Below are positions 1 through 64,000 of a stretch of DNA of 64,000 nt, piece by piece; the stretch's first letter is position 1, and every line of letters starts with the position of its first letter. Under the pieces are notes generated by a model. The model did no database searches, was not told the DNA's origin, and saw only the letters and a program-made list of their open reading frames with translations. Made by a program: the position numbers and the translations under genes. The DNA is taken from IMG/VR virus record IMGVR_UViG_3300037067_026422; one strand, given 5' to 3'. The DNA comes from a virus. Its lineage: Duplodnaviria > Caudoviricetes.

Positions 1-540
1 CCTCATACTGATATCCCATTTATTCACACTTTACATCTATTCCCTGAATAAAACGGGGTACCCAGGTTCTATCTTATATCCTCCCCCATACTGATATCCC
101 CTTATTATAGGGGGTACCCCTCCTTATTTTACATAGTTATATCTTATAGTACCCCTAATCTTCTATGGGGTATCCCTGTACTTATATATAGTATCTATGA
201 AAATTGATACTGTATCACGCACCCGTTACCCCCTCTTCTATCCCAACCAAGGAGAGATATTTGAGTATCACCAAGATCACTTTTGATAAATTACCCAACG
301 AAACACCAGCCCACTTCAAGGGTAGAGTCAAGAGATCCATTGCAAACATACGCAAACACAACCATAAAACCACAATATTAGGCATCTCTAACCTACAAGT
401 AACTATCCAGGCTCCTATGATAGCAATTTCATATGTCATACCCAAGATTATATAGGAACAAAGCCTACTACAGCTTTCCCCCATCCTTTTTCTGATAGAA
501 GGAGAAGGAATCCAGGCTCTATCTTATATCCTTCTCCATT
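1..540. repeat. Cluster of short direct and palindromic repeats in a largely non-coding region
   Basis: CATACTGATATCCC at 4-17 and 87-100; CCAGGYTCTATCTTATATCCT at 62-82 and 512-532; GGGGTACCC at 55-63, palindrome GGGGTACCCC at 111-120, GGGGTATCCC at 167-176. Confidence 0.75.
261..455 (+). CDS. Small hypothetical protein, probable paralog of 9145..9372
   Basis: GGAGAG RBS then TTG at 261; pattern IxFx5Ex4FxxRVxxShxxhR shared with the 9145 ORF. Confidence 0.45.
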   Translation: MSITKITFDKLPNETPAHFKGRVKRSIANIRKHNHKTTILGISNLQVTIQAPMIAISYVIPKII

Positions 541-1430
541 AATACCCAAGCTTCTCATGGAATGATCATGACATGGGAATCGAGCTTCTTCATTAGAACC
601 TCATTTCCATAGGTATGCTGCTGCTATTGCTCTTGGGTAAGCATAGCATACACACGTCAAGCTTCTATATTAGAACCTTATATCCAAGATACACACCAAT
701 CTATCATGAAAAGGATCATCTCATGAGTCAATGGGTATATCATACACACCTTATATTGACAAATACTATATTCATTTTATTGACATTGTATTATTCTTGT
801 CTTGACATTCGATTTCATAAGTCATTGTCTTATAGTGTTATATGAAGACCTTGACGTCGGGACTCGGCGGGTCAGATGCTTGAGGAAGCGCAGACAACCC
901 AACCACCTCCCCCATCCAATCAGCATTCTGATTCAATTATTCATCAATTACTCATCGATTACTCCTCAATTTCATCCCTCTCCTACCAAGACAATTTCCC
1001 CCTAATCTCCCATAAACATCAAGTCTAATCTACCTACAATTCTTCTCATCTTCTCTACTACTCATTCTAATATTTCAATCAATATCTACGGGGGTTTCAT
1101 TAATTTCTCTTTTCATTTCTCTTTCATTTTCCTTTATTCTCTTTCATTAACATACAGTATTAGTATTTAATCAAAGTCTATCTTATCTTTCTCTCTACCT
1201 CTTAATTTCCTGTCATGTACCGTACCTTCTATAATCTTTTCTAATTACTCTCTAATATTAGCATAATCTTTCTAAGATAAAGATAACCTTACTTGTATAT
1301 TCCTTTATTTCCTATAAATTTGAAGATTCTCTTATACCTATCTGTTTTTTACCTGTTCCTTATCAGTATAGGCTGGTTAAACTGACTAAACTGATTAGAG
1401 GGTCATTGTATTATGGGGGGAGGAGTATAT

Positions 1431-1745
1431 ATGTCGTTACCGTTATCATTACCCTTACCGTTACCATGTAACTGTGAGTTGATAGTTAGTTATTGGCAGG
1501 AGTTAGCGATAGTGATATTAGAAGCGGATCAGAGGTCTACTGTAAGATATTATTGTACTATGCGGGTATTAGCTACAGAGGGGTTAGTATTTGGAGACAT
1601 CAATAGAAGAGATCCTTATACTACTTTTATTTTTATAGGGGGGATAAGATCATATCGAATATTTGATATGAGGGATATACCGCTTATTATAAACTGGAAG
1701 TGGATGAGTGAGGCATTTAAGCGTAAGTTTTTATTGGATGGGTGA
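1431..1745 (+). CDS. Hypothetical protein with a divergent C-terminal PLxIN motif
   Basis: GGAGGAG RBS before ATG 1431; ends DMRDIPLIINWKWMSEAFKRKFLLDG. Confidence 0.6.
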   Translation: MSLPLSLPLPLPCNCELIVSYWQELAIVILEADQRSTVRYYCTMRVLATEGLVFGDINRRDPYTTFIFIGGIRSYRIFDMRDIPLIINWKWMSEAFKRKFLLDG

Positions 1746-1775
1746 TCTTCAAAACTTTCATTGTTGATTATACAC

Positions 1776-1801
1776 ATTGGGCTATTGGGCTATTGGGCTA
1801 T
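1776..1801 (+). repeat. Tandem 8-bp repeat (ATTGGGCT)x3 upstream of the ligase
   Basis: Read directly; flanked by two TATACACATT copies. Confidence 0.85.
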
Positions 1802-1825
1802 ATACACATTAAATAAGGGTGGGAT

Positions 1826-2884
1826 ATGATTATCAAATCTGTTGCATTATTTTTCTGTGAGGGTGGATCGGATAAAGAGTATGGGATACAGCTTATACAT
1901 GATACAATTTCGGATACTTATTCTGTGAAGGTGCAGTGGGGGCGTAGAGGTTCTACGTTACAGTCTGGTATGAAGAGTACCGGGGTGAGTTTGAGTGTAG
2001 CAGAGAAGGTCTATGATAAGTTATATGCTGAGAAGGTGGGTAAGGGGTACAAGGAGGGTATTGTTTCTGGTACGGCATATACTCCGGTAGTTTCTGTAGT
2101 TTCTGTTGATATGGGTGAGCGGTTTATTCCTCAGCTTCTCAATTCTATTTCAGGGGATATGCTTGAGCAGTATTTGTGTGATGATGCCTATGGGATGCAG
2201 GAGAAGAAAGACGGGAAGCATGTTATGTCATGTTACCGGGATGGTTGTTTTACCGTTTATAACAAGAAGGGGAAGCAGATAGGTTATCCTTCCTGTTATA
2301 AGGATGCTTTATTTGATTCTTGTGTGCTTGATGGAGAGGCCATCGGGGATGTACTTCATGTTTTTGATCTTCTTGAGTTAGAGGGTCAGGACTTACGGGG
2401 TAAGACTTATGTAGAGCGGTGGCATAAATTAAGTCTTATGAGTTTTGGGGAAGCCATTCATCTTGTTCCTCTTGCTATCGGGTATGCTGCCAAGAAGAAA
2501 TTATATGATGCTCTTGTTGGGGGTCATAAAGAGGGGGTAGTTTTCAAGAAGTTGGCTTCGTTGTATACTCCCGGAAAATCCCACAGTGACATGTTCAAAC
2601 TGAAGTTTTATTCGACTTGTTCGGTGCGGGTATGTGATGGTCGTGTGGGTAAGCATTCGGTGGGGCTTGAGATATTGGATGGTACGAAGTGGGTGGGTGT
2701 CGGGCACGTCACGATAGCTCCTTCGGTTGTTCTTCCTTCAGTGGGTACGGTTATCGAGATCCGCTACCTTTATGCTTATGAAGGTGGGTCATTGTATCAG
2801 CCTACGTATCTTGGTCTTCGTGATGATGTTGATGAAAATGAGTGTGTGATCGGGCAGCTCAAGTATAAGTCTACTGAGGATTGA
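1826..2884 (+). CDS. WGR-domain ATP-dependent DNA ligase
   Basis: N-terminal WGR (SDKEY...VQWGRRG...KVGKGY); ligase motif I EKKDG, LDGEA, FDLL, EGVVFK, KLK; C-terminal OB fold (VIEIRY...P.YLGLRDD). Confidence 0.88.
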   Translation: MIIKSVALFFCEGGSDKEYGIQLIHDTISDTYSVKVQWGRRGSTLQSGMKSTGVSLSVAEKVYDKLYAEKVGKGYKEGIVSGTAYTPVVSVVSVDMGERFIPQLLNSISGDMLEQYLCDDAYGMQEKKDGKHVMSCYRDGCFTVYNKKGKQIGYPSCYKDALFDSCVLDGEAIGDVLHVFDLLELEGQDLRGKTYVERWHKLSLMSFGEAIHLVPLAIGYAAKKKLYDALVGGHKEGVVFKKLASLYTPGKSHSDMFKLKFYSTCSVRVCDGRVGKHSVGLEILDGTKWVGVGHVTIAPSVVLPSVGTVIEIRYLYAYEGGSLYQPTYLGLRDDVDENECVIGQLKYKSTED

Positions 2885-2897
2885 TTGAGGAGGTTCC

Positions 2898-3161
2898 ATG
2901 TCTAAAATTTATGTGGTGATTGAAGCTGACAGGGATGTCAGTATCTATGGGGTATATGATCGGGAAGGCTTCAAGGAGTTCGTCACTGAAATGAAGAAGC
3001 AAGGACGATGGAGTCGTCTATACACCAGAGATGATTCCGGAAAAGAGAGGTTCTGGAAGAGGCAGTGGACGAATCCCATGTGGAGTAGGTTCAAAGTCAT
3101 TTCTTATACTCTCAACAAACAGGATTACGGGATGCAGATTGATTGGTGGAAGTTTCGATAG
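2898..3161 (+). CDS. Hypothetical protein
   Basis: GAGGAGG RBS, 87 aa ORF. Confidence 0.7.
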   Translation: MSKIYVVIEADRDVSIYGVYDREGFKEFVTEMKKQGRWSRLYTRDDSGKERFWKRQWTNPMWSRFKVISYTLNKQDYGMQIDWWKFR

Positions 3162-3318
3162 CTGAGGGGGTTTGATTAGTTATCTATTGTGGAAGTTTAT
3201 CCTGGATTATTTGAACGGTGATAACTGTATGGGGGTATCAGTTACAGACATTAGCAGTCAGGAGTTAGCAGTCAGATAGCTTACTTAATTCTTTTCATTT
3301 TTATGAAGGAGTACATTC

Positions 3319-3819
3319 ATGTATAAGATACTATCATTTATTTTTCTGATTATTTTTATGGTTTCTGCTGATACTACCTACACTACTATCGGGGATGGGA
3401 TCATCAAGTCCTATGACAGATTTGATGACTCATGGATAGATTATTCTTCAGAGCTATTCACCTTGAAAAAATCAGGGGAGCCTGACATATCCTGTAAGCT
3501 TGTCCGTAGGAACAATAGTATGTTTCTATACATCGATACTCATAAGTTATCTCATGGTGTCATTATCAAGTTACTTACCGAAAACAATAAAGTCATCACG
3601 CATCGTTTTGGATTGGATGATAAACTTTTCAAGCTTCATAAGAGAGATATAAAAATCCTTAAAAAATATTTCATTACTTCTATCCGGGTAGTTACTTCTG
3701 ATTATGATATTGATCCTTTGATAAGAACTGATATGTCCCGTGCTTTTATTTCATTGTGTGAAATAGACCGGCATCTGACTATAAAAAAGAGACACATTTT
3801 TAAAAGCAGATCATTATGA
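3319..3819 (+). CDS. Hypothetical protein with N-terminal signal or anchor
   Basis: AAGGAG RBS; hydrophobic N-terminus MYKILSFIFLIIFMVSA. Confidence 0.65.
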   Translation: MYKILSFIFLIIFMVSADTTYTTIGDGIIKSYDRFDDSWIDYSSELFTLKKSGEPDISCKLVRRNNSMFLYIDTHKLSHGVIIKLLTENNKVITHRFGLDDKLFKLHKRDIKILKKYFITSIRVVTSDYDIDPLIRTDMSRAFISLCEIDRHLTIKKRHIFKSRSL

Positions 3820-4034
3820 GTGATGCGAGTGCTGCAAACTATGACAAGCTTCGTTTAGGGGCTACTCTTTCTTCCTTTGATGGGGACAACAACAATCATG
3901 GAGATTGCTTTAATTACGGATCAGTCAGTGGGTGCGATGAGGATTGTCCTGCCATGCTGGATAATCGGTGTGAGATATACACATCTGAATTTGTGGAACG
4001 CATAGGAACTCCATTGGATAAAACAAACACTTAG
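3816..4034 (+). CDS. Small Cys-rich hypothetical protein
   Basis: ATGA overlap; C..GCDEDCP..C. Confidence 0.55.
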   Translation: MSDASAANYDKLRLGATLSSFDGDNNNHGDCFNYGSVSGCDEDCPAMLDNRCEIYTSEFVERIGTPLDKTNT

Positions 4035-4376
4035 CTACAAACTATTATCGGCTTTTTATTAAAAATGTTGGGGTGTCTTATGTTTAATCTTTTTCATTCC
4101 CGTACAGAAAGAGACATAGAAAAGCTCATCACAGCTGCTAAAAGTACAGGCATAAAAATATTGCACATTGATCAGGTCAACGATATCATTACGATCACTG
4201 CCCAAAATGATGATCTTATATGTTTTTCAAAAAGACCACTTCGAAGAAGTATTAAAGCTGCCTTACTATGGATCAAGGACAGGGCAGCCAGTAAGATTTC
4301 TGTCCTATGAAGACCTATACTGATCCATCCATAACACTTTCTTTTATTCAGTGCTTAAAACTGAGGAGGTTTTTAT

Positions 4377-5087
4377 ATGATACGACTTAAGACTTATCCT
4401 GTAGATGAGATCCTTCCGCATATCATACCAGGAGGAAGACTTACTCTTGATGGTGAGACGGTAGGGGTAGGATCACTACGGATGCAGACGTTTGGTACGA
4501 AGGGGATAGTATGCGTAGGGTGTGGTCTTACTGGATCCTTTTTCGCTATGGAGCGTGACAGTGGTTCCCCGACATATCATCTGAATCTCTATGCTTTAGA
4601 TTCTGATGGTCGTGAGATACTTATGACTCATGATCATATACTGGCTCGTGCTGATGGGGGCAAGAATCATCTCTCGAACACACAAACGATGTGTGCCCCC
4701 TGCAACTTCAAGAAAGGTTCGATAGCTCATGATGGTGGTAGTGTCTTCAGTATCGGTGCTATGGAAAGGCTTATACGAAGTACCTATGAGCCTCTCAAGA
4801 AAAATGCCCGAAATCTTATGCGGCTTATGGAGGGGGATGCTGCTATGCTTGTGGCATTTCAATCTTTTCTTTTATCCATGAACAAGGTACAGGGTAAAAC
4901 GATCAAGACATATGCTTTAAATGATGTACCGGAGGGGATAGAATTAGAGGATTTTGATACTCATCATAAGACTTTTATTCCTATCGGAGAAAAGATAGTG
5001 ATAGTAGTGTGTGAGAGTGGCTTTTATATCTACCGAAGGGATACACGTGAACGGTTACATATTTCAGTAGGAAAGGATTTGTCATGA
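4377..5087 (+). CDS. HNH endonuclease-domain protein
   Basis: CVGC ... THDHILARADGGKNHLSNTQTMCAPCNFKKG; GAGGAGG RBS. Confidence 0.85.
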   Translation: MIRLKTYPVDEILPHIIPGGRLTLDGETVGVGSLRMQTFGTKGIVCVGCGLTGSFFAMERDSGSPTYHLNLYALDSDGREILMTHDHILARADGGKNHLSNTQTMCAPCNFKKGSIAHDGGSVFSIGAMERLIRSTYEPLKKNARNLMRLMEGDAAMLVAFQSFLLSMNKVQGKTIKTYALNDVPEGIELEDFDTHHKTFIPIGEKIVIVVCESGFYIYRRDTRERLHISVGKDLS

Positions 5088-5443
5088 AAATAGCATTACG
5101 GTATCACGACAATGATTTCCTCAACACCTTCATGGGAGTGATGAGGACGATACTTATCTTTTACAGGTTTGAGAAGATCTTTCCGTTCACGAAAGAACAG
5201 CTTCTTGATATGATCAACCACATGTCTTATGCTCACTATCGTCTCTATCAAAATAAATATCGGGATGTAGGACATCCCGATACCCATATTGAAACTTATC
5301 TACAGCTACAGATTACCGATGTTCTGATAGGACCTGAAGTGGATGCTTACATTCTTTCATGTAATTCCTGGGACAACTCCGAAACAGTGATCCTTGATAC
5401 CGATCTGGATTACCCCGGCTCCGACCCTATTTATCTTATCTGA
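5084..5443 (+). CDS. Hypothetical protein
   Basis: ATGA overlap with the HNH gene. Confidence 0.65.
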   Translation: MKIALRYHDNDFLNTFMGVMRTILIFYRFEKIFPFTKEQLLDMINHMSYAHYRLYQNKYRDVGHPDTHIETYLQLQITDVLIGPEVDAYILSCNSWDNSETVILDTDLDYPGSDPIYLI

Positions 5444-5496
5444 TCCTGGGTTATCCATGTCTGAACCTGCTTATTATATTATTCTAAAATTTATCC

Positions 5497-5525
5497 TTGA
5501 TGGATTCAATCTAAAAAAGTATATT
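5497..5525 (+). promoter_or_regulatory. sigma70-like promoter TTGATG-17-TATATT with AAAAAAG tract
   Basis: Exact 17-nt spacing; member of the recurrent motif. Confidence 0.75.
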
Positions 5526-5543
5526 ACCAGTATGGGGGTTTTT

Positions 5544-6707
5544 ATGCAGAAGCGATTCATGAATGACTATGCGGATATCCTGCAGGAACAGAGGAATGTA
5601 GAAGCCCTCCGTATGCAACCGGTTACTGCTGCTACCCTCACCGATAAACAACCGGTATCTGTGCTTGCATCTCTCATTAAGATGTGGCCTACCCATGATC
5701 TTCGGTATGAGGTACAGGGGGGGCATCTGGAAGATGCTCTCATGACGGATATGATGAAGAGTATGTTCCTCAAGATTATCCGTACTGATATTAGTACAGG
5801 TATGGTAGAGGGTATGGTGGAGTTTATCAGCAACCTTGATCAAATTGAACGCTATAATACAGCTGTCCAACACCACAACAAAGAATGGATCAATCAGGGT
5901 TCCCCGGTTACTGACTTTGATCCGGTACATGGTGAGATCAGCAGAGTCAAAGATAACTTTGTAGATCCGGTATATCTCCAAGGTACAAACTATTCTCTCC
6001 CCCCCTCGGTATATCGTGATAGCTCTTCGGGGAGTCTTGCTTGTGCGAAGCCTAAGATGCTTCGCAGATCATATGTACGACTCAAGTATCAAATGAGCAT
6101 CCTTGATACCCTGTTTGTGTTGGGGTATGCTGTTTATGATTCTCAGGATCAGATCATATATTACAATGAAGTTTCCCATCACGATCTTGCTTATCTTGTT
6201 CGGAGATCGGTACAGGAGATATGGGGGAATCATACAGTAAAGGGTCAGTATCCTAAAAGGCTTCTTGATGGTATATCATATCTTCTCAATGGGGATAAAA
6301 TACCTATCTGCAAAAGGGATAATAAATTTCCTGAGTTCATAAGAAGTGAAGATACCAAAGTCAAATCTACTAAAACCATACGCAGGATGGAAGAGGATAT
6401 CAGCACTCTTAAGATAGCTATTAGTTCTTCAGCTTATGTGGCACCATTATTTTGTATCTTAGGGTTTATAGGGTGTTTCATTTGGATGGCTTATCTGGTA
6501 GCTTCGGATGATTTCAATCTTCTTATGGGGGACCAAATCTACAGGGGAGGTATACAATCAATTTTTTATCTCGTCGTGGAGGTCATACTTAAACCCCCCA
6601 TGATGGGATGTATCTTACTTTTGATTCTGACGATATTTTTCAGGAAGTTGTCTCAGCAAACTGAAAGAAAAGTATCTGAGCTTACTGCTCAGAAAAAATT
6701 CATATAA
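5544..6707 (+). CDS. Hypothetical protein with two C-terminal TM helices
   Basis: Start moved downstream of the promoter; hydrophobic segments PLFCILGFIGCFIWMAYLV and MMGCILLLILTIFF. Confidence 0.7.
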   Translation: MQKRFMNDYADILQEQRNVEALRMQPVTAATLTDKQPVSVLASLIKMWPTHDLRYEVQGGHLEDALMTDMMKSMFLKIIRTDISTGMVEGMVEFISNLDQIERYNTAVQHHNKEWINQGSPVTDFDPVHGEISRVKDNFVDPVYLQGTNYSLPPSVYRDSSSGSLACAKPKMLRRSYVRLKYQMSILDTLFVLGYAVYDSQDQIIYYNEVSHHDLAYLVRRSVQEIWGNHTVKGQYPKRLLDGISYLLNGDKIPICKRDNKFPEFIRSEDTKVKSTKTIRRMEEDISTLKIAISSSAYVAPLFCILGFIGCFIWMAYLVASDDFNLLMGDQIYRGGIQSIFYLVVEVILKPPMMGCILLLILTIFFRKLSQQTERKVSELTAQKKFI

Positions 6708-6727
6708 CCAACTAAAAAGGATGTACT

Positions 6728-7033
6728 ATGATCAAGATACTTGAAGCGTTATTAGAGCACTTTGCTTCTCACCCATACACTCTGGATGAGAACTATTTTA
6801 TCAGGACTGTCACGCATCACTACACGGGAAAGCTGGTCCGGATTTTTAAAGATGAGCTCGTACTTAAAAATGCTTGCTGGATCCCGGATGATGGGCGGTT
6901 TGCTGATGCTCTCAAAACAGGAAACTTTAATGAAGTAGAACCCTATCCGGTTGAGAACCCAATAATATTAGGCAGGGGTGCAATCATTGATGCACAGATA
7001 TTTAATCATCCACTACCTGAGAAACAAAAATGA
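6728..7033 (+). CDS. Small beta-barrel (Sm/SH3-like, DUF6948-resembling) phage protein
   Basis: YFIRTVTHHYTGKLVRIFKDELVLKNACWIPDDGRF...EVEP...GRGAIIDA; family recognised from memory. Confidence 0.6.
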   Translation: MIKILEALLEHFASHPYTLDENYFIRTVTHHYTGKLVRIFKDELVLKNACWIPDDGRFADALKTGNFNEVEPYPVENPIILGRGAIIDAQIFNHPLPEKQK

Positions 7034-7266
7034 GCTATCACATCCAATACCTTAACTATTTAAAAGCTAATGGTATAATAATAGAGTCCCATGATAGATT
7101 AATATTGGATGATGGGACTCTATTTAAAAGCTTATTTCCTCAAATAATAAATAATCTGATATTTAATCAGAAGATGTATATTAAGCAAGCTCCTTTGCTA
7201 TTAGCTTCTAATAATCAGCTGCTAGCTCTGACCTGTTCTTTTTGCCTTGAAAATCCCATAGAATGA
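7030..7266 (+). CDS. Hypothetical protein, possible divergent PLYIN-family member
   Basis: ATGA overlap; LIF...IKQAPLLL motif. Confidence 0.5.
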   Translation: MSYHIQYLNYLKANGIIIESHDRLILDDGTLFKSLFPQIINNLIFNQKMYIKQAPLLLASNNQLLALTCSFCLENPIE

Positions 7267-7281
7267 GAGGCATAATTTTAT

Positions 7282-7536
7282 ATGAACCAAGTCATTATTA
7301 GAATAGGTTATGAAAATAGCAGGAGCTGTAGTGGTAGCAGAAGCTGTAGCAGTAGCAGGAGCAGTAGCTGGAGCAGTAGCTGTAGCAGGAGTGGTAACAG
7401 GAGTGGTAGCAGTAGCAGTAGCAGAAGCTGTAGCTGGAGTGGGAGCAGTAGCTGTAGTGGTAGCTGTAGTGGTAGCTGTAGTGCTAGCTGTAGTGGTAGC
7501 CGTAATGGTAGCTATAGCAGTAGCAGGAGTAATTGA
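7282..7536 (+). CDS. (X-Ser)n low-complexity peptide, copy 1 (leader MNQVIIRIGYENS)
   Basis: GAGAGG RBS; 84 aa; hexamer repeats of X codon + AGY. Confidence 0.7.
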   Translation: MNQVIIRIGYENSRSCSGSRSCSSSRSSSWSSSCSRSGNRSGSSSSSRSCSWSGSSSCSGSCSGSCSASCSGSRNGSYSSSRSN

Positions 7537-7537
7537 T

Positions 7538-7792
7538 ATGAATCAAGCCATTATTAGAACAGGTTATGAAAATAGCAGAAGCTGTGGCGGGAGTGGTAGC
7601 AGAAGCTGTAGCAGAAGCAGTAGTGGTAGCTGTAGCAGTAGTGGTAGCTGTAGCAGGAGTGGTAGCAGAAGCAGGAGTGGTAGCTGGAGCTATAGCAGAA
7701 GCAGGAGTGGTAGCAGGAGCTGTAGCAGGAGCTGTAGCAGGAGCGGTAGCTGGATCGGTAGCAGTAGCTATAGTGGTAGCTGTAGTAATTGA
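7538..7792 (+). CDS. (X-Ser)n low-complexity peptide, copy 2 (leader MNQAIIRTGYENS)
   Basis: Tandem 256-bp duplication of copy 1; same 84 aa length; AGGAG upstream. Confidence 0.7.
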   Translation: MNQAIIRTGYENSRSCGGSGSRSCSRSSSGSCSSSGSCSRSGSRSRSGSWSYSRSRSGSRSCSRSCSRSGSWIGSSSYSGSCSN

Positions 7793-7832
7793 TATGATTT
7801 TATCCATTATTTAAAACAGGAGTGAAAGTATT

Positions 7833-8501
7833 ATGGCAGTTAAAAAGCACACAACCTTTGAAGTCAAACAAGCATCTGGTAAACTTGCTCAGGATTCTCG
7901 TGGTATAGATGTAACGGACGAGACCATCACTGTCAACAAGGCATCATATAATATCGGTGAGGCTCTTACCGCATACATCAATGCTGCTGCCCTGGAAAAA
8001 TCCAACAAGGATGAAAAGGATAAACAGGCGGACATCCTTCGGGCATTCGCAAAAAATGTCCGGGATTTTTTCTCCGGAAAAAACGAATACATCAAAACCT
8101 TCAGACTCATTGGTAAGAAGGTCGGTAAACTTCAACAAGCTGCTGATGTCGCCCATCAGGATCGGTTCTCCTTCTCCAATAACAAAGAAGACAGATCCCA
8201 ACTTAAAAAGGAACTGGAAACTTACTTCCCACAGATCTTTGAAGAAGTTACTACCATCGCCATCAAAGATACTGTCATGAAAAATGACGCAAAACGAAAA
8301 GAACTTACCAAGAAACTCATCGCTGCTCTTGGTGAGGATGGCGTAAAAGAATACTTTGATCGTTCGGTAGATTTCGATATCAAAGCTGGTCTCGCAGAAA
8401 AACTTCATAAGTTCCCGAAGAATATTCAGGTCATTCTTGATACCAAACTAAAGCAGTCTGCTGACCAGGTTAAAGATCAGTCATATATTGAAGTCGATTA
8501 A
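7833..8501 (+). CDS. Hypothetical charged helical protein
   Basis: AGGAG RBS; 222 aa; followed by a terminator. Confidence 0.75.
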   Translation: MAVKKHTTFEVKQASGKLAQDSRGIDVTDETITVNKASYNIGEALTAYINAAALEKSNKDEKDKQADILRAFAKNVRDFFSGKNEYIKTFRLIGKKVGKLQQAADVAHQDRFSFSNNKEDRSQLKKELETYFPQIFEEVTTIAIKDTVMKNDAKRKELTKKLIAALGEDGVKEYFDRSVDFDIKAGLAEKLHKFPKNIQVILDTKLKQSADQVKDQSYIEVD

Positions 8502-8527
8502 GCTTTCATCACTTGTGCAAGTACTAC

Positions 8528-8560
8528 AAGGGGCAGAGGATAATCTGTCCCTTTTTATTT
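8528..8560 (+). terminator. Rho-independent terminator
   Basis: AAGGGGCAGA-GGATAA-TCTGTCCCTT followed by a T tract. Confidence 0.8.
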
Positions 8561-8580
8561 ATCCCAGGAGACTTTAAATT

Positions 8581-8826
8581 ATGCCTGCCTATACCATAAA
8601 AGATATGAAGACTTTGGCTTCCATGTCAGCAGATGGTTCCATAGCGAGTGTCTACCTGCCGGATGTGCAATACTCCCCCAGAAAGTTTAAAGATTTTCTG
8701 CTATCAAAGGGTCTCAGGAAAGATGTTAACCTGCTCTTCGATATCCCACTCAAACAGGTAGCTCTTCTCATCAACAAAGGGGAGGTATCCGGATATGTGA
8801 AGTTCAGATTTCAGATAGGCAAATAA
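8581..8826 (+). CDS. PLYIN/WRLxIGK family protein (variant)
   Basis: AYTIKD start; FDIPLKQVALLIN...FRFQIGK end. Confidence 0.75.
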   Translation: MPAYTIKDMKTLASMSADGSIASVYLPDVQYSPRKFKDFLLSKGLRKDVNLLFDIPLKQVALLINKGEVSGYVKFRFQIGK

Positions 8827-8838
8827 AGGACCCACCCT

Positions 8839-9111
8839 ATGAATGAATACACCAAAGAAGATTATACGATTCTTCTCACTATTCTAAAGGATGCTTATAG
8901 AAGTACAGTACGACTAACCAATCAACCTAATCTTATTACATATCTCAACAAGATTATTCTAACCGGATTTCAGGCGCAATCCGGATATCTTAATGCATCT
9001 ACTACCAGACTTATATATCGGGCACCTCTTAACAGAATGCCTACTTTGATCAATGCTCAAAAGACTACCACGAAACTCATTGCCTCATGGAGACTCCAAA
9101 TCGGTAAATGA
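8839..9111 (+). CDS. PLYIN/WRLxIGK family protein
   Basis: EYTKED start; PLNRMPTLIN...IASWRLQIGK end. Confidence 0.8.
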   Translation: MNEYTKEDYTILLTILKDAYRSTVRLTNQPNLITYLNKIILTGFQAQSGYLNASTTRLIYRAPLNRMPTLINAQKTTTKLIASWRLQIGK

Positions 9112-9144
9112 GTTTCTATCATACAACCTGAAAGGATCTCGATC

Positions 9145-9372
9145 ATGAAACGTACCATCAAATTCGTCAGACAGACTACTGAAGATTCAAGTCAGTTCAT
9201 AGCCAGAGTCTTTACTTCACTTAATGACCTTCGTCAGAAATCCTGTACCTTCAACTCCCTGTCGATATCTGTTGAAAGTATTACCGAAGATCCTCTGGCT
9301 CTTATTTATCTTGTTACACCTGATAAAACTTGTAATGCTCTCACCAAGACTCCTGAAAAACTTTCTACTTGA
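9145..9372 (+). CDS. Small hypothetical protein, probable paralog of 261..455
   Basis: AAGGA RBS; shared pattern. Confidence 0.55.
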   Translation: MKRTIKFVRQTTEDSSQFIARVFTSLNDLRQKSCTFNSLSISVESITEDPLALIYLVTPDKTCNALTKTPEKLST

Positions 9373-9377
9373 TTATT

Positions 9378-9406
9378 TTGTAGGATTCATTCTAAAATAG
9401 TATATT
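9378..9406 (+). promoter_or_regulatory. sigma70-like promoter TTGTAG-17-TATATT
   Basis: Exact 17-nt spacing, intergenic. Confidence 0.7.
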
Positions 9407-9441
9407 CCCATAAACTTTGTATGTTATAGGATTGGAGGTCT

Positions 9442-9762
9442 ATGTTATCTACCCCATCATCAGTACGATATACAGTAGAAGATTTAGTAATATTGAGGGA
9501 CGGGCTTACCTGTATCCTGAAAGAACATCCAGCAAATGAAGTGATCAAAAAAGTCAAATCGGCACTGGATGTGATCATCCAGAAGAGGGCCCCGGAACAT
9601 GCCAAGAAATATATCTGTACGGATGACTGTGCAAATTATACCGGAGAAGGCTACAACGCTTCCATCTATGAAGCTCCTCTCTCTTCTCTTCCTAAGATGA
9701 GAATATATGCAGGGTATCTTGGTAAGGCAATAGTGGATTGGCGACTACTACTTAATAAATAA
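9442..9762 (+). CDS. PLYIN/WRLxIGK family protein
   Basis: RYTVEDL; IYEAPLSSLP...IVDWRLLLNK. Confidence 0.75.
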   Translation: MLSTPSSVRYTVEDLVILRDGLTCILKEHPANEVIKKVKSALDVIIQKRAPEHAKKYICTDDCANYTGEGYNASIYEAPLSSLPKMRIYAGYLGKAIVDWRLLLNK

Positions 9763-9782
9763 CCTCTTTCATAAGGAATCTT

Positions 9783-10001
9783 ATGGACCTCAAGCAGGCA
9801 AAAGAAATCTGTGTGGCTCATACCAAATGTACCTGCAAGGCAGAGTCACCTGCTGTCATCAAAAAGTACCCGGATAAAACCTGTCCCTTCCGATTGGATC
9901 CGGTAGGGTGTGGGTTTATGGATTACCCATGTTTCTGGGATGTAGATGTAATGATGATAAAAGTTTCCTTAGGAAATAAGCAAGCAAAGCCTACTACGTG
10001 A
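9783..10001 (+). CDS. Small Cys-rich hypothetical protein
   Basis: AAGGA RBS; C..C..CPF..C..PCFW. Confidence 0.6.
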   Translation: MDLKQAKEICVAHTKCTCKAESPAVIKKYPDKTCPFRLDPVGCGFMDYPCFWDVDVMMIKVSLGNKQAKPTT

Positions 10002-10324
10002 ATCTTTTAATGAAAGGTAAAAATCTTATGAAAAGCAAATGTGCCTGGATACTTGGCAGTATGGTAGTTGTTTTGGTTTTTGCTTTATTATTCGTAGCTC
10101 TTTCTACCCAAACCCAGAAACCAGCTGAGCAAACTATAACTTCCAATAAAAAACTGATTAATCTTCCCGTTAAAAGAAATGGGTATCTGTTACTGGGTTT
10201 GAGAGTTGAAGAAACGATGATTGATTCTTGTGAGTATTTAATAGTGCGAACTCCCACAGGTAATCATTTCACTCTTACTCACAAAGGCAATTGTCAGAGA
10301 TGCTCAAAGGGAAAAAATGACTGA
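9998..10324 (+). CDS. Membrane-anchored IDSCEY/HKGNCxxC protein, paralog of 27707..28027
   Basis: N-terminal TM; IDSCEY...THKGNCQRC; true start may be 10028. Confidence 0.7.
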   Translation: MNLLMKGKNLMKSKCAWILGSMVVVLVFALLFVALSTQTQKPAEQTITSNKKLINLPVKRNGYLLLGLRVEETMIDSCEYLIVRTPTGNHFTLTHKGNCQRCSKGKND

Positions 10325-10607
10325 TATACTAAACAAAAAAATAAGCTCTGCAGATAATAAGAAAGTTAAAAGGGCACCCTCTTCCAAACCCTCAAAGAGG
10401 GTCTTTAAACAAGCCCTGGCTCTTCCTGGAATGGAGAGCCACATCAAGCGACTTAAAGCCTTCTGGAAGTCTCCTATGCCTTCTGATGAGGTTTTGGAGC
10501 GGTGGCTTATTGGGGAAATAGCAAAACAGTTCTATCGAAAGCGATTACTCAAGATGTCTCTTACTGATCTGATTGATCTTTTAAATGATATCAAGGATAA
10601 GTCATGA
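10317..10607 (+). CDS. Hypothetical basic protein
   Basis: Coupled ORF, 96 aa. Confidence 0.6.
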   Translation: MTDILNKKISSADNKKVKRAPSSKPSKRVFKQALALPGMESHIKRLKAFWKSPMPSDEVLERWLIGEIAKQFYRKRLLKMSLTDLIDLLNDIKDKS

Positions 10608-10717
10608 AAGTAAAACTTATTCTTACAGGGATATTTATAGTACTTGTGGGGTTGTCTGCTTTGATATGGTACACTGTATATCATCTAAGTCAAATACATT
10701 AAAAGGAGAGCAATATC

Positions 10718-11545
10718 GTGAAAGGTATACCAGATAACTGTGATATGTGTAAGTTACAGGAAGCTAAGTGTGCTTTGGGTACTATTCATGGATCACCAAC
10801 TTGTTGGGACAGTATCCACAAAGCATGGTTTGGAGTTATCATAGAAGAGCTTAAACGTCAGGGTGTGGATGCCCATATCATCGACACACATATGTCTCCT
10901 CTGCTTGCAATCAGTCGGGATTCGATGTGCAGCGCCTTCCCCAATCTCAAAGAGATATCGGAAGAGGAACCTTATACGCACACCCTTAAATTGATTGAAG
11001 AGTTTTCAGATAAACAGGTAGTCTGGGTCGGTAAGGATGGTCTATATTCGGGTGATGATTATCTATACCTGGATTTCGTATCTGAGAAAGACAACATAGA
11101 TGCTTGTTTCAAACAGGAAAGAGATGCAGATCAAATCATTAGTCTTACCAGAGATAAGGAAAATATTTGTCCTGATACAGAAAAAAGTACCGCTATGAAG
11201 GATCTTATTACAGGGATTCTAGAGGAATGTCTATCGGTTAGTGATGAATGGGGTGGTTCTAAACTGGCAGAGTGGAAATATGGATACAATGTCCTGGTAG
11301 ATGGTATCGAGGATGCTGTACAAAAGATCATCGAAGAAGTTTTCGCTCCTGTGCATAAGTCAGACACAATATCAAATGTCTGCCAATCTCTTTTGAAAGC
11401 TGTGCAAGATATAAACGATACCATCACGGAGATTAAAAAGGATACTGAAATGTTTAAGGCAGTTTCTGGAAATAGCAATTTAAGCAGATGGAATTTTAAA
11501 AATGTGAAAGGCAACGAGAATGAAACAAAGGATACCCCTGCCTAA
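10718..11545 (+). CDS. Hypothetical protein
   Basis: AAGGAG RBS, GTG start, 275 aa. Confidence 0.7.
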   Translation: MKGIPDNCDMCKLQEAKCALGTIHGSPTCWDSIHKAWFGVIIEELKRQGVDAHIIDTHMSPLLAISRDSMCSAFPNLKEISEEEPYTHTLKLIEEFSDKQVVWVGKDGLYSGDDYLYLDFVSEKDNIDACFKQERDADQIISLTRDKENICPDTEKSTAMKDLITGILEECLSVSDEWGGSKLAEWKYGYNVLVDGIEDAVQKIIEEVFAPVHKSDTISNVCQSLLKAVQDINDTITEIKKDTEMFKAVSGNSNLSRWNFKNVKGNENETKDTPA

Positions 11546-11627
11546 ACAGGTAGAGAAAGTACATAAGGATGCTTCAATGTATGATCGGAAGAGGGACAAA
11601 AAAATACCTTTAGAGGAAGGTACAGAT

Positions 11628-11849
11628 ATGAGTAATATGGACAAGCTAAATAAGCTGGCAGAGATTGAAGGGAAGTCAAAGGAGCAGTTACTTGAGGATG
11701 CAGTAATGGATTCGGCATGTATGGGTATCTGTACAGAACCTGGATGTAATTACACGAGAGAAGTAGAGCCTGATCAGGATAAAGGTTACTGTGAAGCATG
11801 TGGCAAGAACACCGTAGCATCCAGTTTGGTACTTGCTGGTATCATATAA
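11628..11849 (+). CDS. Small zinc-binding phage protein
   Basis: GICTEPGCNYT.EVEPDQ..GYCEACG; RBS GAGGAAGG; ORF extends upstream to 11520. Confidence 0.65.
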   Translation: MSNMDKLNKLAEIEGKSKEQLLEDAVMDSACMGICTEPGCNYTREVEPDQDKGYCEACGKNTVASSLVLAGII

Positions 11850-11872
11850 CATTTGAAAGGGAGATATAAGAT

Positions 11873-12187
11873 ATGCATTTCATAAGAACATTTAAAGGGG
11901 GCGGTGCCGACTATGATTTTCGTCAGAAAACCTGGGCAGTCTTTCATTGTGATGTGTGTGGTGAGGATGAAGAAGTAGATATCACAGGGAGACAAGGTAC
12001 TTTTCTATTTAATGTACCAAGACGATGTCCTCACTGCAAAAGTATTGGGAAAGATGACTACATCATCTCTCTCAAAAAAGAAATTGAAACACTGACTTCT
12101 ACTAAGAACAATATTAAAATCACCATTGAGCAGCTTACAAACAAACTGGCTGCACTTACGAATGAAACATCAATAGGAGGCAAATAA
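11873..12187 (+). CDS. Zinc-ribbon plus coiled-coil protein
   Basis: CDVC...CPHC then heptad-like C-terminus. Confidence 0.65.
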   Translation: MHFIRTFKGGGADYDFRQKTWAVFHCDVCGEDEEVDITGRQGTFLFNVPRRCPHCKSIGKDDYIISLKKEIETLTSTKNNIKITIEQLTNKLAALTNETSIGGK

Positions 12188-12188
12188 A

Positions 12189-12644
12189 ATGTCACGTACT
12201 CCCATACATACCCCAGAACAGCTTCAGGGTCTCATCAGCATCTATGGTAGCGCCTATGCCGCAGCCAAAGCTCTACGAATCACACCCCAGGCGTTCTATG
12301 ATCAGATGCACAGCAAAGGTATGAAACCAAAAGGATATGCATTGCTTGAGGGTGAGCCCAAGGGCAAGATGAAAAAAAGAATCTGGTTGCAGGACCTGAT
12401 CATCAAGCATCACAATAATTTATCTGCAGTAGCCAAAGAGCTCGGTATTAGCAGGACTGCAGTAGTAAGTCGTATGGGCAGTTATAGAATCAAAAGCAAA
12501 TACCCTACCAAACTTGAACGACAGTGTGAGTTTACGAAAGTCTTCATGAATAAAAAAGGTAAAGTGAAAGACATAGCCAGGGTGTTAAAGGTTACTCCTG
12601 CTGCGGTATATGAGAGAGTTCATAGATATATGTTGGTTACATAG
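12189..12644 (+). CDS. Multi-HTH DNA-binding protein
   Basis: Three HTH-like repeats (AAAKALRITPQAFY; AVAKELGISRTAV; IARVLKVTPAAVY). Confidence 0.75.
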   Translation: MSRTPIHTPEQLQGLISIYGSAYAAAKALRITPQAFYDQMHSKGMKPKGYALLEGEPKGKMKKRIWLQDLIIKHHNNLSAVAKELGISRTAVVSRMGSYRIKSKYPTKLERQCEFTKVFMNKKGKVKDIARVLKVTPAAVYERVHRYMLVT

Positions 12645-12713
12645 TGCTCAAGTAGTATCTGCTTATTTTTAAGTATAGATTTAGTATAACTTAAAAAGAG
12701 GTATAATTTTTAT

Positions 12714-12974
12714 ATGAATCAAGCCATTATTAGAACAGGTTATGAAAATAGCAGTAGCAGTAGCAGGAGTGGTAGCAGAAGCAGGAGTGGTAGCTGGAGC
12801 TATAGCAGAAGCAGGAGTGGTAGCAGGAGCTGTAGTAGTAGCAGTAGGGGTAGCTGGAGCAGTAGCAGGAGCAGTAGCTGGAGTGGTAGCAGGAGCAGGA
12901 GGGGTAGTGGTAGCAGGAGTGGTAGTGGTAGCAGGAGGGTTAGCTATAGCGGTAGCCGGAGTGGTGCTAACTGA
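12714..12974 (+). CDS. (X-Ser)n low-complexity peptide, copy 3 (leader MNQAIIRTGYENS)
   Basis: Upstream AGAGGYATAATTTT and leader shared with copies 1 and 2; 86 aa. Confidence 0.7.
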   Translation: MNQAIIRTGYENSSSSSRSGSRSRSGSWSYSRSRSGSRSCSSSSRGSWSSSRSSSWSGSRSRRGSGSRSGSGSRRVSYSGSRSGAN

Positions 12975-13084
12975 AGTGCCAAAGTATCATATGGAACGGT
13001 TAGGTTCTCCTTGAGTAGTTCTTCAGGTGGATTGACATCCTGCAGGAAGAACAATTTTACTCTTCATTTTTTAAGGGGAGTGGT

Positions 13085-13435
13085 ATGGTTACTGAGCAAG
13101 CAGAAAGTATTACTTTCTTTAATACAGTTAGAAGGATAAAAACTATCCCAACGAATACTCCGATATATCTTACTTGCTCCTACCCAAATCAGGATGATGT
13201 GGAAATGTTGGTGATCCCACAGTACTATAGCAATGGGTTCTTCCACTGTACAGTACTTGCTGTAGGGAGCCGGACACCCCCGGTAAAGTATGCCCCTGAA
13301 AAAGGTCAGGTAGATGAACAGCTAATCCGGGTCGAACAGATTATTAAATGGAAACCCTGGCGCAAAGAAGATAACTTCTTGCACTTCGGTAGAGGGTACG
13401 TTTCCGAAAAGTATATAAGCATGTTACTCAATTAG
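13085..13435 (+). CDS. Hypothetical protein
   Basis: GGGGAG RBS; C-terminus loosely resembles that of the 1431 ORF. Confidence 0.65.
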   Translation: MVTEQAESITFFNTVRRIKTIPTNTPIYLTCSYPNQDDVEMLVIPQYYSNGFFHCTVLAVGSRTPPVKYAPEKGQVDEQLIRVEQIIKWKPWRKEDNFLHFGRGYVSEKYISMLLN

Positions 13436-14136
13436 TGATAAAAAATATGATCAAGCTAAAGAAAGAAAGATATCTTGCAGACAATCTTCCCGCTTATGAA
13501 GAAAAGCGTTGGCAGGCCGTTCTCCTATATAAACGGATTATACAGGGGCCTTGGAAGAACTTATTCTCGGAGATGGGTAAATTAAAGGAAGTGTGGGGAT
13601 ACTATGAGGGTAAAAAGGTATACTTCAGCTATGATGGGTATGGCTTAGCTCATTATAGCCCAATAGAGGGTAATGACAGAGCGGACATATTTGTAAAGTG
13701 CCTGGATAAAAAAGAACTTCCCCTGTACATAAATTCACCCTATGAAATAGTACAGACAGCCATTAAAGCGAGGATGGTTGGTGATAAAAGGTATGCCCCT
13801 GTTGTTAGACGCGACGACCTCATTGAGTTACATTACAAATGGGAGAATAGAGCAAGACATGTGCGTAAAGTAATCGAACTTTATGATAATATAATGGGGG
13901 AGCATCTGTTTAGCCTGTACCACCGAATGATTGACAGTATAGCCTTTACCAGAAAGGTACTTACCCTGACTTTAAACAATCGTACATATGTTTACCAGAA
14001 TAGCACTTTCCTGGTCAAGCCAGAACAGGAAAACTTGCAGGTTACTCTTGACGTGCTTAAAAATGATGCAAAGATCCTGGAAGCAAAAACTCTTGTACCT
14101 GATACGATCTTTACCAACTTCAAGCCAAATGGATGA
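13435..14136 (+). CDS. Hypothetical protein with internal ELPLYIN motif
   Basis: LDKKELPLYINSPYEIVQTAIKARM. Confidence 0.7.
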   Translation: MIKNMIKLKKERYLADNLPAYEEKRWQAVLLYKRIIQGPWKNLFSEMGKLKEVWGYYEGKKVYFSYDGYGLAHYSPIEGNDRADIFVKCLDKKELPLYINSPYEIVQTAIKARMVGDKRYAPVVRRDDLIELHYKWENRARHVRKVIELYDNIMGEHLFSLYHRMIDSIAFTRKVLTLTLNNRTYVYQNSTFLVKPEQENLQVTLDVLKNDAKILEAKTLVPDTIFTNFKPNG

Positions 14137-14152
14137 CAAAGGAGATACATCA

Positions 14153-14635
14153 ATGAAACCTTTACTCATGCTTCTATCATCTGTACTTCTCATACAATGC
14201 AGTGATATCCTTGGGGAAGATCCTCAGACATTTATGCAACCTGTCAATATCATTGGTGAGTGGATCAGGGTGACTGAAACCCCTTCTGATGTCCAGGGGT
14301 TATACAGGAAAGATACTACGATCTATCAGATAGGTCTTGATTCCCTACAGAAATTTGTTACCTGGATAGATCCCTCCCTTTACAAACCAGTAACTTTCAA
14401 GATACTCTATCAGCGGGGTGGAACTAAATACGGATATCTGCATGAGCCAGATGAGGAGTATGACTGGGAGCTGGAAGAATCAAACCTCAAGTATAATCTT
14501 GACCTTGGGCTACCAGAACAAACGACACGGTATGAGATTAATTTCTCAGTACCAAAGAACTGCCCACCAGATACTTTGCGGGTTACTCTTGATAGGTCGG
14601 AGATCTTCGGGCTTAAAAAAAGAAAGGGGTTATAG
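14153..14635 (+). CDS. Putative lipoprotein
   Basis: AAGGAG RBS; MKPLLMLLSSVLLIQC lipobox-like signal. Confidence 0.6.
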   Translation: MKPLLMLLSSVLLIQCSDILGEDPQTFMQPVNIIGEWIRVTETPSDVQGLYRKDTTIYQIGLDSLQKFVTWIDPSLYKPVTFKILYQRGGTKYGYLHEPDEEYDWELEESNLKYNLDLGLPEQTTRYEINFSVPKNCPPDTLRVTLDRSEIFGLKKRKGL

Positions 14636-14895
14636 TATGTACAAGAGTGAGTATTTCGAAGAAAAAGAAATAGAAAAGAAAAATACCTACACTTCTGCCG
14701 CACTGACCGTAGGGATAATCCTTACCGTCATAGTAGGTATAGCTCTTGCTGCAAAATGTATAGTAGCTTCAGGTTTATAAAAGCCCCTGTTAACCTTCTT
14801 GATCCTTTCTGAATAAAATTTATCACAAAAATCCTATATGCATATCTCATTATCACCTCAGTTATTAAGTGGACACATGAAAATCTATTTTTCTG

Positions 14896-14924
14896 TTGAT
14901 TAACTTATTCCATAAGGATACAAT
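14896..14924 (+). promoter_or_regulatory. sigma70-like promoter TTGATT-17-TACAAT upstream of the pilin-like operon
   Basis: Exact 17-nt spacing. Confidence 0.65.
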
Positions 14925-14987
14925 ATAGATATCCAAGAGATATCCCTCTCATCCTATCACCTTATTCAAGTAGAAAGAGAGTCGGCT

Positions 14988-15314
14988 ATGAAGATACTGG
15001 AGATTATTATCGCTACAATTGTTTTGGTAGCAACTACTCTGATGATTTGCAAAATGAATCGGGGGGCATCCTTGATGTCTCAGGATGCCCGGGCTAACGA
15101 TGCTGCGTATATAGTCGCGGAAAAGAAATTCACTGAACTATCTATCCAGGTCTTTCCAGTTGCTATCGGGGTGGATACAGCATTTGTTAATGAAGCCCCA
15201 TATATTCGTAACTGGGCTATATCTGACACAGGCCATATCCGTAGAGCAGTTGTTACGGTGACCTGGATGTCACTGGGGGGTAGTAGAAGTACAAATTTTT
15301 CAAGGGGTCTGTAA
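14988..15314 (+). CDS. PilV-like minor pilin, without a prepilin leader
   Basis: LEIIIATIVL hydrophobic helix; A..AEKK.EL; Y.R.W.I; V.VTVTW. Confidence 0.6.
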   Translation: MKILEIIIATIVLVATTLMICKMNRGASLMSQDARANDAAYIVAEKKFTELSIQVFPVAIGVDTAFVNEAPYIRNWAISDTGHIRRAVVTVTWMSLGGSRSTNFSRGL

Positions 15315-16426
15315 TGAGAAATCAGAAGGGTGTAACTTTAGTAGAGCTATTAGTTTATATGGCTCTGTTTGGTATCGTGGCGCTCATCATCCAAAGTCAG
15401 TACTCGAAAATGGCAAGTATTATCCACAGAGAAAAACAAATCACTGGTATCCAAATGGATTCAAGGAGTATCCTGTCTATCCTCCTCAAGGAAATCCAGA
15501 ATACTGGATGTAAAATTTATTTTACAGATGCCTCTGATGGTTTCAATAAAAATATCGATGCACTATCCTTCCAGAATGATTCATCTTCTTTTGTCTGCGA
15601 AGAAGGTAATCCAAGTGATACCCTAAAAATTTATAAGACTATACTTACAAGTACCGGAGGTTACGAAAGATCCGACTCTGTTAAATTTTATCTTACTGGA
15701 GACAGCTTAATTAAGGAACGGGATAATAAAAAAGCTAACATCAGAGGAGGTGTTTATGCCCTTCAGTTTCAGTATGGTGTAACTGCCAGTGATTCAATGA
15801 TCTATGACCTGTATCCTTTACCAAGTCCAGCAAACTGGATGGTATCCAATATGGAGGGTACTGCTCCTACTGTTCAGGCTCAGGGTAATTTGACTCAGGT
15901 AGCTTTTACCGGAGCTGCAACAGGTAGGGTTTATTATCTCAACTCTTTTTCTATTGCTAAGGACCAACAACTTAAAATATCCCTCTGGTTATCCCCCAAT
16001 ACATCCTTTGTAAATAATTTTGATTCTGCATACTGTTCGGTTTATGACGGGGATGTCAGAGTTGGATATGATAAGTTCATCCCAAATGGTTTAAAAACGG
16101 ATGTGATAGTTAGTGTTCCACAAAAAAGTGGGCTTAAAATAGCTATAGATTATTGGGTGAAAGGTTCCGGGGCTATTCTTATAAACGGTGCTGAGATTCG
16201 CAGATTCAATGATGGTGAATATACTTGGCTTGATAATCCCCCGCAAAATAAAAGGAAACTGGTTAAAGCAATCAAAGTCAATATCCTCACCCGAAGCAAA
16301 GCAAATGCCGGAGTTATAGTTGATACCCCTGTAACAGTTGCCAATATTTCTTACCCGAGATCTGGTAAGTTTCTTTGGCGTTCTTTCGAAGAAGTCATCT
16401 TCACACCAAACAATGGAATTTTTTAA
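15314..16426 (+). CDS. PilW-like minor pilin with prepilin N-methylation motif
   Basis: MRNQKG|VTLVELLVYMALFGIVALII (G-1, E+5); ALQFQYG; VKAIKVNILTRS; C-terminal PNN. Confidence 0.8.
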   Translation: MRNQKGVTLVELLVYMALFGIVALIIQSQYSKMASIIHREKQITGIQMDSRSILSILLKEIQNTGCKIYFTDASDGFNKNIDALSFQNDSSSFVCEEGNPSDTLKIYKTILTSTGGYERSDSVKFYLTGDSLIKERDNKKANIRGGVYALQFQYGVTASDSMIYDLYPLPSPANWMVSNMEGTAPTVQAQGNLTQVAFTGAATGRVYYLNSFSIAKDQQLKISLWLSPNTSFVNNFDSAYCSVYDGDVRVGYDKFIPNGLKTDVIVSVPQKSGLKIAIDYWVKGSGAILINGAEIRRFNDGEYTWLDNPPQNKRKLVKAIKVNILTRSKANAGVIVDTPVTVANISYPRSGKFLWRSFEEVIFTPNNGIF

Positions 16427-16436
16427 GGAGGTCTTT

Positions 16437-17996
16437 ATGAAAAATGAAAACGGTTCAGCAATTGTTCTCGGACTAATATTCCTGGTACTGATATCCCTAT
16501 CCGGAAGTGTCATGCTGACTTTCACGAGGATGGATAAAACAAATCAATCATCGTATAATCGAATAAGGACAGCACAACAGGCAGCTTTTACTGCCTTCAA
16601 AGCATGTGAAGGATCTTTTGCAAACGATCCTAAAAGTGCTGAGGCTATCTTGGAAGGATACACCAAAGATCATTCAAAGAAATGGTTGCTTTTAACTGCC
16701 GATAAAGCTGATACAGAACATAAGATAGCTCTGGATGGAGAACCCGGATCACCTAAGTATTCAGCTAATATTGTTGGGTTCGGCGTAGGGCATGATATTG
16801 ATGGGAAAGCAGGAGTTACTCCCTTTATAAAAATTGAAGGCATTGGTTATGGTAAAGTAGGGGGGGAGAAGAAAGGTATAGCTTTATACAATCTCAATGG
16901 TCTTATATATTCAGAACCCTCTCCACCAAAATATGCAATCTATATAGCCACTGATGGGTATGACTTTAACCAACCTATTCATCTGATCGGAGACATCTAT
17001 TTCGGTAGTGGGTTTCGGTTCAATTCAAATGCTAATGGTAGTATAATCGATGGCAATATAAAAACTGCCAATAAATCTACCTTAAGTGAATTCAATGGCG
17101 GGGTGACCATAAATGGTAAAGCCTTCTTCCAGACTCCTATAAAAATACAAAACTATACAATAACTATAAAAGGTAATGGTGGATTCAAAAGAAACATCGA
17201 GCTATCAAAAGACATAGTGCTCGGGGGGGACTCCTACTTTAATGGCAACCTGACTGGAAGCTCCAGAGCTGATCTGACAAATCACATAGCTAACTATTAT
17301 TCAGGAAAGGATGATCACTTCATTCATTATACCCCGTCTCCGAAAGGGTCAGCAATAGACATAGCAACAGAACTTGATATGCCTGATGGAGATGACCCCC
17401 CACCTGTATTTAATTTAAATGTACTCTCCCCATACGTCAGAGATGTACCCCATAATCCACCTCTTATCTTTACGGCAAATGAGATTCAGAAGATATATGA
17501 TGCTACTCCATCAAAGAAGAAATGGGAGGGGTATCTTGTCATGAGAATAAGAAGTTGTTCCAATGTGGACTTAAATAATACAAGTGGGGTCTTCAGCGGG
17601 AAAGTAATTTGGATCATTGAAAAACCCCTGGGGGTCAATGGTAACTGGTATGCCAGCGATGCAAACGCTTCCACAATAATTTATGTAAAAGATGGAGGTA
17701 ATTTAAGTCAATTAGGATGGCCTGGACATATGAAAGGATACATCTATGTAACTGGGACAGGGTCCATAACTTATGCATTCAAATCCGGATCAAGTTTTGA
17801 AGGTGCTATCAATCATGTGAATGGATCCGGGTTTCAAGTTAATACCAGTAATACTGTTACCATTCAGTATGGCGAAGCACTCATCAATGATCTATCGGCA
17901 AAAGGCTTGATAACAAAGACAATGTATAACTTAAGCCCTACGCTTAAGCTGGTGGATGCCAAGATAAGACCCGTGCTTATGTCCATGCAGTTGTGA
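16437..17996 (+). CDS. PilX-like minor pilin / pilus assembly protein
   Basis: AAGGAGG RBS; MKNENGSAIVLGLIFLVLISLSG PilX-type N-terminus lacking E+5; Gly/Asn-rich beta-helix-like body. Confidence 0.7.
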   Translation: MKNENGSAIVLGLIFLVLISLSGSVMLTFTRMDKTNQSSYNRIRTAQQAAFTAFKACEGSFANDPKSAEAILEGYTKDHSKKWLLLTADKADTEHKIALDGEPGSPKYSANIVGFGVGHDIDGKAGVTPFIKIEGIGYGKVGGEKKGIALYNLNGLIYSEPSPPKYAIYIATDGYDFNQPIHLIGDIYFGSGFRFNSNANGSIIDGNIKTANKSTLSEFNGGVTINGKAFFQTPIKIQNYTITIKGNGGFKRNIELSKDIVLGGDSYFNGNLTGSSRADLTNHIANYYSGKDDHFIHYTPSPKGSAIDIATELDMPDGDDPPPVFNLNVLSPYVRDVPHNPPLIFTANEIQKIYDATPSKKKWEGYLVMRIRSCSNVDLNNTSGVFSGKVIWIIEKPLGVNGNWYASDANASTIIYVKDGGNLSQLGWPGHMKGYIYVTGTGSITYAFKSGSSFEGAINHVNGSGFQVNTSNTVTIQYGEALINDLSAKGLITKTMYNLSPTLKLVDAKIRPVLMSMQL

Positions 17997-18439
17997 AATT
18001 AAAAATTACTCCCGTTCATCACTTCAATAGAGGATATGATATGGTAAAAATAAAGAAACCCAAAACTCTTGATTTGTTTCCTGAGGATAAGAATGTCTCC
18101 TCCGATGAGATTGCTTTGTTCCTTCAAATGGATCCCCAACAAGTAAAAAAAACCCTGCTCTCTTTTAAACAAAAGAAAGAGGATGGTGTTGCTAACCCTC
18201 TGGCATACTATAAAAAGATGTCCCCATCTTTTACCTGGTTCAAGATTCATGCCTTTGATACTGATGTTTATGTACGATCAGTAGGTGATACTTTTGTCTT
18301 GAATGGTATAATCGAGGGTGAAGAAAAAGGTTGCCATGTACTTCTCGTTGAAGAAGAACAATTTTTAGAAGTCATCAGCAGTGCCTTCAATAGTTTATCC
18401 GAGGATACAGCAAAGTTTGTATTGAACAATATCGAATAA
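17993..18439 (+). CDS. Hypothetical protein
   Basis: GTGA overlap or ATG 18041; ends at a terminator. Confidence 0.6.
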   Translation: MKLKITPVHHFNRGYDMVKIKKPKTLDLFPEDKNVSSDEIALFLQMDPQQVKKTLLSFKQKKEDGVANPLAYYKKMSPSFTWFKIHAFDTDVYVRSVGDTFVLNGIIEGEEKGCHVLLVEEEQFLEVISSAFNSLSEDTAKFVLNNIE

Positions 18440-18440
18440 G

Positions 18441-18468
18441 AAAAAGGGCTGAGAAATCAGCCCTTTTT
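18441..18468. terminator. Bidirectional rho-independent terminator
   Basis: AAAAAGGGCTGA-GAAA-TCAGCCCTTTTT between convergent ORFs. Confidence 0.88.
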
Positions 18469-18670
18469 ATCTATCACACATAAGACATCCTCCACTGCAC
18501 TTGTGCAAATCATAATCCTCCGAAACACCTTCATCCCTGGAAGTATCTGATAGCATGATCGAATCATAATCAGCTATGGGTATTTCCTTAATCATCATAG
18601 CATCCTTTTTTTCCTTCTTACCATAATCACAACGCATCATAAGAGGTTGAGTAAGCGCTTCTTTTTTCAT
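18467..18670 (-). CDS. Small hypothetical protein on the minus strand
   Basis: GGGG RBS-like; ends at the bidirectional terminator; C-terminal CSGGCLMC. Confidence 0.5.
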   Translation of the reverse strand: MKKEALTQPLMMRCDYGKKEKKDAMMIKEIPIADYDSIMLSDTSRDEGVSEDYDLHKCSGGCLMCDR

Positions 18671-18719
18671 CGATACCCCACTACTTAATAAAGTTAAATT
18701 AAGACTCCTTATTTTATAC

Positions 18720-18748
18720 TTGATTATCTCATTACAAAAAAGTATATT
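18720..18748 (+). promoter_or_regulatory. sigma70-like promoter TTGATT-17-TATATT
   Basis: Exact 17-nt spacing with AAAAAAG tract. Confidence 0.75.
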
Positions 18749-18800
18749 TTATAGGGTCACTCATGAATATGCTATTAACGCATTATTAGGAGGAAGCACT

Positions 18801-20024
18801 ATGCTTAAACTTCAATTTGGTAGAAACGTGCTCAGGAAGCTCGTTGATTTTGCTACCGGTACCCATAGCTGGAGTGCCCCTGATGTGTCCATGCTTTCCG
18901 ATCCCTCCAAAGAGGAATCGGATCTGGAAGCCAGCTATGAACCTCCTATCAATCCTGCTGATCTTGAACGAGTGATATCCCGATATGGTATCCTTGGAAA
19001 GTTTAAAGATTATCATATTGGTTCAGCGGTTACTACCTATGAGGTAAGTGTACCAGTTGGTACCAAGCTCAATAGCTTTATGCGATGTCGGGATGATATT
19101 GCAAGAGATCTTGGTACTCCTTCTCTTCGCATCATTCAGTCGGTGAACAACTCTTCATTAGTCGGATTCGAGGTGGAGAACAAAGATCGATACAATGTTT
19201 ATTTCAAAAATATGTTCCTTAATATCCCCACAGGGCTCAAGCTCCCAGTTATCCTTGGAGAAGATACCTACGGAAATAAAACCTATGTTGATCTTACTAC
19301 AATGCCTCATCTGCTTGTAGCTGGTCGTACTGGTTCAGGTAAATCTGTGTTCATCAATACACTAATCACAACACTGATCTGCAAGTATACCCCCGAACAG
19401 CTCCAGCTGATCATGGTGGATCCTAAGCAGGTAGAGTTTGCAGCATATGAAAATCTTCCTCATTTATTCAGTAAAGACGGCAACACTCTTAATATTGCTT
19501 CAGATGTGTCGGAAGCCCGAGAGTTAGTCTCTACTGCAGTAGAGGAAATGGAACGTAGGTTCGATCTTATGAAGGAAGTCAAGGCTAAGAAGCTTGATGA
19601 TTATAATGACAGGGTTGCTGAAAAATTGCCCTATATCGTTTTCATCATTGATGAGTTCGCGGACCTGATGCTTATGGGTTCTTCTGCAGAACGAAAAGAA
19701 GTAGAAAATAATATCGTTCGCATAGCTCAAAAAGCAAGAGCGGTAGGTATCCATCTTGTATTATCTACGCAGAAACCCATGGCACAAATCATGACAACAC
19801 TCATCAAAGCCAATATGCCAGCAAGGATTTCCTTTAGCGTATCAAGTCTGAGTGACTCAAGGGTGATACTTGATGAAGGCGGAGCAGAAGCATTAACCGG
19901 TAATGGAGATTTGCTGTTCAGAGACCCCCTCGCCAAAAGCGAGTACACCCGGATCAAACGAGTCCAGGCACCATGGATCTCGGATGAAGATATCGAAAGT
20001 CTTATAAACCAAGGGAGTAACTAA
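18801..20024 (+). CDS. ftsK: FtsK/SpoIIIE DNA translocase motor domain (no TM or gamma domain)
   Basis: MPHLLVAGRTGSGKS Walker A, VDPKQVE, IIDEFADLM Walker B, ARAVGIHLVLSTQKP, SRVILDEGGAEALTGNGDLL; AGGAGG RBS before ATG 18801. Confidence 0.92.
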   Translation: MLKLQFGRNVLRKLVDFATGTHSWSAPDVSMLSDPSKEESDLEASYEPPINPADLERVISRYGILGKFKDYHIGSAVTTYEVSVPVGTKLNSFMRCRDDIARDLGTPSLRIIQSVNNSSLVGFEVENKDRYNVYFKNMFLNIPTGLKLPVILGEDTYGNKTYVDLTTMPHLLVAGRTGSGKSVFINTLITTLICKYTPEQLQLIMVDPKQVEFAAYENLPHLFSKDGNTLNIASDVSEARELVSTAVEEMERRFDLMKEVKAKKLDDYNDRVAEKLPYIVFIIDEFADLMLMGSSAERKEVENNIVRIAQKARAVGIHLVLSTQKPMAQIMTTLIKANMPARISFSVSSLSDSRVILDEGGAEALTGNGDLLFRDPLAKSEYTRIKRVQAPWISDEDIESLINQGSN

Positions 20025-20632
20025 TGATCAACATCTTTGAGATGTCTATGCTCATGACAGAAGCATTAGACAGACTTATAACACATATGTCCAGTTATAG
20101 AATGTTCTATCCTACGATAATCCTATTCAACAGAGATAAGGCAATATTACCTGATGATGTCAAAGAAAGATATCCTCAGATATCCATTATGGAAGGGGAT
20201 ACCCCAGAAAATGCAGCAGCTCGGTCCAGCGATATCTACAGAACTGTACTAACTATTAAACTCTCGTCCTATGGGGAGGAGAAAAACTTTCCTAAGATAG
20301 TCCGGGAGATCGCACATAAATATGAGCCTGATGGTATAGGTATCGTAATTATGAGCTTGTATCGTGAGATACAAAAAGAGGAAAAACTTAAAACAGAACT
20401 AACTCTTGATCCGGAAGCTATCCAGGTTCTTCATACATCTTTCTCTGTCAAAGAGGACAGAGAGCACTCTTACTACATGACTACTCCGTATGTGATAAAA
20501 GATATTCTTCCTACACCAGTCTCAATTGGTTCTGAGGACTCAAGTTTCTCGGTACTTAAATCAGAAGGGTTTTGGAACAGAGCAGATAGCTCTTCCAAAA
20601 CTCTTATCATCCCCAATCCCTACAGATTATAA
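20024..20632 (+). CDS. Hypothetical protein
   Basis: TAATG coupling, 202 aa. Confidence 0.7.
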   Translation: MINIFEMSMLMTEALDRLITHMSSYRMFYPTIILFNRDKAILPDDVKERYPQISIMEGDTPENAAARSSDIYRTVLTIKLSSYGEEKNFPKIVREIAHKYEPDGIGIVIMSLYREIQKEEKLKTELTLDPEAIQVLHTSFSVKEDREHSYYMTTPYVIKDILPTPVSIGSEDSSFSVLKSEGFWNRADSSSKTLIIPNPYRL

Positions 20633-20644
20633 GGAGTTCTTTAT

Positions 20645-21649
20645 ATGGAATTCTCAAAAATATTTACACACGGCTGTCTTGTTGATCTTAACGTCAGCAT
20701 GTGGACTGCAAAAAAGAAACTGGATGCAGAAGATCTTGGCATCGAGGATACAGAAGTCAGCGCTGCTTTTTCTTTAGGCAACAAGATGCTTATACCCTAT
20801 GAAGTTATTCATGAGCTTAAGTCTTTAGAGAATGCGGCTCGACATATTTTGATTCAATTCAGTTTTCCCTGTGAGTTTGGGAATGCACGGTTTGTTCCCA
20901 AGAAAAGATTCGTGGAGTTCTCGGGAGTCATGGATGCAATCATTAAAAAGTTCAACTATAAAGCGGATGATCTCGCCAGAAACTATTTAACCTACCGCAT
21001 TGATATGCGTGAGGAATATTTATTGGCTGCGGGTGAAGCCTACGATCGCGCTAAAGCCCTTAACCCCGAGTTCGACCTACCAAGGGATACCTTCATCAAC
21101 ACGTTCCTGGAACGCATTGAAAAAGCGTATCCGGAAGAAGCTGATATCCGGGCAAAGTTCCGCATGGAATATATCGTGTTCCAGGTAGCTCTCCCGGATA
21201 TCTCCCAGGCAAGCTACGGGGATCTCATTGAGGATAGTGAAAAAATCAAACTCATGGAACAAGCTTATAGAACTTCCCTGAACAGGAAGGTTGAATCGTT
21301 CTTTGAAAAGATCACTGGAGATCTTCGGGGTAAAGCCTCTGCTACCCTTAAGCGATTTCTTGATAGACTTAATGGTAATTTTGATATCCGTAGCTCCTCC
21401 ATCGAATCAGTAATAAATATGATCGATGAATATGAGAAGATGAACTTCATAGGTGATAATACTTTCCTCAAGCACCTACAGATGTTCCGGATTAAATGTC
21501 TTAATTATAACTCGAAGATGTTGTCCTCCGACAAAGTAGTCAGGGAAACAGTGAAGCGAGAACTCAAAGCAATAATAGAGATCGCTACTGATCAAGCTTC
21601 TATCAATGAACTTGTATTAAGATACAAGCAGGGTATCGATATACTGTAA
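20645..21649 (+). CDS. DUF3150-like protein
   Basis: LVDLNVSMWTAKKKL...LGNKMLIP...GNARFVP...YP...IRAKF, pattern recognised from memory. Confidence 0.6.
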   Translation: MEFSKIFTHGCLVDLNVSMWTAKKKLDAEDLGIEDTEVSAAFSLGNKMLIPYEVIHELKSLENAARHILIQFSFPCEFGNARFVPKKRFVEFSGVMDAIIKKFNYKADDLARNYLTYRIDMREEYLLAAGEAYDRAKALNPEFDLPRDTFINTFLERIEKAYPEEADIRAKFRMEYIVFQVALPDISQASYGDLIEDSEKIKLMEQAYRTSLNRKVESFFEKITGDLRGKASATLKRFLDRLNGNFDIRSSSIESVINMIDEYEKMNFIGDNTFLKHLQMFRIKCLNYNSKMLSSDKVVRETVKRELKAIIEIATDQASINELVLRYKQGIDIL

Positions 21650-21670
21650 GTAAAAAAAAGGAGATGTCTT

Positions 21671-22582
21671 ATGTGGTCTTTTATCTACTTCGCAATAGCC
21701 ACGATCATTGTTTACCTGATCTTCAGAGCTATCAATAATCTGGTAGCAAAAAGGACAGCCCTCAAAGATACCAACATTGATACTGACCTCAGGGAGTTCA
21801 GGGAAAGCAAAGCTGTTGTCAATATCATCTCCAAAAGTCATTTAGGGTCCCATGACAGCCCTGTACGCATGTACGAACGTATGTGTATATTGGATCCCGT
21901 CCAGTATAATAAGGATCCCCGGATCCCGGGCATCATTGCATCTTATCAGGATATCATCTCCGGCAGAATAATAGATACAGATGGAAGTCACGTTCCATCT
22001 GAAGAACTGCTTAATGAGCACAACCCAGATTATGATGCATATATCGCCAATCAATATCGAGCACACAAGAATAACAAGGGTGTCTCTGTAGAGGCTTTTC
22101 AAACTGAGCATAAACGTATAGCTCGTGTAGCTAAAGAAGAAAATCTCAAAACGGAGTTCCTGGCTACTCTGATTGAAAAAGGTATCCCCGGCATCATTGC
22201 TGCATCAGCTCTTACTGAAGGAAAGCTTAATAGCTATACTGCAGAAGACTGGAATAAACTCTGTAAAGTTTTCTTTAGCTACCTTCAGGGGTATGATCAG
22301 GATATCGTGACATCCTTTGTTGAACTGTTTGATGAGAAAGAAATCATCTTCAATCAGCGCAAGTTTGAAATCTTTGAAGTGTTCTCCAGACACCAGGTCC
22401 CACAGGAAGTATCAGTGGAAATCGTACGGGATAATATCACCGTAAGCCAGGCTTTGCGGATGCTTTCTCTGGTTAATTCTTCTGGATATGAGTGGGATGA
22501 AGCCCTGTCAGAAGTTATAACTGAAGATATAGATAATGAAAAAGCTAATGAACTTCGTAAAAAGTACGGTTGGAAAAACTAA
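21671..22582 (+). CDS. Membrane-anchored hypothetical protein
   Basis: N-terminal TM, GGAG RBS. Confidence 0.7.
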   Translation: MWSFIYFAIATIIVYLIFRAINNLVAKRTALKDTNIDTDLREFRESKAVVNIISKSHLGSHDSPVRMYERMCILDPVQYNKDPRIPGIIASYQDIISGRIIDTDGSHVPSEELLNEHNPDYDAYIANQYRAHKNNKGVSVEAFQTEHKRIARVAKEENLKTEFLATLIEKGIPGIIAASALTEGKLNSYTAEDWNKLCKVFFSYLQGYDQDIVTSFVELFDEKEIIFNQRKFEIFEVFSRHQVPQEVSVEIVRDNITVSQALRMLSLVNSSGYEWDEALSEVITEDIDNEKANELRKKYGWKN

Positions 22583-22597
22583 TCAAGGAGTGAAAAA

Positions 22598-22888
22598 ATG
22601 GAACTCCTGGGAGGAATCTTTCTCATCGTTCTCTTTATCTTTGCCTGTAAAAAACTGAGAGGCTTTCTGTCAGCTTACGGCGAGGAGAAGGCACGAGAGA
22701 AGGAGCAGACTCAAAGACAGGTACAAGAAGTTCTGGATCTTCTTAGAAAAGATCCAGAGCAGGAAGAACCAATAGATCATAGAGAAAATCTTATCCGGGC
22801 TAACCGGGAACTAATTCAAAAGTGGAATACTGCTGCAGCTATCGAGAAGGAATTAGGGATTAATCTGTATGAGGACCCCAGTAAATAA
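22598..22888 (+). CDS. Membrane-anchored coiled-coil hypothetical protein
   Basis: N-terminal TM, AAGGAG RBS. Confidence 0.65.
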   Translation: MELLGGIFLIVLFIFACKKLRGFLSAYGEEKAREKEQTQRQVQEVLDLLRKDPEQEEPIDHRENLIRANRELIQKWNTAAAIEKELGINLYEDPSK

Positions 22889-22897
22889 AAATGATAG

Positions 22898-23707
22898 ATG
22901 GAGGCTTTTATGGCTATTCGTATAGTAGGTGATTTCTGGACTCTCGTAAAAAGTAATGATAGTCTTATCAAACGATGTTTCACCCATCTGTTCAGTATGT
23001 TCCCGGACACCAATGGTTACACATATAGTTTCAATAATGTTCTGGTACGGTTATATGAAATGCAGATATTTGAAAAGTTCACTCACGAGAAGCTCATCAT
23101 TGGCAAGCTCTCCGGGATGTACCGGAAAGCTGGACATAAAAAGGATGAAGCTCTTATGCTCGCCAAAGAAGAAATGGATCGGGAACATTATACAATTGAT
23201 AACGTCCGGGGTAAGGCTATTGATGTAGATAAAAAATGGGAGCAGTATATCTATACCTGGATACAAAAGATCATTAATGACGAGTATTGCAAAAATGGTA
23301 ACTACATGCGGAAATATCGTCACAATGAATCTATGATCGACTATGGTACACCAGCAGAAGAAAAAAGCTACTGGATAGAAAGTGAAGAAGAGATCATATC
23401 CTTCAAAGAAAACAATGCCAACTTCAAGGATGACCGTCGGGGCAAACTATTCCCCCCTTCTTTCAGTAATCGGGTCAGACCAAGTGAAGAAGAATTTGAT
23501 GCAGCTCTCGATACCCTTGAAGCACGAGATCTGCAGGAGAGTATCTGCAGTCGTCTTGAAGATAAGGAACAGAGAATATTCAAGCTTCTTACTGAAGAGG
23601 GTATGTCAGCAGAAGAAATCTCTGTAGCCATTGGATGCACTCCCCAGAATATTAACCGGATCATAAAGAAGATTCGTGGCGTCGCAGATCGTGTCTGCAA
23701 GGTATAA
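22898..23707 (+). CDS. Sigma-70 region 4-like HTH protein (putative phage sigma factor)
   Basis: RLEDKEQRIFKLLTEEGMSAEEISVAIGCTPQNINRIIKKIR; region-2-like WEQYIYTWIQKIINDE. Confidence 0.65.
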   Translation: MEAFMAIRIVGDFWTLVKSNDSLIKRCFTHLFSMFPDTNGYTYSFNNVLVRLYEMQIFEKFTHEKLIIGKLSGMYRKAGHKKDEALMLAKEEMDREHYTIDNVRGKAIDVDKKWEQYIYTWIQKIINDEYCKNGNYMRKYRHNESMIDYGTPAEEKSYWIESEEEIISFKENNANFKDDRRGKLFPPSFSNRVRPSEEEFDAALDTLEARDLQESICSRLEDKEQRIFKLLTEEGMSAEEISVAIGCTPQNINRIIKKIRGVADRVCKV

Positions 23708-23802
23708 ATAAGAGCAAAGCCTACTACGCTCTTAAAAATGATTCAAGCAAGGATATCATGTTCTTATTTGGGATGCTTTAACTTTTACATAGGAGAGTTC
23801 TA

Positions 23803-24030
23803 ATGAAAACTGGAGATGATGTTGTATTAAAAAAAGGTTACAACGTATCAATTAATTTTGGTGATATAGAATTTTGCATAGCTGAGGGTACCAATGGAGT
23901 AGTCCTGGAAGTTGAAAGTGTTACTCTGGGGGATAGTATACACCCGGCACAATCTTGTGTAGGATTTAAAATAACTGATACTATAGTGGTAAAGGCATTA
24001 ATTGATATAAATGCCCTGGAGGTAATATAA
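23803..24030 (+). CDS. Small SH3-like hypothetical protein
   Basis: KTGDDVVL...EGTNGVV; AGGAG RBS. Confidence 0.55.
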   Translation: MKTGDDVVLKKGYNVSINFGDIEFCIAEGTNGVVLEVESVTLGDSIHPAQSCVGFKITDTIVVKALIDINALEVI

Positions 24031-24137
24031 AAGTCTTGCTTATTTGGCTATCATAGAAATAGCATTATGGCTATGAACTTATTTTAATAGTTATATTATA
24101 TTACATTACCTCACCACCACACACAAGGAGTCTTATT

Positions 24138-24536
24138 ATGAATGTCCTTATCATCGATGATTGTAGCATTCTTAATGATTGCTGCTATGAGTTTCTTTGC
24201 CTTGCCAATCACACAGTCTATCAAGCCACTACCAAAAATTACAGGGAAGTTCTTGAACTACACCCGGATATAGAGGTAGTAACTATAAATATGGACCCCT
24301 GTGCCCCTGAAGAAACCAAAGCAATTCAGGAATATATTTCGGGGTTATTACCCCATGCACATTTCATTATCATCACCATAAATTATATGTGTAGCATTTT
24401 ATATGAGCTTATACAAAAAGGGTGTCAACCTCTTATACTTCCCTTTAATGATACCACTTTGATAGAATTAGTTGAACTTTCCACCAAAGGTACTGCCTCA
24501 GTAAAACAGACTAGTTATACCTTGGCAATACCATAA
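24138..24536 (+). CDS. Atypical stand-alone receiver (CheY-like) domain
   Basis: MNVLIIDD, FIIIT; phospho-Asp position is N (VVTIN) and KP is replaced by LP. Confidence 0.6.
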   Translation: MNVLIIDDCSILNDCCYEFLCLANHTVYQATTKNYREVLELHPDIEVVTINMDPCAPEETKAIQEYISGLLPHAHFIIITINYMCSILYELIQKGCQPLILPFNDTTLIELVELSTKGTASVKQTSYTLAIP

Positions 24537-24544
24537 GTTTATCA

Positions 24545-24576
24545 AAAAGAGAGAAGAAGTATATCTTCTCTCTTTT
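24545..24576. terminator. Rho-independent terminator
   Basis: AAAAGAGAGAAGA-AGTATA-TCTTCTCTCTTTT. Confidence 0.75.
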
Positions 24577-24765
24577 ATTTTGTTATCTTAATTTATTTTA
24601 GTATATTATGCTGATATAAAATGGATATCTCTTTTGGGATATTTTTGAAAATTTCAATAGATGAGTTTGAGAAGCAACAACAAAAGCATAGTTTTATAAT
24701 TACACATTATATGCTTAACAAAAAATTCAGTACTAAATAACAAAAATAGGGAATCGAGAACCATA

Positions 24766-25413
24766 ATGGATGAGATAACAAAAGAAATACTTGAAGCTCT
24801 CATAGCACAGGGATTTAATATAGCCTCCGAAAAACTTGCGGAGCAACCAGACAGAGACTCTAACTCGCCTCTTATTGGACCTATAGTTTTTGGTTTTGGG
24901 GATATCAGAAATTATGTCATGCCGCTATCCTGGGGAGATGATGAAGAAAAAGTAGCAGTAATCAGAGAAGCAGGGAAGACATGCTTTAAGAATAATTGTA
25001 AAAAAGCAGTAATGATTACAGAGTCAGCTATGAAACAGAGCTCACACCTACCAGAGGATCCCTCAGAAATGCCTTTGAGTTATCCCCCAAGTATGAGAGT
25101 TGACTGTTTGATATTATTCTATTTTGATTTCATATCCCCCATAAACAATACTCTCCGAATGTTCCCATTTAAGATCCTGAATAATAAACTCGTCCGGGAC
25201 CCTGAAACGGATTTGTCAAGCTTCGAGATGCAAAGCCCTCTCACAGGATATTTTCTTATGGGATTCACGGCTGCAGCTATGGTGGAGGAAATGTGTATTG
25301 GTGAGTTTATTACTCTTAATGAAGAAATAAATAAGGAATTGCTTAGTAGAGTTCTGATAAAATATCCGGGTGCTCTGGGTAATACATTAGATCCTCAGGA
25401 AGAAGTATCATGA
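24766..25413 (+). CDS. Hypothetical protein
   Basis: 215 aa ORF. Confidence 0.7.
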   Translation: MDEITKEILEALIAQGFNIASEKLAEQPDRDSNSPLIGPIVFGFGDIRNYVMPLSWGDDEEKVAVIREAGKTCFKNNCKKAVMITESAMKQSSHLPEDPSEMPLSYPPSMRVDCLILFYFDFISPINNTLRMFPFKILNNKLVRDPETDLSSFEMQSPLTGYFLMGFTAAAMVEEMCIGEFITLNEEINKELLSRVLIKYPGALGNTLDPQEEVS

Positions 25414-25753
25414 ACATAATCCGGTCAACCAAACAAGTCCTTGAAAAGTTCACTTGTATTGGGTGCGACTCTGAACTTGAGGTGGGGACTGTGTAAACGG
25501 GCACCCATATGAAGCTTGGTTCAACTGCCCTGTGTGTAATAGAAAGAACTCCGTGGATGGGTTAAAGATGCCCCCGAAATGGAGAACCATTATTTATAGA
25601 GAGAAGACAGTACAAATGAATCTTGATTCACTTGTATCAAACGTTGCAAATGGTAACATAAATACCCCTTCTGCGGTAGTATTGGTCGTACTTATCATAG
25701 CTATCGCGGCAGTGCTCATTACAATAATTAATAATATTAAGGATATTATTTAA
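25410..25753 (+). pseudogene. Frameshifted zinc-ribbon gene
   Basis: KFTCIGC...LEVG stops at TAA; the -1 frame continues GDCVNGHPYEAWFNCPVC. Confidence 0.4.
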
Positions 25754-25790
25754 AGAGCTTAAAGTAAAAATTAACAGAAAGAAAAAGATT

Positions 25791-26168
25791 ATGCTTGGAT
25801 CTAATTTCGGTGAAAGTTTCAGAGAATATTTAAAGCACATGTTGGGTGGACAGAGTAATGATAGCTATGAACCTATAGCACCACTGTCTAAAGATGAACA
25901 GGTAGAATGGGAAAGCTTTAACGAAGCAGCCTTAAAACTTCGAGCTATGACACTGGATCTTGAAGCCAGGAAAAGATTGTTCTGGAGCTCGATGGAGCAT
26001 AAAACAGGTATCTACGATCGAAACCTCAAAATTGATAATGGTATGATTCTTGTTGAGAAAAAAGAAACTAACAAATGCCCATCCAAAAACAAGAATAATT
26101 CCATTCCAGGATTTTGTGATGGAAACTGCTCAGATTGTAGTATGGAACATGGGGAACAAGACGTTTGA
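25791..26168 (+). CDS. Hypothetical protein with Cys-rich tail
   Basis: FCDGNCSDC. Confidence 0.65.
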   Translation: MLGSNFGESFREYLKHMLGGQSNDSYEPIAPLSKDEQVEWESFNEAALKLRAMTLDLEARKRLFWSSMEHKTGIYDRNLKIDNGMILVEKKETNKCPSKNKNNSIPGFCDGNCSDCSMEHGEQDV

Positions 26169-26277
26169 TGCTGCTTGAATCCCTGAATATATCCAGTGTG
26201 GAAAAACCAGGTAAAAGTCCGTGAGATACTATTCAGTTTTACCTTAAATAAATCGAACAGCATAAGTTATATATTTG

Positions 26278-26306
26278 TTGTTTTACTCATTATAAAAAAG
26301 TATATT
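26278..26306 (+). promoter_or_regulatory. sigma70-like promoter TTGTTT-17-TATATT
   Basis: Exact spacing, AAAAAAG tract. Confidence 0.78.
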
Positions 26307-26337
26307 AATAGGTACAGTTATACTTAAAAAAGGAGTA

Positions 26338-26679
26338 ATGATGAGCGTTGATACAGCACATAAAAAACTTTGCTCACTTTTAAATAACAAGCCTATGAAT
26401 TTCAGAGGGCATTCTATTGATAAGAATTATGTGGTAACTCTTTTATCAATGATGCTCAGTAGGGGATTTGATTCTGAACAGGTTAAAATAAATGAAGAGC
26501 TACTTACTGAGGAGATCCTCAATAAGGTATTAGAAGGACGCTTTTTTTGGGTAACCTGTGAACATTGCGGTGAGCTTGTTAATTTTAACTTTGTTGGTGG
26601 AGACCTTATTATCATAAATAAGTGTAAATTCCCGGGAGGATTTCCTGAGAATATCCAAACGACTAAAATAGGAGTTTAG
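26338..26679 (+). CDS. Hypothetical protein
   Basis: AGGAG RBS; CEHC. Confidence 0.65.
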   Translation: MMSVDTAHKKLCSLLNNKPMNFRGHSIDKNYVVTLLSMMLSRGFDSEQVKINEELLTEEILNKVLEGRFFWVTCEHCGELVNFNFVGGDLIIINKCKFPGGFPENIQTTKIGV

Positions 26680-27642
26680 ATGAACGCCCAGGATATTAAT
26701 AAAAAAAGAGAGACATCGTCAATATTGATGTCGTTGGCTCAATCTACCGGGACTTGGCTTAATGGTAGTCTTCAGCCTCAGCATTATTATGTTCTCATGC
26801 AGATTAAAGATCCGGATGGGAAAATAGTGACTCAGGTCGCTCTCACCTATGAGCAGATGGCTCGTACTCTCTTATACAGCGGCCCTGTTGACTGTACTCT
26901 GCAGAGATATAGGAATGAGACCGGTAAACTCGTAGAGGAAGTTGTGCCACTTCCAAAAACTGTTAAAGAAAGAATGCACGATCGCCTTGAGGATGTTAAT
27001 AGTTCTTTGACTAAACGGTTAGAGGATGTCAAAAAAGATCTATATTTAATGGTCAATGGGCATACTAAACCGGGCAAAACCAACCTCGAAGAACTTATGA
27101 AAGAGATTGATACTATCCAGGCCCATTTTAAATCAAATCAGACATATGTAGCCCAGGAGACCGAAAAAGAACTGGCTGAAATGCAAAGTAATATGACAGG
27201 ACAGCTTGGATTGCTTCTTCAGACCCAAGCCGGACTGCAACTCCCGGGGCAAACCCTGACAAAGCTTCTGCCAGTCTCTGATGGCCCTCTACTTCTTGGG
27301 GAGCCTATAGAGCCAGTTATAGAGTCCTATGAGCTTAAAAACCGTCAGGAGATCCCTATAGATGATATGACTGCTATGGAAGTAGTAGATAAATTGCAGA
27401 AAAGATTGTCTGCGATCGAGAAAAAGATACCGCATACCAGTGCAGAGGAAACTATTCTGTATTTTGCCAGTGCTTCTCTTACCTCAAAAGGTAAGATTAG
27501 TATCCTGTACATCAGCTATCAATCCCCCTCGGTGATTGAGCTTGATCTGGCTAAGAAGTATCTGAAGTTCCTCCAGTCGATCAAGACTGCATCGGAGTTT
27601 AAGCAGCATAGTCATTTTGATGTGAAGAAAAATAATTCATAG
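26680..27642 (+). CDS. Hypothetical coiled-coil phage protein
   Basis: 320 aa, AGGAG RBS. Confidence 0.72.
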   Translation: MNAQDINKKRETSSILMSLAQSTGTWLNGSLQPQHYYVLMQIKDPDGKIVTQVALTYEQMARTLLYSGPVDCTLQRYRNETGKLVEEVVPLPKTVKERMHDRLEDVNSSLTKRLEDVKKDLYLMVNGHTKPGKTNLEELMKEIDTIQAHFKSNQTYVAQETEKELAEMQSNMTGQLGLLLQTQAGLQLPGQTLTKLLPVSDGPLLLGEPIEPVIESYELKNRQEIPIDDMTAMEVVDKLQKRLSAIEKKIPHTSAEETILYFASASLTSKGKISILYISYQSPSVIELDLAKKYLKFLQSIKTASEFKQHSHFDVKKNNS

Positions 27643-27706
27643 AGGTAATCTATCATGGATAAAGTATCAATATCTAAAAACGTTGACCTATATGAGGAGA
27701 CAATAA

Positions 27707-28027
27707 ATGAAACTGTTGAAGTGTAAAAGAAATCTTATTATTATAGCAATGATGATAGTAGCTTCTTGTACTAACATGACAAAGCCTACAGATCCTTGTG
27801 CGCCCTTTAAATACATGGGTATTAAAGTTTCAGTACCTTACCCAACAGCTAATGATGGTCACCCCGTATACAATGTCCTGATAGACTCTTGTGAATATAT
27901 CTTTGTCTATTATTCAAATGCTTCATGGGGAGCCCATAAAGGTAACTGTAAATATTGCTCCGCCAGAAGACTTAAAGAAACTGATTCCATGTTGACTATA
28001 AAATTAGAAGGGCTAAGCACTGATTAA
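27707..28027 (+). CDS. Lipoprotein-like IDSCEY/HKGNCxxC protein, paralog of 9998..10324
   Basis: IVASC lipobox; IDSCEY...AHKGNCKYC. Confidence 0.7.
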   Translation: MKLLKCKRNLIIIAMMIVASCTNMTKPTDPCAPFKYMGIKVSVPYPTANDGHPVYNVLIDSCEYIFVYYSNASWGAHKGNCKYCSARRLKETDSMLTIKLEGLSTD

Positions 28028-28100
28028 GGGAAATGCTTATCAAAGAAATCCCTCATAGACCATCGGGATATCTGGCTTTATAGAAAGCAGGTAATGCTTC

Positions 28101-28832
28101 ATGAGACTCTCCCGACTTAAAAAGATTAAGGTATCCAAAAAGATCTGGGATACACTTCCGGCTTTAATAAAACGAGGTAAGGTTGAATGGCAGTCTGATA
28201 CTCCTACCCGATTTTTGTGCAGCCCCGGATGTCGTAATTGTTGCGGTGGAACATTCTATACCCTGAGTGAGTTCAAGACTCTTCCTATGACTATCAAAGC
28301 GAAGCTTGTCCGTAGTGATGAAGTCTCTACTGTATTTCATATCGAAAAGATAAATGGGAAATGTGCCTTCTATATTCCCAATGAGGATCATACTGGTCTT
28401 ACACATGGCTGTTCGATTCATGGGCATGAACCTATGCGCTGTCGGATATTCCCGTATCTACCCATCCTCAGCCAAGACAGAATATTCATTACCTCTGAAA
28501 CATTCTGTAACGTCTATGACCTCGTAGGGGTAGAGAAATACCCCCATGACATCTGTTTTGGGTTGGGGAACGGGAAAAGAGGTCTTAAGACTATAGTGAT
28601 CAAGATGTGTCGGGAGTACCTGATGTCTTTGTATCAGGAGTATCCGGACCTTCTTAAAGAGATAATGTTTGAGGAACCTGTTAAACTCCTCCATAGAAAG
28701 TATATTAATATGCAGATCAACCGGAAGTATAAAACATATGAAGATGCTATCCCAGCACTACAGCATGCGGATAGCTTGAAATTTGGACGTCAGGTGCTTA
28801 ATCGCCTGGCAAAAATGCTTCAAATACAATAA
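28101..28832 (+). CDS. YkgJ-family cysteine-cluster (CxxCxxCC) protein
   Basis: CSPGCRNCCG, KCAFY, CSIHGHEPMRCRIFPY. Confidence 0.8.
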   Translation: MRLSRLKKIKVSKKIWDTLPALIKRGKVEWQSDTPTRFLCSPGCRNCCGGTFYTLSEFKTLPMTIKAKLVRSDEVSTVFHIEKINGKCAFYIPNEDHTGLTHGCSIHGHEPMRCRIFPYLPILSQDRIFITSETFCNVYDLVGVEKYPHDICFGLGNGKRGLKTIVIKMCREYLMSLYQEYPDLLKEIMFEEPVKLLHRKYINMQINRKYKTYEDAIPALQHADSLKFGRQVLNRLAKMLQIQ

Positions 28833-29051
28833 GACTGATAATGGCAAAGAAAAACTCATCCTCTATAAGCATAGCGATAACTTTTATATTGGATGATATA
28901 TCCTGAAGATATCAGGACTACTATATAATAACTGGAAGTTGTAAAAGAAAGATATGGCACATGACCTGTATCATCAAACCCGGAAAAATAACCAGCTACC
29001 GTGGAAGCCATAAAAATATAAAAGACATTGCTTAAACTATAGTACAGTTCT

Positions 29052-29080
29052 TTGTAAAATCTCATTCCTATAATTATATT
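29052..29080 (+). promoter_or_regulatory. sigma70-like promoter TTGTAA-17-TATATT driving the CRISPR leader and array
   Basis: Exact 17-nt spacing; same class as the other promoters; predicted start near 29087. Confidence 0.72.
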
Positions 29081-29086
29081 ATCAGT

Positions 29087-29272
29087 ATTCACCGGCAGGT
29101 TTGTCGGGGAGAGCACGCTGAGGTGTCCCGTTAGGGAGCCTGTGATGCGTGAAATGTCTTGCGTGTGCTGGGAGCACTGATCATTGACAGTTTGGGGAGG
29201 TATCAATTTTTGGGTCATGATAATAACACATTACCTGGGGTAATTTTAAAAATTGCCCTACCAAATATTGGA
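29087..29272 (+). ncRNA. Structured CRISPR leader RNA containing an anti-repeat (29154-29177)
   Basis: GC-rich island with hairpins; GCGTGTGCTGGGAGCAC (29161-29177) matches 15/17 of the repeat's reverse complement. Confidence 0.6.
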
Positions 29273-29546
29273 GTGTTCCCTGCACACGCGGGGATGAACC
29301 GTTTACACATGAGATCCATACGACTAAGGTGCTGTGTTCCCTGCACACGCGGGGATGAACCGTATTATCCTGCGCATGTTCGCCCTCCATTCCGGTGTTC
29401 CCTGCACACGCGGGGATGAACCGATCTTACTTTAATCAAACAAAATAGGAGGATTGTGTTCCCTGCACACGCGGGGATGAACCGCCAACTTGAATCAGTT
29501 TTTATGTCTGTTCTTGGGTGTTCCCTGCACACGCGGGAATGAACTG
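29273..29546 (+). CRISPR. Type I-E-like mini CRISPR array, 5 repeats / 4 spacers, no cas genes in window
   Basis: Repeat GTGTTCCCTGCACACGCGGGGATGAACCG (29 nt) at 29273, 29334, 29395, 29456 and degenerate at 29518 (two substitutions); spacers 32, 32, 32, 33 nt. Confidence 0.97.
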
Positions 29547-29635
29547 AAATTTAAACGGAATTTCTGACCTGGCTTGACAGGTATGATTTCATACAGGATC
29601 GGCTTTTAAACTTAATACTCCTTCTAAAATTTTTA

Positions 29636-29664
29636 TTGTTTAACTGACTTTAAAAAAGTATATT
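29636..29664 (+). promoter_or_regulatory. sigma70-like promoter TTGTTT-17-TATATT
   Basis: Exact spacing, AAAAAAG tract. Confidence 0.75.
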
Positions 29665-29673
29665 GTTAAAGTC

Positions 29674-30057
29674 ATGAAAACACTACTCAACATAACATAT
29701 ACCGAAAGTGAGAGGAAACTCTTATACTCCTCTCTTGCCCCCGTAACGCAGCCCTGGCATCTGGCTACACTTAAAGAGGCGTGTGAACAACTTACTACAG
29801 GAGACAACTGTCCTGAACGAATCCTCATCTTCAGATCCCTGCCGGACTCAGTAGAAAAAGATCTTTTCAGTTATGAACCATATGGAGAAGCTAAAACCTT
29901 TGTAATATTTTTAAATAAGCAATATCTTGAATTTAACTTTTGGACCAGACACCTAAAAAATTTTCTGTTCCAGTCTAAACTATCAGAAATGCCTTTGTAT
30001 CTGAATATGTATTTTATGAATTATCTTGCAGCTTGGAGATTAAGAATAGCCAAGTAA
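29674..30057 (+). CDS. PLYIN/WRLxIGK family protein
   Basis: TYTESE; LSEMPLYLN...LAAWRLRIAK. Confidence 0.8.
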   Translation: MKTLLNITYTESERKLLYSSLAPVTQPWHLATLKEACEQLTTGDNCPERILIFRSLPDSVEKDLFSYEPYGEAKTFVIFLNKQYLEFNFWTRHLKNFLFQSKLSEMPLYLNMYFMNYLAAWRLRIAK

Positions 30058-30093
30058 TAAGTACCTGTATAAAGAAAGGGAGCACCCGTACGT

Positions 30094-30774
30094 ATGAAAG
30101 CAGCTCCAGTCAGTGAATCAATACCCGTCAAAACTTCATTTCTGTCACGAGCAGCTGTAGCAAGAAAAAGCTGGTACCTCGACAGGAAGAGTATTAGGCA
30201 ACCCTCACAGTATCACTGGACGCTAAAAGAACGTGCCATCCTATATGATTTAAGAGTTATACATAAGAAATCTATCCCTGAAATCCAGAGATATTTCCGA
30301 AAACTTAGTGGTACTCCTATTTATCTTGGTACGAACTACGATAATGATAAATATTCACGTACCCGACTTCATAATCAAATTCGCATCGTCCGTGGGACCA
30401 TGAATGGACTCTGTCATAAATGCCGTAAGAAGCTCTCAAAAGATGACCTCAAGCGTATCAACAGACGAGATAAAGAAGATCCCTCTATGGGGCTCTGCAG
30501 TGCTTGTGCTGAGGATGTTTCGGACTACAAGAGAACTGCCCGTAAAAAAGCCCTCAAGGAAGGCATCTGTCCTATCTGCTCCAAGAGGAAGATCCTGCCC
30601 GGATACACGACATGTATAAAGTGCCTGAGTGCTTCTCATCGTCAGAGATACATAGAGGGACTCTGTGGTAGATGCGGGGATAAACCTCTGGCAAAGAATA
30701 GCATTTCTTTATGCAGTGCTTGTCTCAAGGAGACACGGGAGTTAGCCAGAGAATATCGTAAAAAACAAAAGTAA
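30094..30774 (+). CDS. Basic HTH-like plus multiple zinc-ribbon protein
   Basis: WTLKERAIL...KSIPEIQ; CxxC pairs CHKC/CSAC, CPIC/CIKC, CGRC/CSAC. Confidence 0.7.
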   Translation: MKAAPVSESIPVKTSFLSRAAVARKSWYLDRKSIRQPSQYHWTLKERAILYDLRVIHKKSIPEIQRYFRKLSGTPIYLGTNYDNDKYSRTRLHNQIRIVRGTMNGLCHKCRKKLSKDDLKRINRRDKEDPSMGLCSACAEDVSDYKRTARKKALKEGICPICSKRKILPGYTTCIKCLSASHRQRYIEGLCGRCGDKPLAKNSISLCSACLKETRELAREYRKKQK

Positions 30775-30799
30775 TCTTTTTTTATAACATTTTTTAACT

Positions 30800-31375
30800 A
30801 TGGGAGGTTTCATGTCAAGTAAACAGCGTTTGATCGTGTGGTGCAGTCTCGGTGGAGGGGGGATACTCACGAGTCTTATTCTTAGCATGATGTACTTTGG
30901 TACAGTCAACAATCATGCAGATATCCACAACCAAGCAGCGGCGCAGCAGAAAGCCAATGAGGTCATCTATGACGAGGTCTGGAAGGTACTCGCACAGAAA
31001 GCCGGTATCCTGGAAAAATACGCCGCTGATTTCAAATCGGTTTACACTTCGATCTTTGATGAACGATACCAGGGAGAAAACTCAGGGCAGTCACCGGCGT
31101 TTAAGTGGGTAGTCGAGCACAACCCGAGCTTCTCCGTGGAGATGTACAAAGATCTGTCGTCTGCTGTCGAAATCTATCGCGGTAAATTCTCCAGAGTGCA
31201 GCAGCGTTTGATTGACATCAAACGGGAAGACGATAATATGCACACCAAAATTCCAAGTAAGTGGTTCGTCGGCGGAAAGAAGGATTTGGAGATCAACATC
31301 GTGACATCAACCAAGACCGAAAAAGTCTTCATGACGGGCAAAGAAGATGACATCGAGCTGTTCCAGAAGAAGTAA
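30800..31375 (+). CDS. Membrane-anchored helical protein (LemA-like phage family)
   Basis: N-terminal TM; YDEVWKVL.QKA, KWVVEHNP, P.KWF. Confidence 0.55.
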   Translation: MGGFMSSKQRLIVWCSLGGGGILTSLILSMMYFGTVNNHADIHNQAAAQQKANEVIYDEVWKVLAQKAGILEKYAADFKSVYTSIFDERYQGENSGQSPAFKWVVEHNPSFSVEMYKDLSSAVEIYRGKFSRVQQRLIDIKREDDNMHTKIPSKWFVGGKKDLEINIVTSTKTEKVFMTGKEDDIELFQKK

Positions 31376-31385
31376 ACTACTCTGA

Positions 31386-31420
31386 AGCACGCACTCCTAT
31401 GGGGTGAGTGCTCTTATCTT
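31386..31420 (+). terminator. Probable terminator hairpin
   Basis: AGCAC-G-CACTCC-TAT-GGGGTG-A-GTGCT then a T-rich tail. Confidence 0.55.
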
Positions 31421-31438
31421 TGAAAAAGGATCAAAAGT

Positions 31439-32662
31439 ATGGCAACAGTATCTTATGTCTCATCTCGAATACAAGGAGCCTGGCTTACTTGGTTGTTCCG
31501 GCATCTGTGGGTCGAGGGTAATGAACTAAAAGCTGTCAAGATATGGTGTGATACTTTTCCAGATTTAGCTTCAAGGGAATATTTGGATGAGTACTTTATC
31601 CCTATCGTATCCGGAAAAAAGAAATTCATTGGTGAGTCAGATCCTGGATTCGATGTCGAAGATGACAATCGGTGTTGTTGGGATCCGGACCAGTCTGGTA
31701 AGGATAATACATCATTTCCACTGCTTGATAGCTGGCATGATGTGATTCTCCTCAAAAAAGTACACCTCTATATTGCTGAACTTGAACTACGTTCTTTTCG
31801 GTTAAACAGAACCTGTGCTCAAACACTGGAAGGATGCGGAGGGTATTCCCATAAATGGATCCAGGCTGTTGAGGAAAATAAATGCGAAAATACCCTTCGA
31901 AAAAAAGTGAACGAATACTGGACTGCAATTCACAATATCTCCATGCAATTTGCTCTGGATCTGAATCTTGAAATGCTTCCTACAGAAGATATCCCTTTAT
32001 TGACGGGTCCTACCGCAATAGATAAGCGTGAAATTAAAACAATCTGCCAACGAGATGCAATATATAATAGCATCATAGCATATCTCACTCCTATACAGAA
32101 CTACTTTAATAAAAAATATGAGGGTAGAGTATTTGTATATAAAGACAGCGATGTAAAGCTCCTCTGTGGCATATCGGAAGAGCACTTAATAGTAAGAATG
32201 AAGGCACTCGAACAAAATAATACTCCCCTTTTCCAAACTATATCAAAAGCTCTCCCTTCTGTTGATGTCGAATCTTTTGTCCAAGGGCTTCTTAAAGAAA
32301 ACGACCGTGGAGATGACATCAAACCGGAAGATATCATCAGTACTACCTGGAAATCCGGGTACATCGATCCATCAGGTAAATTCTATGGCTGCTCCGATCT
32401 TGGCCATGTGAACTTCTCTGAAGCTTTGTGTGAAAAGCTTGATCTTAAAAAGGGTGAGGAGATCGACAGTCAGCACCTTCTTGATATGAAGGGGTGGGTG
32501 AAGATTTCCATGTCCCGATTCTACTGGAGGGATGACTATAAGGTCACCTCTTCCCAAAAAATAGCGATGCATGATTATATGCATGGCAAAAATATGACCA
32601 AAGCACAGTTCAATACTTCTCTTTCATCCGAAGCCCAACTGTTCAGCGAATTTTTTGAATAA
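31439..32662 (+). CDS. Hypothetical protein
   Basis: 407 aa; C-terminal GYIDPSGKFY..H...GWVKI motif. Confidence 0.72.
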   Translation: MATVSYVSSRIQGAWLTWLFRHLWVEGNELKAVKIWCDTFPDLASREYLDEYFIPIVSGKKKFIGESDPGFDVEDDNRCCWDPDQSGKDNTSFPLLDSWHDVILLKKVHLYIAELELRSFRLNRTCAQTLEGCGGYSHKWIQAVEENKCENTLRKKVNEYWTAIHNISMQFALDLNLEMLPTEDIPLLTGPTAIDKREIKTICQRDAIYNSIIAYLTPIQNYFNKKYEGRVFVYKDSDVKLLCGISEEHLIVRMKALEQNNTPLFQTISKALPSVDVESFVQGLLKENDRGDDIKPEDIISTTWKSGYIDPSGKFYGCSDLGHVNFSEALCEKLDLKKGEEIDSQHLLDMKGWVKISMSRFYWRDDYKVTSSQKIAMHDYMHGKNMTKAQFNTSLSSEAQLFSEFFE

Positions 32663-32675
32663 AGAAAGGTGCCCA

Positions 32676-33806
32676 ATGCTTATTTATTTTGCCTTCATCA
32701 TTCCAATCCTTACCATCATTATTCTGATAATCTTCTTCCGCAGAAACGTGACCTGGTGGGAATATCTTCTTAACTTCTGTGTCCCGGCGATTCTTATCAT
32801 AGTAGCCAAACTCATATCTACTATCACTCAAACTCATGATACTGAGATATGGAACAACTTTCTTATCTCTGCTTCTTATGAGGAAGAGTGGAACGAATGG
32901 ATTGATAAGACTTGCTATCAGACTTGCTATGATCAGTGTCGAGATTCTGATGGAAAATATTATTCCTGTAACCCACATGACTGTCATCCTTATGACTGCT
33001 CCTACTGCCAAAACCACCCCTCAACATGGGAAGCTCTCACCAATAGTGGTAAAAGAATAACTATCACTCCCTATCAGTTTGAAAGCTATTGCAAACTATG
33101 GGGCAAACGAAACTTTGTCGATATGAATCGGGATTTTTATACCAAAGATGGTAATAAATATGTAAGTACTCCAGAAGGGGATATCAATCAGGTTATATCA
33201 GTCACTACCCAGCACACTTATGAAAATCGTGTAAAGTGCTCACGATCAGTATTTAACTTTCAGGATGTTGATTCCGAAGAAGTCAAAGAGTTTGGGCTGT
33301 ATGAATATCCAAGAATGGATAGATTCAACTATAACCCCATACAAGGTTACAATGATGTTAGGGCCTCCAAAAGACTCCAGCAGTACAACGCCAGACTTGG
33401 GACCGTTAAACAAGTACACATGATGATACTGGTGTTCAAAGATAAGCCTGTATCATCATATCAGGCGCAAGAAGCTTATTGGAAGGGTGGGAACAAGAAT
33501 GAGTTTACTCTATGCATCGGGCTAAAAAACAATAAAACTGAATGGGTAAAGGTCATCAGCTGGACTGAAGCTGATGACCTTAAAAAAGCTGTAGAGGTAC
33601 AGGTAAAAAGTATGCCTTTTGATCTGTTGAAAATATCAGACTACATGGCTGATCAAATAAGAGCAAAATATGTTCGGAAGCAATTCAAGGACTTTAGTTA
33701 TATTACTGTCGAACCTACAACCAGAGCTTTAATCTGGACGTTTGTTCTAAGTTTTATACTATCTGTAGGTCTTGCAGTATTCGTAGTAAAAAACGGTGCA
33801 GAATAA
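32676..33806 (+). CDS. Membrane protein with extracytoplasmic Cys-rich segment
   Basis: Two N-terminal TMs (WWEY), Cys cluster, YWKGGNKNE, C-terminal TM. Confidence 0.72.
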   Translation: MLIYFAFIIPILTIIILIIFFRRNVTWWEYLLNFCVPAILIIVAKLISTITQTHDTEIWNNFLISASYEEEWNEWIDKTCYQTCYDQCRDSDGKYYSCNPHDCHPYDCSYCQNHPSTWEALTNSGKRITITPYQFESYCKLWGKRNFVDMNRDFYTKDGNKYVSTPEGDINQVISVTTQHTYENRVKCSRSVFNFQDVDSEEVKEFGLYEYPRMDRFNYNPIQGYNDVRASKRLQQYNARLGTVKQVHMMILVFKDKPVSSYQAQEAYWKGGNKNEFTLCIGLKNNKTEWVKVISWTEADDLKKAVEVQVKSMPFDLLKISDYMADQIRAKYVRKQFKDFSYITVEPTTRALIWTFVLSFILSVGLAVFVVKNGAE

Positions 33807-33856
33807 AAGTGATAGTCCCTGCTTTAACTTTTAGTAGGTATAGAACGGACTAACAA

Positions 33857-34462
33857 ATGGATAAATTAGGTGAGATGGCAGCAGATTTCAAGAGAAACAA
33901 AATACGGGAGCTTCTCGATCAGTGTACCTATGCTCAGGTAGATCTGTTCAACAGGATGTATAGGTCCATTGATGATATCCAAGATGAAAAAATGGACAGA
34001 GCATATGATCAATGCCTTGCTACTATAGAAAAAAATAAGGTGGCATTGGATATGGCCTTTCAGAGCGAAAAGATTAATATGGAAGTCATTCTGAAATACC
34101 TCCCGACAGTAAGTATAGAGCATATCAAAAACTTTGTCCAGCTAAGTATATCAAAAGCCCTGGACAAACATGTTAATTTTGTGTCAGTAAAAGAAGACAA
34201 TGACTATTACCAGGAGCTGCGACAATTGTTTTCTCTGCTTCATTTTCTGAAACTGACCAAAGTTATATATGGAGAAGAGCTTGAAAAGATTGAAAAAGAA
34301 ACTATAAACTTTTTGGAGAATATCCTGCCGGAAGTTAAAGTTATTGCTATGCATATTGGAGAATTGGGCTGCTTTGGTATAGATGATATCAAAGAGTATA
34401 TATCTGAGGAATATTTAAAATTGTTCTGGTCGACAAAATCAGGTTATTTTAAGAAATCCTAA
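33857..34462 (+). CDS. Hypothetical protein
   Basis: 201 aa ORF. Confidence 0.65.
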   Translation: MDKLGEMAADFKRNKIRELLDQCTYAQVDLFNRMYRSIDDIQDEKMDRAYDQCLATIEKNKVALDMAFQSEKINMEVILKYLPTVSIEHIKNFVQLSISKALDKHVNFVSVKEDNDYYQELRQLFSLLHFLKLTKVIYGEELEKIEKETINFLENILPEVKVIAMHIGELGCFGIDDIKEYISEEYLKLFWSTKSGYFKKS

Positions 34463-34874
34463 ATATATTGTTACTCTTTTAATATATAGCCTGATTCAAA
34501 CACTCTGTGGTATATAAGAAGTGTGAGTGGTACATAAGATGTTACAAAAACTTATACCTTAAAGACAGAGCTGAGGTCATCAAAGATATATTAAAGGGGT
34601 GACTATATGCTTTTTAAAGTCCTATGTAATAAATGTAAAAAAAACCTGAAGATCCGTAAGGTATATAAAGAGGATCTTAGCTTTGTCTTAGTAGTCGATT
34701 CATGTAATACCCCTGGGTGCTTATTACCGCACCAACCGGATAATGAATCGGATTTCAAGAAGTATCTGTCAGATATGTTCCATATCGAATCATCTGATAG
34801 CTTTACAATAGATTTCAAATAAGAGCACCTTAAAACGCTCTTGTATAACATATTACATAATATAGGAGTACCAT

Positions 34875-35129
34875 ATGGCAATTCGTTTGAACCTTCGTGT
34901 GCTGCTTTTTGGCTCAATCTTTTCCGTAATAGTAACAATCATCGCTACAGGTCTAATTATTGGTGCTGTCTGCTGGCCTTATGCCATTAATACCTGGCTT
35001 GAGTTCTGTAGCAAAAATCCGCGTATTGTATGGTGGCAGGGAATGCTTATCGGTATAGTCCCGGGTATCGGACATATAGGGTTGGTATTGGCAATAGTTA
35101 CTTGGATCGCCATGCTGTTCTTGAAATAA
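34875..35129 (+). CDS. Small membrane protein
   Basis: AGGAG RBS; hydrophobic; WPYAINTW. Confidence 0.65.
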   Translation: MAIRLNLRVLLFGSIFSVIVTIIATGLIIGAVCWPYAINTWLEFCSKNPRIVWWQGMLIGIVPGIGHIGLVLAIVTWIAMLFLK

Positions 35130-35145
35130 CTTATAAAGGATATCT

Positions 35146-36162
35146 ATGAGAAAATTAACGTCAATACAAAAAGTCGAAGAAGTCTTTCCTATTTTAGGTG
35201 CAGATACCATAGAGCATATTAGGACGCAAGGTTGGCATGTAGTAGTAAAAAAAGAGCAGTTCAAGGTAAACGACCTATGTGTCTATTTTGAAATTGACAG
35301 CCTTTTACCCAACATACCTCAATTTGCTTTTCTGGAAAAAGGACAGAAACTTAAAAAATCAATCATAGAAAATGGAGTGGAAGTTGAAGGGTGGAGATTA
35401 AAAACAATAAGTTTACAAGGGCAAATCAGTCAGGGACTGGCACTTCCTTTAAATGATTTTCCGGATATCCTCAATCCTATAGAAGGTATGGATGTCACCA
35501 GTCTTATTGGTGTAAATAAATATGAGCCTCCGTTACCTGCATGCTTATCTGGAGAAGCCAAAGGGTCATTCCCCGGTTTCCTTAGTAAAACGGATGAGGA
35601 CAGAATACAAATTCTTTTACATATGCTCGATCAGTATCGTGGACAAAGATTCTATTTGACCACTAAACTTGACGGCTCTTCATGCACCTGTTTCAAGCAT
35701 GAAAATGAATTCAATGTTTGTGGAAGAACTCTCAACTTCAGAGAATCTGACACGAATCTTATGTGGAGGATCGCTAATCGGTATAACTTAAAGGAAAGAT
35801 TTCCCAACGGTTATTCCATCCAAAGTGAGTGCGCGGGAGAAGGAATACAAAAAAATCGACACAAGCTCAAGGGGCAGGATCTCTATATTTTTTACGTCGT
35901 CAATATTAATACTGGAGAATATCTAAAGCTTGATGATATGAAAGCCTTTGTTAAAGAAATAGGAATGAAGACTGTTCCAATTTTCAATGAGAACTTCATC
36001 CTGGATCATACTTTGGAACAAATCCTCGACATGGCAAATCAACCTTGCCCGTTGAATCCCACTGTCCCGCAGGAAGGCTTTGTCTTCAGACTGTATGACA
36101 GTACGAAAAAAATTACATTCAAAGCCATCTCTAATGAGTACCTACTTAAATATGGTCTTTAA
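35146..36162 (+). CDS. RNA ligase (DRB0094-like)
   Basis: RKLTSIQ..GADTIE..GWHVVV..VYFEIDS N-domain; KTDEDRIQ; TKLDGSS motif I; EGFVFR; FKAISN. Confidence 0.88.
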   Translation: MRKLTSIQKVEEVFPILGADTIEHIRTQGWHVVVKKEQFKVNDLCVYFEIDSLLPNIPQFAFLEKGQKLKKSIIENGVEVEGWRLKTISLQGQISQGLALPLNDFPDILNPIEGMDVTSLIGVNKYEPPLPACLSGEAKGSFPGFLSKTDEDRIQILLHMLDQYRGQRFYLTTKLDGSSCTCFKHENEFNVCGRTLNFRESDTNLMWRIANRYNLKERFPNGYSIQSECAGEGIQKNRHKLKGQDLYIFYVVNINTGEYLKLDDMKAFVKEIGMKTVPIFNENFILDHTLEQILDMANQPCPLNPTVPQEGFVFRLYDSTKKITFKAISNEYLLKYGL

Positions 36163-36724
36163 TAATAGAAATGACATTCCAGCTTTCCTCCATGAGGAAG
36201 GTTTGACAGGTTACGGGGCTGAGATAGGAGTTCTTCGCGGAGGGTTTTCCGAACAACTCCTGAAAAACTGGATGGGAAAAAAACTCTATCTCATTGATGC
36301 CTGGAGACACTTCGAAGATGTAGTCGATTTAAACAATAAATCAAAAGAATTTCAAGAATTCAATATCCTTGAAACTTTTAACATGATCTACCCGTACAAG
36401 GATAGGGCTTGTCTTATACGGGAACTATCTGTAGATGCTGCCAGGATATTACCTAATGACTATCTTGATTTCGTATACATTGATGCCTGTCATATGTATA
36501 ATGACGTAATAGCAGATTTATATGCATGGTATCCAAAAATAAAAGCAAATGGATATCTTATGGGGCACGATTACCTGGATGGGACTATAATCGAGGATGG
36601 ACTATACCCAACATGCTTTGAAGTAAAAAGTGCGGTTAATAGCTTTGCACTAATGAATAATGTGACTGTTTCTATTATACCCGACAAATTCTATCCATCG
36701 TGGTACATAAAGAAGGAAATCTAA
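36134..36724 (+). CDS. Class I SAM-dependent methyltransferase (Methyltransf_24-like)
   Basis: GAEIGVLRGGFS, LIDAW, DFVYIDACH, GHDY. Confidence 0.82.
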   Translation: MSTYLNMVFNNRNDIPAFLHEEGLTGYGAEIGVLRGGFSEQLLKNWMGKKLYLIDAWRHFEDVVDLNNKSKEFQEFNILETFNMIYPYKDRACLIRELSVDAARILPNDYLDFVYIDACHMYNDVIADLYAWYPKIKANGYLMGHDYLDGTIIEDGLYPTCFEVKSAVNSFALMNNVTVSIIPDKFYPSWYIKKEI

Positions 36725-37467
36725 TGAAAGCTCTTATACACGGGAACACCACAAGAAAAGGTAACATAGATCGAGTAAGCATATCTGATCCAGACTGTGC
36801 TATAGCTTACTGTGGGCTTGAAGAATTAGGGGCTGATACAGATATCATGGCTACCTGGATAGGCTTGTCCAAAGAGGAATTAGAATCATATGGTGTCTGT
36901 ATAGGTGGAGTCAACCAATGTAGACATGCTCTGTTTAAAATGGGCATCAAAAATTATGATATCCCCTGCTATCCGCTGAATCTCCAACATTTCATGGAAA
37001 GAAAAATAGAGATAACTACTATAGCAGAAGTCACTAATAAAATACTGAAACGAGAGTATACGGAGCCTAAATTTGTGAAGTCTATAGGACCGAAAGTTTT
37101 TACTCCCTTCAATACCAGTGAGATCGATTTAGATTTCTTATACTCTGTTGGAGAACAGGAACCGGTCTATGTGTCCGATATTGTAAGATTTATGACTGAG
37201 TGGCGGGTATATGTTAAAAATGGAGAGATAATAAAGCTGTGTCATTACTCTGGTAACCCTCGGGTGTTCCCTAATATTCTTATGATCAAAGTGATGATCT
37301 CAAATTTTCAAGGTCCTTGTTTTTATGCCCTCGATGTGGGTATCATAGGAACTACTACAGTACTGGTAGAAATAAATGACGGATATTCTCTTGGTAACTA
37401 TGGCTTATATCCGAGTGAGTATGCAGAGCTGCTTACTATGCGATGGAAAGAACTTACCGGAAAATGA
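36724..37467 (+). CDS. ATP-grasp protein (DUF4343/R2K-like)
   Basis: FVKS, EWRVYV, ALDVG, LVEINDGYSLGNYG. Confidence 0.78.
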   Translation: MKALIHGNTTRKGNIDRVSISDPDCAIAYCGLEELGADTDIMATWIGLSKEELESYGVCIGGVNQCRHALFKMGIKNYDIPCYPLNLQHFMERKIEITTIAEVTNKILKREYTEPKFVKSIGPKVFTPFNTSEIDLDFLYSVGEQEPVYVSDIVRFMTEWRVYVKNGEIIKLCHYSGNPRVFPNILMIKVMISNFQGPCFYALDVGIIGTTTVLVEINDGYSLGNYGLYPSEYAELLTMRWKELTGK

Positions 37468-37802
37468 TCAGATACAGCCCGGAACTAATACAGGAATTGT
37501 TTTTGTTCATTGTAGAGCATAAAATCTATGATGGCTCTATAGTAGAGATGTTTTTAACCAGAAAAACTTTTAACGGTTGTAGAATCAATATCTCTGACAT
37601 AGAAGCACAAGTAGTATTCAATAGAATGTTAAATTATTCTCATACCTGGATATCTCAGAAATTCCCCACCAAACTTCAAAAGAAAAATATGCAGGATATC
37701 AGGAAAGTGATCTTTGAGCTATCTCTTAATGATATGCCCAAGCACATCAATGATCCCCTAACCGGACCAATAGCATCCTGGCGATTGAACAAAGGGATAT
37801 AA
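37464..37802 (+). CDS. PLYIN/WRLxIGK family protein
   Basis: RYSPE; LNDMPKHIND...IASWRLNKGI. Confidence 0.8.
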   Translation: MIRYSPELIQELFLFIVEHKIYDGSIVEMFLTRKTFNGCRINISDIEAQVVFNRMLNYSHTWISQKFPTKLQKKNMQDIRKVIFELSLNDMPKHINDPLTGPIASWRLNKGI

Positions 37803-37804
37803 GC

Positions 37805-38149
37805 ATGATAAAATATACAGAGAAGCAGTGGGAATGCTTATACAAAGAAGTGCTATTTGAACAGGTCAATCTTATATCCCTTGAAGCTTTTATGATAAAG
37901 AAAAATTGGTATGAAAAAAGACATATAAAAAATCTTAATACTGATCAGTATGCCGTGTACAATAAGTTACTGAATATCCAACCTAAAAAAATAGATAGAA
38001 AGAACAGATACTACTCTCAGGAGGAATATGACAATCTCTGTAAAATCAGGGAGATAATATTTAAAGTAGAATGGAAGAAACTTCCTCTCTATATAAATGA
38101 TCCTATACTCAATCCAATAATAGCATGGCGATTAAGAAGCAATATCTAA
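37805..38149 (+). CDS. PLYIN/WRLxIGK family protein
   Basis: KYTEKQ; KLPLYIND...IIAWRLRSNI. Confidence 0.8.
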   Translation: MIKYTEKQWECLYKEVLFEQVNLISLEAFMIKKNWYEKRHIKNLNTDQYAVYNKLLNIQPKKIDRKNRYYSQEEYDNLCKIREIIFKVEWKKLPLYINDPILNPIIAWRLRSNI

Positions 38150-38829
38150 TGATAGAACAATTTATGAAAATTAAGGATAAAGAAACACTGTACTGTCCAA
38201 GATGTACATCCCCACTTATACTTGGTCAGGGATATCGCAGATATCAGACTCTTGTGGAACATGTCTGTGGAGATGATAGAATTTCTGAAAAAGAATATTA
38301 TATATGTTCTTCTGAAAGGTGCCCAACAAGAATATCGGATTCCTTTTGGGATTGGTATGGTAGTTCCTATATAAGTAACTCCTGTGATCCTAAAATATTT
38401 ATTATGGAATGCTCCTCGGCCCTGAATTCAGGTCAAAGACAATTTGATATCTCCAATAAGCATATAGATATACAACTTCTACATCTTATATGGTTTCGAC
38501 TGATTCTCGAAAAATACCGTGTCCCTGATCAAATGGGTGTTAATATACTTGGATACAAGTATAAATTTAAAGGACTGGTTAAATCCGGTGCTGAGTGGTG
38601 CTATTATACTCCTGGAATAAAAATGTTCTTTTTCTGCCTAAATAAATTTAATAATGCTCGGAAAAAACTGCAGGAAAACCCTGAAAGCACGTGGAGTGAA
38701 CAGCAGATGCTTCAGGAACTCAAATGCCCAAAAGAAGACAAACGATGGTGGAAGATGCTATCCGCATGGTGGCTCAATCTTCTACACCCGGGACTCAAAG
38801 AGAAGCTACAATGCAAAAAGAAGATCTGA
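38149..38829 (+). CDS. Hypothetical protein with N-terminal zinc motif
   Basis: CPRC...EHV...CSSERC. Confidence 0.68.
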   Translation: MIEQFMKIKDKETLYCPRCTSPLILGQGYRRYQTLVEHVCGDDRISEKEYYICSSERCPTRISDSFWDWYGSSYISNSCDPKIFIMECSSALNSGQRQFDISNKHIDIQLLHLIWFRLILEKYRVPDQMGVNILGYKYKFKGLVKSGAEWCYYTPGIKMFFFCLNKFNNARKKLQENPESTWSEQQMLQELKCPKEDKRWWKMLSAWWLNLLHPGLKEKLQCKKKI

Positions 38830-39155
38830 CAAAAATAGACCTTCTTGACATAGCAATAGAAATGCATGAATCAATCCCTACTTTATTTTCTCTTTTGAAT
38901 ATCATCTTAAGAATAAGACCCACTGTTTTCCCCTTTAAATTTACATTGGAAGATATTGTGGAACCTCATATATTCTTTGACTTATTAGAGGAGGCAGCAC
39001 AGAATAGCATAGAAACTACTAATTTTATTCAACCTAAAACAGCCAAAGCAATCCTTGATGTCCTTCTCCATGAAGACCTAAATAAAATGCCCCTCCATAT
39101 CAATGATCCATTAATAGGCTGCTTAGCTATATGGCGATTAAAAAAAGGCATATAG
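38811..39155 (+). CDS. PLYIN/WRLxIGK family protein
   Basis: LNKMPLHIND...LAIWRLKKGI. Confidence 0.78.
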   Translation: MQKEDLTKIDLLDIAIEMHESIPTLFSLLNIILRIRPTVFPFKFTLEDIVEPHIFFDLLEEAAQNSIETTNFIQPKTAKAILDVLLHEDLNKMPLHINDPLIGCLAIWRLKKGI

Positions 39156-39158
39156 GAC

Positions 39159-39187
39159 TTGTTTAACTGGGTCTAAAAAAGTATATT
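39159..39187 (+). promoter_or_regulatory. sigma70-like promoter TTGTTT-17-TATATT
   Basis: Exact spacing, AAAAAAG tract. Confidence 0.78.
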
Positions 39188-39204
39188 AAGGGAGAAGGAT
39201 AAAT

Positions 39205-39501
39205 ATGAATGATGCACTTATAACCAGCTTGCGTGATATAAATCAGAGACTTAAAGAAAAGGGTACAGAGCGAATAACTAAAAACAGGATAGTGTTCAGA
39301 GTTTGGACTAAGCTACGCAATACTCAGGAATTTCACAGTGAAGCATCTACTTTGAACTTTTTTAATAAAAAATGGCCCAAAAATAAATGTCCATACTGCT
39401 CGAGTTTGTTTGGGGGCAGGAACCTTGAGAAACAAGATAATAAAGCTTGGACATTCCGATGTCCCGGATGCAAAAGCATCCTGAAAGTATTTAAAGAATA
39501 A
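39205..39501 (+). CDS. Zinc-ribbon protein
   Basis: CPYC...CPGC. Confidence 0.65.
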   Translation: MNDALITSLRDINQRLKEKGTERITKNRIVFRVWTKLRNTQEFHSEASTLNFFNKKWPKNKCPYCSSLFGGRNLEKQDNKAWTFRCPGCKSILKVFKE

Positions 39502-39518
39502 TATATCGGGGATTACTT

Positions 39519-40028
39519 ATGAAAAAAGCAATAGATCTCTCTCATGAATCGATTCTCAGTACCTCTTGGTCTCCGAAAAAAATTAAGAGTTTCCTTATTA
39601 AACTTGAAAAAGATACAGTATTCGGATATTCTGGAGCTTTTACTTATGCTGAGATCGAAGACCTCGCAGGATCATATGGTATTAAAGTAAAGCGTCTTCC
39701 TCTTCGACATCCCCTTCGGAAAAAGTATGGCGATTATATACTTAAAATTTCCAAGAGCTACATCCCGGAAGATCAGAAACCAATCCGGGTATACTTTGAT
39801 AATGTTCACCACTATGAACGTAAGATCGCCAGAGGTAACCGAAAGTGTCATGGCGGTGGGTGCTGCACGGTTATCCAGAAAGGTCAAAGTTTTATATCCT
39901 CCATAAATCTGATAGACCTCCCCAGCTGTCGCAAAGTATATAAAGAAGAAACATATTGTATCCCTTGCGCAAAGAAACTTATAAATTTTAAAGTTAAAGC
40001 ACTCAAATCCCTCATTCCTGGTAGATAA
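39519..40028 (+). CDS. Hypothetical protein with C-terminal zinc finger
   Basis: ARGNRKCHGGGC..IQKG...YCIPC. Confidence 0.62.
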   Translation: MKKAIDLSHESILSTSWSPKKIKSFLIKLEKDTVFGYSGAFTYAEIEDLAGSYGIKVKRLPLRHPLRKKYGDYILKISKSYIPEDQKPIRVYFDNVHHYERKIARGNRKCHGGGCCTVIQKGQSFISSINLIDLPSCRKVYKEETYCIPCAKKLINFKVKALKSLIPGR

Positions 40029-40030
40029 GC

Positions 40031-40474
40031 ATGGAAAAGAGTCTTTTACAGGAATATATCGGAGAAAGAAAATGGGCAGACTTTGAGTGGTGCCCGATCT
40101 GTAATTATCCCTGTGGCATCAGTGGAGTCCCCTTAGGCACCTGTGCCATAGTACCAGATGAGATATTCAAGGTACTTCCTTTTACCGTAAGAATTCTGCG
40201 CTATTACTGCTTATGCAACAGCTGCATCGATATACTTGCCAATCGTGTGGCACTCACTACTAGTATATGTGATCTTCCTCTATATATAAATTTTACAGGG
40301 TATCTCGATACTAAAGTGCTATGCCGAAGTTTAAAGGATTTCAAAAAGTATGAACACCGCCTTTACATAAATGGCTCAGGGGATTTCAGCTATCTTGATA
40401 CTGCCAACAACAGTGTCAGAAGAGCCATTAAAGATCTTATGGCAGGAAGGTCCCTTAAATTTGACTTTTCCTAA
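40031..40474 (+). CDS. Zinc-binding protein with internal DLPLYIN motif
   Basis: CPIC, CNSC, ICDLPLYIN. Confidence 0.65.
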   Translation: MEKSLLQEYIGERKWADFEWCPICNYPCGISGVPLGTCAIVPDEIFKVLPFTVRILRYYCLCNSCIDILANRVALTTSICDLPLYINFTGYLDTKVLCRSLKDFKKYEHRLYINGSGDFSYLDTANNSVRRAIKDLMAGRSLKFDFS

Positions 40475-40521
40475 ACATAAGATGGAAAAACCTCAGAGCT
40501 TTTAGAAAGGTTTATGTAACT

Positions 40522-41019
40522 ATGAAAGAAGACCTTACAGATATCTCTGTAGCTCTGTCTACCACAGGTAATCTCATAATAACGGATCAGGAAAATCAAA
40601 CTTCCCAAATTGATCTGTTTTTATGGAATATGCCTGTATGTATCGCCGAGATCCCCCTTATGACCGAAGAAATTAATGGTACTCTAAAAGAAAATATCCT
40701 TCGAGAAGTGAAGAAGTGTATGCAGGTAGTCAAAATAGATCCCTATGGTCAATCAATATTCATAGGAGAAAATCCGGATGATGAAAACACTGCCCTGGTA
40801 ACTTATACAGTGGATTACGATGCCAAAGAAATTCAAGATTTTTTCCACCGGTGGGAAGAAACGTCTCTATTGCTTTTTGAGTGTATTTTCTTTGAAGTAG
40901 ATGAGAATAACATCAGGAAGAAAATCTTTATCAGTATCCGAGGGATATGGAAGGTAGACAAATGGATGATTATAACTGACCATGATACCCCCATGACCAC
41001 AGTCCAAAGCGAAATATAA
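40522..41019 (+). CDS. Acidic hypothetical protein
   Basis: 165 aa ORF. Confidence 0.65.
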   Translation: MKEDLTDISVALSTTGNLIITDQENQTSQIDLFLWNMPVCIAEIPLMTEEINGTLKENILREVKKCMQVVKIDPYGQSIFIGENPDDENTALVTYTVDYDAKEIQDFFHRWEETSLLLFECIFFEVDENNIRKKIFISIRGIWKVDKWMIITDHDTPMTTVQSEI

Positions 41020-41241
41020 GTTTATGCCGAACGATTGTACAAAGCATGGATTCATGCGATGCGAGTTTGAGGATGATATCTGTGAGAAATGTCTTAAACA
41101 GGTAAAAGAAATATATTTCCGCCCCACGGTGAGCGGTACTGAAGGACAGTACTGGTGCCTGGAATGTATAAAGGCAGAAGAATCTGATAATGAAGCTTTC
41201 GGTAAAGAGATGCAAGCACTACCTGATGCAGGAAAACTTAT

Positions 41242-42300
41242 ATGAGAGCTACCCATTTGGAACTTCTTCAATTGGTCATGGGAGAACGATATACTCAATT
41301 GAAGGGCTATTTTGAAGCTATAAAATCCACAGATATATGTACCGATCATCCCATCGAGGAAACCCTCTTTAATTCTATTTTTTCCCCTGAAACTTGTGCA
41401 AAACTATTCGGGACCCCAGGTACCGATAGATCCTCCAGAATGCAAAGAAAAATGGACATCTCTATAATCAGACATGCTTATCATCTTTGGAAGGATAAGA
41501 ATTACTTTGAAATCACTCCAAAGCTCTGTGACATACTAAAAGATGCTGATCTTGGAGACATAGATACATTTTTTCTGCAGACCCCCTACCGATCTATGTA
41601 TATAAGTCTTCCCAAAGGCAATGGTTTTATGGTAACCAACTCGCAGAGTGGGCTTCATGAGATAGACTCCATATATCTTGTCTTTGATGATTATAAAGAA
41701 CCCCATAAAATGCTGATACCTAACAAAAATATAATCATAGAAAATGCCCTTAAGCATATTCATATGCTGGTATGTGGGGAAATTAAAGAAGAATTTGGGG
41801 ATGCTATATTGTTTTTTGATTTAATTTTCACCGAAGGTAAAGTCAGTGACTCCATCAATAAGAATAAAGAAATATTAGAGAATCCCAACCTATGGCCCCA
41901 TATAGTGGATGTATTTTATTTCGTGGTAAAAATTCTGCTTTATATAAACTGTGCCAATGTCTCTATCCGAAAAGTGGCTGGATTTGACCTCAAAACAAAA
42001 CTGAATGGGCTCAAAAGCCCTGCCAAACAACGAAAAATCATTCAGCGTTTTAATAAGATATCCCCTGAAGCCCACAGTATCCTTGATGTAGTCATAAATC
42101 ACACGCATGATATTACTGGATCTTCTGGTGAACCTTCCCACAGGCTGGGACCTAAAAGGCTTGAAAGAGTCAGGAAGCACTTCAAAGTACAAAAGTTCGG
42201 TGCAGGTCGATCTCAAGCCAAGATAATTCTGGTGGATTCCTATGTTCGGGGTGAGGGGGCGGATTTCTATCGAGATAAAAAGATTTATAAGGTTACTTGA
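41242..42300 (+). CDS. Hypothetical phage protein
   Basis: 352 aa; basic C-terminal VRKHFK.Q..G...VDSYVRG motif. Confidence 0.72.
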   Translation: MRATHLELLQLVMGERYTQLKGYFEAIKSTDICTDHPIEETLFNSIFSPETCAKLFGTPGTDRSSRMQRKMDISIIRHAYHLWKDKNYFEITPKLCDILKDADLGDIDTFFLQTPYRSMYISLPKGNGFMVTNSQSGLHEIDSIYLVFDDYKEPHKMLIPNKNIIIENALKHIHMLVCGEIKEEFGDAILFFDLIFTEGKVSDSINKNKEILENPNLWPHIVDVFYFVVKILLYINCANVSIRKVAGFDLKTKLNGLKSPAKQRKIIQRFNKISPEAHSILDVVINHTHDITGSSGEPSHRLGPKRLERVRKHFKVQKFGAGRSQAKIILVDSYVRGEGADFYRDKKIYKVT

Positions 42301-42631
42301 AAATTTTATATTAATATTTTTTGACGTATAAGTATATTCCATACAATGAATGCGGGGATATATTTGGAGGCTATGAAATTGAAGGACATTATCTTGTGCG
42401 AATGCGGAAATAAAACTTGGTTAGTCAATAATAACCATTTAGAGTGTACTTCCTGTAGTGCCAAAAAGGGACTCCCTGTGAGAGATATGCAAACAAGTCT
42501 TATAAAAGATATGGGTATCCCCCCTACTCTCCCCAATGCTATAGAGTTAGCACGTGCCCACCTTGATCGGCTACAAAGAACAAAAAAGATATTAGACCAA
42601 ATACAAAAGCTTATAGAATCGGAGTGACTTT

Positions 42632-42970
42632 ATGAAAATGATAAAGAGTGTATTGGCAATAATGACTGTTTTGGTGACAGCTTTATTTGTACAGTGTGAG
42701 GCTCCCGGTGTATCTACTCAACGCCTGGGTGGTGGAGAGGGTACTTTGCCGGAAGTCTTAAAAGGTTTAAAAGTGTATTCTGTATCAATAGGAAGGGGGG
42801 AATATATAAATGTAGCCGTAATAAATAAGGAAATTAATTCTCTTACATATATAGAAGGAAAACAACCTAAATCTGTTATAATAGTAAAAAATTCTGGATA
42901 TGATCAGCATGAGATAAAAGTAAAAGAGATCCTTCTGGAAAATAACACAATTATAATAGCAAGAAAGTAA
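42632..42970 (+). CDS. Putative lipoprotein
   Basis: Signal peptide ending FVQC. Confidence 0.6.
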   Translation: MKMIKSVLAIMTVLVTALFVQCEAPGVSTQRLGGGEGTLPEVLKGLKVYSVSIGRGEYINVAVINKEINSLTYIEGKQPKSVIIVKNSGYDQHEIKVKEILLENNTIIIARK

Positions 42971-44126
42971 CTTATGCTAATATATGATTTCCCCATCAAT
43001 ACCGAGAGCTTTGGTAGAAAATTTGATGGCATACCTATGCCTGAAGCACATAGTATCCTCCAGCCTATAGATCTGGATTATATAGTCTCTGTAGGCCCCA
43101 GATATTCTACATCTTATACTGGAAGTTGTGTGGGAGAAGCTCATGCTAATTTTACTATTTTTATAAAAATAGGGACTCCAATAACCATTACATATTACTC
43201 AGGAACAATTTACGATTTCCCTAAAGAACTATTAGACAAGTTTGAGACGGAAAGAAATAAACTAATACAAGCCTGGAAGAATAAAGATTTAGAAACAGAA
43301 TAGGAGTATATATGTCTGAGCCGATCCAACTCAATAGTGTCCCTTTCAAAAATAAATATCCCACAGTTGTCATCAGAGTGAAAGAAATAAGCATCAGTGT
43401 TATCCTCGACGAAGAGCTTTCCATTCGCCATAAGACAATAACACACAATAAATTCTCTATAAATAATGGAGAATTCTTTGGCATAATACACAAAGGTCTT
43501 TCAGGACTAATAAAAAAAGACGAAAATTATAGATTCTGGTATGATATAAAAGACGCTATCGAGATACTGGGATTGGATACCCTATAGCATGAAGGATTTT
43601 ATAGATATCGCAAAAAGAATGACAGAAGATGGTGTCACTTGGATGGAAATTATCCTTATAAGCTTTTTTATGGTAGGTGTCATACTGATATCCTTCACCG
43701 TGATAGCAGGAATCATATCTGTGATAGTAGAACTGACTAAGTCCATAATCATAGCCATAAACCGAGCAAAGAAGAATGACTATTGAAGCCAATAAAACCC
43801 TTTCCATACTGTCTACAGCCCTTATCCATGTCTTGGATATAGCCAGTGAAGGTAAAATACACGATAGTAAAGAAGTGGGTATAGTACACTCCACCATATC
43901 TAAAGACACATTCATTGTAGAGACGTGGCTTATTAAGTTCAATACTGAAACCTGTACCTTTTCAATATGTCAGGTCAATGATCCCCTATATGAAGATGGA
44001 ATGGTATTATACTGGGACATGAAGGACCCGAATAAGTTCATTAAGACAAACTTGTTCGGAGATAGAATTATAGATGAGGATGCTCTCAACGAGCCGCTAT
44101 CTGACTCCAAGGATATCTTTTAAAAG

Positions 44127-44861
44127 ATGCTTATAAGAATCACCAATAAATGTCACATGGGTTGCTCCCATTGCATGATTGAAGCTCATCCTGAAGGCGA
44201 GCACATGCCTCTTGAGCTTTATAAGAAAGTAATTGAGTTCTCCACAAAGTTTGATCGATTCTTAATATTTTTGTCTGGAGGAGAACCTACTGAACATCCT
44301 GATTTTCTGGAATGTGCTCAGATAGCCAAATTCTATGTAAAACAAAATGAGGTAGCTACCGTCCTTGTCGCCTCCAATGGCATGTTCTTAGAAAACGATA
44401 AGTATACTGATGAGATATTAAGGCTTGATATTCCTATCCAGATCACCAATGACGATCGCTTTTACCCAAAACAAATCAAGAGAATAAGTCATCCTTTATT
44501 AAACTATGTGGATCGCTTGACTCTGGTATCCCCGATGGGAAAAGCTTTAAACACCCCCGAGTTCATAAGCAGACAATCTCCTATGTGCTTTAATTTAAGA
44601 TCCATAGCTATGCACACCCATAGTTTTATTGAAACCATAGAGTACCTAAGATCACGTATGAAAATGTGTACCCCCTCCATCAACATAGATGGGTCGGTAG
44701 TATCCGGAGAATCATCAAGCTGTTATAAGTTTGGAACGGTAGCGTCTACTGGTGAGGAACTGATGGAAGGACTTACAAAAATGCATTGTGGTAAATGCGG
44801 CTTATACAAAAATCTGCAGGGACAAGCTCGGAGCATATGGGATGTGATGGAGAATGTATGA
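44127..44861 (+). CDS. Radical SAM protein
   Basis: CHMGCSHC (CxxxCxxC), SGGEPTEHP, SNG. Confidence 0.88.
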   Translation: MLIRITNKCHMGCSHCMIEAHPEGEHMPLELYKKVIEFSTKFDRFLIFLSGGEPTEHPDFLECAQIAKFYVKQNEVATVLVASNGMFLENDKYTDEILRLDIPIQITNDDRFYPKQIKRISHPLLNYVDRLTLVSPMGKALNTPEFISRQSPMCFNLRSIAMHTHSFIETIEYLRSRMKMCTPSINIDGSVVSGESSSCYKFGTVASTGEELMEGLTKMHCGKCGLYKNLQGQARSIWDVMENV

Positions 44862-45400
44862 AAAGTATCCTAACTTATTCGTTTGGTTTATTAGCTTTGA
44901 TATGGGTAGCCTTTTTTCTTGATACTGCCCTCATAAACGTTAGCTTTGCTAAAGAGTTTGGACTTATTCCAAGGACTACACATGGTCTTATAGGTATCTT
45001 TGGTATGACTTTTGCCCATGCCAATATATTTCATATCATCAGCAACTCTATACCACTACTGGTACTTATGATCTTAACAGGGGTATTTGTAAAAGGTAAC
45101 TTATCAGTAAATGTCATTATTACTACAATCATTGGGGGATCTATCCTATGGGTAATAGGTCGTGAATCCTATCATGTAGGTGCCAGTTTACTGGTTTATG
45201 GTCTTGCTGGGCTATTGGTATCCTACGGTATTTTCAGTAAAAAAGTTATCCCCGTAATAATATCCATTTTGGTCATATTCTTTTATGGAACCTCTTTCCT
45301 TATTGGTTTACTTCCTATTTTTCCGGGAGTCTCCTGGGAAGGACATCTAAGTGGGGCTATTGGTGGAATCCTTACCGCAAGACTAATCACAAAAAAGTAA
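44858..45400 (+). CDS. Rhomboid family intramembrane serine protease
   Basis: AHANIFHIISN, HVGAS, SWEGHLSG; multiple TMs. Confidence 0.88.
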   Translation: MKSILTYSFGLLALIWVAFFLDTALINVSFAKEFGLIPRTTHGLIGIFGMTFAHANIFHIISNSIPLLVLMILTGVFVKGNLSVNVIITTIIGGSILWVIGRESYHVGASLLVYGLAGLLVSYGIFSKKVIPVIISILVIFFYGTSFLIGLLPIFPGVSWEGHLSGAIGGILTARLITKK

Positions 45401-45436
45401 TATTTAACTATATGTCAATCTTAAAATAATAATGAG

Positions 45437-45829
45437 GTGCTATACATGAACATGCAGGAAATGGTACACACTAAAAATATTGGGGATGAGCTAAAATTCA
45501 AGCTATTAGATATAGTAAGACAAGAAAATGTTGTAGAAGAACTGATTAATTATATTATTGAGTTTACCCATAAAATCTCTGAATTGGATACGCTCATGGA
45601 TACCATAGGAGAGCTTAAGAGAGAGAACAAAAATTTTGAGTTTGAAGTCAATAGAAAAGATGGTACTATCCAAGAGCTTCGAGCTACCCTTAAAGAGCAG
45701 GAAAGAGCAAAAAGAATCAAAATAATGAAGTTTGATGATTATGTGACTAATTTCATTAATGGTAACAATCGCTACCCAAGCATAGACGAAACATGGAAAG
45801 CAGCCTGGAATGCTCGGAATATGCCATAA
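45437..45829 (+). CDS. Coiled-coil hypothetical protein
   Basis: 130 aa ORF. Confidence 0.6.
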   Translation: MLYMNMQEMVHTKNIGDELKFKLLDIVRQENVVEELINYIIEFTHKISELDTLMDTIGELKRENKNFEFEVNRKDGTIQELRATLKEQERAKRIKIMKFDDYVTNFINGNNRYPSIDETWKAAWNARNMP

Positions 45830-45838
45830 AAAGAGTAG

Positions 45839-45867
45839 TTGTTCTACTGAGTTTAAAAAAGTATATT
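45839..45867 (+). promoter_or_regulatory. sigma70-like promoter TTGTTC-17-TATATT
   Basis: Exact spacing, AAAAAAG tract. Confidence 0.75.
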
Positions 45868-45900
45868 ATAGAAAGAAGAGATACTAACAAGGAAAAATTA

Positions 45901-46482
45901 ATGGCACATCTGGCTAAGATCCTGATCAGAAAAGATGCTACAGACCGATTGAAGAAACTTGCCGGTCAAACTATTGAATTCTTACCCGGACTCAATATGC
46001 TGGTGGGTGAAAATGGGATCGGGAAATCTGGAATACTTTATAACCTTACTAAGCCAAAAGATAGTAAGCATAGTATAAAACTGACCACTACAGGAGCAAT
46101 TTCATTTTTTCACTTCGATACAGAAAAAATGAATCCTCGGGTGAGTACTCCATCAGGCACTTCTTTTGAGTTCGGAGTAGTCTCACGATTCATGTCTCAT
46201 GGAGAATGTCTTATCAAAGTCCTTGAGCATTTTAAAGAACTGACCGCTTCAAAACAAAAAAGTTATCTTGTTGCAGTGGATGAACCTGAAGGGGGATTAT
46301 CTCCCTGGAAGCAAAAAGAACTTCTGGATATGTATATTAAGCAATCTAAAAGAATACAAATTATCATAGCTACCCATTCTTTGGTGTTCACCAAATCCAA
46401 AGTAGGAAGACTTATAGAGCTTTCCCCAAATGGAGTACAATATTTTGATCCTCCTTGTTCTTATGATTGGAGAGGTATATAA
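45901..46482 (+). CDS. ABC/AAA-type ATPase
   Basis: GENGIGKS Walker A, MSHGE signature, VDEPEGGLS Walker B, IIATHS. Confidence 0.82.
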   Translation: MAHLAKILIRKDATDRLKKLAGQTIEFLPGLNMLVGENGIGKSGILYNLTKPKDSKHSIKLTTTGAISFFHFDTEKMNPRVSTPSGTSFEFGVVSRFMSHGECLIKVLEHFKELTASKQKSYLVAVDEPEGGLSPWKQKELLDMYIKQSKRIQIIIATHSLVFTKSKVGRLIELSPNGVQYFDPPCSYDWRGI

Positions 46483-46998
46483 TGGAACAGCTAATTTTGG
46501 CTCTTCAAATTTTTTTAAAGTATGGGAACCCCTCACGTCCGACAAATTGTGATCATGATGAGCTGACTATCTGTGGGATTTCTCCAGATGATGTCTCTGA
46601 AGAAGATAAGAAAAAATTAGCAGAATTCGGATTTTTTGTTTCCGAAAGCGATAACTGTTTCAAATCTTTCAAGTACGGAAGTGCCTGACACTTGCTATGA
46701 AAAAATCAGATAGTATAAGTAGAAAACTTAAAGGTATCGAAAAAAAGTTAGCATCAGATACCCTGGATATGATGTCCAAATATGGTATAAAGTCAATTCA
46801 ATTTGGAAGCCGCTCAATATCAAAAGATAAAAAAGAAGTAATAGAGATTCGGAAAATATCTATGCCAAAAAATAAAGAATGAAGGTAAAGCAACAGACAG
46901 TGGCTGTGCCCATGCCATAAAGCATAAACCAAGCAAATGGTGCAGGATATCCGACAAGCCCTACCTGCGTATATACATCAGATAAAGAAAGGTAAAAT

Positions 46999-47307
46999 AT
47001 GCTTAAACAATCCGTTACTCCCCAGGAAGTTTGCGATCTCCTCAACGAATTTCTGAAGTTAGACTGCAGTTGTGCCCAAAGACTATTATCCCATCATGAG
47101 GTTTGTAATGTACCAGTAGCCAACCATCCGACAATCCAAGTTCAAATGTACTACTATAATGAAGAACCCCCAAAGGTAGGTATCGTGGGAATTCTTAACG
47201 GGCTGTTTGGTACCTCTGAAAATGGAATGGGTGCTCTATGCTATGAGATAGATGGTAATGGTACAATCCTGGGTTTTAAGCTGACCCCATCCCCTAACAA
47301 AGAATAG
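46999..47307 (+). CDS. Hypothetical phage protein
   Basis: CN...NHPTIQV...GILNGLFG. Confidence 0.65.
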   Translation: MLKQSVTPQEVCDLLNEFLKLDCSCAQRLLSHHEVCNVPVANHPTIQVQMYYYNEEPPKVGIVGILNGLFGTSENGMGALCYEIDGNGTILGFKLTPSPNKE

Positions 47308-47649
47308 ATCGGTAACATGAATGAAACATTTTATGACACGCTATCATATAACACCTGAAATTTACAATGACCTTAAAATAAAAGTACTAACAGGTAAATA
47401 TGTTCAAGCGGTAAAAGAATTCAAGGACTTGGCAGGGATCTCCCTTATGGACTCCCGAGCAGCCCTACTCTCCGAGTTTAAGCTGGAATACAAGCTCAGT
47501 AGCGATATGACACTATACGCTTGTATCCAGCGAATAGAGGCTTATGAAGGAATCAATAATCTTCCTGTCGCCAGTGACCTCGGAGTCCTCCTGGAATTCG
47601 CCAGAAATCAACTATGTCAGGGATTAAATAGTAATAACCAAGGACAAAT

Positions 47650-47952
47650 ATGTCAAAAATAAATACACGAGTAGGAGCTATCCTGGGAGCCGGAAAAGAT
47701 ACGGTAGAATTCTTGGGATATGGTGTTTATGTTGGGGACTTTGTACCCACAGAAGCTGCCGGAGATATGGGAAAAATGCTGGCAGAAGCAGAGATCCCTA
47801 ATCCTAAAATAGTCCTGGATTCTGGAAAGATAGTTTATGGCTGTGAATGCTGGTGGGGGTCTGAAGAAGCTGTGCAAAAGAAATTAGCAGGATATAAGAC
47901 TGTCACTGAAGTTGATATCGATGAGATAAGAAAGAAATTCCCCCAATCCTGA
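47650..47952 (+). CDS. Hypothetical phage protein
   Basis: NPKIVLDSG.IVYGCECWWG. Confidence 0.68.
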   Translation: MSKINTRVGAILGAGKDTVEFLGYGVYVGDFVPTEAAGDMGKMLAEAEIPNPKIVLDSGKIVYGCECWWGSEEAVQKKLAGYKTVTEVDIDEIRKKFPQS

Positions 47953-47965
47953 ACTGAGTAGAAAT

Positions 47966-48688
47966 ATGAAATCATCATGTGAAATGGAACAGGCTCTTCA
48001 ACAATTCGCAGCAACCGGTCTGATCCAGCCTAAAACAGAGAACAACCAATACCTCAAGGTAGCTTACAAAGGTACAGGATTCCCTATATCTGAAAAATGG
48101 AACGTCAAAATATATACATCAGGATCAGTCGTAACTACCGATTCTAAAACTCTGTTGGATATTAGCTCAGGCAAATTCAAAGCCCCCAATACAAATCTCA
48201 AACTTATACAGATCGATGATGCAGGTTTTGGATTTCCCTTATGTGGAATAATGATTGGAATTTATGATGGAGAAAAGATATATACCGATACCTTGGATGC
48301 AAAGCTATTTCAAGGTATCGCCTACGAATCAAAACAGTATGTTAAAGAATACACCCGAAAGGGTCTTGAGATAATAAAAAAACTCGGGATAACAAAAGAA
48401 ACCCATCGAATAGAAATTTGCAGTGGTTTTATAAACAAGAATATCAAAGACCAATTAAGAGAACTTGGGTTCGAGGTCATCATAGCAGACATCAAAGGTC
48501 CGCTTCAAGATCAACTTGAACTTTTGTTCAAACAACATATCTTGGATAAAACTGGAGAAGATCTCGCCTATGATATAAAAATGATTAAAAATAGTGAAAT
48601 TTCTATGTATTACTACAGGGCTTTAGAATGGGGTAAAAAGTTCGCTCCTCATCTTCTTAAAACAGGATGGAAGGCTCTCCAGCAATGA
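47966..48688 (+). CDS. RNase HIII-like protein (RNase H fold)
   Basis: N-terminal KIYTSGSVV (TBP-like domain pattern) then IQIDDAGFGFPLCG resembling the DEAG.G motif of type 2 RNase H. Confidence 0.5.
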   Translation: MKSSCEMEQALQQFAATGLIQPKTENNQYLKVAYKGTGFPISEKWNVKIYTSGSVVTTDSKTLLDISSGKFKAPNTNLKLIQIDDAGFGFPLCGIMIGIYDGEKIYTDTLDAKLFQGIAYESKQYVKEYTRKGLEIIKKLGITKETHRIEICSGFINKNIKDQLRELGFEVIIADIKGPLQDQLELLFKQHILDKTGEDLAYDIKMIKNSEISMYYYRALEWGKKFAPHLLKTGWKALQQ

Positions 48689-48990
48689 CTCCCAACTTCG
48701 AAGCTTTTGATAAGAACTATTCTGTTGAAGAATATCAGGAATTAGAGAACTATATGGGATTAACTATCCCAGGACTCGTATTGAAGCTATTTCGACAAAA
48801 TCGACTGAGTGAATTAAGAAGAGATGATGGGAAGATATATAGATGCATCTCTGAATATCTATTTTACGATGCTATAACCTCTTTTAATTTTATGTATGTC
48901 ATACAGTTTAAGCATTTGCCTCTCCATATCAATATAAAAGATTTTAATGTCCATAAAATTATCGCTTGGAGATTAAAAATTAATAAATAA
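48685..48990 (+). CDS. PLYIN/WRLxIGK family protein
   Basis: NYSVEE; HLPLHIN...IIAWRLKINK. Confidence 0.8.
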   Translation: MTPNFEAFDKNYSVEEYQELENYMGLTIPGLVLKLFRQNRLSELRRDDGKIYRCISEYLFYDAITSFNFMYVIQFKHLPLHINIKDFNVHKIIAWRLKINK

Positions 48991-49015
48991 TTCATTCTTT
49001 TAATGTATAAATATA

Positions 49016-49044
49016 TTGACCTTTTTTATAATAAATTATATATT
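49016..49044 (+). promoter_or_regulatory. sigma70-like promoter TTGACC-17-TATATT
   Basis: Exact spacing. Confidence 0.75.
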
Positions 49045-49071
49045 GTACACACGCTCAGGAGATATTTTTAT

Positions 49072-49440
49072 ATGAGATTAGTGCAAATAGATGACTATGT
49101 AAGAAATGAAGTAATAAAGGTAAAGCAATATGCCCTGGAGCATCCTTTTGGTGTTAAGCAGGCTGAGGCTGTTCTTGCTGGCACCTCTCTTCCTGTAGGG
49201 GATAATCCTGATCATGTCGTACATATACATGATGGAATAAGAGCAGTTTATTCAGTTGATATACATAATGACAAGAAATATCATCATCTATCCTTATCCT
49301 CTGAAACAGGATACCCTGGAATCCCTGAAGCAGAAATGGTCCTGGAAGTGTTTGGCATGGGTACGTCGGTGCAAAATCTTGAAAGTGTATGGATAGAAGA
49401 AAATATGAGAGCAATAAACTTCCTTAAGGAGTTCGAATGA
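49072..49440 (+). CDS. Hypothetical protein
   Basis: AGGAG RBS; HHLSLS motif. Confidence 0.65.
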   Translation: MRLVQIDDYVRNEVIKVKQYALEHPFGVKQAEAVLAGTSLPVGDNPDHVVHIHDGIRAVYSVDIHNDKKYHHLSLSSETGYPGIPEAEMVLEVFGMGTSVQNLESVWIEENMRAINFLKEFE

Positions 49441-49623
49441 AAAGAATCTATCAAATTGAAACAGAGAGCCCTGATTCGACTGATATTGAGACCATGAAAG
49501 AATCTGTATCCACAGCGCTCACTAAAGCGGGTATCTCTCATAGAATAAAATTTAAAAGTAACCTATCTTTCGAAGAACAAGATAGATATGAAGAGTGGGA
49601 AGATCACATGGCAGCGGGGTAAA

Positions 49624-50556
49624 ATGAACAATAACATCCAAGACTTACAGAAGGAAATCAACCGAACGTATATGAATATTTTCGGGAGAACTCCTCTCAG
49701 ACAGCGCCTCAAGGACATCAATAAAGAGGCTACAGAGCTTGATCGGTATACTGACCTGAAGAGCTTAAAGGGAGAGGCAGGAGATCTTCTTACGACCCTT
49801 ATCCAGCTCTGTAATGAGAATGAATGGTCTGTTGAAGAACTCATCGAAGCCAATCTAAAAAAGATCAGGAAGCGCAAGAATCAATACAAAGCACTTGGGA
49901 GAAAAATCCAAGTGGCTATACTTGGATTAGCAGCTAACCCCCCTACTCTGGGGCATATCCAGGTAGCTAAACTCGTATTAGATCAAAGCATGCTTTTTGA
50001 CGAAGTTCATCTATTGCCTTGCTTCGAACATGTCTACAATAAAGAACTGGTCTCCCCAACACACCGTCTTGAAATGTGCCGTCTGGCTGCAGCAGTAGAT
50101 GGAAGAATTAAAGTTCTTGATTATGAGATAACAAATAAGCTTAGAGGAGAGACATATAATCTTGCTAAAAGGCTTATCGAGGACAAAAAGTATAGTGATA
50201 CACATTCGTTTTCGTTTATCATCGGGCTTGATAATGCAAATACATTTGACAAATGGGTCAACTACGAAGAACTGGAAAAGCTCGTACGATTTATAGTAAT
50301 CCCGCGTACTGGTGAAAAACCAAAAAAGGGGGTAAACTGGTATCTTAAACCTCCTCATGTCTATATAGAACCTGATGAGCCTCTCATGGAAATATCCTCT
50401 ACAGAGGTTAGAAAAAGCCTACAGAATCTCTATGAAAGCCCTGCAGGAGTCCAATTCAATAAATTCCTGGAAGATAAGGACAGAGCCTTTAATTGGGGGC
50501 TGCACCCAAAAGTCATGAAGTACATCCTGAACAACAGGCTATATGAGAGTAAATAA
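49624..50556 (+). CDS. nadD: MazG-like domain fused to nicotinate/nicotinamide-nucleotide adenylyltransferase
   Basis: N-terminal EATEL...EAGDLL..LIQL helix motif; ANPPTLGH (HxGH-type), HRLEMCRLA, FIIGLDN, ISSTEVR. Confidence 0.82.
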   Translation: MNNNIQDLQKEINRTYMNIFGRTPLRQRLKDINKEATELDRYTDLKSLKGEAGDLLTTLIQLCNENEWSVEELIEANLKKIRKRKNQYKALGRKIQVAILGLAANPPTLGHIQVAKLVLDQSMLFDEVHLLPCFEHVYNKELVSPTHRLEMCRLAAAVDGRIKVLDYEITNKLRGETYNLAKRLIEDKKYSDTHSFSFIIGLDNANTFDKWVNYEELEKLVRFIVIPRTGEKPKKGVNWYLKPPHVYIEPDEPLMEISSTEVRKSLQNLYESPAGVQFNKFLEDKDRAFNWGLHPKVMKYILNNRLYESK

Positions 50557-50607
50557 AATAAGCAGTGTACCTATTATACCTTTACTAATATAAAAAGGAG
50601 CCTCTAA

Positions 50608-51318
50608 ATGCGTACAGATGAAGCACTCGCTATGCTAAAGAAACAAGGAGAAAAAGGCATTTCTACTGAGGAGTTTGGAAAAAAGTTTGGATTTCAAAAT
50701 CCGGGCAGTATCAGCAAAACCATAGGTCAGCTTAGAGCTACGGGATATGATATCACATATAACAAAGATAACGCTGTATATGTCCTGAAAAACAATAAAG
50801 CGGATACAGTAGAGTCTGCTTCTGTCACACCTATTGAAGAGGAACCCAAAAAAGATGCTTCAACCCCCAGTACCTATGCTACCAAAAAAGAATTAATCCT
50901 TGAGGCTCTTCTTGAAGCAGGTAAAGAAGGGGCAAATGTAGAATATCTGGCTAAGATGTCCGGAGTAAATCAAAAAAATGTTTGTTTTCATGTTCATTCC
51001 CTTCGTAAGATAGATGGTTGTAAGATATCTATGATAGAGGGTAGATATATCCTGAAAAACCGTCCTAAGAAACCTTCTGCACTTCAACAATTTCCCTCTG
51101 ATGTGGTCCCTCCTGAAATAGAGGGCAGGGCCAGCATTGAAGAGTTATTCTCAAGTATAAGTGATCGAAGTCTTATCGCTGGAATCAATAAGATAAACCC
51201 TGAAGATCGCCGATCCTATCTGGAACTTCTCAAAAAAGTCATCTATTACAAGAAGTGTGCATTAAGCATGCTTGAGACTACAAATATAATTAACTCTATC
51301 AATGTGGGGGTCATCTAA
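50608..51318 (+). CDS. Tandem winged-HTH protein
   Basis: ISTEEFG...SISKTIGQLRATGYDI and VEYLAKMSG...NVCFHVHSLR. Confidence 0.68.
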   Translation: MRTDEALAMLKKQGEKGISTEEFGKKFGFQNPGSISKTIGQLRATGYDITYNKDNAVYVLKNNKADTVESASVTPIEEEPKKDASTPSTYATKKELILEALLEAGKEGANVEYLAKMSGVNQKNVCFHVHSLRKIDGCKISMIEGRYILKNRPKKPSALQQFPSDVVPPEIEGRASIEELFSSISDRSLIAGINKINPEDRRSYLELLKKVIYYKKCALSMLETTNIINSINVGVI

Positions 51319-51743
51319 TGGCTATCCAGTCCAGGACAAAAGATATGTATAAAAAAGTCCAGACTCTTCTTACCGAAAACCAGTATATGTTCGCGGACCA
51401 ACTTGCTGTTAAGTGCAAGCTATCTGCAGCTTCCATATACAGACTCATACGTCTCATGCGTATGTCCGGGATTGGTATCCAACCCACCCCTAAAGGGTAC
51501 ACACTTTCTGAATTTGCACATAAATCTGATGATACTCATTTTCTTCGTAGACTCAACGGTCGCCGGGTATCAGACTTTGTGGCTATTAATGCTGCAGCCC
51601 CCTATATCAAAAAGCGTTGGAGCGGTGTGGAAGATAAACGTCAAATAAATCTTATACTTGGTCCCCTTATGGCAGGGTCTGAGCTGGAGTTCAGTCAAGG
51701 ACTGGAGGCAATCAAAGCCATAGAAGACAGGCATGGCTTATAA
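51318..51743 (+). CDS. Winged-HTH protein
   Basis: ADQLAVKCKLSAASIYRLIRLMRMSGIGI...GY. Confidence 0.68.
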   Translation: MAIQSRTKDMYKKVQTLLTENQYMFADQLAVKCKLSAASIYRLIRLMRMSGIGIQPTPKGYTLSEFAHKSDDTHFLRRLNGRRVSDFVAINAAAPYIKKRWSGVEDKRQINLILGPLMAGSELEFSQGLEAIKAIEDRHGL

Positions 51744-51744
51744 G

Positions 51745-52800
51745 TTATTTGCTCATCCAATCTTTACTATCAATTTTACCGGTTCGGATGAGCTTATACA
51801 TAATATCTACTATTTCAGGGTCAAATTGTTTACCACGTCCCTCTAACAGGACATTGAGGGCGAATTCTCGATCTTTGGCATTTCGATAGGGACGGTTGGA
51901 AGTTAGAGCATTAAAGGTATCAGCTACCGCTAATATCCGGGCTCCGACTGGGATCCCTTTTTCTTTGAGGTTATGTGGATACCCCCCATTACCATCCCAC
52001 CGTTCATGATGATGTAGAACATATTCACTGATTTTTCCAGCAGTGTCTACGGGTTTAACAATTCGATAACTATTTTCAGGATGAGTTTTTATAACAGCAT
52101 ACTCTTCTTCAGTCAGCTTATCCCGTTTGAATAAAATCTCATCTCTTATACCAATTTTCCCAATATCGTGAAGTTTTCCTGCAGTGATCACGTCTTCGAT
52201 AAAACTCCGATTATACGTGTATTCCCAACAGATTTTACCAGCAAGTTCACCTACCTTCTCGGAGTGATCCTTGGTATATTCATCTTTCTGTTCAAGGGCA
52301 GCACTCAAAGAATAAAGGGTATTGATGAAAATCTTATTTTTATCCTTTTGAATTGCTTCTATTTTAGCCTTGAGATTATTTGCTACGTATTTGTTTCTTC
52401 GATTGTTTCGAGTATTCCTTGCAGCTTGCAAAAGTAATAATCCCATAGCTGCGAAATCATAAGGCTTGGTGATCAAAGCATAGACTTCTTTTTGAATAAT
52501 CGTCTGAATGACGTCGTCCCGCATCTGACCTGTCAAAAAGATAACAGTCAGATCAGGATCAATTCTTTGTACCTGATCAAAAAGATCAAAACCAGATCCA
52601 TCACCATTTAAAAAAATATCAACAAGAGCAACATCAAACTGATTTGCTTCGATGCTTTCAACTGATTGAGCACAGTTTTTTGTGACGCAACACTTAGCTC
52701 CGTGTTGATTAGTAAAATCCATGAGCAATTCTTGTTGCATTTCTTCATTTTCAACAACAAGAATTTTTAGATTCACCAGAAATTGAGTGTGTGTCGTCAT
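51745..52800 (-). CDS. Response regulator with HD-GYP cyclic-dinucleotide phosphodiesterase domain
   Basis: REC (ILVVENE, ALVDIFL, IFLTG, KP); HS.KV, LHDIGKIG, HHERWDGNGGYP, ADTFNALTSNRPY. Confidence 0.9.
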   Translation of the reverse strand: MTTHTQFLVNLKILVVENEEMQQELLMDFTNQHGAKCCVTKNCAQSVESIEANQFDVALVDIFLNGDGSGFDLFDQVQRIDPDLTVIFLTGQMRDDVIQTIIQKEVYALITKPYDFAAMGLLLLQAARNTRNNRRNKYVANNLKAKIEAIQKDKNKIFINTLYSLSAALEQKDEYTKDHSEKVGELAGKICWEYTYNRSFIEDVITAGKLHDIGKIGIRDEILFKRDKLTEEEYAVIKTHPENSYRIVKPVDTAGKISEYVLHHHERWDGNGGYPHNLKEKGIPVGARILAVADTFNALTSNRPYRNAKDREFALNVLLEGRGKQFDPEIVDIMYKLIRTGKIDSKDWMSK

Positions 52801-52919
52801 AAATTTTTCTAAAAAATAGGTTAAGAACCACTGCCAGAATTTTATATTGTCTATGTATCCTCTATGAAAGCATAAAATCAAAAGAGTATTAGTATTTATA
52901 GCTAATACAAGGAGAAATA

Positions 52920-53372
52920 ATGATATATGTAGAAAGCCCTAATAGAGTTAAAGTCGATCGCCCCAGTCTTTTCTTATGCGGAGGAATATCAGAATGCAAA
53001 GACTGGCAAAAAATTGTAGTATCCCGATTACGCCCTCTGGATATCATAGTATTCAATCCGAGACGGGCTAATTATGGCACTATCATAGAGGGCGTTGAAG
53101 AAGAACAGATAACCTGGGAAGAGGAAAAGATAAAGAAAGCTGATATTCTTTCTTTTTACTTTTGCCGGGAAACTCTCTGCCCCATAACACTCTATGAACT
53201 TGGAACTGGAAACATGACCAAGAAGCATATGCTTATAGGAATGGATGAAGACTATGCTCGAAAAAAAGATGTTATTATACAGACACATTTAAAGAGACCA
53301 GAAGTGCCGATAATCTTTGGCTTAGATAGCTTCATACTATCTTTAACAGAGATGTGCATTTCCATACTATAA
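52920..53372 (+). CDS. Nucleoside 2-deoxyribosyltransferase-like protein
   Basis: LFLCGGI..DWQ, VFNPRR, EQITWE, PITLYELG. Confidence 0.78.
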   Translation: MIYVESPNRVKVDRPSLFLCGGISECKDWQKIVVSRLRPLDIIVFNPRRANYGTIIEGVEEEQITWEEEKIKKADILSFYFCRETLCPITLYELGTGNMTKKHMLIGMDEDYARKKDVIIQTHLKRPEVPIIFGLDSFILSLTEMCISIL

Positions 53373-53443
53373 GAGACTTAAGATTTTCCTTTGCTACTAC
53401 CAGCAAAGAGATATCAACATAGCAATTTATAAAGGGAATACGA

Positions 53444-54151
53444 ATGGAACTTACCCTACTATCAGATGAAATACAAAAAACTTGTGAAAACTTACAAATA
53501 AGAGTCCAAGAACGATTCCCCAAAGCCAGCCTGAATAGAACATGCAAAGATTTACTGTCTATCGCAGGAGAAGCAGACAAAACCAGTGCCTGGATAAAAC
53601 GTCCAGATTTTTTAATAAGAATAAGTGCCTGGTTTTGCGTAGCTCTCTTGATATGCGTTCTGATACCCCCTTATGTGAAACTTCAGGTCACCACCCTGAA
53701 TGTGAATATCGCTGATTTCTTCCAAATGATTGACTCCAGTTTTAATATCATAGTTGTCCTTGGCGGTACATGGTTTTATCTGATAACCAATGAAATACGT
53801 CAAAAAAGAAAAAAAGTCATATCAGCCATAAATAAGTTGAAATGCTTAGCACACATCATAGATGCTCATCAGCTTACCAAAGACCCAACATCCTCAACTT
53901 TTCTAAAGACTGATAGCTCCCCCGTAAGAAAACTATCAGATTATGAGCTTGGTAGATATCTTGACTATTGCTCTGAAATGCTGTCCCTTATAGGTAAGAT
54001 AGCTTTCTTATATATACAGGATTTTGAAGACCCGATAGCCAATGATCATGTCAATGATCTTGAAAATCTTACTACTGGGTTATGTCAGAAAATTGGACTG
54101 AAGGCTCTTATGATAGATAGAATACCTATAACTAAAATAAAAAATATTTGA
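53444..54151 (+). CDS. Two-TM hypothetical protein
   Basis: AHIIDAHQLTKDP, RYLDYCSEMLSL. Confidence 0.7.
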   Translation: MELTLLSDEIQKTCENLQIRVQERFPKASLNRTCKDLLSIAGEADKTSAWIKRPDFLIRISAWFCVALLICVLIPPYVKLQVTTLNVNIADFFQMIDSSFNIIVVLGGTWFYLITNEIRQKRKKVISAINKLKCLAHIIDAHQLTKDPTSSTFLKTDSSPVRKLSDYELGRYLDYCSEMLSLIGKIAFLYIQDFEDPIANDHVNDLENLTTGLCQKIGLKALMIDRIPITKIKNI

Positions 54152-54192
54152 GGCTGAGATAACTTAAAAACACACCGGTATAAGGAGAGATT

Positions 54193-54657
54193 ATGACAAT
54201 TAAATTTTATCGACTAAAAGACCCCTATGGATGCTTCTCAAATTTCTCAAGACACCCGATTCTACTGGATGGTATCACATGGCCTACCACCGAGCATTAT
54301 TTTCAGGCTCAGAAATATGTGGACACTGTCAAGTATCTTCAAATAGCCCGGGCTCCTACCCCCAAGCTCGCTGCAGAGTTAGGCAGAGATCGATCCCTTC
54401 CCATAAGGCATGACTGGGAGAATGTTAAAGATGCCATTATGAAAAAATGTGTTATGGAAAAGGCCCTGCAACACCCAGAAGTTATGGACGCTCTCATACG
54501 ATCAGGGAATGAAGAGATCGTTGAAGATTCTCCTATAGATTACTACTGGGGATGTGGTAAAGAAGGTACTGGTAAAAATATGCTCGGAAAAATTCTGATG
54601 GAGATTCGGGAAGAAATAAAAAAAGAATATAGAGTAGGAGATAATAATGAATTATGA
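54193..54657 (+). CDS. NADAR family protein (YbiA-like)
   Basis: FSNF, WPTTEHYFQAQK, DWE.VK, EDSP.DYYWG, GKNMLGKILMEIR. Confidence 0.92.
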   Translation: MTIKFYRLKDPYGCFSNFSRHPILLDGITWPTTEHYFQAQKYVDTVKYLQIARAPTPKLAAELGRDRSLPIRHDWENVKDAIMKKCVMEKALQHPEVMDALIRSGNEEIVEDSPIDYYWGCGKEGTGKNMLGKILMEIREEIKKEYRVGDNNEL

Positions 54658-55297
54658 TGCGTTAAAAGAAACAGTTATTAACAATGTCTGTAAAGTTATC
54701 CGGAGTAATTTAGATAATACTTCCTTTATCCAGACTCTTTTTAATGCTTTCACTGCAGAGAATGAAAAAATTAAAAATGATATTCAGAATAGAAATGAAC
54801 TTCTCCTCCAAACCTTTATGGATCTTGCCCAGGTATTTGGGGTAGAGTTTGAGGAAGGATACTCTATCCCTGAACTTGAAAAGAATATTATAGAATTCAA
54901 GAATAAGATCGAAAGTCTGGCGAGTACACAAAGACCTAAACAGCGTTATTTATGCTTCTCCGGTTCAGATGAATATGGAAATAGCTACTGTACCTGTGTC
55001 ACAGAAAAGGACATAGCATATGTTGAATTGGCTTTGATAGACTCTGGGTCTGATAGCTTTGAGCACCTATATCAAGAGGATTCAAAGCTGCTTATTGATA
55101 TGTGTATCCGAAATGAAACAACTGTCGACATCCTATTGGGTATGGGGAGTGGTGCCCTTCTTGATGTCATTGATAAATTCTTTGTGAAAATTATTAAAGC
55201 TGATTCTGTCTCTTTGGGACAATTCAGCGAGTATATTGCCTGTCTTATTAGTGGCAATCGACATTCAGGTACATCTTCTATTTGGGTAACACTATAA
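54647..55297 (+). CDS. Hypothetical protein
   Basis: 216 aa, AGGAG RBS. Confidence 0.65.
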   Translation: MNYDALKETVINNVCKVIRSNLDNTSFIQTLFNAFTAENEKIKNDIQNRNELLLQTFMDLAQVFGVEFEEGYSIPELEKNIIEFKNKIESLASTQRPKQRYLCFSGSDEYGNSYCTCVTEKDIAYVELALIDSGSDSFEHLYQEDSKLLIDMCIRNETTVDILLGMGSGALLDVIDKFFVKIIKADSVSLGQFSEYIACLISGNRHSGTSSIWVTL

Positions 55298-55307
55298 AGG
55301 AACTCTT

Positions 55308-56012
55308 ATGTCAAAAATTGAAATAGATATAAATGGAATGCCCTTACTGGAAATAGTGAAAGCCTATCCGGAGCTCATAGTAGAATTCATTGAGCAGCAT
55401 AATAAAAAAGAAAACGTTGAGTTTCTTACCGCCATGCTTGCTATAATGGGGGAATATCAGTCCAGTATAGGTTTAAGTAACTCTCAATTAATATCCATAC
55501 TGGAACTCATTACTTGGTTGGAAGAGAAATTATCAGAAGCTGAAAAAGCTTTAGTGGAGCCTGCAACAGAGGGTATAACAAATTATGACACCATCAAAGA
55601 CAGAGTAACAGAAGTGCTCCCCAAGTTTTACTTGGGTCAGGAGGTATACGCTATCATAAGTGGAAGAATAGAAAAAGGTATCCTGGTCAAGTTAGAAATG
55701 CCCTTTAATGGCCTTTACATAAGCCCCGAGAGAGCTGAATGTCTGGTATGGTTCAGCACAGATAGCAAGAATGGATGGGTAACACATGAGTTCAAACTAA
55801 CAGAAATAGCTCCCGTAGTAAAAAGGCAAGAAGGGATATTCAAGCTGGGAGTCTATGTAGAATCCACAGGATGCTTTAAATGCCAGTTCTATTCATCTCA
55901 TGATCCTTGCACACTATCAGGTGGGCCTGCATGGAAAGAGGTTTATACGGCCTGGCGTGAAGGGGGCTTTGCAATAGGATGCCCTTTAACTAATAGCACA
56001 AATCGGAAATGA
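55308..56012 (+). CDS. Hypothetical protein
   Basis: 234 aa. Confidence 0.65.
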   Translation: MSKIEIDINGMPLLEIVKAYPELIVEFIEQHNKKENVEFLTAMLAIMGEYQSSIGLSNSQLISILELITWLEEKLSEAEKALVEPATEGITNYDTIKDRVTEVLPKFYLGQEVYAIISGRIEKGILVKLEMPFNGLYISPERAECLVWFSTDSKNGWVTHEFKLTEIAPVVKRQEGIFKLGVYVESTGCFKCQFYSSHDPCTLSGGPAWKEVYTAWREGGFAIGCPLTNSTNRK

Positions 56013-56013
56013 T

Positions 56014-56520
56014 ATGCACGAACAGATAAAAAAAGCACGAGAGTTTTCCCTAAAAGCCCATAATACTCAAGTTTATGGAGACATTTATCCTTACTTTAAG
56101 CATCTGGAAGATGTCTATAATATCCTGATCAAGTTCGGATTTACAGAGGAGCATGATCTTGATATCCTCACTGCGGCTTTTCTCCATGATACTATAGAAG
56201 ATACGCAAGTTTCTTTTAGTGACCTCAAAAGAGCTTTTGATGAGAACATCGCCGAAATAGTTTACTGTATGTCTGATGAGCTTGGAAGAACCCGTAAGGA
56301 GAAAAAGGAGAAAACTTATCCCAAGATAAGATCGAACCCCAAATCTGTAATATTAAAGGTTGCTGACCGTATCGCCAATGTAGAATTTTCCCGTACCCAG
56401 GATAGTGGACATATCAAAATGTATCGAAGCGAATTTAAAGATTTTGAATATCATTTGAGAATATATCGACAAATAGATTCTATGTGGGAACATTTGAACA
56501 GGAGTCTATTTTCAGAATGA
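56014..56520 (+). CDS. HD-domain hydrolase (SpoT/Mesh1-like small alarmone hydrolase)
   Basis: AH..Q..PY..HL, AAFLHDTIED, LKVADRIAN. Confidence 0.82.
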   Translation: MHEQIKKAREFSLKAHNTQVYGDIYPYFKHLEDVYNILIKFGFTEEHDLDILTAAFLHDTIEDTQVSFSDLKRAFDENIAEIVYCMSDELGRTRKEKKEKTYPKIRSNPKSVILKVADRIANVEFSRTQDSGHIKMYRSEFKDFEYHLRIYRQIDSMWEHLNRSLFSE

Positions 56521-57005
56521 GAGAAGATCGAGAACTCAAGGTAAATGACATCCAAACCACAGTAAGGATATTCAAGGACTACCATCAGTTAAAAATAACC
56601 CTACGAGGTTATTACTTTATAATACGTATATACAAAAGCTCTGAAACTATGAATACATTTATAGCCCAACATTCCAATGTAAAAGCAGGAAACTTTGCCG
56701 GTGCATATATTGGAAATGTACCCCGATTACCAAAAAATAAAATGATAGGAACCATCGCTCTTACTTTCATATCTTTGACGAATCCGCTGATCATACATGA
56801 ATGTATTCATGCAGCATTAGGATACCATTCCTGGGTCTTCAACAAAAATTATGAACTTAAACCTAATCCAATTTCTATACGAACATTAAAAGAAGAGGAA
56901 TTCTTTTGCACACTTGTAGGTTGTCTCTATAATGAAATCATGAATTATGCTACAGGGTCCTATAGGGTCTTGATGCATGTAGCTAAGAAACAACAGCATT
57001 GTTAA
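56517..57005 (+). CDS. HExxH putative metallopeptidase
   Basis: IIHECIHAA...EEEFFC. Confidence 0.55.
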   Translation: MREDRELKVNDIQTTVRIFKDYHQLKITLRGYYFIIRIYKSSETMNTFIAQHSNVKAGNFAGAYIGNVPRLPKNKMIGTIALTFISLTNPLIIHECIHAALGYHSWVFNKNYELKPNPISIRTLKEEEFFCTLVGCLYNEIMNYATGSYRVLMHVAKKQQHC

Positions 57006-57025
57006 AATAGAGGAGTAAAATATTT

Positions 57026-57403
57026 ATGGATGCTTTTAAAAACTTTGAGGGCACAATTAATAATTCAATAGTGGAAGATTTTTCCAAAGCATATGTCATG
57101 GGATTCTCTATGCTGATCTCCGATGTTAATATGGCAATGTCCCTTTTATCCCTATGTCAGCACTCCTTTAACGGAGATTTTGATAAAGCCTGTCGATTTA
57201 TGGATGAATTACTTGAGGATCTGCATGAAAGGCTATTAAAAAAGGTGCTCATCGATTTTACAACTATGGAAGATGATAAGATAGCACTATCAATGTGCAG
57301 AGACAGGATACAACAGGATTTTAATGAGATTAAAGAGTCTATCCTTAAAACAGCAATAGTGTTAGACACCAAAGTAAAAAAGTTTGAAAAAGATGGGGCA
57401 TAA
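57026..57403 (+). CDS. Hypothetical protein
   Basis: GAGGAG RBS. Confidence 0.62.
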   Translation: MDAFKNFEGTINNSIVEDFSKAYVMGFSMLISDVNMAMSLLSLCQHSFNGDFDKACRFMDELLEDLHERLLKKVLIDFTTMEDDKIALSMCRDRIQQDFNEIKESILKTAIVLDTKVKKFEKDGA

Positions 57404-57737
57404 GTTTTCCGAAAGATATACTTATGAAGAATTGATAACCCTTATTGATCTATTCAAAGTTGTTGGGGAAGTCAAACAGCTTGTAAAAAGCCACCCCGGG
57501 GATATACTAAGAGAAGTCTATTATGTAAAACCTACTTTAAAGATATCCATAACAGAGAATGGCTTTAATTTAGAAAGTATCCCGACTGATGAACATGATA
57601 TTAAAAATAATACAATTCGTGCTGAAAGGTTAAAGATGATTCAAGAAACCTCCTTAAATAATATGCCTCTGTATATAAATGATAAGAATGAGATAATAAG
57701 AACAATAGCAACCTGGCGATTGAATATAGGTAAGTAA
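57393..57737 (+). CDS. PLYIN/WRLxIGK family, tandem copy 1
   Basis: RYTYEEL; NNMPLYIN...IATWRLNIGK. Confidence 0.82.
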   Translation: MGHKFSERYTYEELITLIDLFKVVGEVKQLVKSHPGDILREVYYVKPTLKISITENGFNLESIPTDEHDIKNNTIRAERLKMIQETSLNNMPLYINDKNEIIRTIATWRLNIGK

Positions 57738-57762
57738 CTTTTAAAGAATTAATGTTCTAAAA

Positions 57763-58110
57763 ATGATTAATAGATACTATGATTACGAATATATTGAACT
57801 TATCAGAATGTTTGATACGGAAGATTTAGCTCCGCACTCTTTTTGTCGTATTACCAACCCATACTTCTGGAAATTCATGAGTTGGCTGCTTTTTAAACAA
57901 ATTATATTCACGAAAGCTGAACATCTACCAGCGATAGCACTCTTTATCTATCATACAACTAAAACTATGAACTTTCAAAATATTCAATATCGTTTAGGAA
58001 ATTTATGGTGTACCTTTATAATGCCTATTAATAAAGCTTCCCTGTATATATCGAATAAAGATATCAGAAAACAGATAATAAGTAGATGGAGATTAAAGGT
58101 TGGAAGATGA
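57763..58110 (+). CDS. PLYIN/WRLxIGK family, tandem copy 2
   Basis: YYDYEY; PINKASLYIS...ISRWRLKVGR. Confidence 0.8.
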   Translation: MINRYYDYEYIELIRMFDTEDLAPHSFCRITNPYFWKFMSWLLFKQIIFTKAEHLPAIALFIYHTTKTMNFQNIQYRLGNLWCTFIMPINKASLYISNKDIRKQIISRWRLKVGR

Positions 58111-58418
58111 TAAAGTATGATAAAAAAGATATAGATCTTTTATTTAATCAGTTCATGTCTAATAGTGTCACCGAAGGTAAGGGATTAAAAGGTAATGAGG
58201 GAGCTTGTACTTATATTACTATACAGGGAAAGAAGGTGGCTATCTCCTGTGATACCCTTATAAAGATAGTTTTTGGTAATCCCACCATAAGAGATTCTAT
58301 AGATAGGGAAGTTTTTAATATTTATGCTCTTATACACGTGATTCCAATAGAACATGTACCACTTTTCTTAAACATCATACCTGAAGTAGCCAAGTGGCGC
58401 TTGGAGATCAGAAAATGA
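58107..58418 (+). CDS. PLYIN/WRLxIGK family, tandem copy 3
   Basis: ATGA overlap; KYDKKD; HVPLFLN...VAKWRLEIRK. Confidence 0.82.
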   Translation: MIKYDKKDIDLLFNQFMSNSVTEGKGLKGNEGACTYITIQGKKVAISCDTLIKIVFGNPTIRDSIDREVFNIYALIHVIPIEHVPLFLNIIPEVAKWRLEIRK

Positions 58419-58720
58419 ACTCATATACTAACGAAGAAATTAACTTATTACTATCAGAGTTTCCAAGACTACGCAATAATATCTTAGTAGGCAGCACAGG
58501 ATATATAGTAGAAAACTCACTCTTTATGAGTTCTGTGCTGTTAGATCCGGCGTTAGACCCTACTGAAATTCTTCCCTTTTATTCCGATATTGATATCGGA
58601 ATAAAAAAAGAGTTATCCATAATAAGAGATCTTATTTATTACGTGCCCATACATCAAGTACCCCTATATATAAATATTTGTCCTAACATAGCTTCATGGA
58701 GATTAAAAATAGGAAAATGA
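58415..58720 (+). CDS. PLYIN/WRLxIGK family, tandem copy 4
   Basis: ATGA overlap; SYTNEE; QVPLYIN...IASWRLKIGK. Confidence 0.82.
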   Translation: MNSYTNEEINLLLSEFPRLRNNILVGSTGYIVENSLFMSSVLLDPALDPTEILPFYSDIDIGIKKELSIIRDLIYYVPIHQVPLYINICPNIASWRLKIGK

Positions 58721-59049
58721 TCACATACGCACCAGGAGAAAAAGATATTCTATTGAATAGTATTACCAATCGTTTTGGTATAGGTTTTGAGAATGCTGGT
58801 TTAAATAGCCCAGAATCTCAACCGTATATCTTTTTTAAACTTTATGGGAGTCTTTGTTGTATGTCTATGTACCTACTTACTAAAATCGTACTATATGATC
58901 CTGTAAGACACCCAAATTTACACAACGAGATACATGGGTCATTTAAAGAGGTATGGAATTTGATTCATTTTATACCTTTAAATAGAGTCCCATTATACAT
59001 TAACACTATCCCTGATATTGCAAGTTGGAGATTAAAAATTGGTAAATAA
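58717..59049 (+). CDS. PLYIN/WRLxIGK family, tandem copy 5
   Basis: ATGA overlap; RVPLYIN...IASWRLKIGK. Confidence 0.82.
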   Translation: MITYAPGEKDILLNSITNRFGIGFENAGLNSPESQPYIFFKLYGSLCCMSMYLLTKIVLYDPVRHPNLHNEIHGSFKEVWNLIHFIPLNRVPLYINTIPDIASWRLKIGK

Positions 59050-59392
59050 AATTATTAAGAAAATCATACTCTCTATCTGGAGGTGTAAAAGGAGTGATAC
59101 AAAACCCATATATCCAAAAAAAGAGATAGCAGATTTGTATCTGTCTTTTCTTAAAAGACCCGTAGATGAATTGTCTACCCGTATCACTTTAAATGGTGGC
59201 CATTATTTAATTAGATATCTTGATCTTTATACAATATTGAACAGTAACCCATCAGGAAATGACTGTGTTTTGTATACGAGAGCAGAACAAGAGTTATATA
59301 GGATGCTCTTTGATGTCCCGCTAAAACAGGTTCCTCTATACATCAACACACATCCGGAAATAGCTCAATGGAGATTAAGAATTGGAATATGA
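59039..59392 (+). CDS. PLYIN/WRLxIGK family, tandem copy 6 (start uncertain)
   Basis: IYPKKE; QVPLYIN...IAQWRLRIGI. Confidence 0.75.
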   Translation: MVNKIIKKIILSIWRCKRSDTKPIYPKKEIADLYLSFLKRPVDELSTRITLNGGHYLIRYLDLYTILNSNPSGNDCVLYTRAEQELYRMLFDVPLKQVPLYINTHPEIAQWRLRIGI

Positions 59393-59730
59393 ATTACTAT
59401 AGCTTACTTGAGATAGAGCATCTGGTTGAAGATCTTGATGTATTAATAATAACCTCTTCACCAAAAGTGGATTGTTTTGGGTTAACATGTAATAGTATAA
59501 AAAAGTGCATAGTACAATCAACTTTTTCTTATATGTTCACACACGGGGGTAAGTTTTCTATGGGATTAAGGGACAAAAGTATAAATTACTTTGACCCTAC
59601 ATTATATCTTTCTGAGTCGGATATTAAAGATATAGGTGATTTTATTTTTCTTGAGAAGCTTAATAATGTACCCCTATTTATAAATGTCTATCCAGAAATA
59701 GCTACATGGCGATTGAGAATAGGGAAATGA
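59389..59730 (+). CDS. PLYIN/WRLxIGK family, tandem copy 7
   Basis: ATGA overlap; NVPLFIN...IATWRLRIGK. Confidence 0.82.
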   Translation: MNYYSLLEIEHLVEDLDVLIITSSPKVDCFGLTCNSIKKCIVQSTFSYMFTHGGKFSMGLRDKSINYFDPTLYLSESDIKDIGDFIFLEKLNNVPLFINVYPEIATWRLRIGK

Positions 59731-60068
59731 ACTCATATAATAAAAAAGAATTACGGATTTTAATACGGGGGCTTCCTAATTATACCCTTGCAATAACTAA
59801 TATTAACTGTATTGCAATAACACTTTGGGGAATTATGAAGCTTATTAAATATAATACTCTTATCAGCATACTTGATGCTAAAGGAAAATGGATCGTTTCT
59901 CAGGGCGATATTAATAATATAAGATATGTTATACCAAAGCATAAGGCGGAATTTCATGATTTAGAAGGTTTGAATGATGCTATCTTTAAATTAGAATTAA
60001 AAATAGTGCCCTTATTCCTAAATGATTTCCCGGAAATCGTCAGGTGGAGATTGAGCATAGGTAAATGA
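59727..60068 (+). CDS. PLYIN/WRLxIGK family, tandem copy 8
   Basis: ATGA overlap; SYNKKE; IVPLFLN...IVRWRLSIGK. Confidence 0.82.
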   Translation: MNSYNKKELRILIRGLPNYTLAITNINCIAITLWGIMKLIKYNTLISILDAKGKWIVSQGDINNIRYVIPKHKAEFHDLEGLNDAIFKLELKIVPLFLNDFPEIVRWRLSIGK

Positions 60069-60403
60069 CTTTTAAGTTTTATTATAAAAATATCTATAAC
60101 GAGGATGATTTGCTATCTTTAGCTAGTATACTAAGTAGCAGGATAAAACAAGGTAGGTATTCCATAGCTGGTATAAATATGCTATGCAAGCTCATTCTTT
60201 ATAGTCTTAACAACAAAAAGAAGTCAATTGATAGTATTATAAGCTCTTATATTATATATAAACTGAGCAGTAGCTTATTTTAAACTATATCCTTACTGGT
60301 ATTAATTTTTATATTTCCATTAAGGAAAATGCCCCTATACATAAATGACAGTAATACATTAAAACAAGTTTTGAGCATTTGGAGATTGAGCATAGGTAAA
60401 TAA
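60065..60403 (+). pseudogene. PLYIN/WRLxIGK family, tandem copy 9, interrupted by an in-frame TAA
   Basis: TAA at 60281-60283; same frame continues TISLLVLIFIFPLRKMPLYINDSNTLKQVLSIWRLSIGK*. Confidence 0.8.
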
Positions 60404-60427
60404 TATTACATAGAAGGAGGCTTTATA

Positions 60428-61846
60428 ATGGCTAAATTTCAGGTAGAGAAAAGGTATGATAATTCAAATGAAGGTTTTACTGAAACCCTAAAATATTATG
60501 TTATGCATCAAGCTAATGTCTTGACAAATCATAATAAATTTTATCTTGAAGAGTTGCAAAAGCACCCGGATGGAAGATACCGTATCTTCACACATTATGG
60601 GCGGCTCAGCATCTCCAACATCTATGAAGTTCGGGCAGAAGCTGGTGGTAAACCTTGCTATGACCTGGCTGAGATAGAGAAGGAATTTGAAGCCATCCAT
60701 AAAAAGAAGCTTTCCGGCAAATCAGTCACAAACCCCGATACAGGGGAGAAAGAAAAAGAATGCTATGTCGATGTGGATGTCGTCAGCCCCCAGGTTGGGA
60801 GTGAGAACATCCGCGGTAAAGCCGAAGTAAAGAAAACTGTAACCACCAAGCTGGCGGTGGACACTACTGCTTATGACCCTTTAGTTGGGAAGTTACTTGA
60901 TCAGTTAATTGAAGAAAATGTTCACTCCATAACCAGTATGACCAGTATCAAATTTACTGCCAATGGCTTTGCTACGGAATTGGGGCCTGTTACTATTCAA
61001 CATGTAGATAAAGCAAAAAAAGTCCTCGACGATCTCAATGATCAGATGGATAAGAACGGTAATATGGATCCTGATAACAAGAACGTCCAGAAACTTAACT
61101 CTCTATTCTTTTCTCTCATTCCAAAGCCATTCTCCAGAAAAATATCCACAGATGACATGATTCTGGGGGCACAGAAGCTGCAGGACGAATACAATATTTT
61201 GGACCAGTTGGCTACTGGGGTAAGTATGGGTGCAGCTATGAGCCAAAATACCGCAGCAAAAATGAATGCTCTTGGTACTGATATCGAAATCCTGAAAGAC
61301 AAAAAGGAATATGACCGTATTGTGCGATATGTTGAAAGCAGTAAAGCTGACAATCATCGTGGATCGAATGTCTGGGGATATAGGGTAAAACAGATATTCA
61401 AAATCAGGATACCCGAAGAGCGCTCAAGACATGAGGCAGTCCTCAAAAAGTATGGTAATGTCGAAGAAGTGTTCCATGGCAGCGCAAACTCAAATTTACT
61501 TAGTATAATTAAAGGTGGTTTAATTATACCAAAAAGCAACGCCCCTCATGTCTGTGGTCGTGCCTTCCATGATGGTGTTTATGGTGCAATAAATAGTACA
61601 AAAAGTTTAAATTATAGTGTTGGTTATTGGGGCGGTCGAAGAAGTACCTATGCTAATAACTTTTTGTTCCTGGCGGATTTTGCCATGGGAAACACTTACA
61701 TTACAGACTCTGGTAAACCTAATGGCCCCCCTTCAGGATATGATAGCATATGGGCTAAAAAAGGGTACTCGTTATATAATGATGAGCTTATTGTTTACTC
61801 TTTACCCCAGTGTACACTTAAGTATCTTGTAGAAATGATAAAATGA
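60428..61846 (+). CDS. PARP-family ADP-ribosyltransferase (WGR + regulatory + catalytic domains)
   Basis: NHNKFY...HYGR (WGR); LNSLFFSLIP (regulatory); FHGS, GVYGA, KSLNY, YNDELIVY, QCTLKYL (H-Y-E triad); AAGGAGG RBS. Confidence 0.88.
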   Translation: MAKFQVEKRYDNSNEGFTETLKYYVMHQANVLTNHNKFYLEELQKHPDGRYRIFTHYGRLSISNIYEVRAEAGGKPCYDLAEIEKEFEAIHKKKLSGKSVTNPDTGEKEKECYVDVDVVSPQVGSENIRGKAEVKKTVTTKLAVDTTAYDPLVGKLLDQLIEENVHSITSMTSIKFTANGFATELGPVTIQHVDKAKKVLDDLNDQMDKNGNMDPDNKNVQKLNSLFFSLIPKPFSRKISTDDMILGAQKLQDEYNILDQLATGVSMGAAMSQNTAAKMNALGTDIEILKDKKEYDRIVRYVESSKADNHRGSNVWGYRVKQIFKIRIPEERSRHEAVLKKYGNVEEVFHGSANSNLLSIIKGGLIIPKSNAPHVCGRAFHDGVYGAINSTKSLNYSVGYWGGRRSTYANNFLFLADFAMGNTYITDSGKPNGPPSGYDSIWAKKGYSLYNDELIVYSLPQCTLKYLVEMIK

Positions 61847-61893
61847 ATAATATATATCTTCAGTGTAAAGTAAGAAAAAAGGAGAAATAGGCC

Positions 61894-62121
61894 ATGCTTG
61901 ATAGAATAACAATGACTTTTACAAAAAACTATGTCACGGTCAATAAAAAGTATCATTGTAAGAAATGCGGCTTCAGATTCTATCGAAAGAATCGGGACTG
62001 GTTCACTATAAACCCCCTGAGCACCAGTGACTACAATACTGCCCGGGAAGAAAAAAGAAAAGCAATGGAAGTAAAAGTGAGGGAATGTCCAAAATGCAGA
62101 GAAATAGTAATTCCTTCTTAA
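61894..62121 (+). CDS. Small zinc-ribbon protein
   Basis: CKKC...CPKC; AGGAG RBS. Confidence 0.62.
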   Translation: MLDRITMTFTKNYVTVNKKYHCKKCGFRFYRKNRDWFTINPLSTSDYNTAREEKRKAMEVKVRECPKCREIVIPS

Positions 62122-62444
62122 AGAGGTATACAACAAAGGATCTGAGACTTCTGAATGACCTAATCGACCCTATTACCCATAACCTTAATAAGTATTCTGT
62201 TTCTTATTACCCAAACAAAGATAGTAAAGGCACTTTGTTGAACCCTGAACTTATAGCTGAGATGTCTGATCAGGAAGTAGTAAATGCTTTGAATCGAATA
62301 ATACACTTTCTGGCACCAGCTTTTAAAGAAGATATCCTTATAAACATTATGTATATAGAGCCTATGCAAAAAATGCCCCTGTACATAAACAGAGAACTCG
62401 GTATGAGTATTATTGCAAAGTGGAGGCTAATAATAGGAAAATGA
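62085..62444 (+). CDS. PLYIN/WRLxIGK family protein
   Basis: RYTTKDL; QKMPLYIN...IAKWRLIIGK. Confidence 0.8.
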   Translation: MSKMQRNSNSFLKRYTTKDLRLLNDLIDPITHNLNKYSVSYYPNKDSKGTLLNPELIAEMSDQEVVNALNRIIHFLAPAFKEDILINIMYIEPMQKMPLYINRELGMSIIAKWRLIIGK

Positions 62445-62944
62445 GCATCTTTTTAACAATATTTATAACAATAGCAGTAATGGGAAATCTATTAGCAATG
62501 GCTTACAGAGTACATCTACTTCAAAAATCATTGCTTGATCTTTATAAGAACCAGACTGAAAATTTAGAATATCTCCATTCTCTTAATGATCGCGTTAACC
62601 GATTGTGCTTATCTACAGCAATAATAAAACTGGATACCTCTATCCCAGTACAGAAGACTGTCATAGACATTTTTGCTTCGGAGCCTTCCCTAAAACCGAG
62701 TAATATCCATGAAACTCTACTTAAGCATCTTCTTGAAGAATATACAGCTTTAAAAGAAACTCTCATACTTCAGATAAACTCTCTGACAGAAGGATCTGAG
62801 ATTGAAAGAAATCAAAATATCCTTAATGAAATAGACAATATCATGACCCTGATGGGCACCGTATCAATGGATAGCTCACACACATACATAGAACAAATAT
62901 TTAATGAAGTAATGAATAGTGTGAGAAAAATTAAAAGTTATTGA
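62441..62944 (+). CDS. Membrane-anchored coiled-coil protein
   Basis: ATGA overlap; N-terminal TM. Confidence 0.65.
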   Translation: MSIFLTIFITIAVMGNLLAMAYRVHLLQKSLLDLYKNQTENLEYLHSLNDRVNRLCLSTAIIKLDTSIPVQKTVIDIFASEPSLKPSNIHETLLKHLLEEYTALKETLILQINSLTEGSEIERNQNILNEIDNIMTLMGTVSMDSSHTYIEQIFNEVMNSVRKIKSY

Positions 62945-62953
62945 AAATTATTG

Positions 62954-62981
62954 TTGAAAACTTGTTACAAAAAAGTATATT
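62954..62981 (+). promoter_or_regulatory. sigma70-like promoter TTGAAA-16-TATATT
   Basis: AAAAAAG tract before the -10. Confidence 0.65.
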
Positions 62982-63005
62982 ATAACTACATCAAAGGAGT
63001 ATTTT

Positions 63006-63641
63006 ATGCAGTATGAAGCAACTATCCGAGAAAAGATAATCGAGGCTACTAAAGTCGGAAAACTGTTCACCTCGGTAGATATCGCCAATGCCGTTAAACA
63101 AGAAGGTTTATGGGTCAGAAACAGAGATGTGCGTGACTGGCTGCAAGACAACTTCTATGATAAGAGTATTTTCGATGGTTATATCATATCGCAGATATTA
63201 GTCTGTAATGCCTCATCATACGCCAGCCTGTATCATCCTTCATCAGAACTTCCGGATAGATATCTGGATCGGGACCAAAGACCCCTCACACCTGATGAAG
63301 TCAAAGCTATCATCAATTCTAAAAAAGGTACTCCTCGGGACGACACTGCTCCAGATATCGATGTAATGCTTGCTCCGGATGATGAAGACGATATCGAGAT
63401 GTCCGTTACACTGACGTCTGTCGAACGTTTGAAGATCCCAGGAGCCATGATACGGGCACTTGGATGGTCAGCTGGTCAGCTGGTCGACCCAGCTCTGATC
63501 CTTACCCACAACGTTCTACCTGCCAATCTTAAGGTAAATGATGATTACCGGGTATCTGTTCCAAGGACAGCAGTCAATTGGGGTACGAACCCTGTGAAAG
63601 TAATCCTGAAAAAAGGTAAGATTCATTTCGAGAAAGCATAA
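63006..63641 (+). CDS. Putative DNA-binding protein with AbrB/SpoVT-like C-terminus
   Basis: RLKIPGAMIRALGWSAGQ and DYRVSVPR; AAGGAG RBS. Confidence 0.55.
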   Translation: MQYEATIREKIIEATKVGKLFTSVDIANAVKQEGLWVRNRDVRDWLQDNFYDKSIFDGYIISQILVCNASSYASLYHPSSELPDRYLDRDQRPLTPDEVKAIINSKKGTPRDDTAPDIDVMLAPDDEDDIEMSVTLTSVERLKIPGAMIRALGWSAGQLVDPALILTHNVLPANLKVNDDYRVSVPRTAVNWGTNPVKVILKKGKIHFEKA

Positions 63642-63705
63642 AGAAACCTTAAAAAACTATGATTTAAACATAGGCTCTTAAATGAGCCTATAGAAAGTAG
63701 CATAA

Positions 63706-64000
63706 ATGATTCATTATTTGATAGGGAGCGCGATGAAGCCAATTTTGAAACCGGCACTCCTTCCTCATATAGTTAATGACATCGGGTTATGGGGCTCAGG
63801 TTACGTTTTGGCGGTATCTGCAGTCAACCCAAATCCAGAAGCTGCTTATCTGAAATGGTTCGCGGAAAAGCAAAAAACGGGGGAACTGTTACCTCTTGGA
63901 AATACCCAGATAGTCCCCATCGACAATGAAGTAAGTGTCTGCAATATGGTTGCCCAACACGGTGTCAGAAGCATCGATGGTGCGCCCCCCATTCGGTATG
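63706..64000 (+). CDS. Macrodomain protein (Poa1p/DarG-like), truncated by the window end
   Basis: Not in the ORF track; manual translation MIHYLIGSAMKP...PHIVNDIGLWGSGYVLAVS...LGNTQIV...VCNMVAQHG...PPIRY. Confidence 0.8.
   Translation, partial: MIHYLIGSAMKPILKPALLPHIVNDIGLWGSGYVLAVSAVNPNPEAAYLKWFAEKQKTGELLPLGNTQIVPIDNEVSVCNMVAQHGVRSIDGAPPIRY

Follow-up and report, generated by a model that had tools for sequence, protein, structure and literature searches.

In the 64,000-nucleotide stretch of DNA from an uncultured huge phage analysed here (the window), a small protein of 80–127 aa occurs in 18 copies, with both ends conserved and the middles unrelated from copy to copy. This count comprises 16 clear copies, one divergent copy (9442–9762) and one copy with an in-frame TAA (60065–60403). 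Our preferred explanation, to which we give about an even chance, is an old and fast-diverging library of small binders, restricted to phages and multiplied long ago by tandem duplication within a clade of huge phages that are uncultured, with a constant frame, copy-specific surfaces and a fold without known match.

A first-pass annotation of the sequence had listed about 18 such proteins, and every coordinate it gave holds a family member, by HMM or, for 9442, by hhalign (Table 1). An HMM built mostly on outside sequences re-found the 16 clear copies together with the fragment 60284–60403. The fragment, also recovered by an HMM trained on the other 17 copies (E 9e-11), belongs to the ninth tandem copy, which is probably a pseudogene, and makes up its C-terminal half. 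Copies start with MxxYTxEE..L and close, at the stop codon, with PLxxhPLYIN..IAxWRLxIGK. Among 149 family sequences, the best conserved N-terminal positions are Y4 (137), T5 (107), E/D8 (128) and L12 (140), and the C-terminal ones are P83 (144), L84 (139), N87 (140), W95 (146), R96 (149) and L97 (144), with G-K as the protein end in most. Between these ends lie 35–76 residues. Scored against 60 shuffles, the aligned middles of 136 paralogue pairs gave a median z of −0.17, with z>2 in 7%; pairwise they thus behave like shuffled sequence, and their earlier description as unalignable is true at that level. The last 10 residues of paralogues share a mean identity of 55%. Isoelectric points range from 4.8 to 9.7, so there is no charge common to members.

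Table 1. Family copies and associated features in the window.
Feature	Position	Strand	Evidence
Family copy, 81 aa, divergent C-terminus FRFQIGK	8581..8826	+	outside-built HMM, E 2e-9
Family copy, 90 aa	8839..9111	+	outside-built HMM, E 6e-17
Divergent copy, 106 aa, PLYIN degenerate, end WRLLLNK	9442..9762	+	hhalign probability 75%, final 36 columns; below outside-built HMM threshold
Isolated PLYIN pentapeptide, L before it, in unrelated 233-aa ORF 13435–14136	13720..13734	+	
Family copy, 127 aa; source of second structure model	29674..30057	+	outside-built HMM
Family copy P0003, 112 aa, end NKGI	37464..37802	+	outside-built HMM
Family copy P0005, 114 aa, end RSNI	37805..38149	+	outside-built HMM
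Family copy P0007, 114 aa, end KKGI	38811..39155	+	outside-built HMM
Isolated PLYIN pentapeptide, L before it, in unrelated 147-aa ORF 40031–40474	40277..40291	+	
Family copy P0015, 107 aa	48667..48990	+	outside-built HMM
Tandem array copy 1, P0011, 114 aa	57393..57737	+	outside-built HMM
Tandem array copy 2, 115 aa; L001 orthologue 66% identical	57763..58110	+	outside-built HMM
Tandem array copy 3, P0004, 103 aa; start overlaps preceding stop, ATGA	58107..58418	+	outside-built HMM
Tandem array copy 4, P0009, 101 aa, ATGA overlap; source of first structure model	58415..58720	+	
Tandem array copy 5, 110 aa, ATGA overlap	58717..59049	+	outside-built HMM
Tandem array copy 6, P0008, 117 aa, TTG start, N-terminal extension	59039..59392	+	outside-built HMM
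Tandem array copy 7, P0001, 113 aa, ATGA overlap	59389..59730	+	outside-built HMM
Tandem array copy 8, P0006, 113 aa, ATGA overlap	59727..60068	+	outside-built HMM
Tandem array copy 9, in-frame TAA 60281–60283	60065..60403	+	N half YNEDDLLSL, C half PLYIN..WRLSIGK
PARP-like enzyme, 472 aa, PARP regulatory and catalytic domains, conserved array neighbour	60428..61846	+	
Family copy, 119 aa, 240 nt downstream of PARP	62085..62444	+	outside-built HMM

The copies are real protein-coding genes, because the codons beneath the motif vary (W-R is written TGGAGA, TGGCGA, TGGCGC or TGGAGG, and Leu by five codons) and dN/dS is 0.2–0.4 even in orthologue middles. The comparison of middles with ends that the first-pass annotation had proposed gave, for unsaturated orthologue pairs, a dN/dS of 0.21–0.43 in the middle and 0.08–0.22 in the C-terminal 30 codons, and each middle is under purifying selection between orthologues. 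Pairwise dN/dS was below 1 among the few orthologues available, with no trace of the positive selection that an arms race would predict. Across contigs, family orthologues are 29–76% identical, as against 72–82% for the adjacent PARP. Paralogues of different contigs are intermixed in the tree, and hence are old, with few local duplications.

Nine of the copies stand in tandem at 57393–60403, directly 5' of the PARP gene, with an ATGA stop/start overlap at six of the eight junctions; the same overlap joins the copy at 62085–62444 to the start of the next gene. An apparent leader, MEIKNWKM, is spurious, being a +1-frame reading of the preceding gene's end. The N-terminal extension of array copy 6 resembles that of a metagenomic member, P0027. 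A scan of the array for promoters and terminators found 39 sites against 33 ± 5 in shuffles, which is no excess.

Two copies were modelled with AlphaFold2 (58415–58720, pLDDT 92.3, pTM 0.81; 29674–30057, pLDDT 81.6, pTM 0.72). Both models are one compact domain, with the N-terminal helix and a three-helix C-terminus in common and different middles. The N-terminal motif is helix 1 (6–14 in the first model, pLDDT 90–92), and the C-terminal motif forms the last two helices. A structure prediction for all copies had been suggested; in the two modelled, the conserved ends are indeed helices of one domain, and not disordered appendages, which disfavours the docking tag or sorting signal of the first-pass annotation. 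Along the last helix, positions 92, 93, 95, 96, 97, 99 and 100 are conserved and 91, 94 and 98 variable, and since on a helical wheel the conserved positions span about two thirds of the circumference, this helix appears to be largely buried. The YTxEE..L helix and the final helix pair (PLYIN, IAxWRLxIGK) would make up the constant frame, probably as a hydrophobic core with a clasp of the invariant Arg and an N-terminal acidic residue; the N- and C-termini would then be in contact and W95 and R96 buried. Alternatively, a functional site shared by the copies may be what the invariant W, R, N and Y compose.

In the binder library that we favour, each middle would be a surface particular to one copy and kept within its orthologue line, and each binder or inhibitor would have a host target of its own, in takeover or counter-defence. 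The genes would be expressed with translational coupling, in arrays that lie in accessory regions beside ADP-ribosylation genes, a context from which a role in host takeover or counter-defence is probable. The data show the family itself, with its anatomy, selection, distribution and predicted fold; core packing, binder function and targets are the parts of this explanation that we infer. The constant frame with diversified middles, already proposed from the sequence, is supported by the conserved ends and by paralogue middles that are shuffle-like yet under purifying selection between orthologues, while the adaptor or anti-defence role proposed with it is suggested by context.

No relative of the family was detected by sequence or fold. 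The first-pass annotation had recognised no named family, and none was found in Pfam, PHROGs, NCBIfam or the PDB; the C-terminal HMM, run against characterised domains, had no match. In Pfam-A, no family was matched by more than one of 149 members (best E 0.0026), PHROGs v4 gave four single matches to the same 149 with none recurring, and NCBIfam gave one match (E 0.015) to 17 members. The best match of the family profile to PDB sequences had E 0.85. For the two models, the best Foldseek matches in the PDB had E 3.2 and 0.49, and the best of 48,161 chains in VIA-align had Z 3.9 and 3.2; BFVD gave a best E of 0.56 and the ESM Atlas TM ≤0.39. The closest clusters in a protein language-model atlas, with scores up to 0.89, are unnamed.

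An exhaustive profile search returned 849 clusters (at 50% identity) with E≤1e-3, all metagenomic, unnamed and of ~80–150 aa. This search provides the reliable family count; a word-indexed homologue search gave only 9 proteins. Related huge-phage contigs carry arrays of 5–14 copies, with up to 14 per 20 kb, and one natural two-domain fusion is present in L004 (12950–13669); a search for fused forms >257 aa found none, though it was weak, with crowded candidates. Cellular genomes lack the family but for two short MAG contigs, the only places where the motif was found among 185,579 species genomes scanned, and a pattern scan of JGI metagenomes gave 9 stretches only, all from known relatives or short contigs. 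The family was seen in no cultured phage, as tblastn with three queries against 50,697 phage records in GenBank gave no match, nor was any family member found in plasmids by tblastn or in the whole records of pT24, LR756511, LR756500 and XacN1 by profile search. In IMG/VR, an alignment-derived pattern gave 40 raw matches, of which 0 were confirmed, and a DNA pattern gave 0. A literature search gave no account of the family.

Genes neighbouring the family across loci encode PARP, PARG, NADAR, an ADP-ribosylglycohydrolase, an AcrVA2-like protein and sigma factors; all of these contexts come from one broad clade, and the accessory-region setting is circumstantial. An array lies directly upstream of the 472-aa PARP in the window and in contigs L001, L004, L018 and L026, and further copies follow the PARP in these and in L002/L003. 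One alternative, which we consider unlikely, is an adaptor library, in which Y4, E8, N87, W95, R96 and K101 form a docking site for a shared partner (a common protein of phage or host, most obviously the neighbouring PARP), and the middles recruit substrates and so retarget ADP-ribosylation. This is consistent with the synteny, the nearby PARG, NADAR and ADP-ribosylglycohydrolase genes, and the invariance of R96 (149/149) and W95, which exceeds the needs of a core position. However, half of the window copies are dispersed far from the PARP, the L014–L016 array (flanked by a sigma factor gene and an AcrVA2-like gene) has no PARP within 19 kb, the phage PARP loci of XacN1 and LR756500 lack the family, and the synteny may reflect only the common ancestry of one clade. 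A predicted complex of the PARP with P0009 scored 0.00 in both runs, which counts neither for nor against binding. A little less likely still is modular targeting, in which both termini, through the same six residues, dock every copy onto one hub, either a hub protein of the host or the phage PARP co-transcribed with the array, and each middle captures a different host protein; the phage would then possess, on a new fold, a heritable set of substrate adaptors or inhibitors.

To the same small degree, the copies may be nucleic-acid-binding regulators, with HTH-like last three helices and WRLxIGK as the recognition helix for one DNA or RNA element, the middles varying the output. The conserved R and K on the C-terminal helix, the sigma factor genes that adjoin some arrays and low-ranked structural matches to HTH proteins (KorA, sigma region 4, SANT/Myb, transposase PAI; Z 2.4–2.8) point in this direction, but such Z values are far under the level at which a structural match is meaningful. 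No Pfam HTH family recurs in the 149 members (one matches MerR_1, E 0.003), many members are acidic, and the last helix appears mostly buried.

We regard as improbable a small-molecule sponge or sensor, in which conserved aromatic, basic and amide residues would bind a nucleotide signal, derived from NAD or ADP-ribose or of another kind, in the manner of the anti-defence sponges Tad1, Tad2 and Acb2. The size of ~100 aa, the invariant Y, T, E, N, W, R and K and the ADP-ribose-metabolism neighbourhood would suit it, but the searches gave no match to a known sponge, macro or WWE domain in sequence or fold. ADP-ribose readers (macro, WWE, PBZ) are absent from the Pfam matches of the 149 members at E≤0.05, and no ADP-ribose reader fold is among the matches in the structure comparison lists. 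A single ligand also poorly explains 18 copies with unrelated middles.

Slightly more improbable again are packaged internal proteins, injected with the DNA to act against host defences and bearing a T4-like capsid-targeting sequence at the N-terminus. IPI, IPII and IPIII of T4 are small and polymorphic and have a terminal peptide that is conserved, IPI* being an injected anti-restriction protein, and the IP loci of T-even phages are polymorphic sets of small proteins. The family has M-x-x-Y-T-x-E-E at a fixed N-terminal position, presumably resembling the T4 targeting peptide MKTYQEF. However, the T4 leader of ~10 aa is cleaved, whereas the family motif is an integral helix in the first model (pLDDT >90) and is followed by no conserved (L/I)-x-E pattern of prohead-protease cleavage; conservation is strongest at the C-terminus, a feature absent in T4 IPs, and no head or protease genes were seen near any locus. 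Finally, constraint on the DNA itself (translational coupling, a promoter or inter-cassette recombination sites), for which the ATGA overlaps and the +1-frame leader might speak, is very improbable and is rejected on synonymous sites, as synonymous codons are free to vary and dS in unsaturated pairs is about equal in the C-terminus (0.58–0.93) and the middle (0.68–1.16), junction DNA is just 60–76% identical without long exact repeats, and scattered copies without an overlapping downstream gene have the same C-terminus.

Several known systems resemble the proposed binder library in part. Bacillus phage G has ~35 zinc-ribbon copies, a lineage-specific expansion in a jumbo phage that is thought to have a role in host control (PMC7824862). 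As with these, one small domain without assigned function has paralogues by the tens in a single huge-phage genome, but our family is a different domain without zinc ligands and differs in its fixed ends, unrelated middles and ATGA-coupled tandem arrays. Tandem arrays of fast-diverging paralogues are also formed by the MGF110/360 genes of ASFV and the ankyrin/PRANC genes of poxviruses, and in the latter the variable part selects targets, with docking to a single host hub left to a conserved element at the C-terminus. The present family, from a prokaryotic virus, shares this rapid divergence in tandem without any sequence or fold relation; moreover, the poxvirus docking domain is separate, whereas the conserved C-terminus here is, in the models, a core part of a 100-aa domain. 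Small anti-defence proteins of phages (the Acr families and the sponges Tad1, Tad2 and Acb2) are alike in size, restriction to phages and accessory-region location (with the AcrVA2-like neighbour in L014–L016), but the family has no sequence or fold match to them, and none of these families is known at 18 copies per genome.

In huge phages, much coding space is taken up by small genes lacking assigned function, and with 849 clusters this family is among the larger. Its anatomy is unusual, with fixed ends around middles that differ wholly from copy to copy yet are conserved per orthologue line, and its fold, predicted with confidence, found no match among solved structures. If the middles bind targets, nature would have provided in this family a library of small binders built on a common scaffold. 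It could help to find, for uncultured phages, host targets or defence systems, and engineered binders might be built on it as well. Through its conserved association with a eukaryote-like PARP, the role of PARP in phages becomes open to test.

The PLYIN element had also been noted in four otherwise unrelated ORFs. This stands for those at 13435 and 40031, where the LPLYIN hexapeptide occurs twice against 0.02 expected (P ~5e-4), and not for those at 1431 and 7030, which are indistinguishable from decoys. A homologue search with the 13435 ORF found none but the protein itself. Likeness of the two ORFs to the family spans 15–18 columns only (hhalign probability 50% for 13435 and 30% for 40031), and with the C-terminal HMM they score 10.7 and 8.1 bits, respectively, against a reversed-decoy maximum of 6.3. 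Elsewhere in the window, a CRISPR-like mini-array lies ~125 nt upstream of the family copy at 29674–30057.

Small motif-bearing ORFs were found, by regular-expression scanning and translation, at every position where the first-pass annotation had placed a family member. An HMM built from an alignment of 17 window copies recovered an eighteenth piece on which it had not been trained (E 9e-11). It shares its reading frame with the preceding ORF, from which a single TAA separates it, suggesting that the ninth tandem copy is most likely a pseudogene. A second HMM, based mostly on family sequences from outside the window, recovered 16 window copies and the same fragment. The copy at 9442-9762 belongs to the family as a divergent member, with an hhalign probability of 75% over the C-terminal 36 columns. 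Profile searches of Pfam-A, PHROGs and NCBIfam gave no recurrent match, and the family had no match among PDB sequences.

When 1.84 billion representatives were searched exhaustively with the profile, 849 clusters were returned (E<=1e-3). Among the 150 of these that were listed, lengths range from 79 to 146 aa and both terminal motifs are present in all. The members looked up are all metagenomic and unnamed. The family was not found in GenBank phages, in plasmids or, by pattern search, in IMG/VR, and a motif scan of one genome per species (185,579 species) found members on two short MAG contigs only. Arrays of 5–14 copies occur in related contigs, which reach 282 kb in length. The family is large, phage-specific and uncharacterised, and expanded multigene families as such are already known from giant viruses.

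The window is part of a 238,919-bp metagenomic contig, is coded almost entirely on the + strand and has a G+C content of ~39%. All genes that could be recognised are of phage-like or accessory type (a WGR-DNA ligase, an RNA ligase, an FtsK-like ATPase, a DUF3150 protein, a sigma-like factor and a PARP). One conserved protein is most closely related to proteins of Tenacibaculum jumbo phage pT24, of an uncultured 595-kb phage and of Lak phages, and hence the contig was treated as that of a huge phage. The pilin-like, FtsK/SpoIIIE-type and DUF3150 genes lie close together (15314-21649), a set which is odd for a phage and recalls conjugative elements. WGR, here fused to a ligase, is a DNA-break-sensing domain of PARPs.

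Coordinates of features in the window and in related huge-phage contigs (L numbers)
Feature	Location	Remarks
ATP-dependent DNA ligase	1826-2884	N-terminal WGR domain
LPLYIN	13720-13734	in 233-aa ORF otherwise unrelated to family
Protein with type IV pilin-like N-terminal methylation motif	15314-16426	
FtsK/SpoIIIE-type ATPase	18720-20024	
DUF3150 protein	20645-21649	
CRISPR-like mini-array	29273-29547	five 30-nt repeats, 61-62 nt spacing
Family copy	29674-30057	modelled
LPLYIN	40277-40291	in 147-aa ORF otherwise unrelated to family
Tandem array	57393-60403	
Family copy	58415-58720	modelled
Ninth tandem copy	60065-60403	ORF 60065-60283, TAA 60281-60283, piece 60284-60403
PARP	60428-61846	472 aa, regulatory and catalytic domains
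Two family domains naturally fused in one ORF	L004 12950-13669	226-240 aa; first lacks last helix
Ribosomal protein L7/L12 homologue	L002/L003 19556-19921	near array
Rhomboid protease	L002/L003 16836-17363	near array
TnpB/Cas12f-like (OrfB_IS605) gene	L015 1-200	adjoins DUF3150; related contig has nine-copy array

The middles of the copies had been described as unalignable by eye, and this holds statistically: in 136 pairs of window paralogues, the middles of 35–76 residues score like shuffled sequence (median z -0.17, 7% with z>2), while the last ten residues have a mean identity of 55%. Orthologues in other contigs nonetheless retain their middles, with an overall identity of 45–76% for most pairs. 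In the tree, paralogues of different contigs interleave and local duplications are few. The copies are therefore old, each with its own conserved middle, and their joint rate of evolution exceeds that of the adjacent PARP (72–82% identical across the same contigs). In four unsaturated orthologue pairs (L004 vs L007), the comparison of ends with middles that had been proposed gave dN/dS of 0.08–0.22 for the last 30 codons and 0.21–0.43 for the middles. The copies are genes under purifying selection over their entire length. A DNA-level cause of the conserved ends was rejected: codons vary freely beneath the motif, dS in the last 30 codons (0.58–0.93) is about equal to that in the middles (0.68–1.16), and array junctions are just 60–76% identical, without long exact repeats. 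Conservation thus acts on the protein. Stop and start codons overlap as ATGA at six of the eight junctions of the tandem array, and the 'MEIKNWKM' leaders which gene callers add to some members are a +1-frame reading of the conserved WRLxIGK codons.

Two copies were modelled with AlphaFold2 from a 149-sequence alignment, and both were predicted as compact alpha/beta domains (58415-58720: pLDDT 92.3, pTM 0.81; 29674-30057: pLDDT 81.6, pTM 0.72). The first helix bears the N-terminal motif in both, and PLYIN and IAxWRLxIGK lie on the last two of three closing helices. The middles are unlike, with a hairpin and short helices in one model and an extra long helix and three strands in the other. As modelled, the conserved ends are structural elements within one small domain and not free tags, which argues against a sorting peptide. 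The earlier proposal of a constant frame with diversified middles is upheld as anatomy, while its docking-tag or sorting-signal version is disfavoured. The last helix varies only at alignment positions 91, 94 and 98, a narrow exposed stripe, from which we infer that it is largely buried; the probable partner of R96 is the conserved E/D8. Among solved and predicted structures alike, no fold matched either model (Foldseek E>=0.49, VIA-align Z<=3.9, Atlas TM<=0.39), and the predicted fold is apparently new.

Copy-specific middles under purifying selection, together with a pI spread of 4.8–9.7 across members, fit binders with different targets, and the accessory context and fast divergence suggest a role in host takeover or counter-defence. 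The conserved ends would then be a constant frame and the middles copy-specific binding surfaces. We consider the chances about even that this reading as a whole is right. As a less likely alternative, the proteins may be adaptors sharing a hub, for which the PARP is the obvious candidate: it lies directly downstream of the array in the window and in L001, L004, L018 and L026, and PARG, NADAR or ADP-ribosylglycohydrolase genes are found near these loci. In L014-L016, by contrast, the array is flanked by an AcrVA2-like gene on one side and a sigma factor on the other. Further rivals are an HTH-like regulator, a sponge for nucleotides and internal proteins packaged in the virion. The apparent H-Y-E residues of the PARP are H350, Y385 and E453 (read by eye from the alignment), and its 72–82% identity spans six huge-phage contigs. 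It shares about 30% identity with PARPs encoded by Xanthomonas phage XacN1 and by some Klebsiella phages.

PLYIN had also been reported in otherwise unrelated ORFs, and exact LPLYIN is indeed present in two of those named (ORFs 13435 and 40031; 2 observed vs 0.02 expected, P about 5e-4). Their likeness to the family spans 15–18 columns only; no further similarity was detected outside this stretch, and no homologues in which to follow its conservation were found. The CRISPR-like mini-array, which lacks cas genes, lies ~125 nt upstream of the family copy at 29674-30057. Its repeat (GTGTTCCCTGCACACGCGGGGATGAACCG), which we take to be type I-E-like, might point to the CRISPR type of the host.

Follow-up and report, generated by a model that had tools for sequence, protein, structure and literature searches.

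The DNA that we analysed is a 64-kb stretch of a phage genome, which was examined over its whole length and is called the window below. It has a GC content of 39%, its genes lie nearly all on the + strand and include structural and replication genes, and it is without tRNA genes. The phage genome as a whole is ~239 kb in size and is present in a groundwater metagenome, probably its source, and, in part, in a landfill metagenome of a separate study. An intergenic region of the window (28833-29673) contains five 29-nt repeats, and the following features were placed in and around them:

29052-29080, + strand: candidate sigma-70-like promoter, TTGTAA-17-TATATT, from a consensus scan; predicted start ~29087
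29087-29180, + strand: GC-rich structured island of 94 nt with which the predicted pre-crRNA begins, comprising hairpin 1, the kink-turn-like hairpin 2 and the anti-repeat
29088-29110, + strand: predicted hairpin 1, core 29092-29107, with a 6-bp stem (one G-U pair) and a GGUU loop, in both the MFE and the centroid folds
29114-29151, + strand: predicted hairpin 2 (kink-turn-like), with CUGA on the 5' strand and GUGAUG on the 3' strand, closed by CACGC/GCGUG, from the folds
29157-29178, + strand: anti-repeat, whose complement is repeat nt 1-21 together with the final base of the leader; core 29161-29177, mismatch at 29169
29165-29177, + strand: local palindrome GTGCT-GGG-AGCAC, a predicted alternative 5-bp hairpin (-3.9 kcal/mol)
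29181-29272, + strand: AT-rich proximal leader, 92 nt, 35% GC, with an 11-bp hairpin at 29236-29260
29272-29293, + strand: segment predicted to pair with the anti-repeat as long as transcription has reached no further than repeat 1 (MFE helix with 29157-29178)
29273-29546, + strand: type I-E mini-array of five 29-nt repeats and four spacers, with a period of 61-62 nt
29273, 29334, 29395, 29456 and 29518, + strand: repeat starts (repeat 1, 29273-29301; repeat 5, 29518-29546)
29518-29538, + strand: nt 1-21 of degenerate repeat 5, with which the anti-repeat is predicted to pair at equilibrium in the complete transcript

The repeats have the form expected of type I-E, being 29 nt long with a 6-7-bp GC-stem hairpin and a 4-nt loop, and they are separated by spacers of 32, 32, 32 and 33 nt, lengths that are canonical for this type. 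The 6-bp hairpin, which is the target of Cas6e, has a predicted stability of -12.2 kcal/mol, and the last repeat is degenerate (G21A, C27T). An identical 29-mer adjoins cse1-cse2-cas7-cas5-cas6e-cas2 in one bacterial metagenome contig (L022) and cas1-cas2 in another (L021), and a variant differing by one base builds a 75-repeat array in a gammaproteobacterial MAG; judged by its sequence, the phage repeat is a bona fide type I-E repeat. More than 100 contigs from the two metagenomes aligned to the phage stretch, most of them at more than one place and with the depth peaking on the array, which is consistent with the presence in the same samples of other arrays, for example a host's, with a closely similar repeat. 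Searches for spacer targets in a phage database, in the window itself and in the comparison loci that we collected found none. The phage database likewise gave no DNA match to the leader, the array flanks or the 8 kb downstream, and searches of IMG/VR found neither the exact repeat nor relatives of the flanking proteins.

The array had been described as cas-less, and this was borne out across the window, in which neither PADLOC (113 ORFs) nor tblastn gave a Cas match; with the Cas proteins of the relatives described below as queries, tblastn returned E values above 0.2 throughout. No Cas9, Cas12, TnpB-like or other Cas protein was found among the 113 ORFs, and Pfam returned nothing for ten window ORFs, including the unannotated 407-aa and 552-aa proteins. 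A minus-strand ORF overlapping the leader (P0002, 28856-29218) was treated as spurious, having no homologue but itself and no Pfam family.

The promoter that had been proposed for the leader is present at 29052-29080, with no second + strand candidate in the interval from the upstream gene to the array, although promoter-like sites are not enriched here (four found, 3.3 expected in shuffled sequences). No terminator-like site was detected in 28700-29800, and hence none that separates the island from the array, and we infer that leader and array are co-transcribed from the predicted start. The island that such a transcript would begin with is as GC-rich and hairpin-rich as had been claimed (59% GC in 29087-29180, compared with 31-35% in the flanks), and its predicted fold, whose helices contain G-U pairs, is more stable on the + strand (-34.8 kcal/mol) than on the minus strand (-23.1 kcal/mol); the fold z-score of the island alone is unremarkable (-1.4). 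In isolation the island can also close on itself, 29088-29097 pairing with 29167-29175. Its second hairpin, with CUGA and GUGAUG flanked by CACGC and GCGUG, fits the C/D-type kink-turn consensus, a putative assignment read from the sequence pattern; kink-turns consist of a C-stem, a 3-nt bulge, tandem G-A pairs and a non-canonical stem. Rfam gave no match at E values up to 1 in 28000-30500, and the kink-turn hairpin pattern was not found in IMG/VR. The suggestion that the AGCACGC at 29112-29118 might sequester the anti-repeat did not hold in the folds, in which this segment pairs with 29147-29151 instead. The proximal leader was not significantly similar to the bacterial leaders that precede arrays of this repeat in BLAST searches and a shuffle test, neither of which confirmed an apparent similarity seen in MAFFT alignments.

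The anti-repeat and its singularity

Re-reading of the sequence confirmed that 29161-29177 is identical to the reverse complement of repeat nt 1-17 at 15 of 17 positions, and that 95 nt separate 29177 from repeat 1 at 29273. Beyond the five repeats themselves, this is the sole match to repeat nt 1-17 in the 64 kb (minus strand, two mismatches), where 0.02 matches with three mismatches or fewer would be expected by chance per window. The best matches in 626 other 400-nt windows of the phage, searched on both strands, had 5-9 mismatches, and the gapped local alignment score of 24 compares with a maximum of 20 in 500 shuffles. Once the element was masked, no other repeat-like sequence was left in the leader. 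Nor does the match follow from the palindromy of the repeat, as had been argued, since it spans the complement of the ACAC loop and that of the 5' GTG.

The similarity is unevenly distributed along the repeat: 15/17 over nt 1-17, transitions only at nt 18-21, and 1/8 over nt 22-29. Cas6e cuts the type I-E repeat after nt 21, and the similarity thus falls off at the cleavage site, so that a uniformly decayed full repeat would look different. On this alignment, the complementary part corresponds exactly to the 3' handle that would be kept on the upstream Cas6e product (repeat nt 1-21).

All four transitions retain pairing as G-U pairs, and they do so only in the + strand RNA, making the helix specific to that strand. 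The original prediction took such wobbles as the sign of a conserved RNA duplex; while all four are indeed G-U pairs, the pattern is weak on its own (p about 0.1, an estimate), and C-to-T drift would also be expected from an AT-rich genome. The two positions at which the core deviates from a perfect complement, 29169 and 29174, extend a 3-bp self-pairing into the palindrome GTGCT-GGG-AGCAC, an outcome that ~4 of 1224 possible double substitutions would give (a post hoc estimate). The deviating bases thus build a competing local hairpin, which suggests a metastable rather than a maximal helix.

We compared the leader with those of 29 other array loci having I-E repeats of this repeat's family, a set made up of 17 viral IMG/VR loci, an array from a MAG, eight loci of bacterial metagenome contigs that share the identical repeat, and the relatives L029, L031, L032 and L034 (three of these four being the same locus in different samples). 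In the 400-600 nt upstream of the arrays, none of the 29 carried an anti-repeat on the same strand, and the closest matches had 5-9 mismatches out of 17. The duplex energy between the 250-nt leader and the repeat gave a z-score of -5.5 for the phage, and scores of -2.4 to +2.2 for 25 other I-E arrays. Conservation of the element in related arrays, which the original prediction would have led one to look for, was not found: it is absent from the closest relatives (L029, L031-L036) as well as from the bacterial arrays with an identical repeat. Furthermore, an 18-mer of the anti-repeat was not found in IMG/VR, nor a 22-mer spanning it in JGI metagenomes. The anti-repeat is real but private to this phage lineage, and I-E repeats or leaders do not as such give rise to it.

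Predicted pairing of leader and repeats

Cofolding supported the pairing that had been proposed for the + strand RNA. Positions 29157-29177 pair with repeat nt 1-21, with four G-U pairs and one U-U mismatch at 29169, at -35.5 kcal/mol; extended by the last leader base, the helix between 29157-29178 and 29272-29293 comprises 21 pairs, laid out as 12 pairs, the mismatch and a further 8-9 pairs. The predicted duplex is far more stable than either of the structures that it would replace (-12.2 kcal/mol for the repeat hairpin and -3.9 kcal/mol for the local hairpin of the anti-repeat), and it is equally stable with the canonical C9 repeat (-35.4 kcal/mol). The fold z-score is -0.95 for the leader alone and -4.3 for the leader together with repeat 1.

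When leader and array were folded as transcripts ending after each of repeats 1 to 5, the anti-repeat was paired to a repeat at every transcript length tried, with 19-20 of 21 anti-repeat bases always repeat-paired and the hairpin of the paired repeat lost. As the transcript lengthens, the predicted partner shifts to the newest repeat and lastly to the degenerate repeat 5, which has the weakest hairpin and in which A21 gives a U-A pair in place of a G-U pair. Forcing the anti-repeat to pair with repeat 5 gave -185.2 kcal/mol, and forcing it onto repeats 1-4 gave -180.3 to -182.9 kcal/mol; keeping the anti-repeat single-stranded cost 22 kcal/mol, and reversing its sequence cost 12 kcal/mol. These folds are equilibrium predictions, a weak guide for an RNA of 500 nt, and co-transcriptional folding or the binding of Cas6e could alter the outcome.

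Relatives and history of the locus

Homologues of a 383-aa protein, whose gene lies 3.4 kb downstream of the array, are numerous on contigs of huge-phage size; the closest (83% identity) is on L029, where the five genes downstream of the array are syntenic with the window at 27-91% identity. On the other side, a 317-aa gene upstream of the cas operon of L031, a relative of the L029 type, is 75% identical to the 320-aa gene of the window. Between these flanks the relatives carry cas3, cse1, cse2, cas6e, cas7 and cas5e, without cas1 and cas2, and behind these genes, at the syntenic site, come a 51-nt leader and an I-E array; the leader-proximal spacers differ among L031, L032, L034 and L036. At the site of the cas genes our phage has two unrelated genes (one of 106 aa, the other of 243 aa with a CxxCxxCC domain), and then the island, the leader and the array. 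Its repeat is the bacterial one and differs from the relatives' repeat at 4-5 positions, including a compensatory change in the stem. IMG/VR yielded no relative of the phage-type Cas5e. The simplest history consistent with these comparisons would be that the phage lost an I-E interference module of its own and that the array was adapted to the system of the host, and the anti-repeat appears only in the cas-less derivative, a single case.

Part of the island seems to recur elsewhere. In the assembly graph of the source run, a 63-nt unitig (29111-29173) has ~3x the depth of the phage; to its left it branches to the window sequence and to a variant with two differences in 29090-29110, and to its right to the window sequence and to a 483-nt contig that diverges directly beyond 29173 and finishes in a repeat-spacer-repeat unit with repeats of this family. 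One contig of the landfill run links 29090 to another AT-rich upstream flank. From these contig graphs, a module of ~84 nt (29090-29173) seems to occur in at least two contexts and in two studies. It consists of hairpin 1, the kink-turn-like hairpin and the first 13 bases of the anti-repeat, ending four bases before the anti-repeat core does, and its recurrence in different contexts argues that the module is a unit.

Possible roles of the anti-repeat

We consider the most likely function of the anti-repeat to be the formation, in cis, of a leader-repeat helix by which a single Cas6e hairpin in each transcript is masked, and we give this reading, which rests on the modelled folds, a probability of roughly 0.4. 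Transcription from about 29087 would yield the 94-nt structured island first, with the anti-repeat at its end, and as soon as a repeat is available in the transcript, a helix spanning 21-22 positions would displace the 6-bp Cas6e hairpin. The partner would be repeat 1 during transcription and the degenerate repeat 5 at equilibrium, and one Cas6e site per transcript would be taken out of play. Because the complementarity ends exactly at the Cas6e cut, the product neutralised would be the leader with its 3' handle, which would otherwise occupy Cas6e without giving a guide. In an array of four spacers the masked site would be one Cas6e-binding hairpin in five, and the benefit would be greatest in such a mini-array. 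The expected outcome would be a change in the identity of the maturing crRNAs and in the efficiency of their maturation when the phage borrows the type I-E machinery of its host. Cleavage of repeat 1 makes the 5' handle of crRNA 1 in type I-E systems, and pairing after cleavage, or with the degenerate repeat 5, would avoid its loss; cutting of the 22-bp helix by RNase III would also be possible.

What favours a cis helix is the precision with which the complementarity covers nt 1-21, the strand-specific wobbles, the GC-rich 5' setting, the outlier statistics and the precedent of types VI-B2 and II-A. The cis switch that had been envisaged found support in silico, in that the paired repeat loses its Cas6e hairpin and the phage is an outlier among I-E arrays, and none from conservation, since the element is missing from the closest relatives and from all the bacterial and viral I-E arrays examined. 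Several further points weigh against it. Repeat 1 is not truly extraneous in type I-E, and masking it before cleavage would cost spacer 1; fast and tight binding of Cas6e to the local hairpin may kinetically defeat a long-range helix; the recurring module lacks the last four bases of the anti-repeat; the wobble pattern is weak by itself; and both promoter and transcript are predictions.

The precedents come from other CRISPR types. Leader-repeat hairpins that block the processing of one repeat have been demonstrated in type VI-B2 (PMC13187072) and, according to PMC13187072 and PMC12080349, which cite Liao et al. 2022, also in type II-A; in both types they suppress extraneous crRNA. The phage locus resembles these in that a leader RNA on the same transcript is complementary to the repeat, and in that a helix, predicted here, replaces the structure that the nuclease needs and would mask a portion that otherwise ends up in a non-guide product. 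It differs from them in belonging to a class 1, Cas6e-processed type, in pairing over a long range (95 nt) rather than with an adjacent repeat, in lacking cas genes, in not being conserved in related arrays, and in having a first repeat that is also needed for the 5' handle of crRNA 1. It is also reminiscent of the cas-less mini-arrays of huge phages and other mobile elements (reviewed in PMC11656645), being a short, host-matching array in a phage of more than 200 kb; it differs in its leader anti-repeat, which the sources searched do not mention for such arrays, and in having relatives that point to descent from a phage-borne I-E interference module. In the literature that we searched, neither type I arrays nor phage mini-arrays have been reported with a same-strand anti-repeat in their leader, and we found no leader-repeat helix for Cas6-processed class 1 systems or for the cas-less arrays with which huge phages borrow host effectors.

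A serious rival, though one we hold to be on the unlikely side, is that the anti-repeat is a functionless relic, a partial inverted copy of ~17-21 nt of the repeat produced through template switching or illegitimate recombination as the present leader and a host-matched array took the place of the phage's ancestral cas operon with its short leader; the helix would then be passive. The locus has clearly been rearranged, as is evident from the relatives that carry a cas operon and a 51-nt leader at the syntenic site between flanking genes of 75-91% identity, and the confinement of the element to one lineage, its central mismatch and its three C-to-T changes, which fit AT drift, would all suit a relic. 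Yet the similarity drops sharply at nt 17-21, unlike that of a decayed full repeat, and there is no second repeat-like remnant; a second GTGCTC exactly 61 nt upstream (ending at 29116), considered as a trace of a relic inverted array, was rejected because the second-best alignment score of 12 equals background. Also against a relic are the creation of the 5-bp local hairpin by both core substitutions (~4/1224, post hoc), the persistence of a 59% GC island in an AT-rich genome and the recurrence of the module in other contexts in two samples, and, with such a relic in none of the 29 other array loci, it would not be common background.

The recurrence of the module without the whole anti-repeat lends itself to another reading, namely that the island has an independent function, as a structured RNA or as a DNA- or protein-binding element, such as a 5' stabiliser, a Rho protector, a kink-turn protein platform or an operator-like palindrome (GTGCT-N3-AGCAC), and that its complementarity to the repeat is inherited or incidental. 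The module 29090-29173 does contain both hairpins, the island can close on itself, and the two deviations from the repeat complement perfect the local palindrome. We nevertheless think this improbable, for the fold of the island alone is unremarkable and belongs to no Rfam family, agreement with the adjacent repeat at 15/17 positions is too close for coincidence, and the G-U pairs argue against a palindrome that acts purely at the level of DNA. That the antisense anti-repeat RNA might be a new kind of CRISPR-directed regulator, carried on the portable ~84-nt leader module and working either by cis gating in response to the host's Cas6e level or by masking host repeats, or exposing them to RNase III, in trans, likewise strikes us as an outside chance.

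Action in trans, as an antisense RNA anti-CRISPR, appears no more likely. Here the leader, or a fragment of it released by Cas6e, would pair with the repeats of the host's pre-crRNA, blocking Cas6e or creating RNase III sites and so lowering host immunity. Suitable targets may be at hand, given that bacterial I-E arrays with the identical repeat exist, that ~100 other repeat-spacer contigs matching the repeat occur in both metagenomes bearing the phage, and that the duplex with the canonical C9 repeat is as stable as that with the phage's own. Phage RNAs that attack CRISPR are also known, namely the Racr RNAs, solitary repeat units that mimic the sense strand of the repeat with an intact Cas-binding hairpin or handle (PMC10651486), and the viral Cracr arrays, whose short spacers (21-24 nt) match cas promoters (bioRxiv 10.1101/2024.10.29.618823). 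With Racr and Cracr the phage element shares a cas-less, phage-encoded and repeat-derived RNA and, as its putative aim, the CRISPR machinery of the host. However, the known RNA anti-CRISPRs are repeat mimics, whereas the phage element is antisense, its minus-strand reading keeping only nt 1-17 and lacking the 3' half of the stem and the handle; and, unlike the shortened pseudo-spacers of Cracr or crlRNA arrays, which match part of a cas or toxin promoter, the phage spacers are full-length (32-33 nt) and had no target in the searches made. Moreover, a single anti-repeat per transcript would face some hundred host repeats, the five repeats in cis would win the competition, and there is no terminator that would end a separate small RNA.

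It is very unlikely that the island derives from the 3' end of a cas gene since deleted, or that it encodes a micro-ORF (MREMSCVCWEH, 29145-29180, preceded at 7 nt by GGAG). An open frame does run over 29058-29180, with a VFTGRFV similar to the VFTHRFV at the C-terminus of the relatives' Cas5e, the product of the last gene before their array, and the arrangement of an ORF end followed by 92 nt and an array mimics the layout of bacterial loci. Examined as a remnant of cas5e or cas2, though, the island scored -2.0 bits (E about 200) against a Cas5e profile made from full-length family representatives and was not among the top matches of the window. Pairwise comparison of its frame gave a best score of 35, within the shuffle range (95% null of 38), Pfam gave nothing at E up to 10, and 59% GC is too high for a piece of a cas operon that has 45% GC in the relatives.

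Anti-repeats are discussed, in the literature searched, for the tracrRNAs of types II and V, which the phage element resembles in its ~20 nt of repeat complementarity with G-U pairs and a mismatch, its position beside a structured RNA and its possible use by RNase III; it differs from a tracrRNA in lying in cis in the leader, in having no separate 3' end and in having no Cas9 or Cas12 within the window. The least credible of the readings, and one that the original prediction had offered, is a tracrRNA- or scout-like RNA that would hand I-E repeats to a Cas9, Cas12 or TnpB-like effector with maturation by RNase III: the 5' scaffold followed by an anti-repeat would be apt and a helix of ~22 bp is a minimal RNase III substrate, but the window holds no candidate effector (PADLOC on 113 ORFs, Pfam on ten ORFs, tblastn), no terminator parts the island from the array and the element is on the array's own transcript, the repeat is canonical I-E, the relatives use a complete Cascade with Cas6e, and Cas6e-processed type I-E systems need no tracrRNA.

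Should the anti-repeat act through the cis leader-repeat helix, or otherwise prove functional, it would be a type I and phage counterpart of a known principle of leader-repeat regulation, by analogy with the leader-repeat helices that adjust the crRNA output of Cas9 and Cas13 systems. Type I systems too would then deal with their extra repeat at the RNA level, a phage that discarded its own Cascade would have re-engineered the leader of its array on switching to host machinery, and the 21-nt element would offer a simple, transplantable handle for controlling Cas6e processing. If it is instead a relic, the locus would still record a phage-borne I-E interference module reduced to an orphan array matched to the host.

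Structured elements of the array leader

The leader of the orphan type I-E array contains three nested or neighbouring elements, listed here by window position:

29090-29173, putative leader module, read from the contig graphs of X1 and X2 (a groundwater and a landfill metagenome run)
29114-29151, hairpin with a kink-turn-like internal loop, fitting a C/D-box type pattern
29236-29260, AT-rich palindrome or hairpin of 11 bp, with arms TGGGGTAATTT / AAATTGCCCTA

Within the module, the 63-nt unitig 29111-29173 had a depth of ~3x that of the phage in the source run, and differing flanks were attached to it on both the left and the right in the contig graphs of the two metagenomes. From these graphs, the leader module, which includes the kink-turn-like hairpin, seems to be present in several contexts. 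The internal loop of this hairpin places CUGA opposite GUGAUG, is closed by CACGC/GCGUG and matches the C/D-box type kink-turn pattern. The palindrome lies in the proximal leader, 13 nt ahead of repeat 1, where it could be bound by a protein or could fold as a hairpin in the RNA.

Leader and repeat arrangements in other I-E arrays

The energy of the leader:repeat duplex was moderately strong in two other viral I-E arrays, those of the IMG/VR loci L011 and L012 (z -2.4 and -2.1, respectively), and in L012 a degenerate direct copy of the repeat was found 69 nt upstream. A Caldilineaceae MAG carries two I-E-like mini-arrays of two repeats each (L001:2319-2748), in opposite orientation and with 250 nt between them, a natural case of inverted repeat copies in close proximity.

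The array site in the cas-bearing relatives

Outside the leader, the following features were considered:

30094-30774 (window), 226-aa protein with three CxxC-type repeats and a weak double zinc ribbon match
1826-2884 (window), 352-aa protein with a WGR domain and an ATP-dependent DNA ligase domain (Pfam)
L029:1-6700 and L031:3691-10842, type I-E module and array of the closest relatives, also found in L032-L036

A bulk PADLOC scan of the 113 pooled window ORFs returned a strong SspH-like match (E 5e-58), a mad8-like match (3e-30) and a WGR-domain match.

The 226-aa protein is 60% identical to the product of the gene occupying the same position, directly past the array, in a cas-bearing relative. 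The closest relatives encode a compact interference module (cas3, cse1, cse2, cas6e, cas7 and cas5e, followed by an array) that lacks cas1 and cas2, and this module and its array occupy the very site at which the window carries an array alone. Leader-proximal spacers are unlike between the relatives' arrays in the four comparable samples (L031, L032, L034 and L036), which implies that these arrays continue to acquire spacers with no adaptation module linked to them.
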